Origin: Chiloscyllium plagiosum
Lineage: Eukaryota
NCBI RefSeq assembly: GCF_004010195.1
Contig: NC_057718.1
Location: 94,862,702 to 94,926,701 of the forward strand
DNA: 64,000 bases
Reading direction: 5' to 3'
The position numbers were made by a program, and so were the translations under genes. Shown piece by piece: positions 1 through 64,000 of this stretch. The number at the start of each line of letters is the position of its first letter. The stretch's first letter is position 1. A model generated the notes under the pieces. It did no database searches and was not told the DNA's origin. It saw only the letters and a list, made by a program, of their open reading frames with translations.

Positions 1-2047
1 CCAAATCATGAGAATGTATTTTTTTAAGTCTCAAAGTGAATCTTGTCTTCATTTTCTTGAACATCAACACATCCGTCCATAGCTGGAGGATAAAAGCAGA
101 ATCATAGTCACTCGGATAATAAATGGTGAAACTCCGGATGTTACAATCTGACTTATTCCATTATTTTAATGGAATCATAATTTCAGCATGCGAAGCCTTT
201 TTCTCTGCACTTTGCGAGCATCATTTCACATTACTTTCCAATAATGCTTTAATGGAACATTCAAGAGGAGACTAAAAACCTGCCACAATACCCAGTTCAT
301 TAAGTGCTCAGGTAAGTTGGCAAGGGCAAATTTCAAAGCTATGTTAGACATTCAGCAGCTGGTTTGTCCTGTGCTTTGGTATGCTCAGCTCTATTGATGC
401 ACTGCATTTGTACCATCAGAAATGAATATTAAGGTGAAATAAATCATGGTTGCATCTTCTAAATGATGCTTTAATGTTCCATTACCCATCCTTTTATTAT
501 TTTGCACTTTCCTACTCTCTAAGATTTTTCCAAATTCAGTTAAATACATAGGCCTGGAAATTTGATTGAGCACCACCTGTTTTGTAGATAGAAAACAGGG
601 TAATCAAAACCAGAATCCAGGTTGCTGAGAAGATTTGGAGGTGGGGGAGGACATGGGCATATATATTTATTCAGTACCTGAGAAATTGCTACTTGCAATA
701 TTGGAATGAGCTTCCCCACTAGCAGGGACTGGAAATGTTTTGAATGCCCTTTCCAGTTATTAAATAGAACCCTTATCGCTTGAAAAGGAAGAATGTGTAG
801 TATTCCAGGAAGGAGGTGGGGGAGTGGTACTGAGCGTGTTGCTCATTTGGAGAGCTAGCACTGACACAATGGGCTGAACAGTCGCTTCCTATGCTGTAAT
901 CACTCTGTGGTCCTTATTGCAGGATCCTTGTGTGAATTGGTCTGCCAAAGCATCTGATTCTCGGAAATGATCAGCAAGAGCACTAGCTCATGTACGCACA
1001 CACAGGCACCGAGGGGTCCACAGAAGCATTATATTTAAAGGGCTCATTCACTCTATATATAACTTAAATGGTACTTTGTCCTTTTGGGCTTTCAGCTGAT
1101 TTCTATTTTCTTTCTTTCCTCACTGCTGCACACAGTTTATTCAACAATGTGGAAAATAAGAAACAAAATAATTGTAGCATTCCATACAGTGATTCAAAGT
1201 ATTATAAATTTTTGTAAGCACTTATCAGTACATTGCATGATTTACATGCTTCTGGATAGAGTTCTTTTCTCTTTTTTCTGTTTGGCCATTTTTGAAGTTT
1301 TACGCAGATGTCTGAAAGGGTTAAAAAAACTCAAGGGGTGTGTTGAATAAATGTGACTGACCATACGGTCTCTTTAAAGGATCTTTCGATAGCTGCACCA
1401 AAGGAAAAAGCAAAATCTTCACCATTAAACTGGATTTAAAAACTCCACACTATTGTATCGCTGCAAGACATTTTGGCAGCAGTCAGTTTGTGAAAAGGCT
1501 CTAACTCTAGCTGTACAAACTATTAGTGCTTCAAAATTTCTGATTAAGTCCTTATACTGAAGTGGAAATAAACGATCAAGGAAGAAGAGGTACACAAGGA
1601 GGTATCATAATCTTTCTGCTTTTATTCTGTATTCTGTGGTTGAATTCTGACTATGGCTAACAATTGCGTGTTGGTGCCAGACTGCTGAGCAATTTTAACG
1701 GTTTGTCAGGGCTGCCTTTGGGGCTGGAGGATGAGGGAGAGCAGCAAGGAATGCAGGAGAGAGCAAGAGCTGGGAAAAGGAGGAGACTACATTGGAGACT
1801 ATTCCCCCAGCCAGATTTCAGGCTGCATTTCTGAACACTTCAGTTTCAATGGGGATCAATGTGGAGGCTGTACGCATTTCACTGAGGAGGCTGTAACTTT
1901 TCCCCACCATTTGCTACACGGGTGTTTGTGGGCTATCAAAGACTCCATGGGCCTTAATGTTAATTCAACAGGCTGAGCCATTGTACACAGGCTTGCCCAG
2001 TACAGCTAGCACTTTCTGGTGCATATCCACCAACCTACTCAGGCAAA

Positions 2048-2240
2048 TAAAAACAAAACAGTACAGATGCTGGATATCTGAAACAAACACCAAATGCTGG
2101 AAAAACTCAATGGGTCTGTGGAAAGAGAAACAGAGTTAACATTCCGAGTATGGTATGGCTCTTTTTCAGAACTATTGTTTCTCTTGCCACACGTGTGACC
2201 AGACCTGCTGAGTTTCTCCAGTATTTTATGTTTGTTTCAA
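2048..2240. mobile_element. Short Penelope-derived fold-back element (family B: ...gctggaaaaactcagcag...cagagttaac), old
   Basis: Inverted arms tgctggaaaaactca / tgagtttctccagta with a decayed hammerhead-like segment at about 2135-2173; related to copies at 29160 and 57467. Confidence 0.55.
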
Positions 2241-2376
2241 CATTCTCAGGCAGATTGGATTAGCAGGTGACTCGCCTGCAGCTGAGTTAGCACTCAACAA
2301 TATATTGGTATCTATACTGTCTTATCTTGTTTATTCTTGCTCCCAATTTGTATTTTTGTAACCCTACCCCCAATTG

Positions 2377-3008
2377 TGGGGTAGCACAGTGGTTAGCACT
2401 ACCACCTCATAGTGCTATGGACCCAGGTTCAATTCTAGCCTTGGGCATCTGTCTGTGTGGGGTTTGCACATTCTTCCTGTGTCTGTATGCGTTTCCTCCC
2501 ACAGTCCAGAGATGTGCAGGTTAGGTGGTTTGAATCACAGAATCTCTACAGTGTGGAAACAGGCCATTCAGCCCAATAAGTCCACAGTGATCCTCCAAAG
2601 AATAACCCATTCCCCAACCCTATTATTCTACATTTACCCCCGACTAATGTACCCTGCACATCCCTGAACATTATGGGCAATTTAGCATGGCCAATTCACC
2701 TAAACTGCACATCTTTGGACTGTGGGAGGAAACCGGACTACCTGGAGGAAACCCACGCAGACACGGGGAGAATGTGCAAACTCTACACAGACATTCGCCT
2801 GAGGCTAGAATCGAACCCGGGTCCCTAATATGGTTTGGCCATGTTGAATTGTCCACAGCATCCAGAGGGTATGCAGGCTAGGCGAATTAGTCGTGGGGAT
2901 TGCAGAGTTAAAGGAATAGGGCAAGGAGTTGGGTGGGTTACTCCTCAGAGGGTCAGTGTGGACTCGATGGGCCAAATGGCCTGCTTCCCCACTGTAAAGA
3001 TTCTATGA
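2377..3008 (+). mobile_element. tRNA-derived HE1/V-SINE-like element with a second copy inserted in reverse orientation (about 2533-2826)
   Basis: A-box (gcacagtggttagcac) and B-box (ggttcaattc) head, V-domain-like gtttgcacattcttcctgtgtct, and CR1-like tail cctgcttccccactgtaaagattctatga. The inner copy is flanked by a tggtttg direct repeat. Confidence 0.8.
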
Positions 3009-6000
3009 ACTGCTGCAGTCTTATGGCTGCTGATTCTCCATATCCTCTTCAATATTTCCTCTGGAGTATGTTTGTTTGCCAATCTCTGAGCTGGCACTTG
3101 CTAGGAAAGATATTCAAAAAGTGAGTATTTTTTGTCTGCATCACAGGAGCCTGGACATTGCCATTACCTGAAGTGAAGGAGGCAGCTGAGGTCTCTGCAT
3201 CCATCTCTGCCTAAATCATCCCGTCCTGCCCTATTTTCAGTCTGCATCAGGTTTTGAGGTAAAAAGTGTGGCGCTGGAAAAGCAACAGGCAGCATCCGAG
3301 AATCAATGTTTCGGGCATAAGCCTTTCAGGTCATGGTGTTAACATAATACAGCTTTTCCCTGGGTTCTATGTCTAGCTTTAAAAACAACTAAAGTTCTGG
3401 TTACTGAACACCATCGTCAGAATTCTAGAGCTTTCCCCACTCCTTCTTTCCCACAACATGCACAATGAGACAATAGTCCCACTTCCGAAATAGTGGGGGG
3501 AAAACTCAATGTTATTACTAGATTATTTCTGTTATGAAAGTAAGATTGGAGAAAACATTTCAGGTCTAGATCTCATGTTGCTGATCTCTGTCAAAATGGC
3601 ATTGGCTTCTGAATTGGAAGTCAGAGACCTGAAAGAGGTATTGAGTAGTTCACCCACTGCAAATCAGTTTGTGTCATTCACACTAAGGCTAGGTGCTCCA
3701 GATCTTAGGAGACCTAACCAGCCACCACTTAAAGAAAACCTCCTAAAAAAAAGGTCAAATCCTCACAAGCGAAATTATTATATCATTAAAATATTTAATC
3801 AGTCAACCTTATTTCACCCGTTGTCCCACATACATTAAATCCAGCAGTGGTACAGGTTGATGTTTTAGAGTTTTAGAGTGTCAAAGAGCCCACCCACACA
3901 TTTTCGTGAGGGGTTAAAATTCAACTCATTGTTTTCTTCTGTTACTTTGCTTATCAAGTCTCTCTTCATCTGCCTTGAGAGTAGATTAAGTTGGTGGACA
4001 GATTGCCTAGATGATCTCTCTAATGGGACACCAGATCCATTTCTAAAGGCTGTGTAATGATAGTGGTGGTGGGCTGTATGCCTAGAATTGGTAAGCTGTC
4101 ATAGCTCACCAGCTCTATATGGTGCAGTATCAAGCCAGCAGCATATCTGATATCAGGTTGGGAGGGGTTTCTTTCATGTCAGAGCTCATTGGGACATTCT
4201 GTAACATCTGTTGTTTGGTGCAACTGCGATCGAGCAAAGCTGCAGTGCCATTGTAGCACGCTGTCGCATCACTGTGAACAAACTCCAACCTACATTCATG
4301 TGCAATGACTTTCCACTTTTGGCAGCTCTTTTTCTCTCAGATTCACCGGGATCGGCTTTGTTAATGATTTTTACGGTTATCTAAGAAACCTTTCCTCTCT
4401 CAAAGTCCATCTGTGTGGTAATGTGAGTCACATAGGCCTGGTATCCAGGTATTAATGCTGATTATCTATCCTTAAGGCTTCAACTCTTTTTTGATTTAGA
4501 ATTCGATAGATAGTTGCGTACAATCTAATATTCGCAACATTTCCTGGGGCTTTGGAGACCAGCAGTCTAACCACTATAATTACAGATGCTGCTGCCATTG
4601 TCTCTAACCATGCACTCAAACCTCCCTTCCACCTTTAACAGCCATGTCACCCAGGCTTGTTATAATCTTCAGAACAGATCGCAATACCCCATTTTCTTTA
4701 TCCTAAATTACAGTCTCATACATAACATTTTATAAAAATGCATAGTGGTATAAAGAAAATATTGCACTCACTGTAGTTATCACTGAAACTACGTTAAAAT
4801 AAAGAGGTTGGTACACTGTATTCGAAAGATTTTATATGTTACATTTTTTCACAAATGTATAAATCATTCAAATGTCACATTTAATATATATTTTTAAAAA
4901 TCAATTACAATCTACAACACTACATCTATTTTCCAGAATTTGTGCAGATGTTCTTTGTTCAGAACCACTAATTTGCTTTTATCCTACAATTGACTTTGTA
5001 ACTTTGGTGAGGACGCTTTGTGAACTACTTTGGAAAATATGTGGTTTATTTGGGATCTATCAACAAAGCAACATCTGGTCTTTGTCACTGGGAACCATTA
5101 ATGACTTTACTGGGATGATGTGCAAGTCGGGAGTCATTTTGTATAGTTTCTCTGGAGGCCTTGGCCCTAAAAATAAACTGCACTGCTCCACATTGTTGAA
5201 TTAAATGTCACTTTGGACAAATATTTTTTAAACCACAAACTTTGGCTAATGCAGCTGCTTTTTAAAAAAAAACAGGTTTACTAGTTTTCCTAAGACTGCA
5301 TAAATCCAGTTAAAATGTTTTGAGTGAAGCTTAAATCTCTATTGTAGCATAGTGTGTACATGAACTATAAATCTTATTTACATAACTACATCTTACCAAA
5401 AACCATACATTACTGTGCCCTGCCAGATTACAAATTAAATCTAAACAGCTGCATTTGGTAATATCCAGTGCTTTCTTTATTTAACAGTTATTGATTTAAA
5501 ACATTTTTTTTCACTAAATGTTCTTACACCATAGACATGAAGTGAGAGTGACTGCCTTTGACACCTATATCGCATTTGACCAACTGTGGCAACAAGGAAT
5601 CCAAGCAAGGCTGGAGTCGATGGGAAACAGGAGGTAGGGGGGACTTCTTTGCTGTTTGGAATCATACTTAGTGAAAAGGAAAATGACTGTGGTACTTAGA
5701 ACAAATGACATAGAACATTTCAAGTCAGCCGTTTCAGCACCAGAACGTCTCTGCAGCACTTCCTGAGGGTAATGCCCTTGATCTAACCATCTTCAGCTGC
5801 TTCATCAATGATCTTACTTCCACCATAAGGTCAGAAGCTGGTTCTTTGCTGATGAAGGTATAATGTTCAGCACCATTTGTGTCAATCAGATATTGAAGCA
5901 GTCCACATCAAAATGCAGCAAGACTTGAACAATACCAGGTTTGTGCTGAAAAGCAGCAAGTCACATTCATGCTACACAAGTGTCAGGCAATGACCATCTC

Positions 6001-6142
6001 CAAAAAGAGAGGATTTAGCCATGGCTCCTTGACAATGACACAGAACGGGATGATTCATATATATACAGTGGCGAGAAGAGGCTGGGAATACTGCAGCTTA
6101 CCTTCTGATTCCCCGAAGCCAATCCACCATCAATAAGGCACA

Positions 6143-7237
6143 CTATTTGTCATCACTAAACAAAACAAATTAGAGAAAACCTTCAAGACAATCAATAATA
6201 CCCTTACTGGCATATAATTCACTAAAAAGGAGAAAAACAACAACAAACTGCCATTTCTAAATGTCACAGTAGAGCAAACATCCAATGGGCAACTTCAAAC
6301 CAGCGTCTACAGGAAAACAACACACACGGACCAAATACTGAACTACAGAAGCAATCATCCCAACACCCACAAACGAAGCTGCATCAGAACATTATTTCAA
6401 CGAGCCAACACACACTGCAGCACAGAGGAATTACGCAGAGCAGAGGAAAATCACCTATACTGTGTGTTCAAAAAGAATGGGTACCCAATGAACACAATCT
6501 GCCGATTTCTCAGCAACAAACCCAAACAAGCAGACAAAACACGTCCAGAAACCCTAGCCACTCTCCCCTACATCAAAGACATCTCGGAAATGACTGCCAG
6601 ACCAATCAGATCCCTTGGCAACATGATAGCCCACAAACCCACCCACACACTAAAACAGCAGAATAAACTTGAAAGACCTTATACAGACAACAAGCAAAAC
6701 TAATGTCATTTACAACATACTGTGCAAGAACTGTAACAAACACTACATTGGACAAACAGGCATAAAATTAACCACCAGGATACATGAACATCAGCTAACC
6801 ACAAAACGACATGACTCTCTCTCACTCGTATCCTCATATACAGATAAGGAAGGACACCACTTCGATTGGGACAACACATTCATCCTAGGACAAGCCAAAC
6901 AGAGACACGCATGAGAATTCCTAGAAGCATGGCATTCCAACCGGAACTCTATCAACAAACACATTGGGTTAAACCCCATCTACCACCCTCTGAGAAAAAG
7001 AACAAGAAATGGCATCACCGCCGGAAATGACATCACCACAGGAAATGACATCGCCAACCCAAAGAAACCCAAACATATAAATAGAGAGTAGGAATCATCA
7101 GCAGTGCTTCGCCCGGAGGCCCATTGAACATGTTACCTCGTAGGGTGACGAAACGTCTGGAAATCAACCTTTCAGCTCAGCCAGCAAACCTACATCCAGG
7201 ACCTCAACCTGAGCTACAAATCTTCTCAAAACTCGCT
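6143..7237 (+). mobile_element. Penelope-like element, 5'-truncated (RT C-terminus + GIY-YIG endonuclease + 3' pLTR with decayed hammerhead)
   Basis: Translates as LPFLNVTV..VYRKTTHTDQILNYRSNHP..HKRSCIRTLF, then NGYP..LPYIKDISE, then the GIY-YIG motif 'NVIYNILCKNCNKHYIGQTG..L.TRIHEH'. 11-bp TSD aataaggcaca at 6132-6142 and 7238-7248. Confidence 0.9.
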
Positions 7238-7494
7238 AATAAGGCACAAGTCAAGAGTGTGATAGACTCCTCACTGGCCTGGATGAATGCAGCTGTAACA
7301 ACACTCAAAAACCTGATACCATTCAGGACAAAGCAGTTCACTTGGTTGACATCACATCCACAAACCTCCATTCCCTCCACCACCGATGCTCAGTAGCAGC
7401 AGTATGTATTGTCTATAAGATAAATTCACCAATGATCCTTCGCCCATACCTTCCAAGCCACAACCACTTCCACTTAGAAGCACAAGGACAGCAG

Positions 7495-8025
7495 TCCTGT
7501 GAGTCTCCTCACTTGGGGAAAGATATACTGGCTTTGGAGGCAGTGCAGAGGAGGTCCACCAGGTTGATTCTAGAAATGAGGTGGTTACCCTGTGAGGAGA
7601 GGTTGAGCTGCCAGGGACTGTACTCACTAGAATTTAGAAGAATGAGAAGGAATCTTATAGAAACATATAAAATTATGAAAGGGATAGAGAAGATAGAGGC
7701 AACAAGTTGTTTCCGCTGGTGGGTGAGACTAGGACTAGGGGACATGGCCTCAGGATTAGGGGGAGTATATTTAGGACAGAGATGAGGAGGAACTGCTTTT
7801 CCCAGAGAGTAATGAATCTAGGGAATTCTCTGCCCAAGGAAGCAGTAGAGGCAGCTTCATTAAGTATATTCAAGACACAGCTGCATGGGTTTTTGCATGG
7901 TCGGGCAATTAAGGGTTATGGGGATAATGCAGGTAGGAGGAGCTGAGATGACAGATAGATCAGCCATGATCTTAATGTATGCCAGAGCAGGCTTGATGGG
8001 CCAAATGGTCTACTCCTACTTCTCT
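7495..8025 (+). mobile_element. CR1-type LINE 3' fragment
   Basis: 'KDILALEAVQRRSTRLI..YSLEFRRMR.NLIETYKIMKG..TRGH' CR1 ORF2 C-terminus plus 3' tail. Confidence 0.85.
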
Positions 8026-9120
8026 TACAATGAAAATATGATTCCAGTGCCTGCAAGGTCTCCTCCGAACCACTCACCATCCTGACTGGGAAATGTTCTT
8101 TCTCAATCACTGGGTCAAAATCCTGAAACTACTTCTCTAACCATCATTGTGGGTCTCCTCCGCCAATGGATTCACAGCAGTTTAAAAAGGCAGCTTCCCA
8201 CCATCTTCTTCAGGGCAAATAGGGATGGGCAATAAACGCTGGGGCAGCCAGTGATACCCACATAGAATGAATAAAAATACATACTCCTAACCTTTAATTA
8301 GAAATTCTACACCTTTTAAAGGACCACCATTTTCACAATACCCCCATCTTTTATTTAATTCTTTAATTCAGTCATTGTTTTTTGCCTCATTTTAACACTG
8401 AGCAAGTGGATGGTTTTGAATGGAAATGAATTAAAATATCAGGCATTACATTACTGTCAAGGGACACAAAACCAAAAAGAATCTTAACAATGTAAGTTGC
8501 AGGATTAGTGCAGAACACTGCTTTATGGAGTAGTGGACCTTCTTGGATTGGATCCATAGAAAACGTGGAGTGAGCTCTCTTTGTTTTGAATGTGCTGGCA
8601 TGGGTACCCACTGGGCAATGCCCATTCACTTTCTGGGGGAAAGCACAGAATTTCAATGCAAGATTAAGATTCTGTATGTAGAGTTAAGTGAATAGTGATA
8701 TTCTACTGTTTTATTAATGACCTTCCTTTGATCCCTTTCAGTGCATAACAGGAGGGCAGAGACCAGCTATAAAAGGCAGCCAAGGGTCACTCTAGAGCTG
8801 CGAGCACTGTGATTGAGGGGTACAGCTGGCCTGCATGAAGTATTGTTTGTGAAGGAGGAGTGCCCCACTATAGTCAATGATGTTGTGAGATACTGGGATG
8901 GAATTTAACACCTCGCCCCGTGATGAGTTTAATTATGCATGAGGCCCACATCTGCCCATATTGTGGGGAGGCCTGTGGATTCCCTTCCCATAATGCAGCT
9001 GCTGGAGGCTCAAAGGTGGGGCAATCGATAGTCTGTTCAGGGGCCTCATCCCACTACTGTTGACGTTCTCCAGCTCAGTGCCTAGACAAGAGTTTGGGCA
9101 TTGGAAAAACAGGGCAAGAA

Positions 9121-9222
9121 TGCAGACCGCAGGTGCTGGAGATCAGAGTCGAAGAGTGTGGCCCTGGAGAAGCACAGCAGGTCAGGAGAATCGACGTTTC
9201 AGGCATAAGCCCTTCATCAGAA
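9121..9222 (-). mobile_element. Short Penelope-derived terminus (family A) with an intact minimal hammerhead motif at 9193-9220 on the minus strand
   Basis: The reverse complement reads CTGATGA A GGGC TTAT GCCT GAAAC GTC GATTCTCC. Confidence 0.75.
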
Positions 9223-10175
9223 ACTCTAAGAAGAAGCAATTCCCTTTTGCTGTCAAATCATTACTCGCCTGCAACAAGAGCCCCACGACGGAACCCTCCA
9301 CTATTCATCACTCACCCTGAGTGTCGGATGGGTGCACTACTGACAGCCACCACCACCTGTCCAGTGGCACTGCTGGGCAGCGTACAGCTTCTAACTCTCA
9401 ATTGCTTGGCAATTCTTGGCAGGTGGGACAACTGCCACCAGGGTCCTTGGTGCTTGATCGCAGAGAAGGTCCACTGCTGCCACATTTGTCAAAGGATACG
9501 GCAGGGGCATCCTAAATGAAGTGAATGCTACAGATGCCAAGAGGGATGCTGCCTCTATATGCCCAGGTGGGGCCAGTGTTCTCTGCATTGCCCCAGGGTG
9601 TGAAATACCTTCACGGCACAATTCAGGGAAAGTCATCATTATCAGCAACGAGGAAGAAACCAGAATTACAAATTCAATGGAAGATAAGTGGAGGTTGGTA
9701 GTAAGTACATTAAAATCACACTCCTATGTGTTTTCTCTGCAAAATCTCACCTCAAGTGATCCCAGCTTAGTTTCAGAGACTGGGCTTTCTGATTTGTGAG
9801 GCGTGAAAAACAATAACTGTCACGACCGGGAAAGGAACCCATAACGAAGGATTTCATTATTTTTGTACCCTTACAGATGCAATTAAATGTTTATGAGAGC
9901 TACATCCAAAAAGTTTGTTTTATTAAATTTTCCAAAGGCTCGAAATAGCACAGTGAAAAGCACTGGACAATATTCACTCGACTGTTTTGTACCCACAATG
10001 CGCCATCTAGAGGTGGCATTCATATGTTGCACTGCTTTTCGTGAGGTTTCTCTTTACCCAGGGGGTGAGACACCGACCCCTCCATTAAATACCCCCGATG
10101 GTGTAGGATTCCCTCTGCTATCAGTCACATTCTGAGTAAGCATTGCCAAGCTACAATGTGCAACCAAATTCTATA

Positions 10176-10320
10176 AATTACACAACACCAGGTTTAATCC
10201 AACAGGTTTATTTTGAAGCACTAGCTTACGGAGTGCTACTCCTTTATCAGGTGGTTGTGGAGTACAAGATCGCATGACACAGGATTTATAGCAACACCAG
10301 CTCCTCCACATCATGACAAC
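10176..10320 (-). mobile_element. Short Penelope-derived element (family C: ...ccaacaggtttatttggaagcactagc...)
   Basis: Matches copies at 14495-14643 and 34490-34662; decayed minus-strand hammerhead (ctgataaaggagtagcactccgtaagctagtg). Confidence 0.6.
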
Positions 10321-10529
10321 CAAATGCTGACCATCTTCTCATTTTATGAATCATGACCAGGATATTAAAGAAATACACACGGAAACATATTTGAGTATGT
10401 CTATTTCGAGTGTTTAGACATTTGACACCTTTTCTCTGAAGAGGACACTGCTGAAGGATCGTCTTTCTTGTCACCAAACTTAGAGTACGCACTGTTTACT
10501 GCTGTAGGTTGTCCAAAACTCCAAGCCAA

Positions 10530-11130
10530 GACCTTGGAGTGCAGGTTCATAGCTCCTTGAAAGTGGAGTCACAGGTAGATAGGATAGTGAAGAAGACGTT
10601 TGGTATGCTTGCCTTTATTAGTCAGTAAAGGAGTTGGGAGGTCATGTTGCAGCTGTTTAGGATATTGGTTAGGCCACTTTTGGAAAACTGCATTCAATTC
10701 TGGTCTCCCTGCTATAGGAAGGATGTTGTGAAACTTGAAAGGGTTCAGAAAAGATTTACAACAATGTTGCGAAGGTTGGAGGGTTTGAGCTACAGGGAGA
10801 GGCTGAATAGACTGGGGCTATTTTTCCCACAGTGGCTGAGGGATGGCATTATAGAGGTTTATAAAATCATGAGGGGCATGGATAGGGTAAACAGTCAAGG
10901 TATTTCCCCTGGAGTGTGGGAGTCCAAAACTAGGGGGCATAGATTTAAGGTAACAGGGGAAAGATTTAAAATGGACCCTATGGGGCAACTTTTTACACAG
11001 AGGATGGTATGTGTATAGAATGATCTGCCAAAAGAAGTGGTGGAGGCTGGTACAATTGCAACATTTAAAAGGCATCCGGTTGGGTATATTTAAGCAAGGG
11101 CTGAGAGAGATATGGGCCAAATGCTAGCAA
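10530..11130 (+). mobile_element. CR1-type LINE 3' fragment (a second CR1 tail follows at about 11690-11826)
   Basis: ORF 10644-11018 'LVRPLLENCIQFWSPCYRKDVVKLERVQKRFT...TRGHRFKV'. Confidence 0.85.
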
Positions 11131-11688
11131 ATCAGACAGGACACCAACTCGTGGAGCGGTTCAGGGAACATTTCTGTGACACACAGACCAAACAACCCCA
11201 TCACCCTGTGGCCAACCACTTCACTTCCCCCTACTACTTCCCCAAGGACATACAAGTCTTGGGCCTCCTCCACCGCTAAATCAAAGCCACCCGCCAACTG
11301 GAGGAAGAAGGCGCCATCTTCCCTCCAACCAACATTAACATCAACTTTCCAAATCTCCCCTCCCCCCACCTCATTCCAGATCCAACCTGCCAAATCGGCA
11401 CTGCTCTCTTGACCTGTCCATCTTCCTTTCCACCTATCCACTCCACTCTCCCCACTGACCTATCACAATTACTCTCCACCTGCATCCACCTATTGCTTTT
11501 CCAGCTATGTTCCGCTCAGCCCCACCCCATCCCCTTATTTAACTCTCAGCCCTTCGTCCCCTACGTTCCTGATGAAGGACCTATCCCCAAAATATCAACT
11601 CTCCTGTTCTTTGGATGCTGCCTGACCTGCTGTGCTTTTCCAACTTTTCGACTCTGACTCCTGCATCTGCAGTCTTCACTTTCTCCTA
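11131..11688 (+). mobile_element. Penelope-like element 3' fragment (family A; GIY-YIG remnant + pLTR)
   Basis: 'RFREH...PVANHF.SP' endonuclease remnant. It ends with cctgatgaagg...ctgcatctgcagtcttcactttctcc, the same terminus as the short hairpin elements. Confidence 0.75.
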
Positions 11689-12154
11689 AGTACATGAACA
11701 GGAAAGGTTTGGAGGGAAATGGGCCGGGTGCAGGCATATGGGACTAGTTTAATTTGGGATTATGGTCGGCATGGACTTGTACCAAAGGATCTGATCCATT
11801 CTGTATGACTCAGACTGTATGACTCTAAGACAATCCAATTTTTCATGGGAGTGGTGTGACTGGGTATAGAGTGTCTTCGACAGATCTTCTGTGATTTCTG
11901 TCAATTAGGTGATATGCAAGAAAAAGATAGGGACCTAGTGAGTGAGAAGTGAAAAGATCAAATTTGAGAAAATCAAAGAAACAACATGATATTTGATATG
12001 ACTCAATGGGGTAGTACATTGGGAATCAAACTCAACTAAACCCAGAATCATCACAGAAGCATGCAAATTTCTGCAATTTATCTGACTTTCAGAACTATGT
12101 TAATAGAAAGCATGGACCAGGTATCTGTACTGTGTAAGAATCACTATTTATTAT

Positions 12155-12522
12155 AAGTGTATAAGTCCTGCTAAGATTTGCTTTCCCAAACTGCGGCACC
12201 TCGCATTTATCTGAATTAAACTCCATCTGCCACTTCTCAGCCCATTGGCCCATCTGGTCCAGATCCTGTTGTAATCTGAGGTAACCCTCTTCGCTGTCCA
12301 CTACATCTCCAATTTTGGTGTCATCTGTAAACTTACTAACTGTACCTCTTATGCTCGCATCCAAATCATTTATGTAAATGACAAAAAGTAGAGGGCCCAG
12401 CACCGATCCTTGTGGCACTCCACTGGTCATACGCCTCCAGTCTGAAAAACAACCCTCCACCACCACCATCTGTCTGGACAAGTTGGACCCAAGTGTCTGT
12501 TTCTGTGCTGTACATCTCTATA
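12155..12522 (-). mobile_element. CR1-type LINE RT fragment (minus strand) joined to a plus-strand CR1 3' tail (about 12476-12522)
   Basis: '[33 protein letters not shown]' on the minus strand, abutting ggacaagttggacccaagtgtctgtttctgtgctgtacatctctat in + orientation. Confidence 0.8.
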
Positions 12523-12719
12523 TCACTGCTGCCAGCAAACAACAATGTTAATCTTGAGTTTGAGATCCTGATCCTCATATACTCTTTTTCCCAGTTGATC
12601 GAGCTGACATTGTTGGCGACAAAGAATTTCATCTTCAATATCTAAGATGGCGGCGGAGCAGTGCTTTTCTTTTCTTTCTGGATCTCACTCACTTGTGCAC
12701 GGATGAGTGTGAGCCAGTG

Positions 12720-13300
12720 CAGACCTGGAGGAGAACAAGCAGGGACCTGGAATGGGCCAAGCGAGGAACTGGAGCAGGCCGAGAATGGACCTGGAGTGGA
12801 TTGAGGAGGAACCTGGAGTGTGTCAAGGGTGGACCTGGAGTGGTTTGAGGGTGAACCTGGAGCAGGCTGAGGATGGAGCAAGAGTAGTTTGGGGGGGAAT
12901 CTGGAGTAGTTTGAGGGGGAACGTGGATCAAGCTGAGTGCGGACCTGGAGTGGATTGAGGGGGAACCTGGAGTGGGCCAAGGTTGGATCTGGTGTGGTTT
13001 GAGGGTGACCCTGGAGCAGGCTGAGGATGGACCTGGAGTGGATTAAGGGGGTAGCTGGAACAGACCAAGGGTGGTTTGAGGGGGAACCTGAAACAGGTCG
13101 TGGGTGAACCTGGAGTGGATTAAGGGGGTACCTGGAACAGGCCGAGGGTGGACCTGGAGTGGTTTGAGGGGGAACTTGGAACAGGCCGTGGGTGAACCTG
13201 GAGTGGATTAAGGGGGTACCTGGAACAGGCCAAGGGTGGACCTGGAGTGGTTTGAGGGAGAACCTGGAACGGGCTGAGCCAGGACATGGAGCAGGCCGAG
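12720..13300. repeat. G-rich minisatellite; 22-bp monomer with 44/88-bp higher-order periodicity
   Basis: Alternating units ggacctggagtggattgagggg / gaacctggagcaggctgagggt; ggacctggag recurs at 12787 and 12831 (44 bp apart); roughly 26 monomers. Confidence 0.9.
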
Positions 13301-13755
13301 TGCAGATTTCAACCAGGCCCAGTGCACAGCCAGTCCAGAATGGACCTTGAGCGGGCCCAGCACCGAGAGATGTGTCTCCGATGTTGTTGGATCCAGCGCA
13401 GGTGGTGACAGGACTGTGGTGGAGGGGAATCGGCCCACCAGCAAAAGATGGCACCTGAGAATCAACAACTTTGACATTGGTTGGGTCCAGTGGAGTCGGC
13501 GGCAGAAGAGATGTGGCAGCAAAGGCTTTGTTGATAGTGATGAGCTGGCTCAAGTCTGATGGACTCTTTTTTTAAGCTTTATCTTTCTATTCTTTTTTCC
13601 CCTTATGCTTAAATTATTCAACCAAGACTCTGACTTGAACATCCTCATCTGCCTCTATATCTCTGGAGCATTCGGAACCACTGCCTAAATTCTGAAACAC
13701 AGCAGAGTATCACTCTCAGCATGGCTGCAAAACGTCATAGTGCAATATTTTTGAC

Positions 13756-13872
13756 AGGAGAAAGTGATGCTGGAGATCAGAGTCGAGAGTGTGGCGTAGG
13801 AAAAGCGCAGCAGGTCAGACATCATCCGAGGAGCAGGAGAATCAACATTTTGGGCAAAAGCCCTTCATCAGA
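13756..13872 (-). mobile_element. Short Penelope-derived terminus (family A), CpG-decayed hammerhead
   Basis: ggagaaagtga..gctggagatcagagtc...aatcaacattttgggcaaaagcccttcatcag. Confidence 0.7.
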
Positions 13873-14494
13873 TGGTTAGGGGGATCAATCAGATGGATGA
13901 TAGTCAATCAGGAGTGGATAGAGTTGTTCAGGATAGGGGCAACTGGTGGGGGAGATGACCACAGGTCAGAGAACATAAAGCCTTTGTAAGTTAGTAATGA
14001 TGTTGTCATTGTCTATATGAAACAGAACAAATTATTACATTCAGAACAATGCTACACCAATATTTTGTGTTAATTCAATATCAACAGGACATCAAGACAT
14101 CAGGACATCAATGCTGCCTGCAAATTATTCTGGACAATAAAATGACAACCGACACAATTGTTTCTCTTAACAATAGCAGCAGTCTGACCTCTAGTGGACA
14201 GTGCATGAAATTCTGTAAAAATAATCAAGAGTTGTAATGTCAAATATTAGAAGTTCTAGCGTAAACAAATTTCAAGAATTTTATTTTATGTAATTTCCAG
14301 ATTACGTTTACTAAATTTTACAATTTTTCTAAATAAATGTACATTAGTAATATTGTACAGCTTGAAAAGTTTTCTGAAGTCAATAAGACTGAAACCATCA
14401 TCTTTATGTGGCTTAACCATTGACTCCAATCTTTTCTGTGGCACCTGTCCAAAACCTTCCAAATTGTTGTATTTTTCTGTGTCTGATTATACCC

Positions 14495-14643
14495 ATGATT
14501 TGGAGGTGTCAGTGTTGGACTGGGGTGGACAAAGTTAAAATTCACACAACACCAGGTTATGGTCCAACAGGTTTATTTGGAAGCACTAGCTTTCCAAGCG
14601 CTGCTCCTTCATCAGGTGATTCCTCAACTGTGTGATTTTTAAC
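14495..14643 (-). mobile_element. Short Penelope-derived element (family C) with a hammerhead motif at 14584-14618 on the minus strand
   Basis: The reverse complement reads CAC CTGATGA A GGAGC AGC GCTTG GAAA GCTA GTG; short inverted end (tgtgtgatttttaact). Confidence 0.7.
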
Positions 14644-14659
14644 TATACTCAGGATGCAT

Positions 14660-15780
14660 AAGAGGCCAGTTCGCAACTCCTGGAACAGCTCTCCTCCAAA
14701 TCCTGTAGCTGAAACAGCAGCTGCTATCATGGTTGGAAAAGTTGTATTGTAATGGATTATATGAACATCATAATTCTCTTGATCCTCTGCGAAGCATGCT
14801 TTTGGTTTGGGTTCCAACACCTTCCTTGAACCTTTTTAAGGAGTTGTCCCAAAGGAGTTCCAGTAGTTGCCAACTGAGACAAAATTTCCACCAACTCATT
14901 TAGATTCTGGACCGACTTTGGAGTGGGAGACTAAGGCGTTCATTAACTGAGGATCCCCAATATACCTTCATGGTTAACAATGTATTTCAAGAACTGAATA
15001 GATTGGTTGGAGAAATGAGACTTGTTGCTAAGTGTGATTTAAGTCTGCACACACGCTCTGATCTTGAACTGGTTCTCATGTATCGACTTGGCATTCGATT
15101 CCATGAAGATTTTAAAAATGTTTCGACATAGCATATTGAAAAATCTCTGAGCGATGCAACCTGTTAGCAGCTTTGGAGCTATTAGCTCTCCTTCTCCAGG
15201 AAGCTGCTGTTGTAGGGCACCTCTCACCATGTCCAAACTATGATTCAGTGACACACTCTTCTTCATTGCCGACTGCATCCGGGGCTTCTTCTGGCAGGTT
15301 CTTTCTTGAACTCTTCCCTGCTGATTGTGCTGTATGAGCAGATGACTTCAAGCTGAGTCTGAATCTCCCACAGCTCACATGTATTGGATGAGCAGTCGAA
15401 CCAAATCCATATGGCAGCTCACCGCAACACATGACCATGTCAAGTCACTATTCTGTATGTGCTGAGGCTCAAGACAAAGGTTACTGTCTCTAAATGCAGG
15501 AAAATACATGGCTTGTTTGGTGTCGTGTGATTGAGGAAAACCACATCCTAGTCTAAGTAATAGAATCCCTGGTAGTTAACAAGATGCAGTATATTGCTGG
15601 TTAGCAGCTGATTACAGGTTACATTAACATGATAGACAAAGGTTACTGTCTCTAAATGCAGGAAAATACATGGCTTGTTTGGTGTCGTGTGATTGAGGAA
15701 AACTACATCCCTGGTTGTTAACAAGATGCAGTATATTGCTGGTTAGCAGCTGATTACAGGTTACATTAACATGATAGACA
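14660..15780 (-). mobile_element. Decayed Gypsy-like LTR retrotransposon fragment; LTR about 15438-15780 with an internal ~160-bp tandem duplication
   Basis: Minus-strand TG...CA block followed by a TGG-initiated candidate PBS; RT C-terminal remnant 'ITLSNKSHFSNQSIQFLKYIVNHEGILG'; near-identical repeat 15472-15633 / 15634-15780. Confidence 0.55.
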
Positions 15781-16174
15781 TTGTTACAATGAATTTGACA
15801 AGAATCCAGATGTTAGGTCTCACTCCTTTAATATCCAAAGCTGTTGTTCCTGAAGGCTATGTGACTTCATTATTGTGGTAGTGCTTATGGTACTCAGTAT
15901 TATCTCTTTCAAGCCCATATGCGACATCATCTGATTCAACCTGAATTTAAATCAATGACTCAGATGCGTTACATTCTAGACAATTCCACATTCTAATGAC
16001 CACTTAAGAGAACAAAAACTTCTCCTTACAAACGTCTTAAAGGGGAGACTTCTTATTCTTAAACTATGTTCTACGGGAGGAAACACCCATCCTATTAGTG
16101 CCCTTAAGATGTTACGTGTTTCAATGAGATTCCCTCTCATTCTTCTAAACTCTCACCTTGTTCTACCTTTCTTC

Positions 16175-16503
16175 TTTTTTATTCCTTCACTGGAAGAGGA
16201 CATCGCTGGCTAGGCCAGCATTTATTGCTCATCCAAGAGAGCAATTAAGATTAACCACATTGCTGTGGGTCTGGAGTCACAGTAATCATGGCAGTGTCCT
16301 TCCCTAAAGTACATTAGTGAATCAGGTGATTTTTTTTTCCCCCAACAATCAGCAATGCATTCCTGGTCATCATTAGACTCTTTAATTCCAAATATTTATT
16401 GAACTCTATTTCTACTCTGCCATGGCGTGATTCAAATCCGGCTCCCCCGAACATTTTCTGGATCCCTAGATTAACAGTCCAGCGAAAATACCACTAGGCC
16501 ATG
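16175..16503 (-). mobile_element. tRNA-derived SINE whose tail matches the LINE at 5530-8276 (further copies at about 24615-24940, and 40155-41270 interrupted)
   Basis: Minus-strand head tggcctagtggta...ggatttgaatc; tail ggatgagcaataaatgctggcctagccagcgatg. It is inserted in an old minus-strand CR1 remnant (about 15890-16705). Confidence 0.65.
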
Positions 16504-18611
16504 GCTTACACTTAATACCTTCCCTTTCTTAATATGATAGCTCCTTAGACGATCAGAAGTAAGTCAAGTGAACCTTCTCTGAACTGCTTCTAAAGCAATT
16601 ATCTAAAGTAGGATCAAAACTGTTCAGAGCACTCCAGATGTTGACTCACAAATGCCCTATATGAGCTGCAGTGAAACTTCCCCACATTTATATTCCATTC
16701 CCCTTGACACTTTTATGTAAATGTAATAATGGAATGGAATAATTAAAAATAAAAATTACATACAAACACAAGTGAAGCATCACAAAGTAGCGCTCAAATG
16801 GAAACCATGGCAATGATGTCTCAATTAAGACGTGAAAGTGCTTTGTGTCATCTGTTTCTTAAGGTAACAAGATAAGAGCGGACAAGAAAGCAGTGCAACA
16901 CCTATATTGTAACTCGCATCAAATCCCACTCTCCATCACCTCTGTGTTTGCTCCCGATCTGGCAAAGCTTCACTGTTATAATTTTACAGTTCCCTCAAGG
17001 CCTCTCCTCTCCCTTGCGTGATCTGTTCCAGTCCTACAACAAACCGCTTAACATCAATAAAATAATGGGGGGGTCCAATATGCTTTTTCAAAGGCTTTGT
17101 CAATTTATGCTGCCACATTGAAAACTTTGTACATGTGCATCCCCGGGTCTCCTTGCTTTTGGACACTCTTTAAAATAGGACCATTTAATTCTGATTGTGG
17201 AATTGTTACAGAAGACCATTCAATCCCTTGTCCGTATGCTTTTCATTGCTTTCCCTAAATTACACTAACTATAATTAAGGGTGCTTGTGTGTTATATATA
17301 GTTGACTTATTGAAAAATCATGATGTCAATTCAAATCAAACAAGTAATCATAATTTATTAAATAGTATAAAATAATAAAACTAAGTATAACACAATAATG
17401 AATATATCAGTGCATAAATAATTACAACAGGTTGCAAAATGCTAGTTTCTTTAACTTACAGAATAAGAGTGAAAGGTTCACTGTACTTTGGAATTTGTAT
17501 AACCTCCAATGGATCAGGTGTTGTCAGGCTTGGTTCAATAAATTCTCACATACCATTCATGAGAATTATAAAGTAGCAGATTGGGCTGTCTCATAGCCTA
17601 TGTTGCATTTGATAGTTAACAACTGAAAGGGTTAACTGGCACAAGAGAAGATCCACCCATCAGGGGATCAAGTACTGTTCCTGGGAAGAGTTAATCAATT
17701 TTCCATTGCGATTTCTATCTTACTCAAAGGTTATGTGTACCTAAAAACTGAAAGAACTATGAATGCTGTAAATCAGAAGCATCAGAAGCAAAAACAGCAG
17801 GTCTGGCAGCAACTGTGGAGAAAAATCATAGTAAACGTTTCATGTCCAGTGACCCTTCCTCTGAACAGGTGTGTGTTCATACTCTTACATCCAGCCTGAC
17901 GTTTCAAAAGAGACTCTCATGAGCTCAGATGCAATATCATTAGCTATTAACTAATAAATAACCATATATTTTTCAACAACAACTGAACCTCACTTCTGAC
18001 AAATATTTGGTGTGGACATTTCTTCTCATTTAGGAATCAATAACTTAAACTAATACCAATAAGAAGGATTGAGTCATAGAGTTTTTATAGCACAGGATCA
18101 GGGCCTTCAGCCCATCATGTTCATCAAACATCCCTCTATTCTAATCCCATTTTCCAGCACTGAAGCTACAGAAAGCAGCTCAGATGGTACCTGTGAGCAC
18201 AACCACAACATACACCAGTCTATTTGCCGATGGTTTCTTTTATGTAATTAGTAATATCTTACCATTCCCCAGGACATAACTGTTGTCCCCAAGAGGGCTG
18301 CAAATCTAGCAGGGATGGTTCTGGAGTCTACGTGAGATGGAGATTGATAACCAGGCAGACCATAAATATATTTTATTGTTTGTTTCAATTTATTCAGTTT
18401 TATCCGTTGAAAATATTGACAAAGATTGGATGGCAAGGGTGTGCAAGTCTGGGCTTTTTCAATCTGTTTGGGTATGTTATTACTCTGATCTGGTGAAGGT
18501 GGGAACTCAACCCAGGCCTCCTGGCTCAGAGACAAGCTCTTAACTTTCTTTCAAAACATGCTTCCGACAGGCCGAGCTTCCCCAGTAATTTGCTTTTACT
18601 TGAGGGATGAC

Positions 18612-19690
18612 ATTAAGTTTATAAAATCATGAGGGGCTTGGATAGGATAAATACCCATTTTTTTCCCCCGGAATGGGAGAATTCCAGAACTAGAGGACAT
18701 AGTTTTAGGGTGAGAGGGGAAAAATTTACAAGGAACATAAGGGGCAACTTTTTCATGCAGAGGGTGGTGCATGTATGGAATGAGCTGCCAGAAGAAATGG
18801 TGGAGGCCTGTACAATTACAACATTTAAGAGGCATCTGGATGGGTATATGAATAGGAAGGGTTTAGAGGAATATGAGCCAAATGTTGGTAAATGGGACTA
18901 GATTAATTTATGATGTCTGGTCATCGTGGGTGAGTTGGCCAAAGGATCTATTTCCATGCTGTACATCTCTATGACTCACTTTTCTAAAGGAGACAAAAGT
19001 CATAAGTCTAAAGTGCAGAGTGACTTGTGAGTTCCAGTCAGGAATCTCTCAATGTAAACTTGCAGGTTGAGTCAGTAGTTAAGAAGGCAAATGCAATGAT
19101 GGCATTTATTTTGAGAGGACTTGCATCTTAAAGTACTTCTTAGTCTGTATAAGGCTCTGAATAGACCACATTTGGAGTGCACAGTTTTGGGCCTCATATC
19201 TCAGAAAGGATGTACCTGGCCCTGGAGCATGTTCAATGGAGGTTCAGAGAATGGTCCCAGGAATGAAAAGCTTAGCATACGAGGAGCATTTGAGGACTCT
19301 GGGTTTATAGTCAATGGAGTTTAGAAGGAAGGGGAGGGAGATCTAATTGAAACATACAGACTACCGAATGTTGAGAAATGTTTCTATTGATCGGACAGAC
19401 TAGGATCTGAGACAATAGCCTGAGAGAAAAAAGGAAGACCTTTTGGGTTGGAGATAAGGAGAAACATGTTCAGCCAGGGAGTGCTTAATCTCTGGAATTC
19501 ATTGCCACAGAAAACTGTGGAAGCCAGGTCATTAAGTGTATTTAAGACTGAGACAGATAGGTTCTTGAGTGTCAAGGGTTCCAGGGTGGGGAGACAATGA
19601 GTAAATGGGGTTGAGAAACATATCAGCCATGACTGAATGGTGGAGCAGACTCGATGGGCTGAATGGCCTAACTTCTGGTCTTATGGTCTC
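18612..19690 (+). mobile_element. Two adjacent CR1-type LINE 3' fragments (about 18612-18975 and 18980-19690)
   Basis: 'SRTRGHSFRVRGEKFTRNIRGNFFMQRVV..WNELPEE' and 'LYKALNRPHLE', each with its own CR1 tail. Confidence 0.8.
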
Positions 19691-19809
19691 AGGGCTCTAC
19701 AAAAGCCCATCCACCTCTTTCCTTCATCAACCTGCAAATACAGGGCAAGGTGGGCCTTGAACTCGGGCCTCCTGGCTCAGAGATAGAGACGCTATCACTT
19801 TGCCACAAG

Positions 19810-20650
19810 AGACAGGGAAGTGGCAGCGCCCTGTCACGTGACACATGCTCCCGCGTGACGCCAAAATTAACAATTCACCTGCAAACATCGTTTCTGCCGT
19901 GGTGCGCATGCGCCGTCGGTGACACACGTGACCATGCGTGAGCTCTACGTGATGCCGTCAGTGCCAGGGACGGCGCGTAACCGCTTCGGCGCACGTCGCG
20001 GTGCCAAGCGAACGCCGGCGACCGGTATCGCTCCGCCCCTTGCCGGGCCCGAGGCGGGCGCCTGCGCACAGCTGGCGGGGAGCGCGAGGGGCGGCCGTTT
20101 GGCTGAGGGGGGCGGGGCGAGGTGGGAGTACGCGTGCGCCGGAGCGAGGGCCCAGGGGAGTCGCTTTGGAGATAATCTGCTGCCTCCCAATTGCCTTCCT
20201 CCCTCCATCTCCAGCCCACCGAGCCCAATATACCCCTCGGTGTCCGCTACCACCACCTTAGGCCCCCTGAGACATCCCCTCGGGCCCACACCTGGCCCCG
20301 ACCCCCCTCTCCCGGACCCACACCTGCCTCTCCGGGCACTGCAGCGACCCCCGACACCTCCACTCGGCCCATCATCGGCACACTTGCCCCCCCCCCCCCC
20401 CCCTTGTTTCCTCGGTCTGTCTACCGCCCAGACCTTTGGGAGAGAGAACCGGAGAGCAGGTCAGTCTGTCCGGGAAGCAGTCTGTTCATGTTCGAGCTGC
20501 TGATGAAGGCAATCGCGTTCGGTCGGGGCTCAGCCTTCCCCGAATCCCCTCGGGGCTGAGGCGGGGCGGTGCTGTGGCAAGTGGGGGGGCGGAGGTTTGG
20601 TGTGAAACCTGAGTACTCCGGGCAAGGCCCCACGGGGGTGTCTATGTGTA
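19810..20650 (+). promoter_or_regulatory. CpG island / probable promoter and non-coding first exon of the GZF1-like gene
   Basis: This is the only strongly CpG-rich, GC-rich stretch in an otherwise CpG-depleted window. It contains GTCACGTGAC (19833-19842), an NRF1-type TGCGCATGCGC (19903-19913), CACGTGAC (19925-19932), a GC box GGGGCGGGGC (about 20109-20118) and a candidate donor CAG|GTCAGT after 20459. It lies 14 kb upstream of an ATG-bearing exon that opens with a splice acceptor. Confidence 0.8.
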
Positions 20651-20931
20651 ACTGGCAGGTAATGGGAGAGGAGACAGCTGTGTGTAGCATCTCCAGGTAG
20701 ATCAACTTTGTTTACGGAGGGGTGTGAGTAACTCGGTTTGGAAGGATGAGGGCAGGAAAGAGAGAGGCACCAGATGCTAGGAGGATCCACAGCAGTGGAT
20801 ATTTTCTGTGGATTTTTTCTGTTAATCAGTGCATCGCTTTGGTCATCACGCTGCTCCCTCCATGCTGCCCCTGTGCCACTGCCCACCTGCTATCTCCCTG
20901 CCCCCTTGCCCATTCCACCATGACACAACTT

Positions 20932-23230
20932 GATTTTGATTTATTATTGTCACATGTACCTAAGGATAGTGAAAAGTTTTGTTTTGCGTGCACCAGAGGC
21001 AGTTCATAATGTACTAGGACATACAGAGAGAGGTATACAAAGTTACAGTTGCACAGAAGGTGTATTAAAGCAAGGCCAGCGTTTGATTTGAAAGGTCTAT
21101 TTAGCAGTCAGGGGGAAGAAACTGTTCTTGAACCTATCGGTATATGTTTAAGGTTTTATATCTTCTGCCTAACAGAAGAGATCATAACCAGGGTGGGAGG
21201 CATCTTTGATGTTGGCTGCCTTTCTGCAGCAACAAGAAGTGTAGATGGAGTCAATGGATGGGAGGTTGGCTTGCATGATAGTCTGGCCTGTGTTCACAAC
21301 TTTCTGTCGTTTCTTATGGCCTTGTGCAGAGCAGTTGTTGTAGAAGCTGTGATGCATCCAGATAGATTGCTTTCTATGGTGCATCTGTAAATGTTGGTGA
21401 GGGTACTTATGGATGTACTGAATTTCCTTAGCCTCCTGAGGAAGAAGTGTTGTTGTGCCTTGTTGACTGTCGCATCCATGTGGGTGGTCCAGGACAGCTT
21501 ATTGGTCATTGTCACTCCAAGGAACTTGACTCTCAACCCTCTCCGCTCCAGTTGCATTAATGTAGTTAGGAGCGTACCCTCTTCCCTGCTTCCTGAAGTC
21601 AATGATCAATTCTTTATTTTTGCTGACATTGAGGGAGAACTTGTTATCCTTGTTCCATGTCGCCAAGTATTCTGTCTCCTTCCTACGTTCTGCCTCGTCA
21701 TTGTTTGATATCCAGCCTAACACGGTGGTGTCGTCAACAAACTTGTAGGTGGAGTTTGGATAAAATTTGGCCACTCAGTCATGAGTGTACAGGGAATATA
21801 GTAGGGGGCTATGTGCGCATCTTTTTGGGGTGCCGGTGTTGAGGATTGCCATGGAGGAGTAGTTGTTGTCTATCTTCACTGATTGTGGTTTATGGGTCAG
21901 GAAGATGATCTAGGAAGTTGCACAGGGCAGAGTGAGGCCTAGGTCTCTGAGTTTGAAACTTAGTTTGGTTGGGACTATAGTTTTGAAGGCAGAGCTGTAG
22001 TCAATAGTTGAATCCTGCTGTAGGTATCTTTATCCAGATGTTGCAGGGATGAGTGTAGGACTAGGGAAATGGCATCTGTTGTGGACTTGTGTCTGTAGGC
22101 AAATTGCAAGCAATTGGGGTAGGCTGGGAGGCTAGAGTTGATGTCAGCCATCACTAACATTTTGAAGCAATTTATAATTATGGGGGTCAGAACCACTGGT
22201 GATAGTAGTTGAAGTACGTTGCATATTTAGGCACTTGGATGATAGTAATATGAAGGGTATGTAGCTTAGTTTGATCTTAGAGTAGAATAAAAGGTCAGCA
22301 CAATATCGAGGGCTGACAGGCCTGTACTGCACTGTGCTGTACTGTTCTGTTTTCTTTGGAACTGGGATGATGGTGGTAATCTTGAAACAGGTGTGGACTT
22401 CAGATTGTAGCAAGGAGAAGTTAACAATGTCAGCAAATACTTCCATCAGCTGGTCCACACAGGAGCTGAATGCATGCCTGGGGTCTCCATCTGGGCCAGT
22501 TGCTTTCCCTGGGTTCACTCTCAAGAAAGCTGATCTGACATCAGCAGTGGTGACTGAGGGAACAGGTGTGTCTAGGACTGTTGGGTCAGGTGACCCTGTT
22601 TCACTGGCATTCTGCTCAAACTGAGCATAAAAAGCATTAAGTGCATCAGGGAGGGATGTGTTTTCGTCAGCTATTCTGTTCTGCTACGTTTTGTATCCAA
22701 TTATGTAAGCCATGCCACAGGTGGCAGGTGTCCATGTGGTTAGTTTGGGTCTCTAACTTAGTCTGGTATTGCCTTTTGGCATCTCTGATGGCCATCTGGA
22801 GGTCATTAGTAGAATTTCTGTAAAGGTATGGGTGTTGACTTGAGCGCAGCATACCTGGTCTTCAATAAGGTATAGGTTTCCTCCTCCTTCCATGGTTTCC
22901 GATTGTGGAATATATGGATTAACTCCTTTAGCGTGTCGTCCTCTACACACTTGCTAAGGAAATCCATCACTGATCTGACTTTTCCCAGTCCATAGGCAAC
23001 CAAAGATTCAGCTGTGTACTATCAAAGTGCTGGGCTTTTATTAAATGAAATAGAGGCACTTCAGCCAGTGTGGGTGGAGGGGCTGAAACTTGCAGCTTGT
23101 CTGTCAACAGTATTATGTATCTCTGCTGGCAGTGTCTTTCACTTGTGGTCACTTATGCACTGGAAACTCCTCAGAGCAGTCTCCCACGAGCAGACCAGTG
23201 GAAATGCAGTGCAACAAACTTCTCTTAAGG
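20932..23230 (-). mobile_element. Rex1/Babar-type LINE, decayed, in intron 1 (small CR1 tail inserted at about 22215-22350)
   Basis: Minus-strand fragments 'VNPGKATGPDG..FKITTIIPVPKK', 'LQFAYRH.STTDAI', 'YKFVDDTTVLG.ISNNDE', 'KFLGVTMTNKLSWTTH..KAQQHFFLRRLRKF..YRCTIES'; tail ...gtacatgtgacaataataaatcaaaatc. Confidence 0.88.
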
Positions 23231-25405
23231 AACGTGGGGCAAACAGTTAAAATAAGGCATTAAAATGGAAAACATTAGGCCAACATGGGACTGCAGTTTG
23301 CATGGGATTGAGAATGGCGTTACACATTTCAACCAATATCACATTCCACCCACAAAGGTGAAGGGAAAATGTTTTGTGTGGCTGTTGGGAGAGTTTGAAG
23401 ATGTTGGGAAATTAGCACTTAGAATGGGAAAGAACAGATTGGTAATGCACAGGTCTAGTGTTATTTTGTTAAAACACTGATGATGACAGTGATTTTTTAA
23501 AAAAATGAATAATCCTGTTGGGTATTACTGGTAAGGTTTGTATTTACTATCCTCATTCCTTGTTGCCTTCTCTGTGTTTTCCTTAAAACTCCTTCAGACT
23601 TTCTATAATGTGCTTTGTCGTGGATTGATACAAAGTATAACTGTAGTTGTTAATAAAAGGACTGAAAATATTGACAGCACTTGTGGAGAGAGAAACAGTG
23701 TTAGTATTTCAGGTCTGTGATCCTTCATCAAAATTGAATTCACTTGTAAAATTTTACCTAAAAAAATTCAAAGTTCGCTGCTAATGAATGGTATGTGTTA
23801 AATTGGATAAATCAATTTGTGTGCAAAAGTACTGAAGGTAGAAAATATTTAATTAATTTGACTTTGTTATTCCGTGTGTTAAATAGAGTTCTGTCAAAAA
23901 GGTGTTGTATTTACTTCAGAACTTTTTAAAAGGTTTAATGATTGGTCCAGCAAAGCTTTTTTAATTAATGTTTCCTAAAAGAAATGATAGTGCAGAATAA
24001 AAGGGATGAGATTACTCGGAAAGTTGTGTTTAAGTGATACTAAGTTTTAGAATTACAAATGAAAACAAAGACTGCAAAACTGAAATAAAAGAAAAAAATG
24101 TTAGACAACCAGTTCAATTCGCACATTTATCGAGATAAAGGAATGGTTTATCTTGTTTCAGGTGCATGTATCATGGTGGTAAGTTTTCTCTTTACTGATG
24201 CTAACTGATTTTTTTCCAAGTTTTCAATATTTTCTCCATTTTTGTAATTTCTTTTTTAAAAGCCTCTAAATTGCAAAACGCAAAGAATGATCGCATATTT
24301 TCACAGTTTTGAATCCAAGGAAGAGTGCAGTGAAAATTGAGAAAAACTTTGATCACAACTGTTTAGGAAAGAGGAAAAGCATATAGAGTGACACATTTGC
24401 AACTTTAGCCAGTTTCCTCAGAAGATTTTGTCTTAATTATTCCAATAAATCAGGAATAAGCAAGCTTGTAAAGGATAGAAGATAAAGAAAGTTTGAGACT
24501 TGAAATGAAGAGGGACTCCTAATTTAGATGGAAGTTTTTCTCTTTTCTGCCCCATAGTGTATCCCCAGTGTGGGATTATAATTTTGGGAATAGAGTCTAA
24601 AAGTGAGTATTTTTAATATTCTTGCATGGGACATGAATTTCTTTAACAAGGCTAACATTAGTTGCTCACCCCTAATTTCCCATAACCTGAATGATATGCT
24701 CTTCCGCTTCAGAGGGTCGTTAAGAAACAATCATATTGCTGTGGATCAGAAAGTGGGAGTAGCAGATTTCCTTCCCTAAAAGACATTAGTGAACCATTAT
24801 AGTTTTTATGACAATCAGATTTGATAACGTGGTTTCCATTTAACCAACTTTTAATTTCGGAGGTTTGAGTTTAGATTTTACCATTTGCCTAGGTGGAATT
24901 CAAACCCATGTCCTCAGCACATTAGTCTCTGGCATACTGTCTCTGAAACCAAGGAAAATGGGAGTTCCATTTGAAGTGTAAGGCATAGGTCTTGATAAGA
25001 CAAGTAAAATTTAAATGTGTCGCTATAAAAGATAATAGTAATTGGGTGAAGTGGCGTGAGGTATTTTCTAAAAGAACCTGAAAATATGTTTTTGATAGCA
25101 TTAAAAGTCATGAACTAACTTATTTTAAGGGCAACATAGATAAATCTTTGAAGTTGGTGAAGACACTGAGCTGAGAGAGACTAGGAAGGGTAGTTTCGTA
25201 TTGTGCTGGAATTTTACTAGAACAGTGGACCCAATAACAATCTTCTTGAATATAAACCTCTATCTTCTGTGTAAGGATTTAACTATTCCACTACAAGAGG
25301 ATTGTGGATTATGTGCAGCTAGGATTTGTAATATGAAGTAAGTTGATGATCAGTAAAATTTCAGTTCAAATGCTCAGTGTAGATGGTCTCCTTTACTGAG
25401 AAGTG

Positions 25406-26181
25406 GGTAAAAAAACAATGACTGCAGATGCTGGAAATCAGACTCTGGATTAGAGTGGTGCTAGAAAAGCACAGCAGTTCAGGCGGCATCCGAGGAGCAG
25501 AGAAATCGACGTTTCGGGCAAAAGCCCTTCATCATGTTAGAAACAAAATCAATAAAATTTAGACGAGACCACCAAAACTGGAAACAAGACAATTTATTAC
25601 GAACTTGCAAGCACGGGCCTCAATTGCATAAGCAAATAAAGCAATTTAGAACTTAGGTTAGTGTCCAGTTATACCCTTTGAGCTGAGGTCATCTCTCCAG
25701 ACTCTTAATTACCCAATCTCTCTTACTATTTCACCTCTACCCATCTATGCTCCACGCCCATTGCCCCTTTCTTTTCAAGTTGGCAATTTCCCCCTTGCAC
25801 GTGCTGTCATAAGGCTAAACTCTTATCTCGATGTTCCCCTTTGTAACTTCTTTCATTATCCATAGGTACATTCCATTCTTGTACATGCATCTTAACAATG
25901 TATCTTTTTCGTGCTTCGCTTATATGTTTCAGTAATCTTAGCTTTTTGCTGAAACTGTTGTTTTAAACATTATGGTAAAAGGGATTATTTTCTTTAATAA
26001 ATTTATATTAAAGTTAGTACTTAATTATCCATAATTATGCACTGAAAAGTAGAGATATTCTTCCCGAAATACCTGCAGAGTTAATAGTTCTCTTGCTGTA
26101 CCCCTTTTCTGTATGCTTTTTCTATATCTGCAAAAACAACACTTTTATCCCATTTCTAACAATTAGGAAAGAGAAGTTCTG
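25406..26181 (-). mobile_element. Short Penelope-derived element (family A) with a 17-bp TSD, interrupted by a solo LTR
   Basis: Direct repeat tcctttactgagaagtg at 25389-25405 and 26182-26198; gacgtttcgggcaaaagcccttcatca|LTR|attaggaa. Confidence 0.8.
25535..26161 (-). mobile_element. Solo LTR (627 bp)
   Basis: Termini TGTTAGAAA...TTTCTAACA (9-bp inverted, TG..CA). 4-bp TSD atca/atta with one mismatch. A minus-strand TATA-like motif (about 25669-25674) and AATAAA (about 25592-25598) suggest minus orientation. Confidence 0.75.
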
Positions 26182-26647
26182 TCCTTTACTGAGAAGTGAC
26201 AGAGCGGAAGCAGAAAGCCCTGGAATTTGCTGGAGTTAATGAAAAAAGTCTTTGTCCTACTAATTGCAACACTGATAGAGGATAATGATCAACAAAGTTG
26301 ATGCACTGCCAGTTTTTGACATTGTATTTTTAAAGAGTGGAAAATGTAAAGATACATCATGATGCTGCTTTATGCCAGAGATTTGAAATGATAAAAGGCA
26401 ATTGAAGAACACATTTCTATTATGACCTGGACAGAGCAGAGGACTGCTTTTTGTCCACTTTTTTTATTTACAGACATTCAATAGGAAGCATGCACAGCTT
26501 GCCTATTCCAACCAGATGGCACAGATCTACCAGAGTCACTCCATTCACCAGGACCTCACCACTATCAGCTTTTCACAGTGCAAGTTAAAATGTTTACACA
26601 AAAACAGAACATTGGCGGAAAAGCTCAGCAGGTATGGCAGCATCTAC

Positions 26648-27292
26648 AAGTTGCAAGATGGCGGCAGAGAGAGACACTCCAGCCGGAGCATCTGTCCTCA
26701 CCAGTTCCTTTTCCTTCCTCTTTCTTTTTGTCCCCTTAGCAGTTTTTCTTACCCTCACCCAACTTTTAACTTATTAAACTGCCCCGAATGGCGGGAATGA
26801 GACCAGCCTGGTGTGGGAGATGAGTCCCAGTGCGGGAAGCGAATTCTGACGGCCCCCGGAGTTGGAGTAGACCAAGGCTGGGCCAACCTTTTGGGTCGAG
26901 TCCTTAGGTTAGTGTCCAGTCATGGAACCCAGCCGTGGCTGGGGAGCAGAGTGAGCTTGGGCTGAGCTGGGAGACAAATCATGGTCTGAAGCCCGGAGTG
27001 GGAGCAAAGTGAGACCAGGGCAGCTGGGGCGACAAGTCCTGGAAATGCTTTTGGGACAGCAGTCAGCACATGGAGGCAGCAAGGCCTTGTGTTCTGAAGT
27101 CCAGTGGGCATGGACTCAGTGAAAAGGGATTATAACTAAAGTACTTTTAAGATACTTTTTAAACTCGTCTTTTTTTTAAACTATTTCATATCTGTAGCAG
27201 CACTTAAAGTATGTGTACCTAAGATGTGGCTAAGAGGTGACATTACAAACTTTTCACTGCACTTAAATGAATGCAATGAGAATAAAAGCTGT
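26648..27292 (+). mobile_element. Non-autonomous Rex1-like element (5' caagatggcggc head, Rex1-type tail)
   Basis: Begins aagatggcggc and ends tgtacctaag...aacttttcactg...aataaa, like the Rex1 tails at 20932 and 54400. A similar head sits at 12643. Confidence 0.5.
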
Positions 27293-28094
27293 TTTAATTC
27301 TAAGATAAAAAGAAATGTTTCAATTTTATGAACTTTATGAATTTTAGTGACTGAGGTGGTAACAAAAATCTCAATGAATTTTGACAAAGCACAAAGATAG
27401 AACTGTTCAGAGTTGCCTGTGAAAATAAGAATTTAGCTACTGTCTTCAGGCTTGTGTTTAGCCCTTGCTTAATGTGTTTATCATCTCACACCACACACAT
27501 TTCAGTTGTTAACGCACCTTTATTTTTTGATTTACTGTCTGGAATTTTACTTAGTCATACTGGCTGTTTGACTAAAATAAACTGGAATAGAATACTCATT
27601 TTGACTGGATGTCAAATATCAACTTGACACAGAGTACATGGAAAACAATTTTTATCATCAAAGAACAGAAAATCATCAATAAAATTCTTGAGATTTTTGT
27701 TCGATCAAATTAGTGATGAATTTTTAAGTTGTTTTAAAAATCTAAAATGGTGTAGTCTTTCTTGTTATTAAAAATGCTATGTGAGTGAAACAGATTTGTC
27801 TTGTCTATTGAGAACCGTTGCTGAAAGGAAATTGAGTTATTTGCTTGTACCATTGTTTTAGATTATCTGAAATACTGTGGTCCACTTTGTATGGACAGGG
27901 TAATGTGTGTGTGTCTTCCCAGACAATCTTTTGGTTTGCCCTCCAGGATTATTTATGACATCATCTGCTAATCTTAAAAATTGGGGAATGTTTCTTCCAA
28001 GAGAAGAATCCTTCTGTCCATTCAGTAATTTTTGAGCATGCATTGATGGTATGACTATAATATTTTCCTTAATTCCATTATAATTTACAGTTGT

Positions 28095-28717
28095 CATAGA
28101 GTCATAGAGATGTACAGCACGGAAACAGACCCTTCGGTCCAACCTATCCATGCCGACCAGATATCCCAACCCAACCTGGTCCCACCTGCCAGCACTTGGC
28201 CCATATCCCTCCAAACTCTTCCTATTTATATACCCATCCAAATGCCTTGCAAATGTTGCAATTGTACCAGCCTCCACCACTTCCTCTGGCAGCTCATTCC
28301 ATACACATACCACCCTCTGTGTGAAAAAGTTGCCCCGTAGGTCTCTTTTATATCTTTCCCTTCTCACCCTAAACCTATGCCCTCTAGTTCTAGACTCCCC
28401 GACCCCAGGGAAAAGACTTTGTCTATTTATCCTATCCATGCCCCTCATAATTTTGTAAACCTCTATAAGGTCGCCCCTCAGCCTCCAACGCTCCAGGGAA
28501 AACAGCCCCAGCCTGTTCAGCCTCTCCCTATAGCTCAAATTTTCCAACCCTGGCAACATCCTTGTAAATCTTTTCTGAACTCTTTCAAGTTTTACAACAT
28601 TTTTCCTATCCAGGGAGACCAGAATTGCACACAATATTCCAACAGTGGCCTAACCAATGTCTTGTACAGCCGCAACATGACCTCCCAACTCCAGTACTCA
28701 ATACTCTGACCAATAAA
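28095..28717 (-). mobile_element. Young CR1-type LINE 3' fragment
   Basis: Largely intact ORF 'VVKLERVQKRFTRMLPGLENLSYRERLNRLGLFSLERWRLRGDLIEVYKIMRG...WNELPEEVV' with a (ctctatga)n tail. Confidence 0.92.
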
Positions 28718-29159
28718 GTGTCATTGTCAATAACTGTTCACAATTAAGTTACTCTAATTTGCAGTGAAACAAACCAAAATATGTAGCACATAGTAGTGTC
28801 CCTACCTCTGGGCTAGGAGTTTGTATTCAAGTTCCACCTACTACAGAGCTATTTAATAATGTGTCCAACCAGGGTAATTAAAAATGGAAAAAAGAACAAA
28901 ATAGCTTGCAGCATTTTTTTAAGCAAAATGCAAATATCTTTAGCAAAAGAACTTTTAGTATGTAGATTAAGGGTGACATGTATTACATTGTGTAGAACTG
29001 CATTAGTTCTAGTTTGATTGCTAACAATGGGGGTCTTAGTTCATTGCTGAGAAACGATGCAATACCCAACAGACAGCACACAGCACTTTCTGTTTGGTAC
29101 TTGCCATGCATGCAAACCAATCCATATGTGCAAGAAATAATCAAACTTGTAGGTATCCT

Positions 29160-29392
29160 AAAATAAAGCAAAGAACTGCAGCTGCTGTAAATTTGAAAGA
29201 AAAACAGAAATTGCTGGAGACACTCAGCATGTTTAGCAGCATCTGCGGAGAGAAAGCAAAGCTAACATTTAGAGTCCAGCGATCCTTCTTTAGAACTGTT
29301 CCAAAGAAGGGTCCCTGGACTGCTAAGTCTGCTTTCTCTCCACAAATGCTGCCAGACCGCAGTTTCTCCAGCAATTTCTGTTTCTCTTTCTA
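29160..29392. mobile_element. Penelope-derived fold-back element (family B)
   Basis: Inverted arms aaacagaaattgctggaga..agcatctgcggagagaaagca / tgctttctctccacaaatgct..tctccagcaatttctgttt, centred on decayed hammerhead halves. Confidence 0.7.
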
Positions 29393-32379
29393 ACGTGCTG
29401 TTTGTTTGATATAGTTTTGGAGGGACATCTGTGTCTTATACTGAGGCACATAAACCCAGAGAATAGAAGCAAGTTGGCTCTCGTATCTGTTCTTTCTTTC
29501 AAATATAATGATAAAAGATTATTTGTTCAAAATCCACCGTGTAACTAAAGTTCATCTTGTCTGCTTTGATGTCGCATTTCTTTTTTTTTTGAAGACGACG
29601 ACCAGGGCGTTCTCGTCATGTCTGAAAGTTGTTCATACATGAGCCAAGCCTCAGGGGTGTCATGTTTGTGTTCTCCCTGGAGAGCAATGAGTTCTCAATT
29701 TAAAAAGGAAGAGCAGGTAATTTTGTTGGTTGCAACATCCTGCCCCTTCACATTGAAGCTTAGGCAAAATACATGAACAAAATATCTGACTTGAAGACAG
29801 GAATTTTTAGAAAATAACGGAATTGTTTAATTTTATGAAATTTAACCTGTAAAAGATTTGAGTATCAAAGTGGACTGAAGGTGATCCAGAACTCCACTGC
29901 TATGCTACTAGGAAAATCTTACCAACTGCTTCCCAGAGGAAATACTTCAACTTTATTAGTGAGAAGGTTCAAATAACTTTTACATCTGGTGAATCAATTT
30001 TCAATATATTATGTACTTTTTAATAACCAAAGCATATTGAACATACAGACTTTGTTGTCAACTTCCATAAGCATTTATTTAATTCATAAGACTAATGGCA
30101 AATCCAAAACCCTATTGAGGAGTTTGCATCCAATATGATGTATTGGGAGGAATCCAGGACAAGAACTTCTTCAACCACTTCCTGTTGAGGATGACACTTC
30201 AGTCAATTGGGGTTAGAGTTGATGTAAACTTAATAAGATTGTTCCACAGCAATTTCCTGAAGCACATTGTGACCTGGGGTGTTGTATCTGTGTCTCCATC
30301 CTGAATGCTACTTTATGTAGCTACTTGAAATTAAATTCCAGTGCATCACAAAAATCCAGATAGCTGATCAAGTTTACTTTGTAGTCAGCGGAAGTATGTG
30401 GAGTTTCTTGCCATAGAAAAAATCAAAAATCATTTTTAAAAATTCGTATGATTTACTGTTGCCAACTTGGTTTGGTTGTTAGCATGCTAGAATCAAAAGA
30501 TTATAAATTGAGCATAAAATCTTGTCTAATGTTTCAGTGCTTTGCAAGGATATACTGCAGTTCTAATCTCCAATGTCTATTCAGCTGGATGTAAACGTCC
30601 CCATGCCATATTATCCCTGCCAATTTCCTCATTCTAACCAACGCATCGAACAAACCAACAAAAGTAGAATAATTTGTCATTTATTTGCCATTTGTTTGGC
30701 TGCTGCATTTGCCTAAAAAGCAATGAATTGATTGTAAAACATTTTGGATGCCCTGAAAACATTAGGCGCTAACTAAATGCAATTCCTTTGCTCTTTTGAC
30801 ATCATCTTTTCAATTATTTTGATTTTTGCATTAATATGTTAAAGTAATTGATTTGTTAACTTTGCAAAATAAATTACTGAGTTTCATCATTCAAGCTTCA
30901 TATGTTCAGTTTCCTTCTTCAGTGTTGATAGTTAATTAAGATATAGAAAGGATGTCTCTGCCAGCCACACTATTTCCTACTAAACACTACATGTCGCAGT
31001 ACAACTTCATCTCTTGTCTTCAAGGTTTTTGTTTTGAACTTTAGCTTGGGTATGAAAAGATAATATAAAACACAGTCAATTCTTGTAATCAATATTGGTG
31101 CGTGAAACACACAGTTAAACACATGTATATTTTATGTTGCTAACTTGTGTTTAAATAAACATGGACTCTTTAGTGTTAGTGCTCATGATAAAATAGGATC
31201 CTCCCTTATTATATGAAAGAAACATCAGGTACAATGTATTGATCATCTTCATGGGCATTACTCAAGCAATTAGCATTTTATCTCTGCCTGTGCATTCTTT
31301 GTTTCTTCCTGTTACTGTCTCTATCCTTCCACTACTTTCACCTTTTGTTTTCTGTCTGTCTAGTAACAATATTTTCCCATATAGTTACTATGTAGTTCTT
31401 CTGCAGTTACCTCCGGGAATGCACTTATAATGGTTGATACAAGCAAATAAGATAGTTGCTGTAATTAAGAGAGATTGTTGGATATGTCCATCAGTACGGG
31501 TTGAGAAAGAAGGTCTGGAACTTATGGAGAGGACTGTTGGTTTTGAAGCAAACAATTAGTTGGAAAGTGGGAGATCCGCATGTGGTGGTTATTAAGTTAT
31601 GTATGTGGGAAGATCTAGAAATACCAGAGCGATTGCAGTTTAATCTATGTTTATATTCTGTCAGCAAGCTATTATTGATGGAGGATTTTTTGCTTTCAAA
31701 ATTTAACTTGTTAAATTTAAAGATTTGCTACTTGCCACATTTCAGTAACTAGAAAATTTAAATATTTATGGGAAAAAAGAAAAAAGTCTTTGCTTTCCAA
31801 TATTACTTTTAAAACTTCAAACTGAAGCAAGATACTACCTATGCTGTGAAATGTCATTGATTTTAAACAAGTTTTGAAGAAGTCATACCAGACTCAAAGT
31901 TAACTCCCTCTTTCTACAGTTGCTGCTAGACCTGCTAAGTTTCTCCAGCATTCTTTGTGTCTGTTTCAGATTTTCAGTATCTAGTATTTTGCTTTTATTG
32001 ACCTAAAACACTAATTCTGTTCCTCTCTCCACAAATGCAACCTATCTGACTGCGTATTTTCTGCTATTTTTGTTTTCATTTCTGCCTGTCTCTTTTTCGC
32101 GTTTATGAACTCTTCTGGAATTTAAACATCAGTCACTCCTATTCACACTCAATCGTATGCACAATAGATATAAACACTTACTAGTTCAAAAAAACCCAGA
32201 AATTTTACCTGATCAGCCTTTTGAAATTAGTCCTCAAGTTTTCCTTAAATTAGTTTTCAAAAATAACTAAATTGAATATATGTGTGAAAGCATAGTAATT
32301 AAATTTTAAACTGCTCGATAGGCTACAGTCCATGAGATCTGATTTCAGCATAGTGTCACCATTCAACAATATCAAACCC

Positions 32380-32529
32380 AAGTTGAGTGTGTGTTGCTGG
32401 AAAAGCACAGCAGGTCAGACAGCATCAGAGAAACAGGAAAATCGACGTTTCGGGCCAGAGCCCTTCAGGTGCTTTTCCAGCAACAGACACTCAACTGATC
32501 TCCAGCATCTGCAGGCCTCACTGTCTCCT
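32380..32529. mobile_element. Penelope-derived fold-back element (family A) with a 12-bp TSD
   Basis: TSD aatatcaaaccc at 32368-32379 and 32530-32541; inverted arms agttgagtgtgtgttgctggaaaagcac / gtgcttttccagcaacagacactcaact. Confidence 0.8.
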
Positions 32530-33339
32530 AATATCAAACCCTAGTCTTCAATTCCTGACCCCCAATAGGAGCAGAACATTTTCTCAATAACGCACCAATT
32601 GAGAGTTATATGGCTTACAAAGTCTTTAACAAATGTAAATTTATATGAATAACATTGACCTGATAAAATACTTAAATTTATAATTTGCAGTTTCCAACTT
32701 TCCATAAATTTCTTAAGTCTCATACGGTTCAGAAAACAATTTTCAAGCTGCATTTTTGGCGAAGTCTATAAGTGACTAAAAATAAACTACATTGTTTACA
32801 AACTCTTCTCACCACAGACAAAGAAATCATGATTATGGATACTTTCTACCTGCGAAAGTCGTAACAAAAACTCTGTTGTTAATCAATAGTTAAATGTATT
32901 TATATGCCTAACATAGTTTTAAGAATTCAACCTGTTTGAAAATCTTTTCAAAACATTTGCATTCCCACACAAAACCATGATCATGTGCTAATACATAGAT
33001 TACATGGAGAGAAATTCTGCAAATTGCATATACTTGGCAAGCACAGATATAGCTGAAATCTTGTCAAACTGCTGTGATTCAAAATATTCAGTGATGCTCA
33101 GATATTAGGAAGAGTCTGAGAGCTTGAAGTAAGATCTTTAATTTCGGTATTAGAGGACACATGATTAATTCAGTGCTTTGATGTAATCATGTTATTGTGC
33201 AATGTATTTTTTGTTTAAAGCTTTATTTTGGGAATTATACATTTTTTATTGAAATAAAATGGAAAGTAAATTTATTATGGACACTGTTTAATTCTACTGG
33301 TTCATGAAAATATAGCACAGTCATTACATAAAGACTGGT

Positions 33340-33735
33340 TACATCATAGCACAGTTAGTATTAGTCTCACCTTTAAGTAGTCACAAGGATAAGAGTTCAA
33401 ATCCCACCCAGAGAGTTGAGAGCAGAATTATAGGTTAACAGTCTGGAGTCAAGTGTGAGTACTGTAAATCAGAGCTGCATTCTTTTAATTCTGTTCTATG
33501 TGATGGTAAGAGATCATATACTGCTTTTTTCTGGTGAAGAGCAAGTGTGTTATCCAGGTGTCCTGGTCAATGTTTATCTCTCGATCGGTATTACAAAAAA
33601 ATGAACTGGTCATTAATACATTGTTGTATGTAGGCGTTTGCTGTGTGCAAATCAGCTGTTGCATTTCCCTGCATTGCAAAGTGACTGCAATTCTCAATGA
33701 CGTCATTGGCTGTAAACTGCTTTGGGATGTCCAGT
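33340..33735 (+). mobile_element. Ancient Deu-SINE (SacSINE1-like) element; further copies at about 43480-43850 (+), 57900-58230 (-), 59540-59890 (-) and 59990-60300 (+)
   Basis: tRNA-like head (gagttcaaatccca), central gtgtcctggtcaatgtttatctctc block, and L2-like tail gtgactgca...cattggctgtaaactgctttgggatgtcc, repeated at the other loci. Confidence 0.6.
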
Positions 33736-34489
33736 GGTTCTGAACTACATAATTTACAAACAAATCTTCCTTTTCCATGGATTACACAATGATTTTCAAT
33801 GTTGCATGTCAATATAAACTGTAACAAAAATGTGCGGCAAGAGTTTGGATTTGTGGATATTTATTTTCTGCTATATGCTAAAAGATTTGTAAAATGTCCT
33901 GAATATTCAAAGAGGGAAAATTACGCAGAAAACGTCAATACAATATACCATAAAGAGAACAGCAAGTACCAGCTCAACCTGATGTTAATGTAGCATCATG
34001 TGAGATTGATATATAAGTGTAGGTGCTATAACAAAGACTATATTGTGGCACCTCGCTTTTTTATTTTCCTTTTCCAGCAGCAGGAAACTGACTAGATTGG
34101 GTTGGGATATCTGGTTGGCATGGACAGGTTGGACCGAAGCATCTGTTTCCATGCTGTACATCTCTATGACTCTATGAATGTAGCCCTCTTTCCTGAATGA
34201 TGAAAGTGTCAAGTTAAATTATGCACAGCATCACAATGCCTTTATATTTGTAATTAGTTGTCCATTATTGCCACATTTGAGAGCATTAATTCAATCCAGA
34301 CATTTTCAGATTGGGATCTCCAGATTCAGGGGGATTCATAAATGAACCTAATGGATTCCAAAAATAATTCTTGTGTCTGACACTCGTCACTTTGTTGTGT
34401 TACATTGTTTTTAAGAAGCTAGTACAGCAATTTTGAAGATTGTAAATTTTTACATTGCAAAAATAAGTGAAACATTTTTATTTAGGAGC

Positions 34490-34664
34490 GATGCTTTGGA
34501 GATGCCAATGTTGAACTGGGGAGTACAATGTTATAGTCCAACAGGTATATTTGGAAGCACTAGCTCTCGGAGCGCACTCCTTCAGGTGGTTAAGGAGCAG
34601 CACTCCAAAAGCTAGTGCTTCCAAATATACCCGTTGGACTATAACCTGATGTTGTGTGATTACT
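34490..34664. mobile_element. Penelope-derived fold-back element (family C) about 160 bp upstream of the first coding exon acceptor
   Basis: Inverted arms gttatagtccaacaggtatatttggaagcactagc / gctagtgcttccaaatatacccgttggactataac, flanked by a ttaggagc direct repeat. Confidence 0.75.
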
Positions 34665-34821
34665 TAGGAGCAGTCTCCTTATCGCTTTTAATCTAAGGAA
34701 TCTATGAAAAGCAGTAGAAAAATAAGGGGGAAAATGTAGATATTTTTCATATCTAAGTTCGTAGTGTTTAAGTATTCAGTTTTATTCCATTTTTATATTT
34801 TTCTGTTTCTATTCCAAAAGG

Positions 34822-36167
34822 ATGGCTCCATACAAAGTTACGATGGAATCAAAGGCTGCTGCTTCAAATCTTCTAAATGCATTGCATTCTTTCTATCAAC
34901 TTGGCCATCTCTGTGATGTGACTGTCCACACAGAGCACCTTGGGGTTCAAGAAGAGTTTGCAGCTCACAGAGCAGTGCTGGCTGCCTCTAGCAATTACTT
35001 CAAAGAAATATTCCTCAGAGATGAACTGTCTGAGAAAAAGGAAACAACGGTCACATTGCAGGATATTTACACTGAGGATTTTACCTCTTTTTTAGAATTT
35101 GTATACACAGCAAAAATGGAGATTGAGCCTCAGAAAGTATACCGAATGCAGGATGTTGCTGAAAGACTGGAATGTAAAGATCTTGTTGAAGCTTGCGCAC
35201 ATCTGAAGGATGAGCTATCAGAGGAGAACCCAGATTTAAAGGTACAAGTTTGCCAAGAGTATCAGTTTGCTGATAAGCCTGGAAATACTTGGACTACAAC
35301 AAACTCACAGCATCTGGACAGTCAGGAGGTAGACAGTTCATCGAGAATTGTTGCTACACCAATGAAGAACAGACTTTGGGACAAACTATCAAAAAAGAAA
35401 ACCTTGGATACTGGCCAATCACAGATGGAACATTGCAAACAACAGGGAAATGCAAAAGAAGTCACTGAGTCAATCACTGTTATTGATCCTAGCACAGGAA
35501 TAGTTAAATCAACTACCTATACCACAGAAGAGATGAACAAAGAAGATACTGATAGTGCTGATGATCTTGGTCAAAAAGGTGATTGTAAAACTGATTCAAT
35601 AAGCCAGACAGAATCACCAAAAACACGAATTGTGATCAAGAAATTACATTGTTTGGGAGATGACGATGAAATGCATGATGAGTTTGATGGCTCAGAGAGT
35701 AGCGAGCTGAAAAAAATTACCAGGAGTGTGTCCAAGCGTATGCCTCAGAGTTACACGTGCGACAAATGTCACCAGATTTTTCACTTCTTGAAACCATACC
35801 AAACTCACATGAGTGTTGAGCATGATATTACTATTGTCATAAAGTATAGCTGCAGTATGTGTTCTCAGCTTTTTTCCAATCATCAGAACCTAAGGCAGCA
35901 CAGACTGACTGTTCACAACAATGAGCGCCCCTTTGCCTGTTCACTGTGCGACAAGCGATTTAAGCGGCAAAAGGACATCAATGACCATGTTAGGAGAGTG
36001 CATGAGAAGAGAAGGACTCCTCAAACCTGTCCTTATTGTGACAAAATTATTAGTTCAAAATGTGGACTCACTGTTCACATCAGAACACATACTGGTGAAA
36101 AACCATATAAATGCCAGTTTTGTCCAGCTAGCTTTGCTCAACGGTCTGCTTACAACACTCACGTGAG
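34822..36167 (+). CDS. GZF1: GZF1-like BTB/POZ + C2H2 zinc-finger protein, first coding exon (BTB domain + zinc fingers 1-5); possibly a paralogue rather than the strict orthologue
   Basis: Acceptor ttctgtttctattccaaaag|G ATG (exon starts 34821). The BTB motif 'LGHLCDVTV..EHLGVQEEFAAHRAVLAASS..FKEIF...DFTSFLEFVYTAK' closely resembles GZF1 as I recall it. Five C2H2 fingers follow. Donor AG|GTATTA after 36167 (phase 2); the fifth finger is completed by the next exon (HVR|KIH). Confidence 0.9.
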
Positions 36168-36396
36168 GTATTAACAATTTATACACATAATGCTTTCAGA
36201 ACTGATTTGTTTCTTTATATTACATAAAGGAGTCCATATTGAAATGTTTTAAATGTCACATAATGTAAACAGAAAATGCAAGAAATACTTAAGTCAGATA
36301 ACATGTATGAAGTGGGAAACTGAGTTAAGGTTTCTTCACAATACCCTTTTTCCAAATATCTGCTTGGTTTATAGACCACTTTCTATTTTATTTTAG

Positions 36397-38148
36397 AGTA
36401 AGGTTAGGGCCAATCAAGCATAGTAGTGGGAAGTTGTGCATGGAGTCAGGAGGTAGAGGAAGCACTAAATGAATACTTTTTGTCATTATCTTAACCTGAT
36501 GTGAATACTGTGGTCGAGAAGAATACTGAGATACATGTTACTAGACAAAATATGATTGAGGTGCATAAGGAAGAGGTGTTAGCAAGTCTGAAAAGTGCAA
36601 AAATAGGTAAATCCCCTGGATGGATGGGATTTATCCTAGGATTCTCTGGGAAGCCAGGGAGGAGATTGCCAAGCCTTTGGCTTTGATCTTTGTGGCATCA
36701 TTGTCTACAGGAGTAATGCCAGAAGACTGGAGGATAGCAAATGTTGTTCCCTTGTTCAAGAAAATGAGTAGAGACAACCCTGGAAATTATAGACCTGTGA
36801 GCCTTACTTCGGTTGTGGGTAAAGTGTTGGAAAGGGTTATAAGAGATAGGACTTATAATCATCTAGAGATGAATAAGTTGATTAGGGACAGTTAACATGG
36901 TTTTGTGAAGAGTAGGTCGTGCCTCACAAACCTTATTGAGCTCTTCGTAAAAGTAACCAAACAGGTGGATGAGGGAAAAGCGGTTGATGTGTTGTATGTG
37001 GATTTCAGTAAGGCGTTTGATAAGGTTCCCCACAGTAGGCTATTACACAAAATATGGAGGCATGGGATTGAGGGTGATTTAGCGGTTTGGATCAAATTGG
37101 CTAGCTGAAAGAAAATTTTATGGTGGTGGTTGATGGGAAACATTCATCCTGGAGATCATTTACGGGTGGGGTACCACAAGGATCTGTTTTGGGTCCACTA
37201 TTGTTTGTCATTTATATAAATGACCTGGATGAGGGCATAGAAGGATGGGTTAGTAAGTCTACAGATGACACTTAAGGTTGGTAGAGTTGTGGATAGTGTC
37301 GAAGGATGTTTTAGATTACAGAGTGAAATAGAGAAGCTGCAGAACTGGGCTGAGAGATGGCAAATGGAGTTTAATGGAGAAAAGTGTGAGGTGATTCACT
37401 TCGGAAGGAGTAACACGAATACAAATTACTGGGCTAATGGTAAGATTCTTGGAACTATAGATGAACAGAGAGATCTCTGTGTCCAGGTACATCGATTCTT
37501 GAAAGTTGCCACCCAGGTTGATAGGGTTGTGAAGAAGGCATACGGTGTGTTAGCTTTTACTGGTAGAAGGATTGAGTTTTGGGACTATGAGATCATGCTG
37601 CAGCTGTACAAAACTCTGGTGCAGCCACATTTGGAGTATTGAGTACAGTTCTGGTCACTGCATTATAGGAAAGATGTGGAAGCTTTGTGAAGGGTTCAGA
37701 GGAGATATACTAGGCTGTTGCCTGGTATGGAGGGAAGATCTTATAAGGAAAGGCTAAGGGACTTGAGGCTGCTTTCATTAGAGAGAAGCAGTTTGAGAGG
37801 CGACTCAATTGAGACATATAAGATAATCAGAGGGTTAGATAGGGTGGACAGTGAGCGCCGTTTTCCTCAGATGGAGATGGCTAGAACGAGGGGACATAGC
37901 TTTAAATTGAGGGGGGATAGATATAGGACAGATGTCAGAAGTAGATTCTTTACTCAGTAGTAAGGGCGTGGAATGCACTGCCTGCAGCAGTAGTAGACTC
38001 GCCAGATTTAAGGGCATTTAAATGGTCATTGGATAATAATATGGACAAGAATGAAATAGTGTAGGTTAGATGTGCTTCAAATTGTTTCCGTAGGTCGGCG
38101 CAACATCGAGGGCCGAAGAGCCTGTGTTGCACTAATGTTCCATGTTAT
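36397..38148 (+). mobile_element. CR1-type LINE, 5'-truncated (RT domain + 3' tail), inserted into an old family-B element
   Basis: 'KSPG.DGIYPRIL..PEDWRIANVVPLFKK..PGNYRPVSLTSVVGKVLE', 'SCLTNL..VDVLYVDFSKAFDKVPH', [10 protein letters not shown] and TRGH, with several stops and frameshifts. Confidence 0.93.
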
Positions 38149-39654
38149 ATTTTAATTTCCAGAGTCCACGGTATTTTGCTTTTGTAGAAGTATCTAGAAG
38201 CTAGTAATAAATCATTTTTGTTTAGCTCACTCACTTGATGTGGATATCTCAACATTCATACAGTTGACAATTTGTGTGGTTATACTTTCAGTGGGTTTCA
38301 TCAGTTAGTATTCCATTGATTCAGAATTTGAAATGATATTGATCTATCATTCCAAGCCTACGCATTTGTCAATATGTTCTAGATGGTGAGAGAATGGAAT
38401 GTCTGGAACAGGAGTGGAGGCAGGTCCAAATGAGCCACTCAAGGACTCTATATGGGGATAGGGCAGGAGATTGGCACGAGACAGTACAGCTGGTGCAAAC
38501 TGAATGGCACCCTGCTATTCCATAATAATTCTGTGATTCTGTGAGTGCCAAGTTCTTGAATGTTTTTTGAGGAAATGAGCAATGGGTGGTTATATCTGGA
38601 AACATGGGGAATCAATGGGGTTCCATCACTGTTTTCAGTTAAATGAAGACATGTAAATATACTTTAGGTAGTGATGTTGACTGCGCTGTATCTGTGTGCT
38701 ATGAACAGATGGCATTATTAGTCGTGTAAAAATGTCTTAAAATCAGTCAATAAGTATTGAACATGTCTTGTCATTTGCCTATCCATGAGATTCGATAATA
38801 CCACCTTAGAGTGCTTTACTAAGGCTAATAGTAACATTGTAATGTGTTGGTCAGGAAGTGACCATGTTCATTTGGCCAATCTTTTCAAGTTTCCCATTAG
38901 GTGCTGTACTATGATTTTGGAACCAATAATGCTGAATCCAGTAGAATAACAGGAATGATTTAGCTGTGTGCTAAAGCATTTTATTTGCTTACTTGACTGC
39001 CTTCAATCTTCATAACTAACCAGCAAAATTTCAAGCACATATTCTAGCTGTGTTACCTCAAAATACTTTTCCATTTGTGCTATAATTTACACATTACCCC
39101 TTTATTTTATCAAATCTTGAGTGCACACTTCAGACCTATGTTAAACTCCACCTGCCATATCTCTACAGATAAACACATTGATTAGTACCCACATAATTTA
39201 AAAGTATTACAAATGCTGAAGATCTGAAATACAAACAGAAAGTGATGGAGAAACTCAGCAGTTCTGACAGGATCTGTGCAGAGAAAAAGTTAAAAATTCG
39301 AGCCTGACATGACTCTTCAGAACTCAGTTTACGAGTAAACAACTTGATTAGTACCCAATTGGATCTCATTCACAGATGTTTCAAACAATAATCTCTTTGA
39401 TACTGTAATGATATCCTAGAATGTGTGTACACGTTAACCAAAAATCTATTGTCTAATCCCACATTATGAATTTGAGTATAGATTGATTCACTTTGCTAAA
39501 CAGTTCCCTGCAGCAAAGCAGTTCACAGGCTCAATCCAGTAGGGAAGGAAAATCGTCAGTTATTTTGGATTGTTTCCAAGTAACATAACTTAATTTAAAT
39601 ATCCAACATGATGTAAAGACAGATAGTTTGCATAAACATGTATTTTTCTATCTC

Positions 39655-40100
39655 AGATTCCCTACAGTGTGGAAGCAGGCTATTTGGCCCATCAAGTCCA
39701 CACTGACCCTCTGATAAACATCCCACCCAGACCCATCCCATCTCTGTAATCCTGTATTTCCTAGGGCCAATTCACCTAACTTGCATGTCTTTTAATTGTG
39801 GGAGGAAACCAGAGAACCAGGGAAAAACCCATGTAGGGCACAGAGAGAATGTGGGCTGAAAATGTGTTGCTGGAAAAGCGCAGCAGGTCAGGCAGCATCC
39901 AGGGAACAGGAGAATCAACGTTGATTCTCCTGTTCCTGGATGCTGTCTGACCTGCTGGCCTTTTCCAGCAACACATTTTCAGCTCTGATCTCCAGCATCT
40001 GCAGACCTCACTTTCTCCTCACAGAGAGAATGTGCAAACTCTACACACAGGTTCATGTCACTGTGAAGCAGCAGTGGTAACCATTAAGCCACCATGCCGC
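39655..40100 (-). mobile_element. HE1/V-SINE-like element (minus strand) interrupted by a Penelope-derived palindrome (39854-40019)
   Basis: Matches the SINE at 2377; the insert is flanked by the 15-bp TSD cacagagagaatgtg (39839-39853, 40020-40034). Confidence 0.8.
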
Positions 40101-43086
40101 CCCAATTTCTACGATAATTGTATCTAGCAGTCTACAGATATTACTGGGTTTTTTTTTTAAAAACCATTTCACAGGATGTAAATGTTACTGGTAAGGTGAA
40201 CATTTGCTCATCCCTACTAGCCCTTGAACTGAGTGGCTTGTTTGGTCACTTCAAAGAGTAATTAAATATTAACCACATTACTGAGAGTCGGGAGTCACTG
40301 GTAGACCAGACTGGGCAGGGATGGCAGATTTCCTTCTCTCAGCTGAATCCATAACTTGGAGAATCGAATGGTCGGGTGGTTGGTATTGCCCCTAGTGGGA
40401 GGTGGAGGAATCGGTTTGCAGAATAGGAACAGCAGATAGGAGCTTTGGACTGTAACAGCAATTATCAAAATACAGAAATTCACCAAAGATCATTATGCAG
40501 GGACATCTAACTAAACTTGCAAATCTCTTCAGTTAAAATGTTCATTACTGAATGGTTCAAACCTCAAGACCCTCATCTAAACAGTTTAAAAAAAAGGAAG
40601 GGAATTCAATAGAAGGGAAAGAAGTGAGGTTAAAAAAAAGACAGTGGGAGCATAGAAAGAAAATTGGGTTGGGACTTGAAGATCGTGGTGAAATGACTGG
40701 AAGGAGGCATGTAATGGTGTTACTGACACAATGCAGCAACTCACCAAGGTTCCTTCGACAGCATCTTCCAAATGTTCCAACCCCTACCATAGAGAATGAC
40801 GAGGGCCGCAGATACATGGGAACTGTCACCTGCAAGTTCCTGCGAGCCACTTACCATCCTGACTTGGAAATATGTTGCTGTTCCTTCACTCTTGCTTGGG
40901 TCAAAATCCTGGAAATCACCCCTCCCCCAAACAGAATTGTGGGGTCTACCTTACACACATGGACAGCAGCGGTTCAAGAAGGCAGCTCATCACCATCTTC
41001 TCAAAGTTAACTAGGGATAGACAAACTCTGGCCCGGCCAGCAATGTCCACCTCCTATGAGTGATAAAAGGACATGATTGAATCAGGTGGGTTTTTATGAC
41101 AACAGACTTTAGTTCCATGGTTGCCATTACTGAGACTAGCTTTGAATTCCAGATTTTTTTTTATTAATTGCATTTAAATTCTACCAACTGCTATGACACA
41201 AGTTGGACCCATTTCCCTATTGTCTTGGATTTTTAGATTACTGGTCCAGTGACAATACCATGATTCAGCCATCTGCAAAATACGTACAGAAATATGCATT
41301 TTGTAGTCCCTGTGAAGCAAGATAAAATGCTTCCAAATATAATGAGGGCAGGTAGTGTAAGCAATATTAGGATCTTTAGTAGTTCACTAGCAGTTCATCA
41401 GTTGAGTTACCTCAACTGGTAATGGTTGGGCTAGGATCTGCAGCACAGTCATAATGCTTATTTGAGGAACTCACCAGTCCTGGTACATTTATGTTTTTTG
41501 AAGAAATTGTCAAAATAGGTCCTGGGGTGAAATTATTTCCAATCTAGAAAATTGTCAGCAAATAAGTGGGTTTGTATGTTAAATGGTCCTTCGTACCTCT
41601 TTAGCAGGATTTTATATTATGTTATGTAGCTGGCTGGCATAGCTGCCATTCACCATTCATTTGATCAGATTCAAGCATTACAGTGTAGGTTTTAATCACC
41701 TGCCTTGCTATATGCTGTATATATCCAGGTTTTATAAAGTGCTTAAGTAATGAAGAATTGAGCTTTATATTGCAAATGATCATTTAGAATGTAAAACTTG
41801 AGAAGCTAGTAAAATATTTATATAAGAGGTTAGTTGTCAGGCATACTATAATTGCAGTGTCTATTTAGAACTTTACATTAAAGCAAATAAATAATTTTAA
41901 AATTCACATTTGCATAAAAACTGATCAGTTCATTGTTTCTATCCGTTTTATCAGGTTGATGAATTTAACAAGATCTGTTAGCAAGTATTGTATTGATCAT
42001 ATCAGGGAATTGTGGCTTCATTTTTTTCTATTAAAAGGAACTTTGGTTATGTCATAATTAGGCTTGGTTGTGTTCTGCTGGGGCTTTACTATTGGTGTTA
42101 ATGATAGAATAGCAGGATCCTGGTTGGTTTATCAAAATATATGTTCATTAATTAGCCTTGAAACATTTTGTTTTGGGCTGATTAATCACATCTGATTAAT
42201 CATTTATATTGGTCATTGATTTGGGTGTGATGAGAGAAAATAGGATGCTTTCAGAATGTGCTGCAGAATAATTGCTAAGAAAGCAATTTCCAATTGAGTT
42301 TGTTTCATTAAAACTCTCAGCATATGCCTAATCCATGAGTTGTTTGTGGCCAAGACAAAGCACAGTTACATAACTCAATTTTAAAATCGTACCTCCAAAA
42401 TAGCGATTTTATTCTGAATCATCAGTAAAAGGTGTGGGTGAAAAAGTGATGAGATAGAAAATAGCTTTGCATTGGGTCAAAGAGGGAACGTGATGGAGTA
42501 GATATCACTTAAAAAAAATTAAAAGATATAAATCAATAATGCTACATAATGTCTACTTAAAACTGAAAAACTGTTATTTTAAAATAAATTTAAAATAGTC
42601 TTCCAAACCTAACATTGATCTTGCAGAAATGATGAATTCTAAAGCCTAATATTATTTTTGTAAACCTTGGTAATACAGATAAAAGCAAAATTCAATTTTG
42701 ATTAAAGAATTGAATTTGCGTAAGATTTATTCAGGACATCTGTAACTTCAAAAAAAAAAATTGTGATGTAGTAACTTCATAAACCAATGCAACTAACTTA
42801 AGGTCTATTAAAAGGAACATCAAAAATCAGTTCACTTCTGAAATATGAGCTCCATTTGCCGCTCTAAATTAAGTTATGAATTCAAAATCATGAATAACAT
42901 GAAAACAGTGTTACTTAGCACTTTATTCATGCTGTGGGAATGATTTCTTCAGTCCTAACTACTAAATAACGTGACGTTCTTTCTCTTGGCTGTTTTACTG
43001 AAAAAAAGTATTTAACTTTATCATGTTTTGTTATCCCAGAGTTTCCAAATGTCACAAAATCCTAGATTAACAAGGCAGTATAGCAG

Positions 43087-43291
43087 TTGAAACTTTATTG
43101 CTGGAACAGCACAGCAGGTCAGGCAGCATCCAGGGAACAGGAGATTCGACGTTTCGGGCACAGGCCCTTCTTCGGCCTGTGCCCGAAACGTTGAATCTCC
43201 TGTTCCCTGGATGCTGCCTGACCTGCTGTGCTGTTCCAGCAATAAAGTTTCAACTTTGATCTCCAGCATCTGCAGACCTCACTTTCTCCTC
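43087..43291. mobile_element. Young Penelope-derived fold-back element (family A) with a 16-bp TSD
   Basis: TSD caaggcagtatagcag at 43071-43086 and 43292-43307; about 82-bp inverted arms 43085-43166 / 43174-43255 with one mismatch. Confidence 0.88.
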
Positions 43292-45209
43292 CAAGGCAGT
43301 ATAGCAGCCTACTTGTAACCCTTCTTTAATGCCATACTACAGATGGCTTTTTGAAGGCAATAGATGTATCATGGGATGCGTGATTATCATTACTTCCATC
43401 TGCTGTGCAACTGTAACCAACCATGTTGCCAGTAATATAGCACCATGTTTAGACATTGTGTATTCAGGATTTCAATACCTGACCTAGTTTGACATGTCAG
43501 TGCAGTAATGCTTTGTTGGAGGAGCCATCTTTTTAGATGGCATGTTGAACTGAATCCCTGGCTGACTGTTCAAGGAATCACTGCATCTTACTGAAAAATA
43601 GTAAAGGGAAGACACACAATTCTGTAGGAAAGCCAACACTATTTAAAGAAAAACGTTTTTCAGTTATCCAGGTCAATATTCACTCCTCAGCCACGAAGAA
43701 AATGTAGGCTGATCACTCATTCATTCATTTGCCTTCTATGTACAAATTTGTCTGTCATATTTCCCACATTAAAAACTGCAAACGCACTACAAGGATATAT
43801 TGGTTATAAAGCGCTTTTGGATGTCATCATGTGGTAAGGCACTGCATTATTAGATTCCTTCTATTTTTCCTGCCCCTTGTGAAAGTACTTGCGTTTAGTT
43901 GTGTTTTGAACTTGAGATCTCTTTGTGGGGAACAATTCCATATCATACAGTGCTTTGGAATGTCAGCAAAAGATTTACCTTCTGGTGAATATTGATTAGC
44001 AGGAACATGTAATATTTTGTATCTGACATGGATGCATACGTCTTAAAAATACTGTTTCAAGTATTTAGTTCAATGCACTAACAATAAAATCCAAAATGGT
44101 TTTCTTAGCAAACACCCTGAAATACATTTGCAAATATTCTTTCTCCAAAGTTGTCTATTTTTTCATGTTCCTGATTCAAATGTTTCTGCAACAAGATCAA
44201 TTAATCCCATGAGTTTATTTTATTGAACACTTTGACACTAAAAATACCCAGTGTAAAATGCAGCTTTGAAGTGATTTGAATTTTAGCTGCATTGCATATC
44301 CCACCAACTCTCAAGCTGTCCCCATAATACAGAGTGTGGGCTAGTGCCAAAATTGGCAGGGAGCTAATGATATTCACCTAATTAATACTCAGTTGAACTC
44401 ATTAAAAGCTGGGTTGACCCCAACAATACCCCAACAATACCCTGCCCGTGCCAAACTAGCTGATGTAGGCAGTCAGACAGGAGTGGGCAGGCTGCTTTAG
44501 AAGACCTATGTGAATAAAGGTGGGAAGGAAGGGGTGTATATCATTACAGGTGTGCCCATGTGTGCATCAGGTGTATTGCTCCATCGAGATACCATCCCAA
44601 CCTTCCTTCCAACCTAATCAAACCTTAGTCCTACAGTCTGTTCTCGTCTTCCATAGGGTCGAGGCTCCCTCCCCACTTTAAAACCCAGGAATTGGCTTCT
44701 CAAGAAGCCATTACCACCTCAGACCTTCTTCTATCCTGGCAGTGCCAGGACTGAGCGCTACCGAAGGGCCTGTTTCCACACTGTAAATAATCTACTGGCC
44801 ATCAATTTGACCTGCAGCTCTCATGGGCAGAACATCTTCACCAAGGGCAGAAATTCCACAATTAGGCAATGTAGCCTACACAGATTGTTATGGATGCAGG
44901 CCCAGACAGTTCCTGATTGATCAGATCACTGCCAACTTTTGATCTATAGAGAGAGCAGACCACTTCTCTATAATATTTTGCTCATTGAATCTCGGAGCTC
45001 AAGTAATCAAATACACTTTGAAGAAAATCATGAATGCAGACAAAGGTCCAACGAGTATTGTTTGGTTTTACTAACCTAAGTTTTTTTTTCCCACAAGCAA
45101 GCACCATGATTGTACAAATTTAAAATAATAGAATGGCTACAATGCTGGAGTCCATTCGACATATTGAGCGTGTGTCAATTAATTACAAGGACAAAGTGGC
45201 TGTGTCCAT

Positions 45210-45735
45210 TATTCCTGATGTGGTCTCCTCTACATTGGGGAGACAGGACGGCAACTTACGGAAAGGTTCAGGAAGAAATTTCTGGGACACGCACCCAACA
45301 ACTTCACTGCTCTGTGACCGACCACTTCAATTCCCCTTCCCATTCTGCCAAGGACATGCAAGTCCTGGGCCGCCTGTACCACCAAATCCAAGCCACCCAA
45401 CACCTGGAGGAATGCCTCATCTTCCACCTTAAGATCCTCCTACCACATGGCATCAATGTTGATTTCACTAGTTTCCTCATCTCCTCTTCCCCCATTTTAT
45501 CCCAAATCGAATCCTGTAACTCAGCACCGTCCTACCTGTCGATCTTCCTTCTCACCAATCCGCTCTGACCTATCACCATCACCCTTACCTTCATCGACCT
45601 ATCACATTTGCGGCTACCTTCTCTCTTTCCCCCCCCCCCCCGATGAAGGGCTTATGCCCAAAACATCAACTCTCCTGCTCCTCAGAAGCTGTCTGACTTG
45701 CTGTGCTTTTCCAGTGCCACGCATTTTGACAGACA
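45210..45735 (+). mobile_element. Penelope-like element 3' fragment (family A; GIY-YIG remnant + decayed hammerhead at about 45641-45670)
   Basis: 'LHWGDR...VTDHFNSPSHSAKDMQVLG..EECLIFHL..LLPHGINVDF'; cgatgaagggcttatgcccaaaacatc. Confidence 0.8.
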
Positions 45736-46062
45736 TTTAATTGCAAGAGCAATATATCTCGTCCCTATGTATCCTATCTTTGCAATTATTTTGTTTCCTT
45801 TCAGGAGATTATCCAATTTCCTTTCGAAAGCCATTATTCAATCTGATACTACCACTCTAATGGTGCATTCAGATTCTAACTGCTCACTCGTGAAAAAGCT
45901 CTCGCTCATGTTACCTTTGTTTCTTTTGCCAATCACTTTAAATCTGCATATTCTAATTCTCGACCCTTCTCTTGATGGAAACCGATTTTTTCTCAATCTG
46001 CCTTCTCTAGACCTCTCATAATTTTGAACAACTCTATCAAACCTGCTCTGAAACTTCTCTTT

Positions 46063-46540
46063 TATACAGCTATACAGCACGGAAACAGACCCTTCAGTCC
46101 AAATCGTCCATGCCGACCTGATATCCTAAATAATCTAGTCCCATTTGCCAGCACTTGGCCCATGTCTCTCTAAATCCTTCCTATTCATATACCCATCCAG
46201 ATGCCTTTTAAATTGTTGCAATTGTACCAGCCTCCACCACTTCCTTTGGCAGCTCATTCTATATACCTACCATGCTCTGCATGAAGAAGTTGCCCCTTAA
46301 GTCTCATTTAAACCTTTTCCCCTCTCACCCTAAACCTATGCCTACTAGTTCTGGACTCCCCCACCCAAGGAAAAGAACTTGTCTATTTACCCTATTCATG
46401 CCCCTCATGATTTTATAAACCTCTAAAAGGTCACCCCAAGGTTTCCAACACTACAGGGAAAACAGCCCCAGCCTATTCAACCTCCTCCAATAGCTCAAAC
46501 CTTCCAACCTTGACAACATCCTTAAATCTTTTCCGACTTC
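46063..46540 (-). mobile_element. CR1-type LINE 3' fragment
   Basis: Near copy of 28095-28580. Confidence 0.85.
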
Positions 46541-46899
46541 TTTAAAGTATCCATGTAAGTGAAGTTCCTGTCCCTAAAATAATTCTCATAAATCCTTAAA
46601 GTCTGCATGTTATTTACTACTATTATTCACATGATGTGCATGTTTTAACATGTAGGGTAATTCTGTAATGTATTTTAAAATATCTGGTCCTTATACAGTT
46701 ATATGGTTACAAATATGAGACACTACCTTAAATTATTTCAATAAAATTACAGTTTAAGTTAAACTAATCCTGTAACCTTAGCGTGGCATTCAAAAATATA
46801 TTTGTAAATCATCTCAACTCTTTTCCACACCTCATTTCCGCACCTCATTTCCCCCATTCATCTGCATTTGTATACACTCTTTAAATTCATTTTGTCCAT

Positions 46900-47690
46900 A
46901 ACATATTCCTCTTGCTGGCTCAGTCTTATTCCTATTAAACTGTTATCCGTCCCAGCTCCTTCCTTTGCTGTATCATAATTGACATTGTAAATAGTTCCCT
47001 TTCCTGATGGTCTTCAAAATGATCATCATGACCATCCATTTCAAACATTTTACAGTCGATGTCTATATATTGTACCATCACCAACCTCCCTTTCCTCTCC
47101 AAAATCCTTGAATGTTTCATCCCCCAGATCTGTGTCCCAAAACTATTCATTTGCATCCCTTAAAACTGATTTCTATCTCTCCCACAACAATAAAGACACC
47201 CTAATCAAAGTTATGAATAACATTTTCTTTGTGTTATTCTTCCTTAAACTGTATGCAATCTTTAACATAGGCACTCATATCATCTAACACCTTTTCTTAG
47301 ACAGGCATAGGTAGGCTATCTTCAGTTGTTTCCACTCCTGCCTATCCAAGGATAGCCAGAGTATCACTGCAAAAGTCTCATTTTCCAATACCTCAAGAAT
47401 CCCTTGAGAATCTATCCTTGGTCTCCTCCTGTTCAACAGCTACATGTTTGGTGATATCCTATATGGATATGAGATCAACTTCCATATATATGCTAATGAC
47501 ACTTTGCTCTCTCTCTTTAACTTTCTGGTGTCCTTCATTATTGCTGTACTATCAGACTGCTTATCTGACATCTTTGACAACCTGTAATTCCCTTCAACTA
47601 AACATTGGTAAAAGCAAGCTCCACAACTTTCACCATTGCCACAAAGTTGGTACACTTGTGACCAGCTCTCTCTCCTCCTTGGTCACTATC
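46900..47690 (+). mobile_element. Old L2-type LINE RT remnant
   Basis: accatcaccaacctccctttcctctccaaaatccttgaa ('TNLPFLSKILE'), tatgctaatgacact ('YANDT'), cttcaactaaacattggtaaa ('LQLNIGK'). Confidence 0.6.
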
Positions 47691-48439
47691 GCAGTGTATG
47701 AGTGTATGAAAACTGGCAAGCATTCTACTCTAGATCTTTGTCTTCACATACAACCTTACTATCTGTATGTCATTTTCTGCCTTTGTCTGTACCTTAGCCT
47801 ATTTGTTTCATTATTTGCAAAGAACATCGAGAGTCAACTATTACAATCCTCTGCTGGACAGTCTCTGATTTTTTTCACCGTCCGTAGAAATCAACCCGCA
47901 TTTGTTCCTGGTTCCTAAATTTATATAATGAATTTAAACTTATTTAATGAATTTAATGTTTAAATCCACACCACACTTTGCTTATCCCTAATTCTGCAAC
48001 ATTTTGTTGTGCCATAACTGCCTTGTCCCCTTTGAAACTTTGTTTCTCGGATTACAGCCTCCTGAGCTTTTTCAATTTTGCTCAAAGATTAGCAATTCTC
48101 CTTTCAGTCTAGTTTACTGTAAAATCATCATATATGGTCATTTCCAAACATTTAATAAATTATATACTTCAGGGAATCATTTTGGTGTAATTTATCCAAA
48201 AATATTAGCAATGAGAAATCACATTACAGAATCAATGACTGATAATTTGTCTTGTCTTTCATGTTTTTGCTATACTGGGTTATCTGCACCTAAAATTGAG
48301 CCATATTTTTGTTTCTGTTCTAAGGAATGAGTTGCTGTGAACATAGAAAACTATTTATAAGATTTATGTAATGAAGTGATTATAATTTTTGAACTATGAA
48401 AGCTGCATTTAAAATTAAATCAGGTGTTTTTCTTTACAG

Positions 48440-49414
48440 AAAGATACATGAATCTGGTCAAGAGAAGAAACCACCATTTATTTACTGGAAAATGGTGCCA
48501 CAAATAGATAAGTCAGATCACACAGCTGATTCTTTCATGGACATCAGTAGTGACAGACACAGTTGGGATAAACCAGAAGATAATGACTTGGTCATGAACA
48601 TTAGCAATTACAAGGAAACATGTCATGAGAAAGAGCAACATAGCACATCTGATGCAGAGATTGGATGCAATAATACAAATGAAATAGAAGAGGAGAAAGA
48701 TAAAGGTAGCAAGATTGCACAAAATAGTTCATTAAATAACAAAGAAGCTAATGTTAAGAATGAAGAAGATACAGGAGAGGATGAAACTGAAGACTTGGAA
48801 AATGAAGATGACGATAATGATGGTGACACAGAGTATGAAGTAGAAGATGAAGAAGAAAATAGTACAGATGATGATGATGATAATAGTAAAGATGAAGACT
48901 ATCAAAATGAGCATGATCCTGAACCAAACTATTCTGATGAGGACGTTGATGTAAAGAAAGGCAGTAAGAGGGGAAGATCACGAAAGTCAAATCATAAAAT
49001 AAAGTGTGACAAATGTGATGATGAATTTAATTCCAGAAAGGATTATGTGGTTCATTGCAAAGATATTCACCAGTCATTACCAGGAAAAGTCTATCACTGT
49101 GAGATCTGTGGGAAGGCTTTTGCAACCCACAACAGTTGGAAAGAACATTGTGCTTGTGTTCACAGTGATGAAAGGCACTTTGCCTGCACCCTATGCAATG
49201 CAACTTTTAAGAGAAAAAGAGATGTGCGGACACATTATGCACGGAAGCATGAAGGGCGTATTAAACGTCCACTATGTTCTGTTTGTGGGAAAATTCTGAG
49301 TTCACGAACAGCACTGGTGTTTCACATGCGGACACACACTGGAGAGAAGCCTTACGAATGCTCCATTTGCCATTCTCGATTTGCCCAACCATCACAGCTG
49401 AAAATACACACAAG
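48440..49414 (+). CDS. GZF1: GZF1-like gene, second coding exon (acidic D/E tract + five more C2H2 fingers)
   Basis: Acceptor ttttctttacag|A AAG ATA CAT completes the Arg codon and last His of the previous finger. Long Asp/Glu tract, then five C2H2 fingers with a TGEKP linker. Donor AG|GTCATG after 49414 (phase 2). Confidence 0.9.
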
Positions 49415-50030
49415 GTCATGTCCTTATATTTAGTTTCCATTTATCCACGTTTGTTTTCTACTTTACAGACATCCATCTGTACAAGGCATCTCTTTGTGAG
49501 AAAAAGGGCAAGCAGGCTTTCCCATCAACAGAGTGTCTCCTCCTAATTGTGTGGAGAAGCAAGCTTTTACTTCTGTTAAGTCTACTGTCCTGGTTAGATG
49601 GGTAGGTGAGCAGACAGGCAGCTGTCTTCTCCACATTTGCATCAACGTGAGTTAGAATTAGATACTATCTTGCTGCATCAGTGTTGCCTGTTCGAATGTT
49701 TTTGCTATTCAACAACATGTGCAAGAACTAATAAAGCTCATTACAGCCATTGACTGGTGCTGAGTCATATCTCAGACGATTCGCAGACTCGAGAAGCAAG
49801 TAGCTTAATCTGGATTGTATTAGACTTGTTTTTAAGAATGTTATTATAAACTTATAAAGTGATGGATGAATTACTGTAAAATAAGTTTTTTTTAGGTTAA
49901 ATACACATCATCAATTATTTTAGAAATGCAGATCCAGCAGCAGTGAATCTATTTGTCTACATAGTGCAAAATGCAATTTATTTTTTGAAGTTTCATAAGA
50001 TTACATGTTTTCAGTCCAAGATAGTTTTAA

Positions 50031-50207
<177 letters not shown>

Positions 50208-50809
50208 TAGATAATTTCCTGATATCACATCCAAAGTGCTGAAACAAAAGGTATTGCTGGCACAAAATAAATATTATAAATCATTGTATTATAATTAATT
50301 GCACTAGTGATCTGGCAACTATATATCATATTTTCTAGATGATCCATGCTGTACAATAACTAGCAATGTTGGCTATAGAAGAAGTATTCTATATTTAAAT
50401 TTAGTTGTGCCATTGTATACAGCATTGAGCAAAGACTGAACTACACATTGTGACCACTAAAGTTAAGTTTTGCTTTGTTCTTATATGCTGTTAACTTTTA
50501 AATTGTAGGAAGTGATTTTATTTAATCAGTGAGTTACTGGTTGAATTTTAAAAAAAACTCAACACTGGCATTTCAGTTTCTAAGATGTCCGAACATCTAT
50601 ATGAATATACCTTACACATTCCAGACCCAGTCAGAATACAGTCAGAATGTCTAGAAGAACATAGCAAAGACAATCACCTTAAAAGAAGATGAATGACTAC
50701 AATTTCTGACCCATTCAAAAAACATAGAACATAGAAGAATACAGCGCGGTACAGGCCCTTTGGCCCTCGATGTTGCACCGATCCAAGCCCACCTAACCTA
50801 CACTAGCCC

Positions 50810-51001
50810 ACTTCTCCCCACCCCCACCCTCCTCTAGCTTATCTCTCCACGCTTCAGGCTCACTGCCTTTATTCCTGATGAAGGGCTTTTGCCCGAAATG
50901 TCGATTTCGAAGCTCCTTGGATGCTGCCTGAACTGCTGTGCTCTTCCAGCAGCACTAATCCAGAATCTGGTTTCCAGTATCTGCAGTCATTGTTTTTACC
51001 T
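50810..51001 (+). mobile_element. Penelope-derived 3' terminus (family A) with a near-intact sense-strand hammerhead at 50875-50902; preceded by a minus-strand CR1 tail (50723-50810)
   Basis: ATTC CTGATGA A GGGC TTTT GCCC GAAA TGTC GATT; same subfamily as 25406. Confidence 0.75.
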
Positions 51002-51661
51002 ACGTGATATCAGTTGAATGAACCTTCTCTGGACCGCCTTCAATGCCACTGTGTATTTCCTTAGAATAAGGACTCAAAACTGCTCATAGCATTCTAACTG
51101 TGGTCTGATGAAGGCTTTGTATAATTTTAGTTAAACCTCACTACTTTTATGCACCATTCACTTTCTGTGGATAGCTCTGCTGGTGACTTAGAAGTTTTGT
51201 ATCTCCGTTATCAACATCACCTTGTCAAGTGAAAGTCACAATTGGAATTGAACGATCAGTTAAGTAGCAGGATTCATGCAGTGAAGATGATTTAGAAAAA
51301 GGGTCTATCAGAAATTGGCTTGCCATAGTCAATATAAAAAAAGTCTTCACACAGCTCCAAGGTCTATGCCAAGTCAGCTGATTTCAGTGAAGGACAGTGA
51401 TGGAGTATTTCAAGTAACACCTTCAAGTACATACAAAAACACAGTGAGGATTTCCGCTCCTAATACTATTCAGTGATCTCTGCAGCAAATTGTGTAATGA
51501 TGAATGTCCAATTAGGGCAAGAATTAGGTGCCATGTGCTTACCTCCATGGTAAACTAATCTGTTCTCTGGATAGCCTTTCATCTGGCATCCTCCATAAAC
51601 CTGAGCTTATCCAAAACTCTGCTGCGTGTTTTCTAACTCATATTGAGTTTTCTTCACCCCT

Positions 51662-51780
51662 CAGGAGAAAGTAAGGACTGCAAATGCTGGAGATCAGAAT
51701 TGAAAGCTGGAAAAGCACAGCCGGTCAGGCAGCATCCAAGGAGCAGGAGAATCAACGTTTCGGGCATAAGCCCTTCATTG
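51662..51780 (-). mobile_element. Short Penelope-derived terminus (family A) inside an L2 remnant
   Basis: ggagaaagtaaggactgcaaatgctggagatc...aacgtttcgggcataagcccttca; flanked by ttcacccct / ttcatccct. Confidence 0.7.
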
Positions 51781-54106
51781 TTCATCCCTTAGCCTGTTGA
51801 TTTTCATAGGCTGTCAGTCTAGCTAACTTAAACTTAAATCTCTTGGCATGGTGTACAGGAGCTTTTGTTGCTAAAGCTGAGATAGAAATACAAGAAGTGG
51901 TTTCTGGCCAATACTGTGAAAGGTTAGGGATAAACAAAGACCATCTGGCAGGATATCTTAAGATTCTGAGTACCTGTAGAACCCTAGTGTCAGCACCATC
52001 AGTAGAGAAGGGACTGGAGTGGAACAAATAGAAAATCAGCCCAGTATTGGACTCTAGTTCTCTACAATGAACACCTTTGAACCTAAGTTTCATAGATGTA
52101 GATTTGGGTTGAATTCCTGTTGCGTTTCCCTACTTGCCCAAGTAATACAATCAGAAGAATTCGAAAATCACTTTCATTGTAATACTGAAAGTTAATTTGA
52201 ATCAGGAGAAATCCTACACAACTCCACCCATCTCTTGTACAAATAAACTTTTATTCAACACCTCTCAACTTATCTTCAACTTTTATCGTTCCATAGCTCA
52301 TTAAAAAAAGAGTGAATTATGTAGTGATTGTAACAGGGTCAGCCAGGTGGACCTTGTGGAATATGAGTTCCCTGAATGGAGCTATTAATCTGACCCAATC
52401 AGGGAGCTCTGGCTGGTAGATATAAATAGGAGTGTCAGAAGTTCTGTTCACTCTGAGAAAGTGAGATCATTGTCAAGGAGTTTTCACATGTAAATAAAGG
52501 CTGATTTAGTGATGGGCCAATGGCCTCTCTGGAGTTATTTCCATGGCAATGAGAGAAAAACATGCTCCTAAAGAAATCCACTTACAACAGTTGTCTTTGA
52601 ATTGGGTAAGTATTTCTGACATCATGCAGTTATTTGAAAAGCGTGACTCGTTCGATCCTGCCATCAAAGACTGGGCCCAGTATATGTGTTATTTTTTACC
52701 AGGCAGTTGACACTGGGGCAGATGAAAAGCAATGAGTAATTCTCTTGACAGCTTGCACACCCACAGCTTTTTCAGTTATTGGGAGCCTAACTTTCCCTGA
52801 GGCAACAGATAATAAAACCTTTCAAGAGTTGATGGATTTTGTGAAGGAATATTATGACCCCAAACCTCCTTTAATTCTGAAACACTATTAGTTTTACTCA
52901 GCAATTTGAGAACCAGGGAATCTGTATTGGGATTTTTGACTCGGTTAAGAGGACTGGAAGAGGCGTGTTACTTTGGTTTAACCCCGAATGAGATGCTGAG
53001 AGACTGTTTGGTATGTGGGATTAATGATGTAACCATGCAACAGCGCCTTCTAGCTGAAGAACAACTGCACTTCAAACAAGCACTACAACTGACTTTATCA
53101 TCAGAAAATGTAGCAAGAGAAGCATATGAATTGCAGGGTATCCCAGAGAAGTGGACACCTTCATCAGTCCAGCTGACATGGGGAACCCCATTTGGGTGCA
53201 GGCAATTGTATAACCTCACTCAGGTCATATCCTGAACAGAGGGGCTCTAGGTCAGCTCACAGCAAAGCCCAAAACAAATCCAAGCCTTGGCCAAATGGTT
53301 AAAATTTTCTCCAGGACCTGGGCGGGCAAGCTGTTGTTGTTACTGCCAGTATGTGGGCTTGAGACATTAAGAGTCCCACTGGATCTAAATTGAGTAAGAG
53401 AACTCATAGACTTATATCCAGGAGAGTGCACACCTGAGAAAATCCACCTGTATGTGGTTTGGTACAGTTAACTTGCTTAGCAACATCCAATCAGACCCAA
53501 TCAAAATTAACATCTATTAAAATGGTCACCTGGTTTGAATGGAGATCAACGCTCACGTGGCTGTATCAGTGAAAGCAGAATCAGTCTTTAACAAAATTTG
53601 GTCTGGATTCCAACCCTTCAGTTTGTGCGACACCTTGGCTGGACTGAGAACCTGTACCGGGTTACCTTTACAGATTACGGATGCAACTTTGGTTCCGGTC
53701 TCTGAGAAGCTGCTGTTTCAATTCCCGCTGATTGTGGTAAAAAGCTTGGGCCCAAGCTTGATGGGGCAAAAATGTTTGAGAAAGATTCACCTAGATTGGC
53801 TCAATATTATTCAATCAGAAACTGGCTTCCTAAGTGAAGTCCTAATTAAAATACCTGGAAATTTTTCAAGAAGATTTACGGATTTTCAAAGGAGCCAAGG
53901 CCACCTTGCCTGTTGATTAGGAAGCAGTTCCACAATTCTGGAAGGTACAATTTGCCTTACTGCAAAAGTAGAGGCAGAAATCAGAGGTCTGGAAAGTGAA
54001 GAAATGATCAAAACAGTCCAGTCTGGGTCGGTTTGTGTACATTTTAAACAACGGTAAACCACTTTCTGCAGCTGGCTAAATACCCAATTCCTCATTTTAT
54101 GCAAGG

Positions 54107-54428
54107 GCAGCCAACATCATCGAAAACCCTTTCCACCCCAGTTACAATCTCTTCCAACTTCTTCCGTCAGGCAAAAGATATAAAAGCTTAAACACATATA
54201 CCAATAGTTTCAAGAACAGCTTTTTGTCTGCTGTTACTAGACTTCTGACTGGCCCTCTCAAATCTCAAACCTAATGTTAATCTTATTTTGTGCGCATCTT
54301 CTTTGCAACTGCAACTTTGTATTGCTCGCTGTGTTGATCTTTGTATCTTACAATCTGCCTGTACTGCATGCAACACAAAACTTCTCACTGTAGTTAGATA
54401 CATGTGACAACAATAAATTAAATTATTC
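54107..54428 (+). mobile_element. Rex1-type LINE 3' end inserted in the Gypsy RT
   Basis: gcagccaacatcatcgaaaaccct...cttccgtcaggcaaaagata...catgtgacaacaataaatt matches the 20932-21250 tail. Confidence 0.8.
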
Positions 54429-55339
54429 ACAAAGGTGTCAGGGGAGCTGTTGTTAACAAAGCTGGATATCATCCATGCATACTTGCAATTGTGGTTAGTT
54501 GAGGATTCCCAGAAGTATGCTACAATTAATATCCATAAGTGTTTGTACCAATAGATAAGACTGCCATTTGGGGTATCATCAGCCTGTGCAGTTTTTCAGT
54601 GAATGATGGAGAAAAAGTTCGCTATTTATCTAGATGACGTGCTAATAACAAGGAAGACCAGTAAGGAGTACTTAGAGAACTTGGACATAGTCCTTAGACA
54701 TTTCTCCCAGGCAGGCATATGCCTGGGCACCCCAAGTGACCTACTTGAACTGCAGAGGTGATAACAGCGCGTACACCTGCTATAAGATAAAGTGAGGGCG
54801 ATCAAAGGTGCCCTAGCTCCTAAGTCAGTACTGGAGCATATGTATTTCCTTGAGCTGGTGAATTATTATGGAAAGGTCATACATAACCTGGTCTCCATCC
54901 TGGCACCTTTGCATCAACTCCTAAAAAAGGGTCAGCCTTGAAAACCCTTGCCTTCAGGGAAGTGAGAAACAGCTACCATCCTCAAAGGTGTTGGCACACT
55001 ATAATCCCAAGCAAGATCTGCATTGACATGTGATGGATTGGAGTAGTATTAACTCATAGGTGGCCAAGTGGAGAGGAATGTCTCATAAGGTATGCATGCA
55101 AAACTTTGGCTAATGCAGAGCGTAAATGTCTAGACAGAGAAGGAAGCTTTGGCTGTCATTTTTGGAGTCAGGAAGTTCAGTTGGTACTTTTTAGGTAAAT
55201 TTATAATAATAATGGACCACAAACCCCTGCTAGGTCGACTTAAAGAGGAAAAGGCAGTGCTGCTCATAGCTTCAGGCCGAATTCGGTGGTGGGCTGTAGT
55301 ACTAAGTGCGTATATTTACAAGTTGGAACACCATCTGGA

Positions 55340-55868
55340 AGATCTGGACACCCAGTTATACGAAAAATATTATCAAGCAGGAAACGTTTCAGAAGAGATT
55401 TGCCAGGATGTTGCCAGTTATAGAAGGTTTGATTTATAAAGAAGGGCTGAATAGGCTGGGATATTTTTCAATGGAATGTAGGAGGTTGAGAAGTGACCTG
55501 ATAGAAGTTCATGAAATAATGAGGGGTATAGTTAGAGTTGATGCTAGTTATCATTTCCCTAAGATGGAGAATTTCAAGACAAGTAAGCACATTGTTAAGG
55601 TCAGAGGAAAGACTTAAAAAAGGCATAAGAGACAAATCTTTTACTTACAGGGCAGTTTACATGTGGAATGAACTTCCTGAGAAAGTGGTGAATGCAGGTA
55701 TAATCACAATGTTTAAAAGATGTTTGGATGGATAAGTGAAAAGGAAAGGTTTGGAGCTACACAGGCCAGGAGCAGGCAGGAGGGGTTAGTTTAGTTTGGG
55801 ATTATGTTCAGCATGGACTGGTTGGACCGAAGGGTCTGTTTCTGTGCTGTATGACTCTATGACTCTAT
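55340..55868 (+). mobile_element. CR1-type LINE 3' fragment inserted in the Gypsy RNase H/integrase junction
   Basis: 'FQKRFARMLP..EGLNRLG.FSMECRRLRSDLIEV' with a (atgactct)n tail. Confidence 0.85.
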
Positions 55869-57466
55869 TTATCAAGTAGCAAACATGGATGTATTGAGCC
55901 ATCTCCTGCTGGCAGATACATCACTGGTGGTACCACCATTGGAACAGTCTGTAATGGTTTGAAATTTTCTGGACACACTTCCAGTCACAGCTGGCTTTGG
56001 ACTCAGAAAGACCCAGTACTGGCCAAACTGAAACAGCTGATGGTGTCGGGGAAAACCAAAGGTCTGTCACAACTGGAATTGAAACCTTCTTGGACCTGGA
56101 GACACCAGACCACAGTAGAGGTTGGCATGTTATTATGGGACCAAGTAATTATCCTGAGCAAGGTTCACTGCCAGACACTGGCTGACCTCCACCAGGGTCC
56201 TCCAGGTGTTTCCAAAATGAAGATGTTGGCAAGAAGTTACTTTTGGAGGCCAGGTTTGAATGCTGTGTTGGTGGGGTAGAGCCCAGAGTGCCAACAAGGA
56301 CAAACATTATCTCCAGCAGCACCCCCACGTTCATGAGAATGGCTGGGCTAATCCTGTACTTGGTTATACATTGACTATGTAGGTCATTTCATGGACTTAA
56401 TGTTCTTAGTCATCGTGGATGCCCACTCAAAATGACTAGATGTGCATAGAGTTCATTCGTCAAACACTGGGATGATGATAGTGCAATACATAGATTGCTG
56501 GAAGTGTTGGTCATATATAATGGGCCATTGTTTACTGGCAGGAAATTTGAGTATTTGCTAAAGTTGAATGGCATTCAGCATGTAAGGACAGCTGCATACC
56601 ATCCATCGTCTAATGATCTGGCAGAAAAAGGGATCCAAACTTTGAAGGCAGGCCTAAAGGCTTCAATAGATACCAAATGGTCCCAGTTCCTATTTGATTG
56701 TAGGACCATCTCTCATTCACCTACAGGGATAGCTCCAGCATGTTGCTTATCAGGAAAAGACTCCCACCAGGTTAACTCTGATCTTCTCGGATCTGGAGGG
56801 AAGCTGAAAAGGCATCAGGAATGCCAGTGTCAGACACAAGACTCCGCTAAGCAAGAAATATAGTTTACTTCAGGAGATGAGTTTTGTGTAGGAACCACAG
56901 GAATGTCCTTGTGTGTGTAAGTGGCAAGATTGATGTGAGGTCATAGCCAATGGCATATAAAGTTCAGATAGGTGCAATGGTCCTGAACAAACACATGGAC
57001 TATATGAAAGCTGCAAACTATCAAACAGTGCAGGAACAAAACGTGCCTGGCTCCTCAACTGCCTTTCTGATTGTTCTGGAACCTGTGGGTACTCCTCTCT
57101 GTCAAGCATAAAGATACCTCAGTACCTAAGATAGAGACAGTAGATGTCACTGCCTCGATGCCTTTGCTCCCTGAAGAGGAGAATGAATTTTTTCCAAGTT
57201 GCTGCAGGCGCAAGAGGCGAGTGACTGTGTGTTTCACACGGACTGTATCAGAGGCAGAGTTGGAGGAACCTGACCTGGTGCTGAACCTCCCCAGGAGAAT
57301 CTACAACAAAAGAACCGGCCTACGTCTTCAGACTCAGACCGGGAGGGATGTAGTGTTTACAACAGGGTTAGCCAAGTGGACTCATGAGTTCCCTGATTAG
57401 AGATGTTAATCTGATCCAATCAGGGAGTCTTGGCTGACAGCTATAATTAGGAATGTCAGAAGTTCT

Positions 57467-57699
57467 AAATAAAAACCGAAAGAACCGCAGATGCTGTAAA
57501 TCAAACAAAACAGAAATTGGTGGAAATGCTCAGCAGGCCTGGCAGCATCTGTGAAGAGAAATCAAAGTTAATGATTCAGGACCGGTGACCCTTTCTCCGA
57601 ACATTCTGAGGAAGGGTCTCCAGACCCAAAACATTAACTTTGATTTCCTTTCACTGATGCTGCCAGGCCTGCTGAGTGTTTTCAGCAGCTTCTGTTTTT
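57467..57699. mobile_element. Penelope-derived fold-back element (family B) inserted in the Gypsy 3' LTR
   Basis: 14-bp TSD atgtcagaagttct at 57453-57466 and 57700-57713; inverted arms; CTGAGGA A GGGTC TCCA GACCC aAAAC aTT AAC at 57606-57638. Confidence 0.85.
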
Positions 57700-60549
57700 A
57701 TGTCAGAAGTTCTGTTCACTCTAAGAGCTCGCTCTGAGAAAGCTGAATCAATCTTAAGTACTCTCCACATAAAAATAAAAGATGGCTTGGTGACGGACTA
57801 CCAGTCTCTGTGGAGTTATTTCAAATTGCATTTTGTACCTTGCAAAATCTCAGCACCAAATTACTTTATAACTAATTCAGTATTTCTATAGTGTAATTAC
57901 TGTTGTAATATAGGAAATGCTAATTTAAACATGGCAATGTACCATAAGCAATTTATGATGATCAGATGATCTGTTTTTAGTGATGTTGATTGAATGTAAA
58001 TTTGAACCAAGAGATTAAGGGAAGCTTTTCGAAGTAGTGCTATGGAATCTTTTTCATCTACCTGAGAGAATAGACAGAGCCCTGGGTATAATGTCTCACT
58101 CAAAAGTTGGAACATTGACAGTGTAGCAGACCCTCAGTACTGCACTGGGAGTGTCAGTCCAGATTTTTTGCTCATGTTTTAGGAGTAACAACTTGAACTT
58201 ACAATATCCTTGACTGAGAGACAAAAAGTATTCCCTATTGAGCTTTGCTACACTGGGACCTGGGTCAGCTTTTCATTTCCAGAATGCAAGTCTGTTTTGA
58301 CTACCTGTCTCCACTGTTCCCCGAAATGAGAAGGGCTGATTCAGCATAGTCCAGTATTGAAACTTGAGATTGTGTTGGCCATTAGTGGTTAATTTTCACA
58401 TTGGAGCAGTGAACAGGTTGTTAGTTCTGTACTTCTTGTTGGGTGATAAATGCAGAGATACTGGTGATGGAAAGGTCACTCATATTACACCGGTGGGAAA
58501 TGTAATAATATTACTTCCAATCACTGCAATAAATTTTACTTAGCTCTCTGCAGGAACCCCTGAAGTATTTAGATATGCAGACATACAGGAGGTGGGCGGT
58601 TGGTGTACCTAAGGGAAATTACTGCATTACCTGACTGTCAGTAATTACTACATAATGTAATATTTAACTAAAGGTAGTCACGTTTAAGGAAGCTGTGGCA
58701 TTATATTTCAGGGCCAGAGTATCGGAAAGATTAATAAACAGATGAGGTTTTGTTACAGCTCTGTGTCATTTAATTGCATTGATGGAAGACTGAGTTTCGA
58801 ACTGTTTCATTGCAACCACAGAGTCACTGATTTTTTATTTCTAGACAATAATGAGCGATGCTGTCCTTTGAGTTCTTGCTTCTACAGTTCCACCTTTTGC
58901 TTATGATAGATTCCACAGACAGAAACAATATTTGACCCCTCACCCCAGTGTGAACCTCGATAATACACTGGTCAAGGTTCTCCAAACGATAAAAGGATCT
59001 GACATGAGGTAAAAATAAACTATTTTCTGGAGTTAGAAAATCAGGAAGAAAGGGATATAAAATTGGAGGGAAGGCCTTTCAGAAGTGAAATCAGGAAGCA
59101 CCTTTTCACACAATGGGGAGTGAAAATGTGAGTCTTCCTTTTCCCAAAGAGCTGGGGTGGTGGGAGTCAATTATAGCTATCAAGACTGAGATTGATAAAT
59201 ATTTGTTTATATGACTATCATAAGACATGGAGCAATGACTTGTAAATGGAGTTGCGGTGTAGCTCAGCCTTGATCTAATTATATTCCAGAGTGTGGTGCT
59301 GGTAAAGCATAGCAGCATCCGCGGAGCAGGAGGATCGACGTTTCAGGAATGAGGTTGTGAGCCGAGGGGGTGGTGACATAAATGGGAGGGGGGTGGGGCT
59401 GGGGGGGAAGGTAGCTGAGAGTGTGATAGCAAGGTTTCCTCCTAGCCCTGAACTGACTTTTGACGTATTACTTTCTGGAGGGGCAAGATGCCACAAATGA
59501 TTCTGAGTTGATCTTCACCCAAAAAGAAAGAGCTTTCACATCTTACACTTCTTCAAAATGCCTAAAAATGCTTTACCGACAATGAAGTGCAATTGAAGTT
59601 AAACTGCTAAAGTCCATTTTAGAGATGTTGATTGAAGGAAAATATTAGCCAGAACACTGGGAAAAACTTCCCTGCTTTAATTTGTAAAACGATAGTGGAA
59701 CCTTTGCATCCACCTGAGAGGACAGAGGAATGCCTTTCTTTAATGTTTTAACTGAAGGCAATCGTCACTGACAATGAAGCACTTCCTCAGTACTGTATAG
59801 GAGCATCAGCCTTGATTCTGTGCTCTAATCCAGGGCTTAAATCCTTGATTTCTGAGCATCAGAGACACAAATACTACCAGTAAGCCAAGGGTTATTATCA
59901 AGCGTTCACAAGTGGGCATTTCTGAGCTGAGGTAATTGAATTGCTGTTAGGAGCAGAATCCCTGGCTGATTTAGGTTAACCTCACCAATTAAGTGGTGGC
60001 ACACTTACATCTGTCACTTCAAAGTTGTGGTCAAACTGCGTTCCTGGACTTGATCAACATAGTCCTCAGGGAGTGCTACAACGTTGGACTTGCATTTCCT
60101 ATCCTGTCTCTGTTGTCATAGACATTAAAGACCACACTATTTGAAGTCAACCCGAAAGTTCCCCTTGTCCCTAGTCAATGTGTTCCCTCACCTATAATTC
60201 CTGATTCTTTTGCTGGTGTGCTTAGAAATGGCTGCTACATTTACCTACAAATAACTAGCTCTCAAAATAATTTATTGTGCATGAAATGTTTTGGCATTAT
60301 AGTATTATATATGATATCATAACATAACTTGATGCCCACATGTCTGTGGGCAGAGACAAGTAATTCTGTTCTAGATTTTAGAGGGAGCAGATGTATCTGT
60401 ACCAGCTGCCTCAGATCCTAGTAACTATGCCTGACCAAATGTAATTGTACTTCTAAAGTATAATATAGAAAAAGAGAGTGAGAAGAAACTCTCCAGTTCT
60501 GGCAGGATCTGTGGACTGTTGGACCAAAACCTGGTGTTGTGTGATTTTT

Positions 60550-61400
60550 AACTTGGAGGGGAAAACAGAGTCAACATTTCAAGTCCAAAGGACTCAACTT
60601 TGAGCTTGAAGATGGCTAGAAAATAGTAATTTTTATGTTGGTAGAAAAGGTTAGGAGGAGAAAGTGGAACAAATGATGAAGATGCCCAGAACAAAAGATA
60701 ACAGTGATAAAGGAGCGATTGAGATGTAAGATACATGTGTGAATGGTGAGTTTGAAAAGAAGAAAATATGTCAGCTTTGCTGAGAGCAAAGTTAACAAGA
60801 CACAAACAATATGTGAAAAGGTAATTAAAATGGAGGATGTCGTTCACGCTCTGAAGTTGTTTAAGTTGGTGACGAGTTCTGGAAGCTGTAAAGTATCGAG
60901 ACAAAAAAATGTGCTATTCCTCCAGCTTCTGTTAAACTTCAATGGAATACTGCAACAGACCAAGAACAGTAATGTTGGCATGACAACAAAAAGATTTATT
61001 GGAATTGCAAGCAACTGGAAGGTGACAGAGTAGAGATGTTCCTCAAAATAGTCACCCAATCCTTGTTTAGTTTTGACAATGTGCAAACAGCTGCTTTGTC
61101 AGCAGCAAACACTAGATTGAAAGAAGTACAAATGAATCACTATTTCAAATGGAAGATATGTTTGCGGTCTGAGTAAGTGAGGAGGTAAGAGGGCAAGTGG
61201 TACACCTTCTGCGATTACATGAGGATGTGGCATGGGAGGGTGAAAGAAGGGTGGACTAGGATTTCATAGAGGGAAATCTCTGAGGAATATTGACAGTAGA
61301 TAGGAAGGAAAATATGTTTGGTAGTGGCACCTTGTGAGAATTGGCAGAAAAGGGAGTGGATGATAATTTGAAGAGGTAGATTGCTGGGGTGGAAAATATC
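60550..61400 (-). mobile_element. Old Penelope-like element fragment (family B, GIY-YIG remnant)
   Basis: Minus strand 'HIVKTKQGLGDYFEEHL.SV' endonuclease-like remnant, next to the family-B terminus (gaaaacagagtcaacatttc). Confidence 0.55.
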
Positions 61401-62184
61401 TGCACTATTTGAGGATTGTCAACACCACCCATTTGCTGCTTTAACCCTCATTTTTACCTAGGTTTGACGATTCCAATCCAGCCCTGACCAGTCTCTCATA
61501 TTTAATACTCTTTAAATGTGTGGCCTGCTTATCTACATTAATTTCATGTATCCTTATTATCTCTATATCCAAAATCCCTATACCCACCACCCCATGTTGA
61601 TTGCTTAACCAGGAGCCAATGTAGGTCTACATTTTACATTTTAAAATTTTAATCTTTTTTTCAAATCTCTCTCAGGTGTCTCTGGAATTTTAGATCTTGT
61701 GTGTCCACAATTTCAATTACTCCATGATTGCTAGTCATGCCTTCAGCTGCCTAGACCTTAAACTTTGGAATTTTTACCGTGAACCTCTCTGCTTCTCTAC
61801 CTCTCTTTCCTCCTATAAGATCCTCCTTAAAACTACTTCTTTGATCAAGAGTTTGGTTATTGCCCTCTTAAGGCTTTATCCGGTTCCGTCCCAAATTTTG
61901 CCTCATAATACTTTTGTTTTGTTAAGTTATGTGTGTTATATAAAAATTGGCTGTGTCTAAAATGGAGGAATTATCATCCAATTTTTCCTGCTCCTGATTT
62001 CTACAATCTTTAGTTGCCATGTGGATTTTTGTGAGAACAGAGTTGGATTTGCTTGTGATATTTCCCCTTTACAGTCAGATTATTATTTGATATTCTCCAT
62101 GAGAAATTAGAATTCTGCTGGGCTGGGTTAACACCCAGAGATAAAGACATGTAGGAGATAATTTTAAAAAAACTTTTGGGTATG

Positions 62185-63259
62185 TGAGATGCTGCATTTT
62201 GGAAAGGCAAATCAGGGCAGGACTTATACACTGAACAATGAGACCTTGGAGTACAGGTTCATAGTTCCTTGAAAGTAGAGTTCCAGGCAGACAGGATCAT
62301 GAAGAAGGCGTTTGGTATGTTTGCTTTATTAGTCAGTATATTGAGTATAGGAGTTGGGAGCTCATATTGTGACTATACAGGACAGTGGTTAGGCCACATT
62401 AGGAATACTGCATGTGATTCTGGTCTCCCTGCTTTAGAAAGGATGTTGTGAAACTTGAAAGGGTTCAGAAAAGATTTACAAGGATGTTTCTAAAGTTAGG
62501 GGGGGGTTGAGCTACAGGGAGAGGCTGAATAGACTGGGATGGCACAGTGGCTTAGTGGTTAACACTACTGCCTCACAGCACCAGGGACCCGGATTTGATT
62601 CCAGCTTCGGCTGACTGCCTGTGTGGAGTTTGCACATTCTCTCCTTGTCTGCGTGGGTTTCCTCTGGTGCTTGGGTTTCCTCCCACATCCAAAGATGTGC
62701 AGGTCAGGTGAATTGGCCATGCTAAATTGCCCATAGTATTCAGGGATATGTAGGTTAGCTGCAATAGTCAAGGGTAAATGTAGAGGAATGAGTTTGGATG
62801 AGATACTTTTCAGAGGATCCGTGTAGATTTGTTGGGCCATAGGGCCTGTTTCCACACTGCAGGGATTCTAAGTTCTTCTATTTTCCCTGGAGCTTCGGAG
62901 GCTGAGGGGTGACCTTATAAAGGTTTATAAAATCATGGGGTCATGGATAGCTAAGGTCTTTTTCCCAGGGTAGGGTAGTTCAAAACTAGAGGGCATAGGT
63001 TTAAGGTGAGGAGGGAAAGATTTAAAGGGACCTCAGAGGCAACGTTTTCATGAAAAGGGTGGTGTGTGTATGGAATGAGTTCCCAGTGGAAATGGGAACA
63101 ATATTTAAAAGGCATCTGGATGGGTATATGAATAGGAAGGGTTTAGACGGATATGGACCAAATGCCTGCAAATGGCTCTAGATTAATTTAGGATATCTGG
63201 TCAGCATGGGTGAGTTGGACTGATGGGTTTGTGTCCATGCTGTACAGCTCTATGACTAT
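62185..63259 (+). mobile_element. CR1-type LINE 3' fragment containing an HE1/V-SINE-like insertion (about 62539-62872)
   Basis: CR1 ORF2 C-terminal DNA; SINE head ggcacagtggcttagtggttaacactactgcctcacagcaccagggacccggatttgattcc and tail cctgtttccacactgcagggattct. Confidence 0.85.
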
Positions 63260-63683
63260 GGTGGAGAGATAGGGACTGAACAAAGACTTGAACTAGAACA
63301 GCACCCCGGTTATGTCAGGGTTTTGAGCTTGAATGGAATCCAGAATTGTGGAAGCTCTTTGATTCTTGGCCCTCAGCTGCTCATTCCCACAATGAATAAT
63401 CCATTGGTGAGCAATTCTTAGATTAAAACAGATTTCCAAAATGGTTTCATGAGATCATCTTAGTTTTGTATGCTAATTGTTGGATATCTGCATTTCTTCT
63501 ATATGTATTAGTTTATTCATAATTTCTACACAAAATAATAATTTTGCAATTATATTATTTTCATCAATTAATACTGTGTTTCAGATGTTAACACTGAGGG
63601 TTTCAGGAGTGTTGAATATTTCAGGAAGGTCTGCAATACATTTAAAATAAACCACTACCTGTAATAGAAGAAAATTAACTTAA

Positions 63684-64000
63684 CTCCTCTCCCCCTACTA
63701 AAACATTTAAACCCTGGGACCTGCAACAGCCAATCCTGTCCCTGTTCTAGCCATGTCTCCGTAATAGCCACAACATCGAAGTCCCAGGTACCAACCCACG
63801 TTGCAAGTTCACCTACCTTATTTCGTATACTTCTTGCATTGAAGTATACACACTTCAAGCCACTTTCCTGTTTAAAGGCACCCTCCTTTGAGATTGATGC
63901 CATGTTCCTAACCTCCTTACACTCCAGGTCCTGCACCCTAAAGCTACAGTCTAGGTTCCCATGCCCCTGCAGAGTTAGTTTAACCCCCCCCCCCCAAGAG
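63684..64000 (-). mobile_element. CR1-type LINE, ORF1 end / ORF2 AP-endonuclease start (runs off the window)
   Basis: 'GLKCVYFNARSIRNKVGEL..W..DFDVVAITETWL...W.LQVPGF' is the APE domain N-terminus. Confidence 0.88.

Follow-up and report, generated by a model that had tools for sequence, protein, structure and literature searches.

Decayed minimal hammerhead motifs in the terminal repeats of Penelope-like elements from a shark

Introduction

A 64-kb stretch of shark DNA (the window, by which we mean the whole of the sequence analyzed) had been predicted to carry hammerhead motifs at 20 positions, in mostly short, non-autonomous copies of at least four Penelope-derived families, which raises the question of what these insertions are and whether the motif still acts in them. 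Minimal hammerheads in the terminal repeats of metazoan Penelope-like elements (PLEs) were described by Cervera and de la Peña in 2014, with 56 published motifs in the supplement, and the sections of that paper considered here also report single copies dispersed from truncated PLEs and pairs on opposite strands (PMC4209133). An inverted copy with a one-sided tail is the insertion form given for PLEs in the parts of two further accounts used here (PMC3846280, PMC8557442). The role of the hammerhead in PLEs is unsettled, published cleavage being weak or protein dependent; in an Anolis PLE, RT starts internally at the tail and the hammerhead is dispensable for insertion in vitro (PMC11167929). 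Many short insertions that start before the motif, and not at the cut site, provide a cheap test of whether the cut RNA is ever a template.

Results

Three PLE lineages in the window

We found 26 PLE insertions, which make up 8.5% of the window. All 20 of the cited positions proved to be copies of PLE terminal repeats, each lying within a copy of the family (A, B, C, or D) that had been named for it, and no match was obtained when the reversed window was searched with the family consensuses. The count of four families did not survive: in a 123-nt alignment the consensuses of A and B are 66% alike (E = 9e-9), and the two are sister subfamilies of one lineage, leaving three lineages. Several copies (marked "new" below), together with the inverted-pair architecture and the target-site duplications (TSDs), had escaped the original prediction. 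Strands are given except for head-to-head palindromes.

6142..7237 (+), D: 5'-truncated Poseidon/Penelope-clade PLE remnant with RT thumb, GIY-YIG, and terminal repeat (tblastn P0001/P0003)
7121..7160 (+), D hammerhead: helix I CCA/UGG, stem II of 6-7 bp, ACGU palindrome, GUC site
3262..3330 (-), A stub: CUGAUGA box with a 3-nt deletion
9120..9224 (-), A stub: no core base lost, G10.1-U11.1 wobble
11115..11688 (+), long A copy: GIY-YIG C terminus (tblastn P0026, 59%, E 1e-20), pyrimidine-rich UTR, hammerhead, and tail; G12 mutated
13756..13876 (-), A copy: mutation at G12, position of the 5' end uncertain
25408..25535 (-), A stub: starts at U4, C3 lost
32381..32530, A head-to-head palindrome: tail on one arm, 12-13 bp TSD
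39854..40020, A head-to-head palindrome with its fold at the helix-III palindrome: lacks the core, 15-bp TSD; new
43085..43291, A head-to-head palindrome, young: arms identical at 81/82, tail on one arm, 14-16 bp TSD
45190..45730 (+), long A copy: GIY-YIG remnant, UTR, and hammerhead; U4 and G12 mutated
50805..51002 (+), A copy preceded by ~70 nt of UTR: complete core, broken helix-III palindrome (AUGU)
51660..51779 (-), A stub: begins within the first of the core boxes
59287..59420 (-), A copy with upstream UTR: stem II deleted; new
2044..2240, B head-to-head palindrome, GAGUC/GACUC stem variant: second arm beginning at the 3' strand of helix I, 8-bp TSD
17735..17867 (-), B stub: mutation at U4
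23672..23737 (-), B stub: C3 mutated; new
26598..26645 (-), B fragment lacking the hammerhead; new
29151..29390, B head-to-head palindrome, decayed: TSD not found
31869..32082 (+), B stub, then a partial tandem copy (32006-32082, new) whose unit lacks the core
39185..39325 (-), B stub: 14-bp TSD
57467..57700, B head-to-head palindrome joined at helix I: plus arm misses only core G12, 14-bp TSD
60456..60607 (-), B stub split by an opposite-strand C tail fragment (60516-60560); new
10181..10292 (-), C copy: TATAAA lying 40 nt before C3, hammerhead, GU-rich run, AATAAA at 10212-10207; G8 and A13 mutated
14500..14621 (-), C stub, tailed: complete core, G10.1/G11.1 mismatch
34495..34661, C head-to-head palindrome: 9-12 bp TSD

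The presence in the window of several lineages of minimal type-I hammerhead-bearing PLEs is supported. Their predicted Penelope origin stands directly for D and A, through coding remnants: D retains what is left of an RT thumb and a GIY-YIG domain, at 84% to a PLE protein of Stegostoma, and a GIY-YIG C terminus lies upstream in 2 of 12 A insertions, the PLE proteins upstream of A and D being 24% identical to each other. It is less direct for the other two, as no coding remnant is joined to B or C within the window; B is taken for a PLE because of its homology to A, and C, provisionally, on the basis of its architecture. At E 0.001, Pfam gave no family in 11 of 14 frames. The D remnant has frameshifts and stops, reaches 22.4 bits for Pfam GIY-YIG (E 1.5e-4) against a cutoff of 22.6, and is flanked by a 10-bp TSD (6132 and 7238). 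As had been predicted for the GIY-YIG element, its CTGA box is mutated: the D hammerhead carries two core mutations (C3 and G8), with TATAAA 48 nt upstream of C3, and the homolog P0003 reads ADDV..GDETS across the motif, which is compatible with an intact box. The CxxC motif of the RT-endonuclease linker is present in P0026, the nearest protein, and absent from the window remnants.

The motif is intact in consensuses and damaged in copies

Script-built consensuses of A, B, and C each contain a full minimal type-I hammerhead with its core (CUGANGA and GAAA..UH) intact; consensuses lacking the CUGANGA/GAAA core, which were to count against the prediction, were not what we found. An extra base between A9 and stem II and a G10.1-C11.1 closing pair occur in all three consensuses and in D, and helix III is a loopless palindrome (ACGU in A, B, and D; AGCU in C); the palindromes, the extra base, and the NUH sites are as originally described. 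Helix I, which closes the motif, is longest in B (4 bp); families C and D have 3 bp each, and A has 2 bp. The claim that the insertions share the core is true of the A, B, and C consensuses, but only 3 of the 20 cited copies (9220 minus, 50875 plus, and 14615 minus) keep all 11 invariant core bases. These three have other defects (a G10.1-U wobble, a broken palindrome, and a G10.1/G mismatch, respectively), and none of the 20 cited copies matches the full hammerhead model.

We scanned the window with a descriptor that allowed at most one core mismatch and required a stem II of at least 4 bp and the helix-III palindrome, helix I not being required. It returned 4 sites, one of which (59556) is not a family member, versus 0.4 in 10 dinucleotide shuffles, and with exact boxes 2 sites versus 0.3. 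The Rfam scan that had been proposed did not recover the motif: cmscan of the window, with E values of up to 10 allowed, produced 10 matches, none of them to a hammerhead family, and the two best (MIR2118 and MIR860, far below the gathering score) are two of the palindromic insertions. The stems had also been described as covarying. Among copies, covariation did not exceed that of shuffles, either in family B (nine arms of decayed copies; 0.188 versus 0.178 shuffled, with 191 of 500 shuffles as high) or in a 16-row alignment of A, B, C, and D in which D is misaligned and C shifted by one (0.242 versus 0.236). Between families, the helices do differ yet pair: taking the four families together, 11 of 12 helix I positions are paired, with differing letters (binomial p 2e-6, or 2e-4 with G-U allowed), a post hoc hand count to which D contributes a single copy and in which A and B are related. 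The three unrelated lineages have only the core in common, helices I and II differing yet pairing. At the level of sequence, it is these between-family differences, and only these, that argue for a hammerhead structure.

Predicted folds varied among the families. The minimum-energy structure of the B consensus contains helices I and II, whereas the hammerhead is not the predicted minimum for A (-7.2 versus -11.4 kcal/mol) or C (-8.8 versus -9.9 kcal/mol), and in A, B, and C alternative dimers are predicted to be more stable than the double hammerhead. A metagenome scan yielded 13 loci with an A/B-type motif and no other similarity to the window, one of which adjoins a PLE endonuclease remnant; because these loci were chosen by pattern, their alignment was left out of the pair counts. 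The viral contigs searched gave no matches.

Copies are CpG decayed and probably inactive

Mutation rates were higher at CpG than at other sites in family A (0.32 versus 0.13; Fisher p 2e-9), family B (0.44 versus 0.18; p 3e-6), and family C (0.25 versus 0.07; p 0.03), in line with the predicted CpG decay, and the expectation that most copies are inactive is likewise supported, nearly all having core mutations. Cleavage by the solo copies is unlikely, because nearly all have such mutations (G12 of the motif sits in a CpG), because they have no tandem partners, and because in the long palindromes the motif would be buried in a hairpin. The A copy at 50805..51002 is the best candidate for residual activity. 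The window copies are best read as PLE insertion products that are truncated, CpG deaminated, and inactive.

Insertions start at the front of the motif

The pLTR layout comprises the hammerhead, 60-100 nt of downstream sequence, and an optional tail of ~35 nt. Seven insertions are head-to-head palindromes with fold-back junctions that differ from one to the next; tails lie on one arm only, and 6 of the 7 have clear TSDs of 8-16 bp. Duplications scoring at least 9 flank 8 of 22 intervals tested, versus 4 of 300 random ones, although one of the eight (C10220) overlaps element sequence. TSDs were not found for most single-arm A stubs or for 17735-17867, 29151-29390, and 31869-31999. Past the C stub at 14500..14621, 16 nt from the end of the element recur in inverted orientation at about 14630-14645. 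The C palindrome at 34495..34661 lies ~100 bp upstream of a BTB-zinc-finger open frame.

By hand count, the starts of 16 of the 26 insertions fall within about -6 to +3 of C3, and none starts at the hammerhead cut site. The B arms have a sharp 5' boundary at about -4 in common, placed by loss of similarity. A splice acceptor was considered as the cause of the 5' boundary and rejected, as the short copies have no upstream exon in common. Same-strand core-bearing arms are at least 744 nt apart, the motif is in none of the 13 Tandem Repeats Finder rows in the window, and neither polymerase III A/B boxes on the sense strand nor a tRNA gene or tRNA-like head was found in any consensus.

Sequencing reads gave depths relative to unique DNA of ~240,000x (A), ~25,000x (C), and ~18,000-30,000x (D), order-of-magnitude values from summed contig depth, which does not equal copy number. 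At the 9220 site, each DNA run shows ~1,000 contigs whose loose ends agree at only 0.36-0.37. The A insertion at 9120..9224 is also present in organism B, where X12 contigs 14 and 15 each extend from one of the unique flanks and reach 35 and 38 bases into the element. In RNA, 290 reads reach upstream of 11600, and their consensus spans the core and the cut site; run X21 showed no read-end pile-ups, a weak test in that cut products would scarcely appear in a single-cell library made from poly(A) RNA. The same RNA run has 567 poly(T) loose ends from family C, whose reads are polyadenylated 13-15 bases past AATAAA (at about 10198-10193 in the copy at 10181..10292).

Discussion

The insertions are very probably pLTRs of three endonuclease-bearing PLE lineages: putatively Neptune-type A/B, C, and Poseidon-type D. 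Neptune-type is a provisional label for A/B, drawn from the CxxC feature named in the portion of PMC8557442 used here rather than from a tree. In this mechanism, the RT/endonuclease of the parent element would nick the target, cDNA synthesis would begin at the tail and usually stop at the front of the hammerhead, which would still be uncut, and the cDNA would often fold back and copy itself, giving head-to-head arms. As for the stop, the chances are about even that the template RNA starts there; a stall of RT at the folded motif is a weaker candidate, and master copies of the short insertions' own are weaker still. Going by the literature, the motif of the parent element is probably a slow dimeric or protein-assisted ribozyme.

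The main rival, implied by the original prediction, is that the short copies are SINE- or MITE-like non-autonomous mini-elements with their own masters, using PLE proteins in trans. The A terminal module is ~70x deeper than the endonuclease remnant of the same copy (summed contig depth, which gives no copy number), the B arms have a common sharp boundary, and C has TATA-like and poly(A) signals and polyadenylated reads, all of which such elements would explain. However, the short copies resemble ordinary PLE insertion ends, the junctions of the seven palindromes vary by copy, short and long A copies have one module in common, the consensuses have no sense-strand A or B box or tRNA-like head, and C copies continue beyond their own poly(A) site, so that a polyadenylated mini-transcript cannot be the template; a separate mobile family of this kind is improbable.

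We give still less weight to non-LTR retrozymes, that is, self-cleaving, circularizing tandem units spreading via circular RNA. Relatives of PLE terminal repeats of this type are reported in vertebrates, one chondrichthyan included, in the part of a preprint used here (bioRxiv 10.64898/2026.07.22.740005), but the motif is in no tandem-repeat row, the second unit of the sole partial B tandem lacks the core, the same-strand arms are far apart, no copy begins at the cut site, and the motif is minimal and not the canonical form described for retrozymes in the sections of PMC7229834 considered. That the likeness is an accident, with a conserved terminal repeat holding two short boxes by chance, would fit the lack of an Rfam hammerhead match, covariation no higher than in shuffles, and competing folds for A and C; it is hardly credible given three unrelated lineages with only the core in common and helices that differ yet pair, a motif 3' of the GIY-YIG remnant (the published position), and the same motif at 13 metagenome loci otherwise unlike the window, one adjoining a PLE endonuclease remnant.

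Returning to PLE insertion as the source of the copies, we suggest, tentatively and with less than even confidence, that the shark PLE terminal repeat is LTR-like, with a TATA-like box 33-48 nt upstream, a start at the hammerhead front, and, in family C, a functional poly(A) signal close behind the hammerhead, the stubs mapping where RNA starts and RT begins. RT from the tail would then run to a capped, uncut 5' end, making the stubs a fossil map (of the order of 100,000 copies); hammerhead cleavage would not be in the in vivo insertion path, and family C stubs would be a large donor pool of poly(A) sites for host transcripts. The Drosophila virilis Penelope has a TATA-less internal promoter and a start well upstream of the motif, as described in the part of PMC2377424 used here, which conflicts with the proposed start at the hammerhead.

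The motif is real, but it is of a kind previously described in many animals; with multifamily spread and inverted insertions also known, the finding as stated is ordinary. In the sections of PMC4209133 considered, the same features recur (CUGANGA plus an extra base, G10.1-C11.1, GAAA, a loopless palindromic helix III, NUH, and a short helix I), as do the presence of several consensus families in one genome, a majority of lone motifs left by truncated PLEs, and pairs on opposite strands. The rows there for Acropora and Nematostella are similar to family A, those for Clonorchis to D, and the one for Chrysemys, which has a downstream AAUAAA, to C; the helix I of A, with only 2 bp, is unlike those motifs. 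The density is higher here (26 insertions per 64 kb versus ~4,000 descriptor matches per coelacanth genome and ~9,000 per Xenopus genome), a comparison that is not like for like, since those are intact motifs.

The 5' truncation, adjacent inverted copies, palindromic junctions, TSDs, and a 30-40 bp tail at one end only agree with the PLEs of Arkhipova et al. 2013 (PMC3846280) and Craig et al. 2021 (PMC8557442); most insertions here are the terminal module alone, starting at the hammerhead front, a clustering that the portions of those accounts used do not describe. The Poseidon of Anolis carolinensis (Frangieh et al. 2024, PMC11167929) shares its clade type with D and has a terminal-repeat hammerhead, a tail as the RT start, and an uncut RNA template; it is intact and assayed, whereas here there are only decayed genomic copies, and A/B are provisionally Neptune-type. 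Non-LTR retrozymes, with up to 120,000 copies in axolotl, are likewise short, non-coding, hammerhead-bearing kin of PLE terminal repeats in the parts of PMC7229834 and bioRxiv 10.64898/2026.07.22.740005 considered, but they are arranged in tandem, head to tail, and have circular RNAs of unit length, whereas the copies here are solo or head-to-head with TSDs. Finally, the 40 species in the sections of PMC4209133 used here include no cartilaginous fish, whereas the DNA described here is from a shark, and the range of the motif given there is widened to cartilaginous fish families.

Number, integrity, and decay of the copies

We searched the window with script-built consensuses of the four families (A to D) of Penelope-like element (PLE) terminal repeats, using the reversed window as a control, and counted by hand 26 insertions (12 A, 9 B, 4 C, and 1 D), which together make up 5,436 bases, or 8.5% of the window; the reversed window gave no matches. 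All 20 positions cited in the original prediction lie in copies of the families it named, and its observation of hammerhead-bearing, Penelope-type sequences is real and was correctly recognized, whereas lineage count, integrity, and covariation were claimed too strongly. The copies had been said to share the core. A complete minimal type-I hammerhead is indeed present in each of the A, B, and C consensuses, but all 11 invariant bases are present only in two family A copies (9220− and 50875+) and one family C stub (14615−), each of which has some other defect.

A structure descriptor with exact boxes found 2 sites in the window versus 0.3 in shuffles; allowing one mismatch and requiring the palindrome gave 4 versus 0.4, with one of the four outside the families (10 shuffles each). 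Decay of the copies accounts for this modest enrichment. The suggested Rfam scan of the window gave no match to a hammerhead model. The proposed CpG decay was borne out, as CpG positions are mutated 2.4 to 3.5 times as often as other positions. The chemistry of CpG decay is established, and since the conserved C11.1 followed by G12 forms a CpG, the hammerhead general base (G12) is a decay hot spot. Three independent copies belonging to two families have lost 3 nt of the CUGAUGA box to an identical slippage deletion (at 3328, 32468, and 34585, minus strand).

Stem pairing and relationships of the families

Stem II varies between families in both letters and length (4, 5, 5, and 6 to 7 bp), and its second pair in B forms a G-C, G-U, A-U series among copies. 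The case for covarying stems is weaker than originally claimed. The covariation scores of genomic-copy alignments were equalled or beaten by 191 of 500 and 212 of 500 shuffles (the second alignment had D misplaced and C shifted), but pairing at the first three positions of helix I is kept at 11 of 12 across families (hand count, post hoc, p = 2e-6). Helix I was absent from the original account of A and lay outside the requirements of the descriptor scan. Among A, B, and C, predicted energies favored the hammerhead fold for B only, and the double hammerhead was not the best predicted dimer in any of them. These predictions are in line with the published weak activity of the minimal hammerhead class and give activity no support.

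Four families proved too many as lineages: the A and B consensuses align at 66% over 123 nt, and A and B are therefore one lineage. C and D have only the hammerhead core in common with the other families in the consensus comparison, and window copies of C have no coding remnant attached. The nearest relatives of the window PLE remnants are in Stegostoma, Chiloscyllium, and Hemiscyllium, which makes a carpet-shark origin of this vertebrate DNA probable. The D remnant is annotated as follows:

D element: 1.1-kb remnant with RT thumb and GIY-YIG, hammerhead at its end, flanked by a 10-bp duplication, 84% identical to a Stegostoma protein

As originally noted, the CTGA box of D is mutated (C3 and G8 are changed); in a homolog, the translated sequence spanning the motif would allow an intact box. 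Three 18-bp tandem units (7002-7056) directly follow the GIY-YIG frame in the 3′ end of the element. In two copies, A is preceded by a GIY-YIG C terminus of a type other than D's. The nearest protein to this remnant shares 24% identity with the D type and contains a CxxC motif in its linker, and on that linker, rather than on a tree, we call the A-attached element putatively Neptune-type.

Insertion architecture and a proposed mechanism

Seven insertions are head-to-head palindromes, missed in the original prediction, with arms 82 to 99% alike and a tail on one arm only. Duplications of 8 to 16 bp flank six of the seven; among 300 random intervals, 4 score at least 9 and 14 at least 8. Palindrome, one-sided tail, and duplication are an insertion form already described for PLEs (PMC3846280 and PMC8557442). 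The junctions vary in site (helix I, stem II, the helix-III palindrome, or further down), and the second arm was therefore probably made afresh at each insertion.

By hand count, 16 of the 26 insertions start at about −6 to +3 of C3, 6 reach upstream, and 3 start only beyond the core, with 1 start uncertain; no insertion starts at the cut site. The B 5′ boundary was inferred from pairwise identity, which is 0.46 to 0.75 at −1 to −4 and 0.14 to 0.36 beyond. At 60456-60607, a family C tail fragment sits within a family B stub, and C was thus active after B at that site.

We propose that parent PLEs would be transcribed through the terminal repeat and that reverse transcription would begin at the tail, by analogy with the Anolis element, for which PMC11167929 describes in vitro initiation at the tail and a protein-assisted hammerhead dispensable for insertion. 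cDNA synthesis would then halt at the front edge of the hammerhead (the region around C3), often fold back, and integrate at a staggered cut, with decay of the copies afterward. We give even chances to the idea that the front-edge stop is the start of the template RNA. TATA-like boxes lie 40 nt (C), 48 nt (D), and 33 nt (A; one copy, variant) upstream of C3. The layout of Drosophila virilis Penelope, with a TATA-less internal promoter and an intron before the motif (PMC2377424 and PMC4209133), counts against a start at the hammerhead. More doubtful is a reading of the terminal repeat as LTR-like, its uncut short 5′ end serving as template and the repeat donating poly(A) sites. Solo copies are unlikely to cleave, because cores are mutated, a tandem partner is absent, and palindromes form hairpins (predicted at −62 to −176 kcal/mol).

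Sequencing reads and the family C poly(A) site

Four of 24 sequencing runs were compared with window positions 6950-11720. Summed contig depth of the A module was roughly 10^5 times that of unique DNA and roughly 70 times that of the endonuclease portion belonging to the same copy; these rough figures are not readable as copy number. A second organism, whose flanking contigs diverge by 3 to 4%, also carries the A insertion at 9120-9224. In one raw RNA run (X21, about 2% sampled), the A consensus continued across core and cut site in 290 reads, and no pile-ups of read ends were listed. Poly(T) loose ends at 10198 in 567 X21 reads place poly(A) 13 to 15 nt past the family C AATAAA:

10198-10212 (minus strand): putative family C poly(A) signal, comprising AATAAA, the poly(A) point, and then a GU-rich run

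The three window C copies spanning that point have no genomic A-run there. These reads, from one sample, represent any copy at least 80% alike and may derive from few loci; they show C-type sequence serving for polyadenylation at some place in the genome. C copies run past this site, and their template was therefore read-through RNA.

Surrounding sequence

34765-36174 and 48393-49433 (plus strand): two long open frames, from either a GZF1-like BTB zinc-finger gene or a pair of neighboring paralogous pieces

The first frame encodes BTB and C2H2 fingers and the second an acidic stretch and fingers. The interval between the frames holds several PLE palindromes, and another is located some 100 bp upstream of the BTB-encoding frame. 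A GC-rich stretch resembling a CpG island (19870-20620) is likely a host promoter. The many LINE 3′ fragments (10529-11089, 18617-18972, 27858-28718, 37120-37734, 46064-46523, 55358-55860, and 62241-63257) we take to be a CR1-like family; a remnant of a separate LINE (21000-22700, minus strand) has a frame matching Pfam ALKBH8_N. Broken open frames at 52858-57100 resemble an LTR-retrotransposon gag/protease/RNase H/integrase remnant; all three frames tried against Pfam gave no match. A degenerate 22-bp minisatellite at 12701-13357 has a 44-bp higher-order period and long minus-strand open frames.

Comparison with known systems

A degenerate A/B pattern matched no loci in viral contigs and 13 in metagenomes. 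Apart from the motif, these loci have no relation to the window; one adjoins a PLE endonuclease remnant. In three (L002:570-630, L006:570-630, and L009:560-630), the motif follows an inverted copy of itself, resembling the shark palindromes. Within literature including few subscription papers, and neither repeat databases nor Lünse et al. 2017, we found nothing on shark PLE hammerheads or PLE terminal-repeat poly(A) signals. Cervera and de la Peña described this motif in 2014 (PMC4209133), together with the presence of several families in one genome, scattered single copies derived from truncated PLEs, and pairs on opposite strands; the 40 species listed there include no cartilaginous fish. 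For a single chondrichthyan genome, a 2026 preprint (bioRxiv 10.64898/2026.07.22.740005) reports both retrozymes and PLEs. High hammerhead abundance has a precedent in the axolotl, with up to 120,000 hammerhead retrozymes (PMC7229834).
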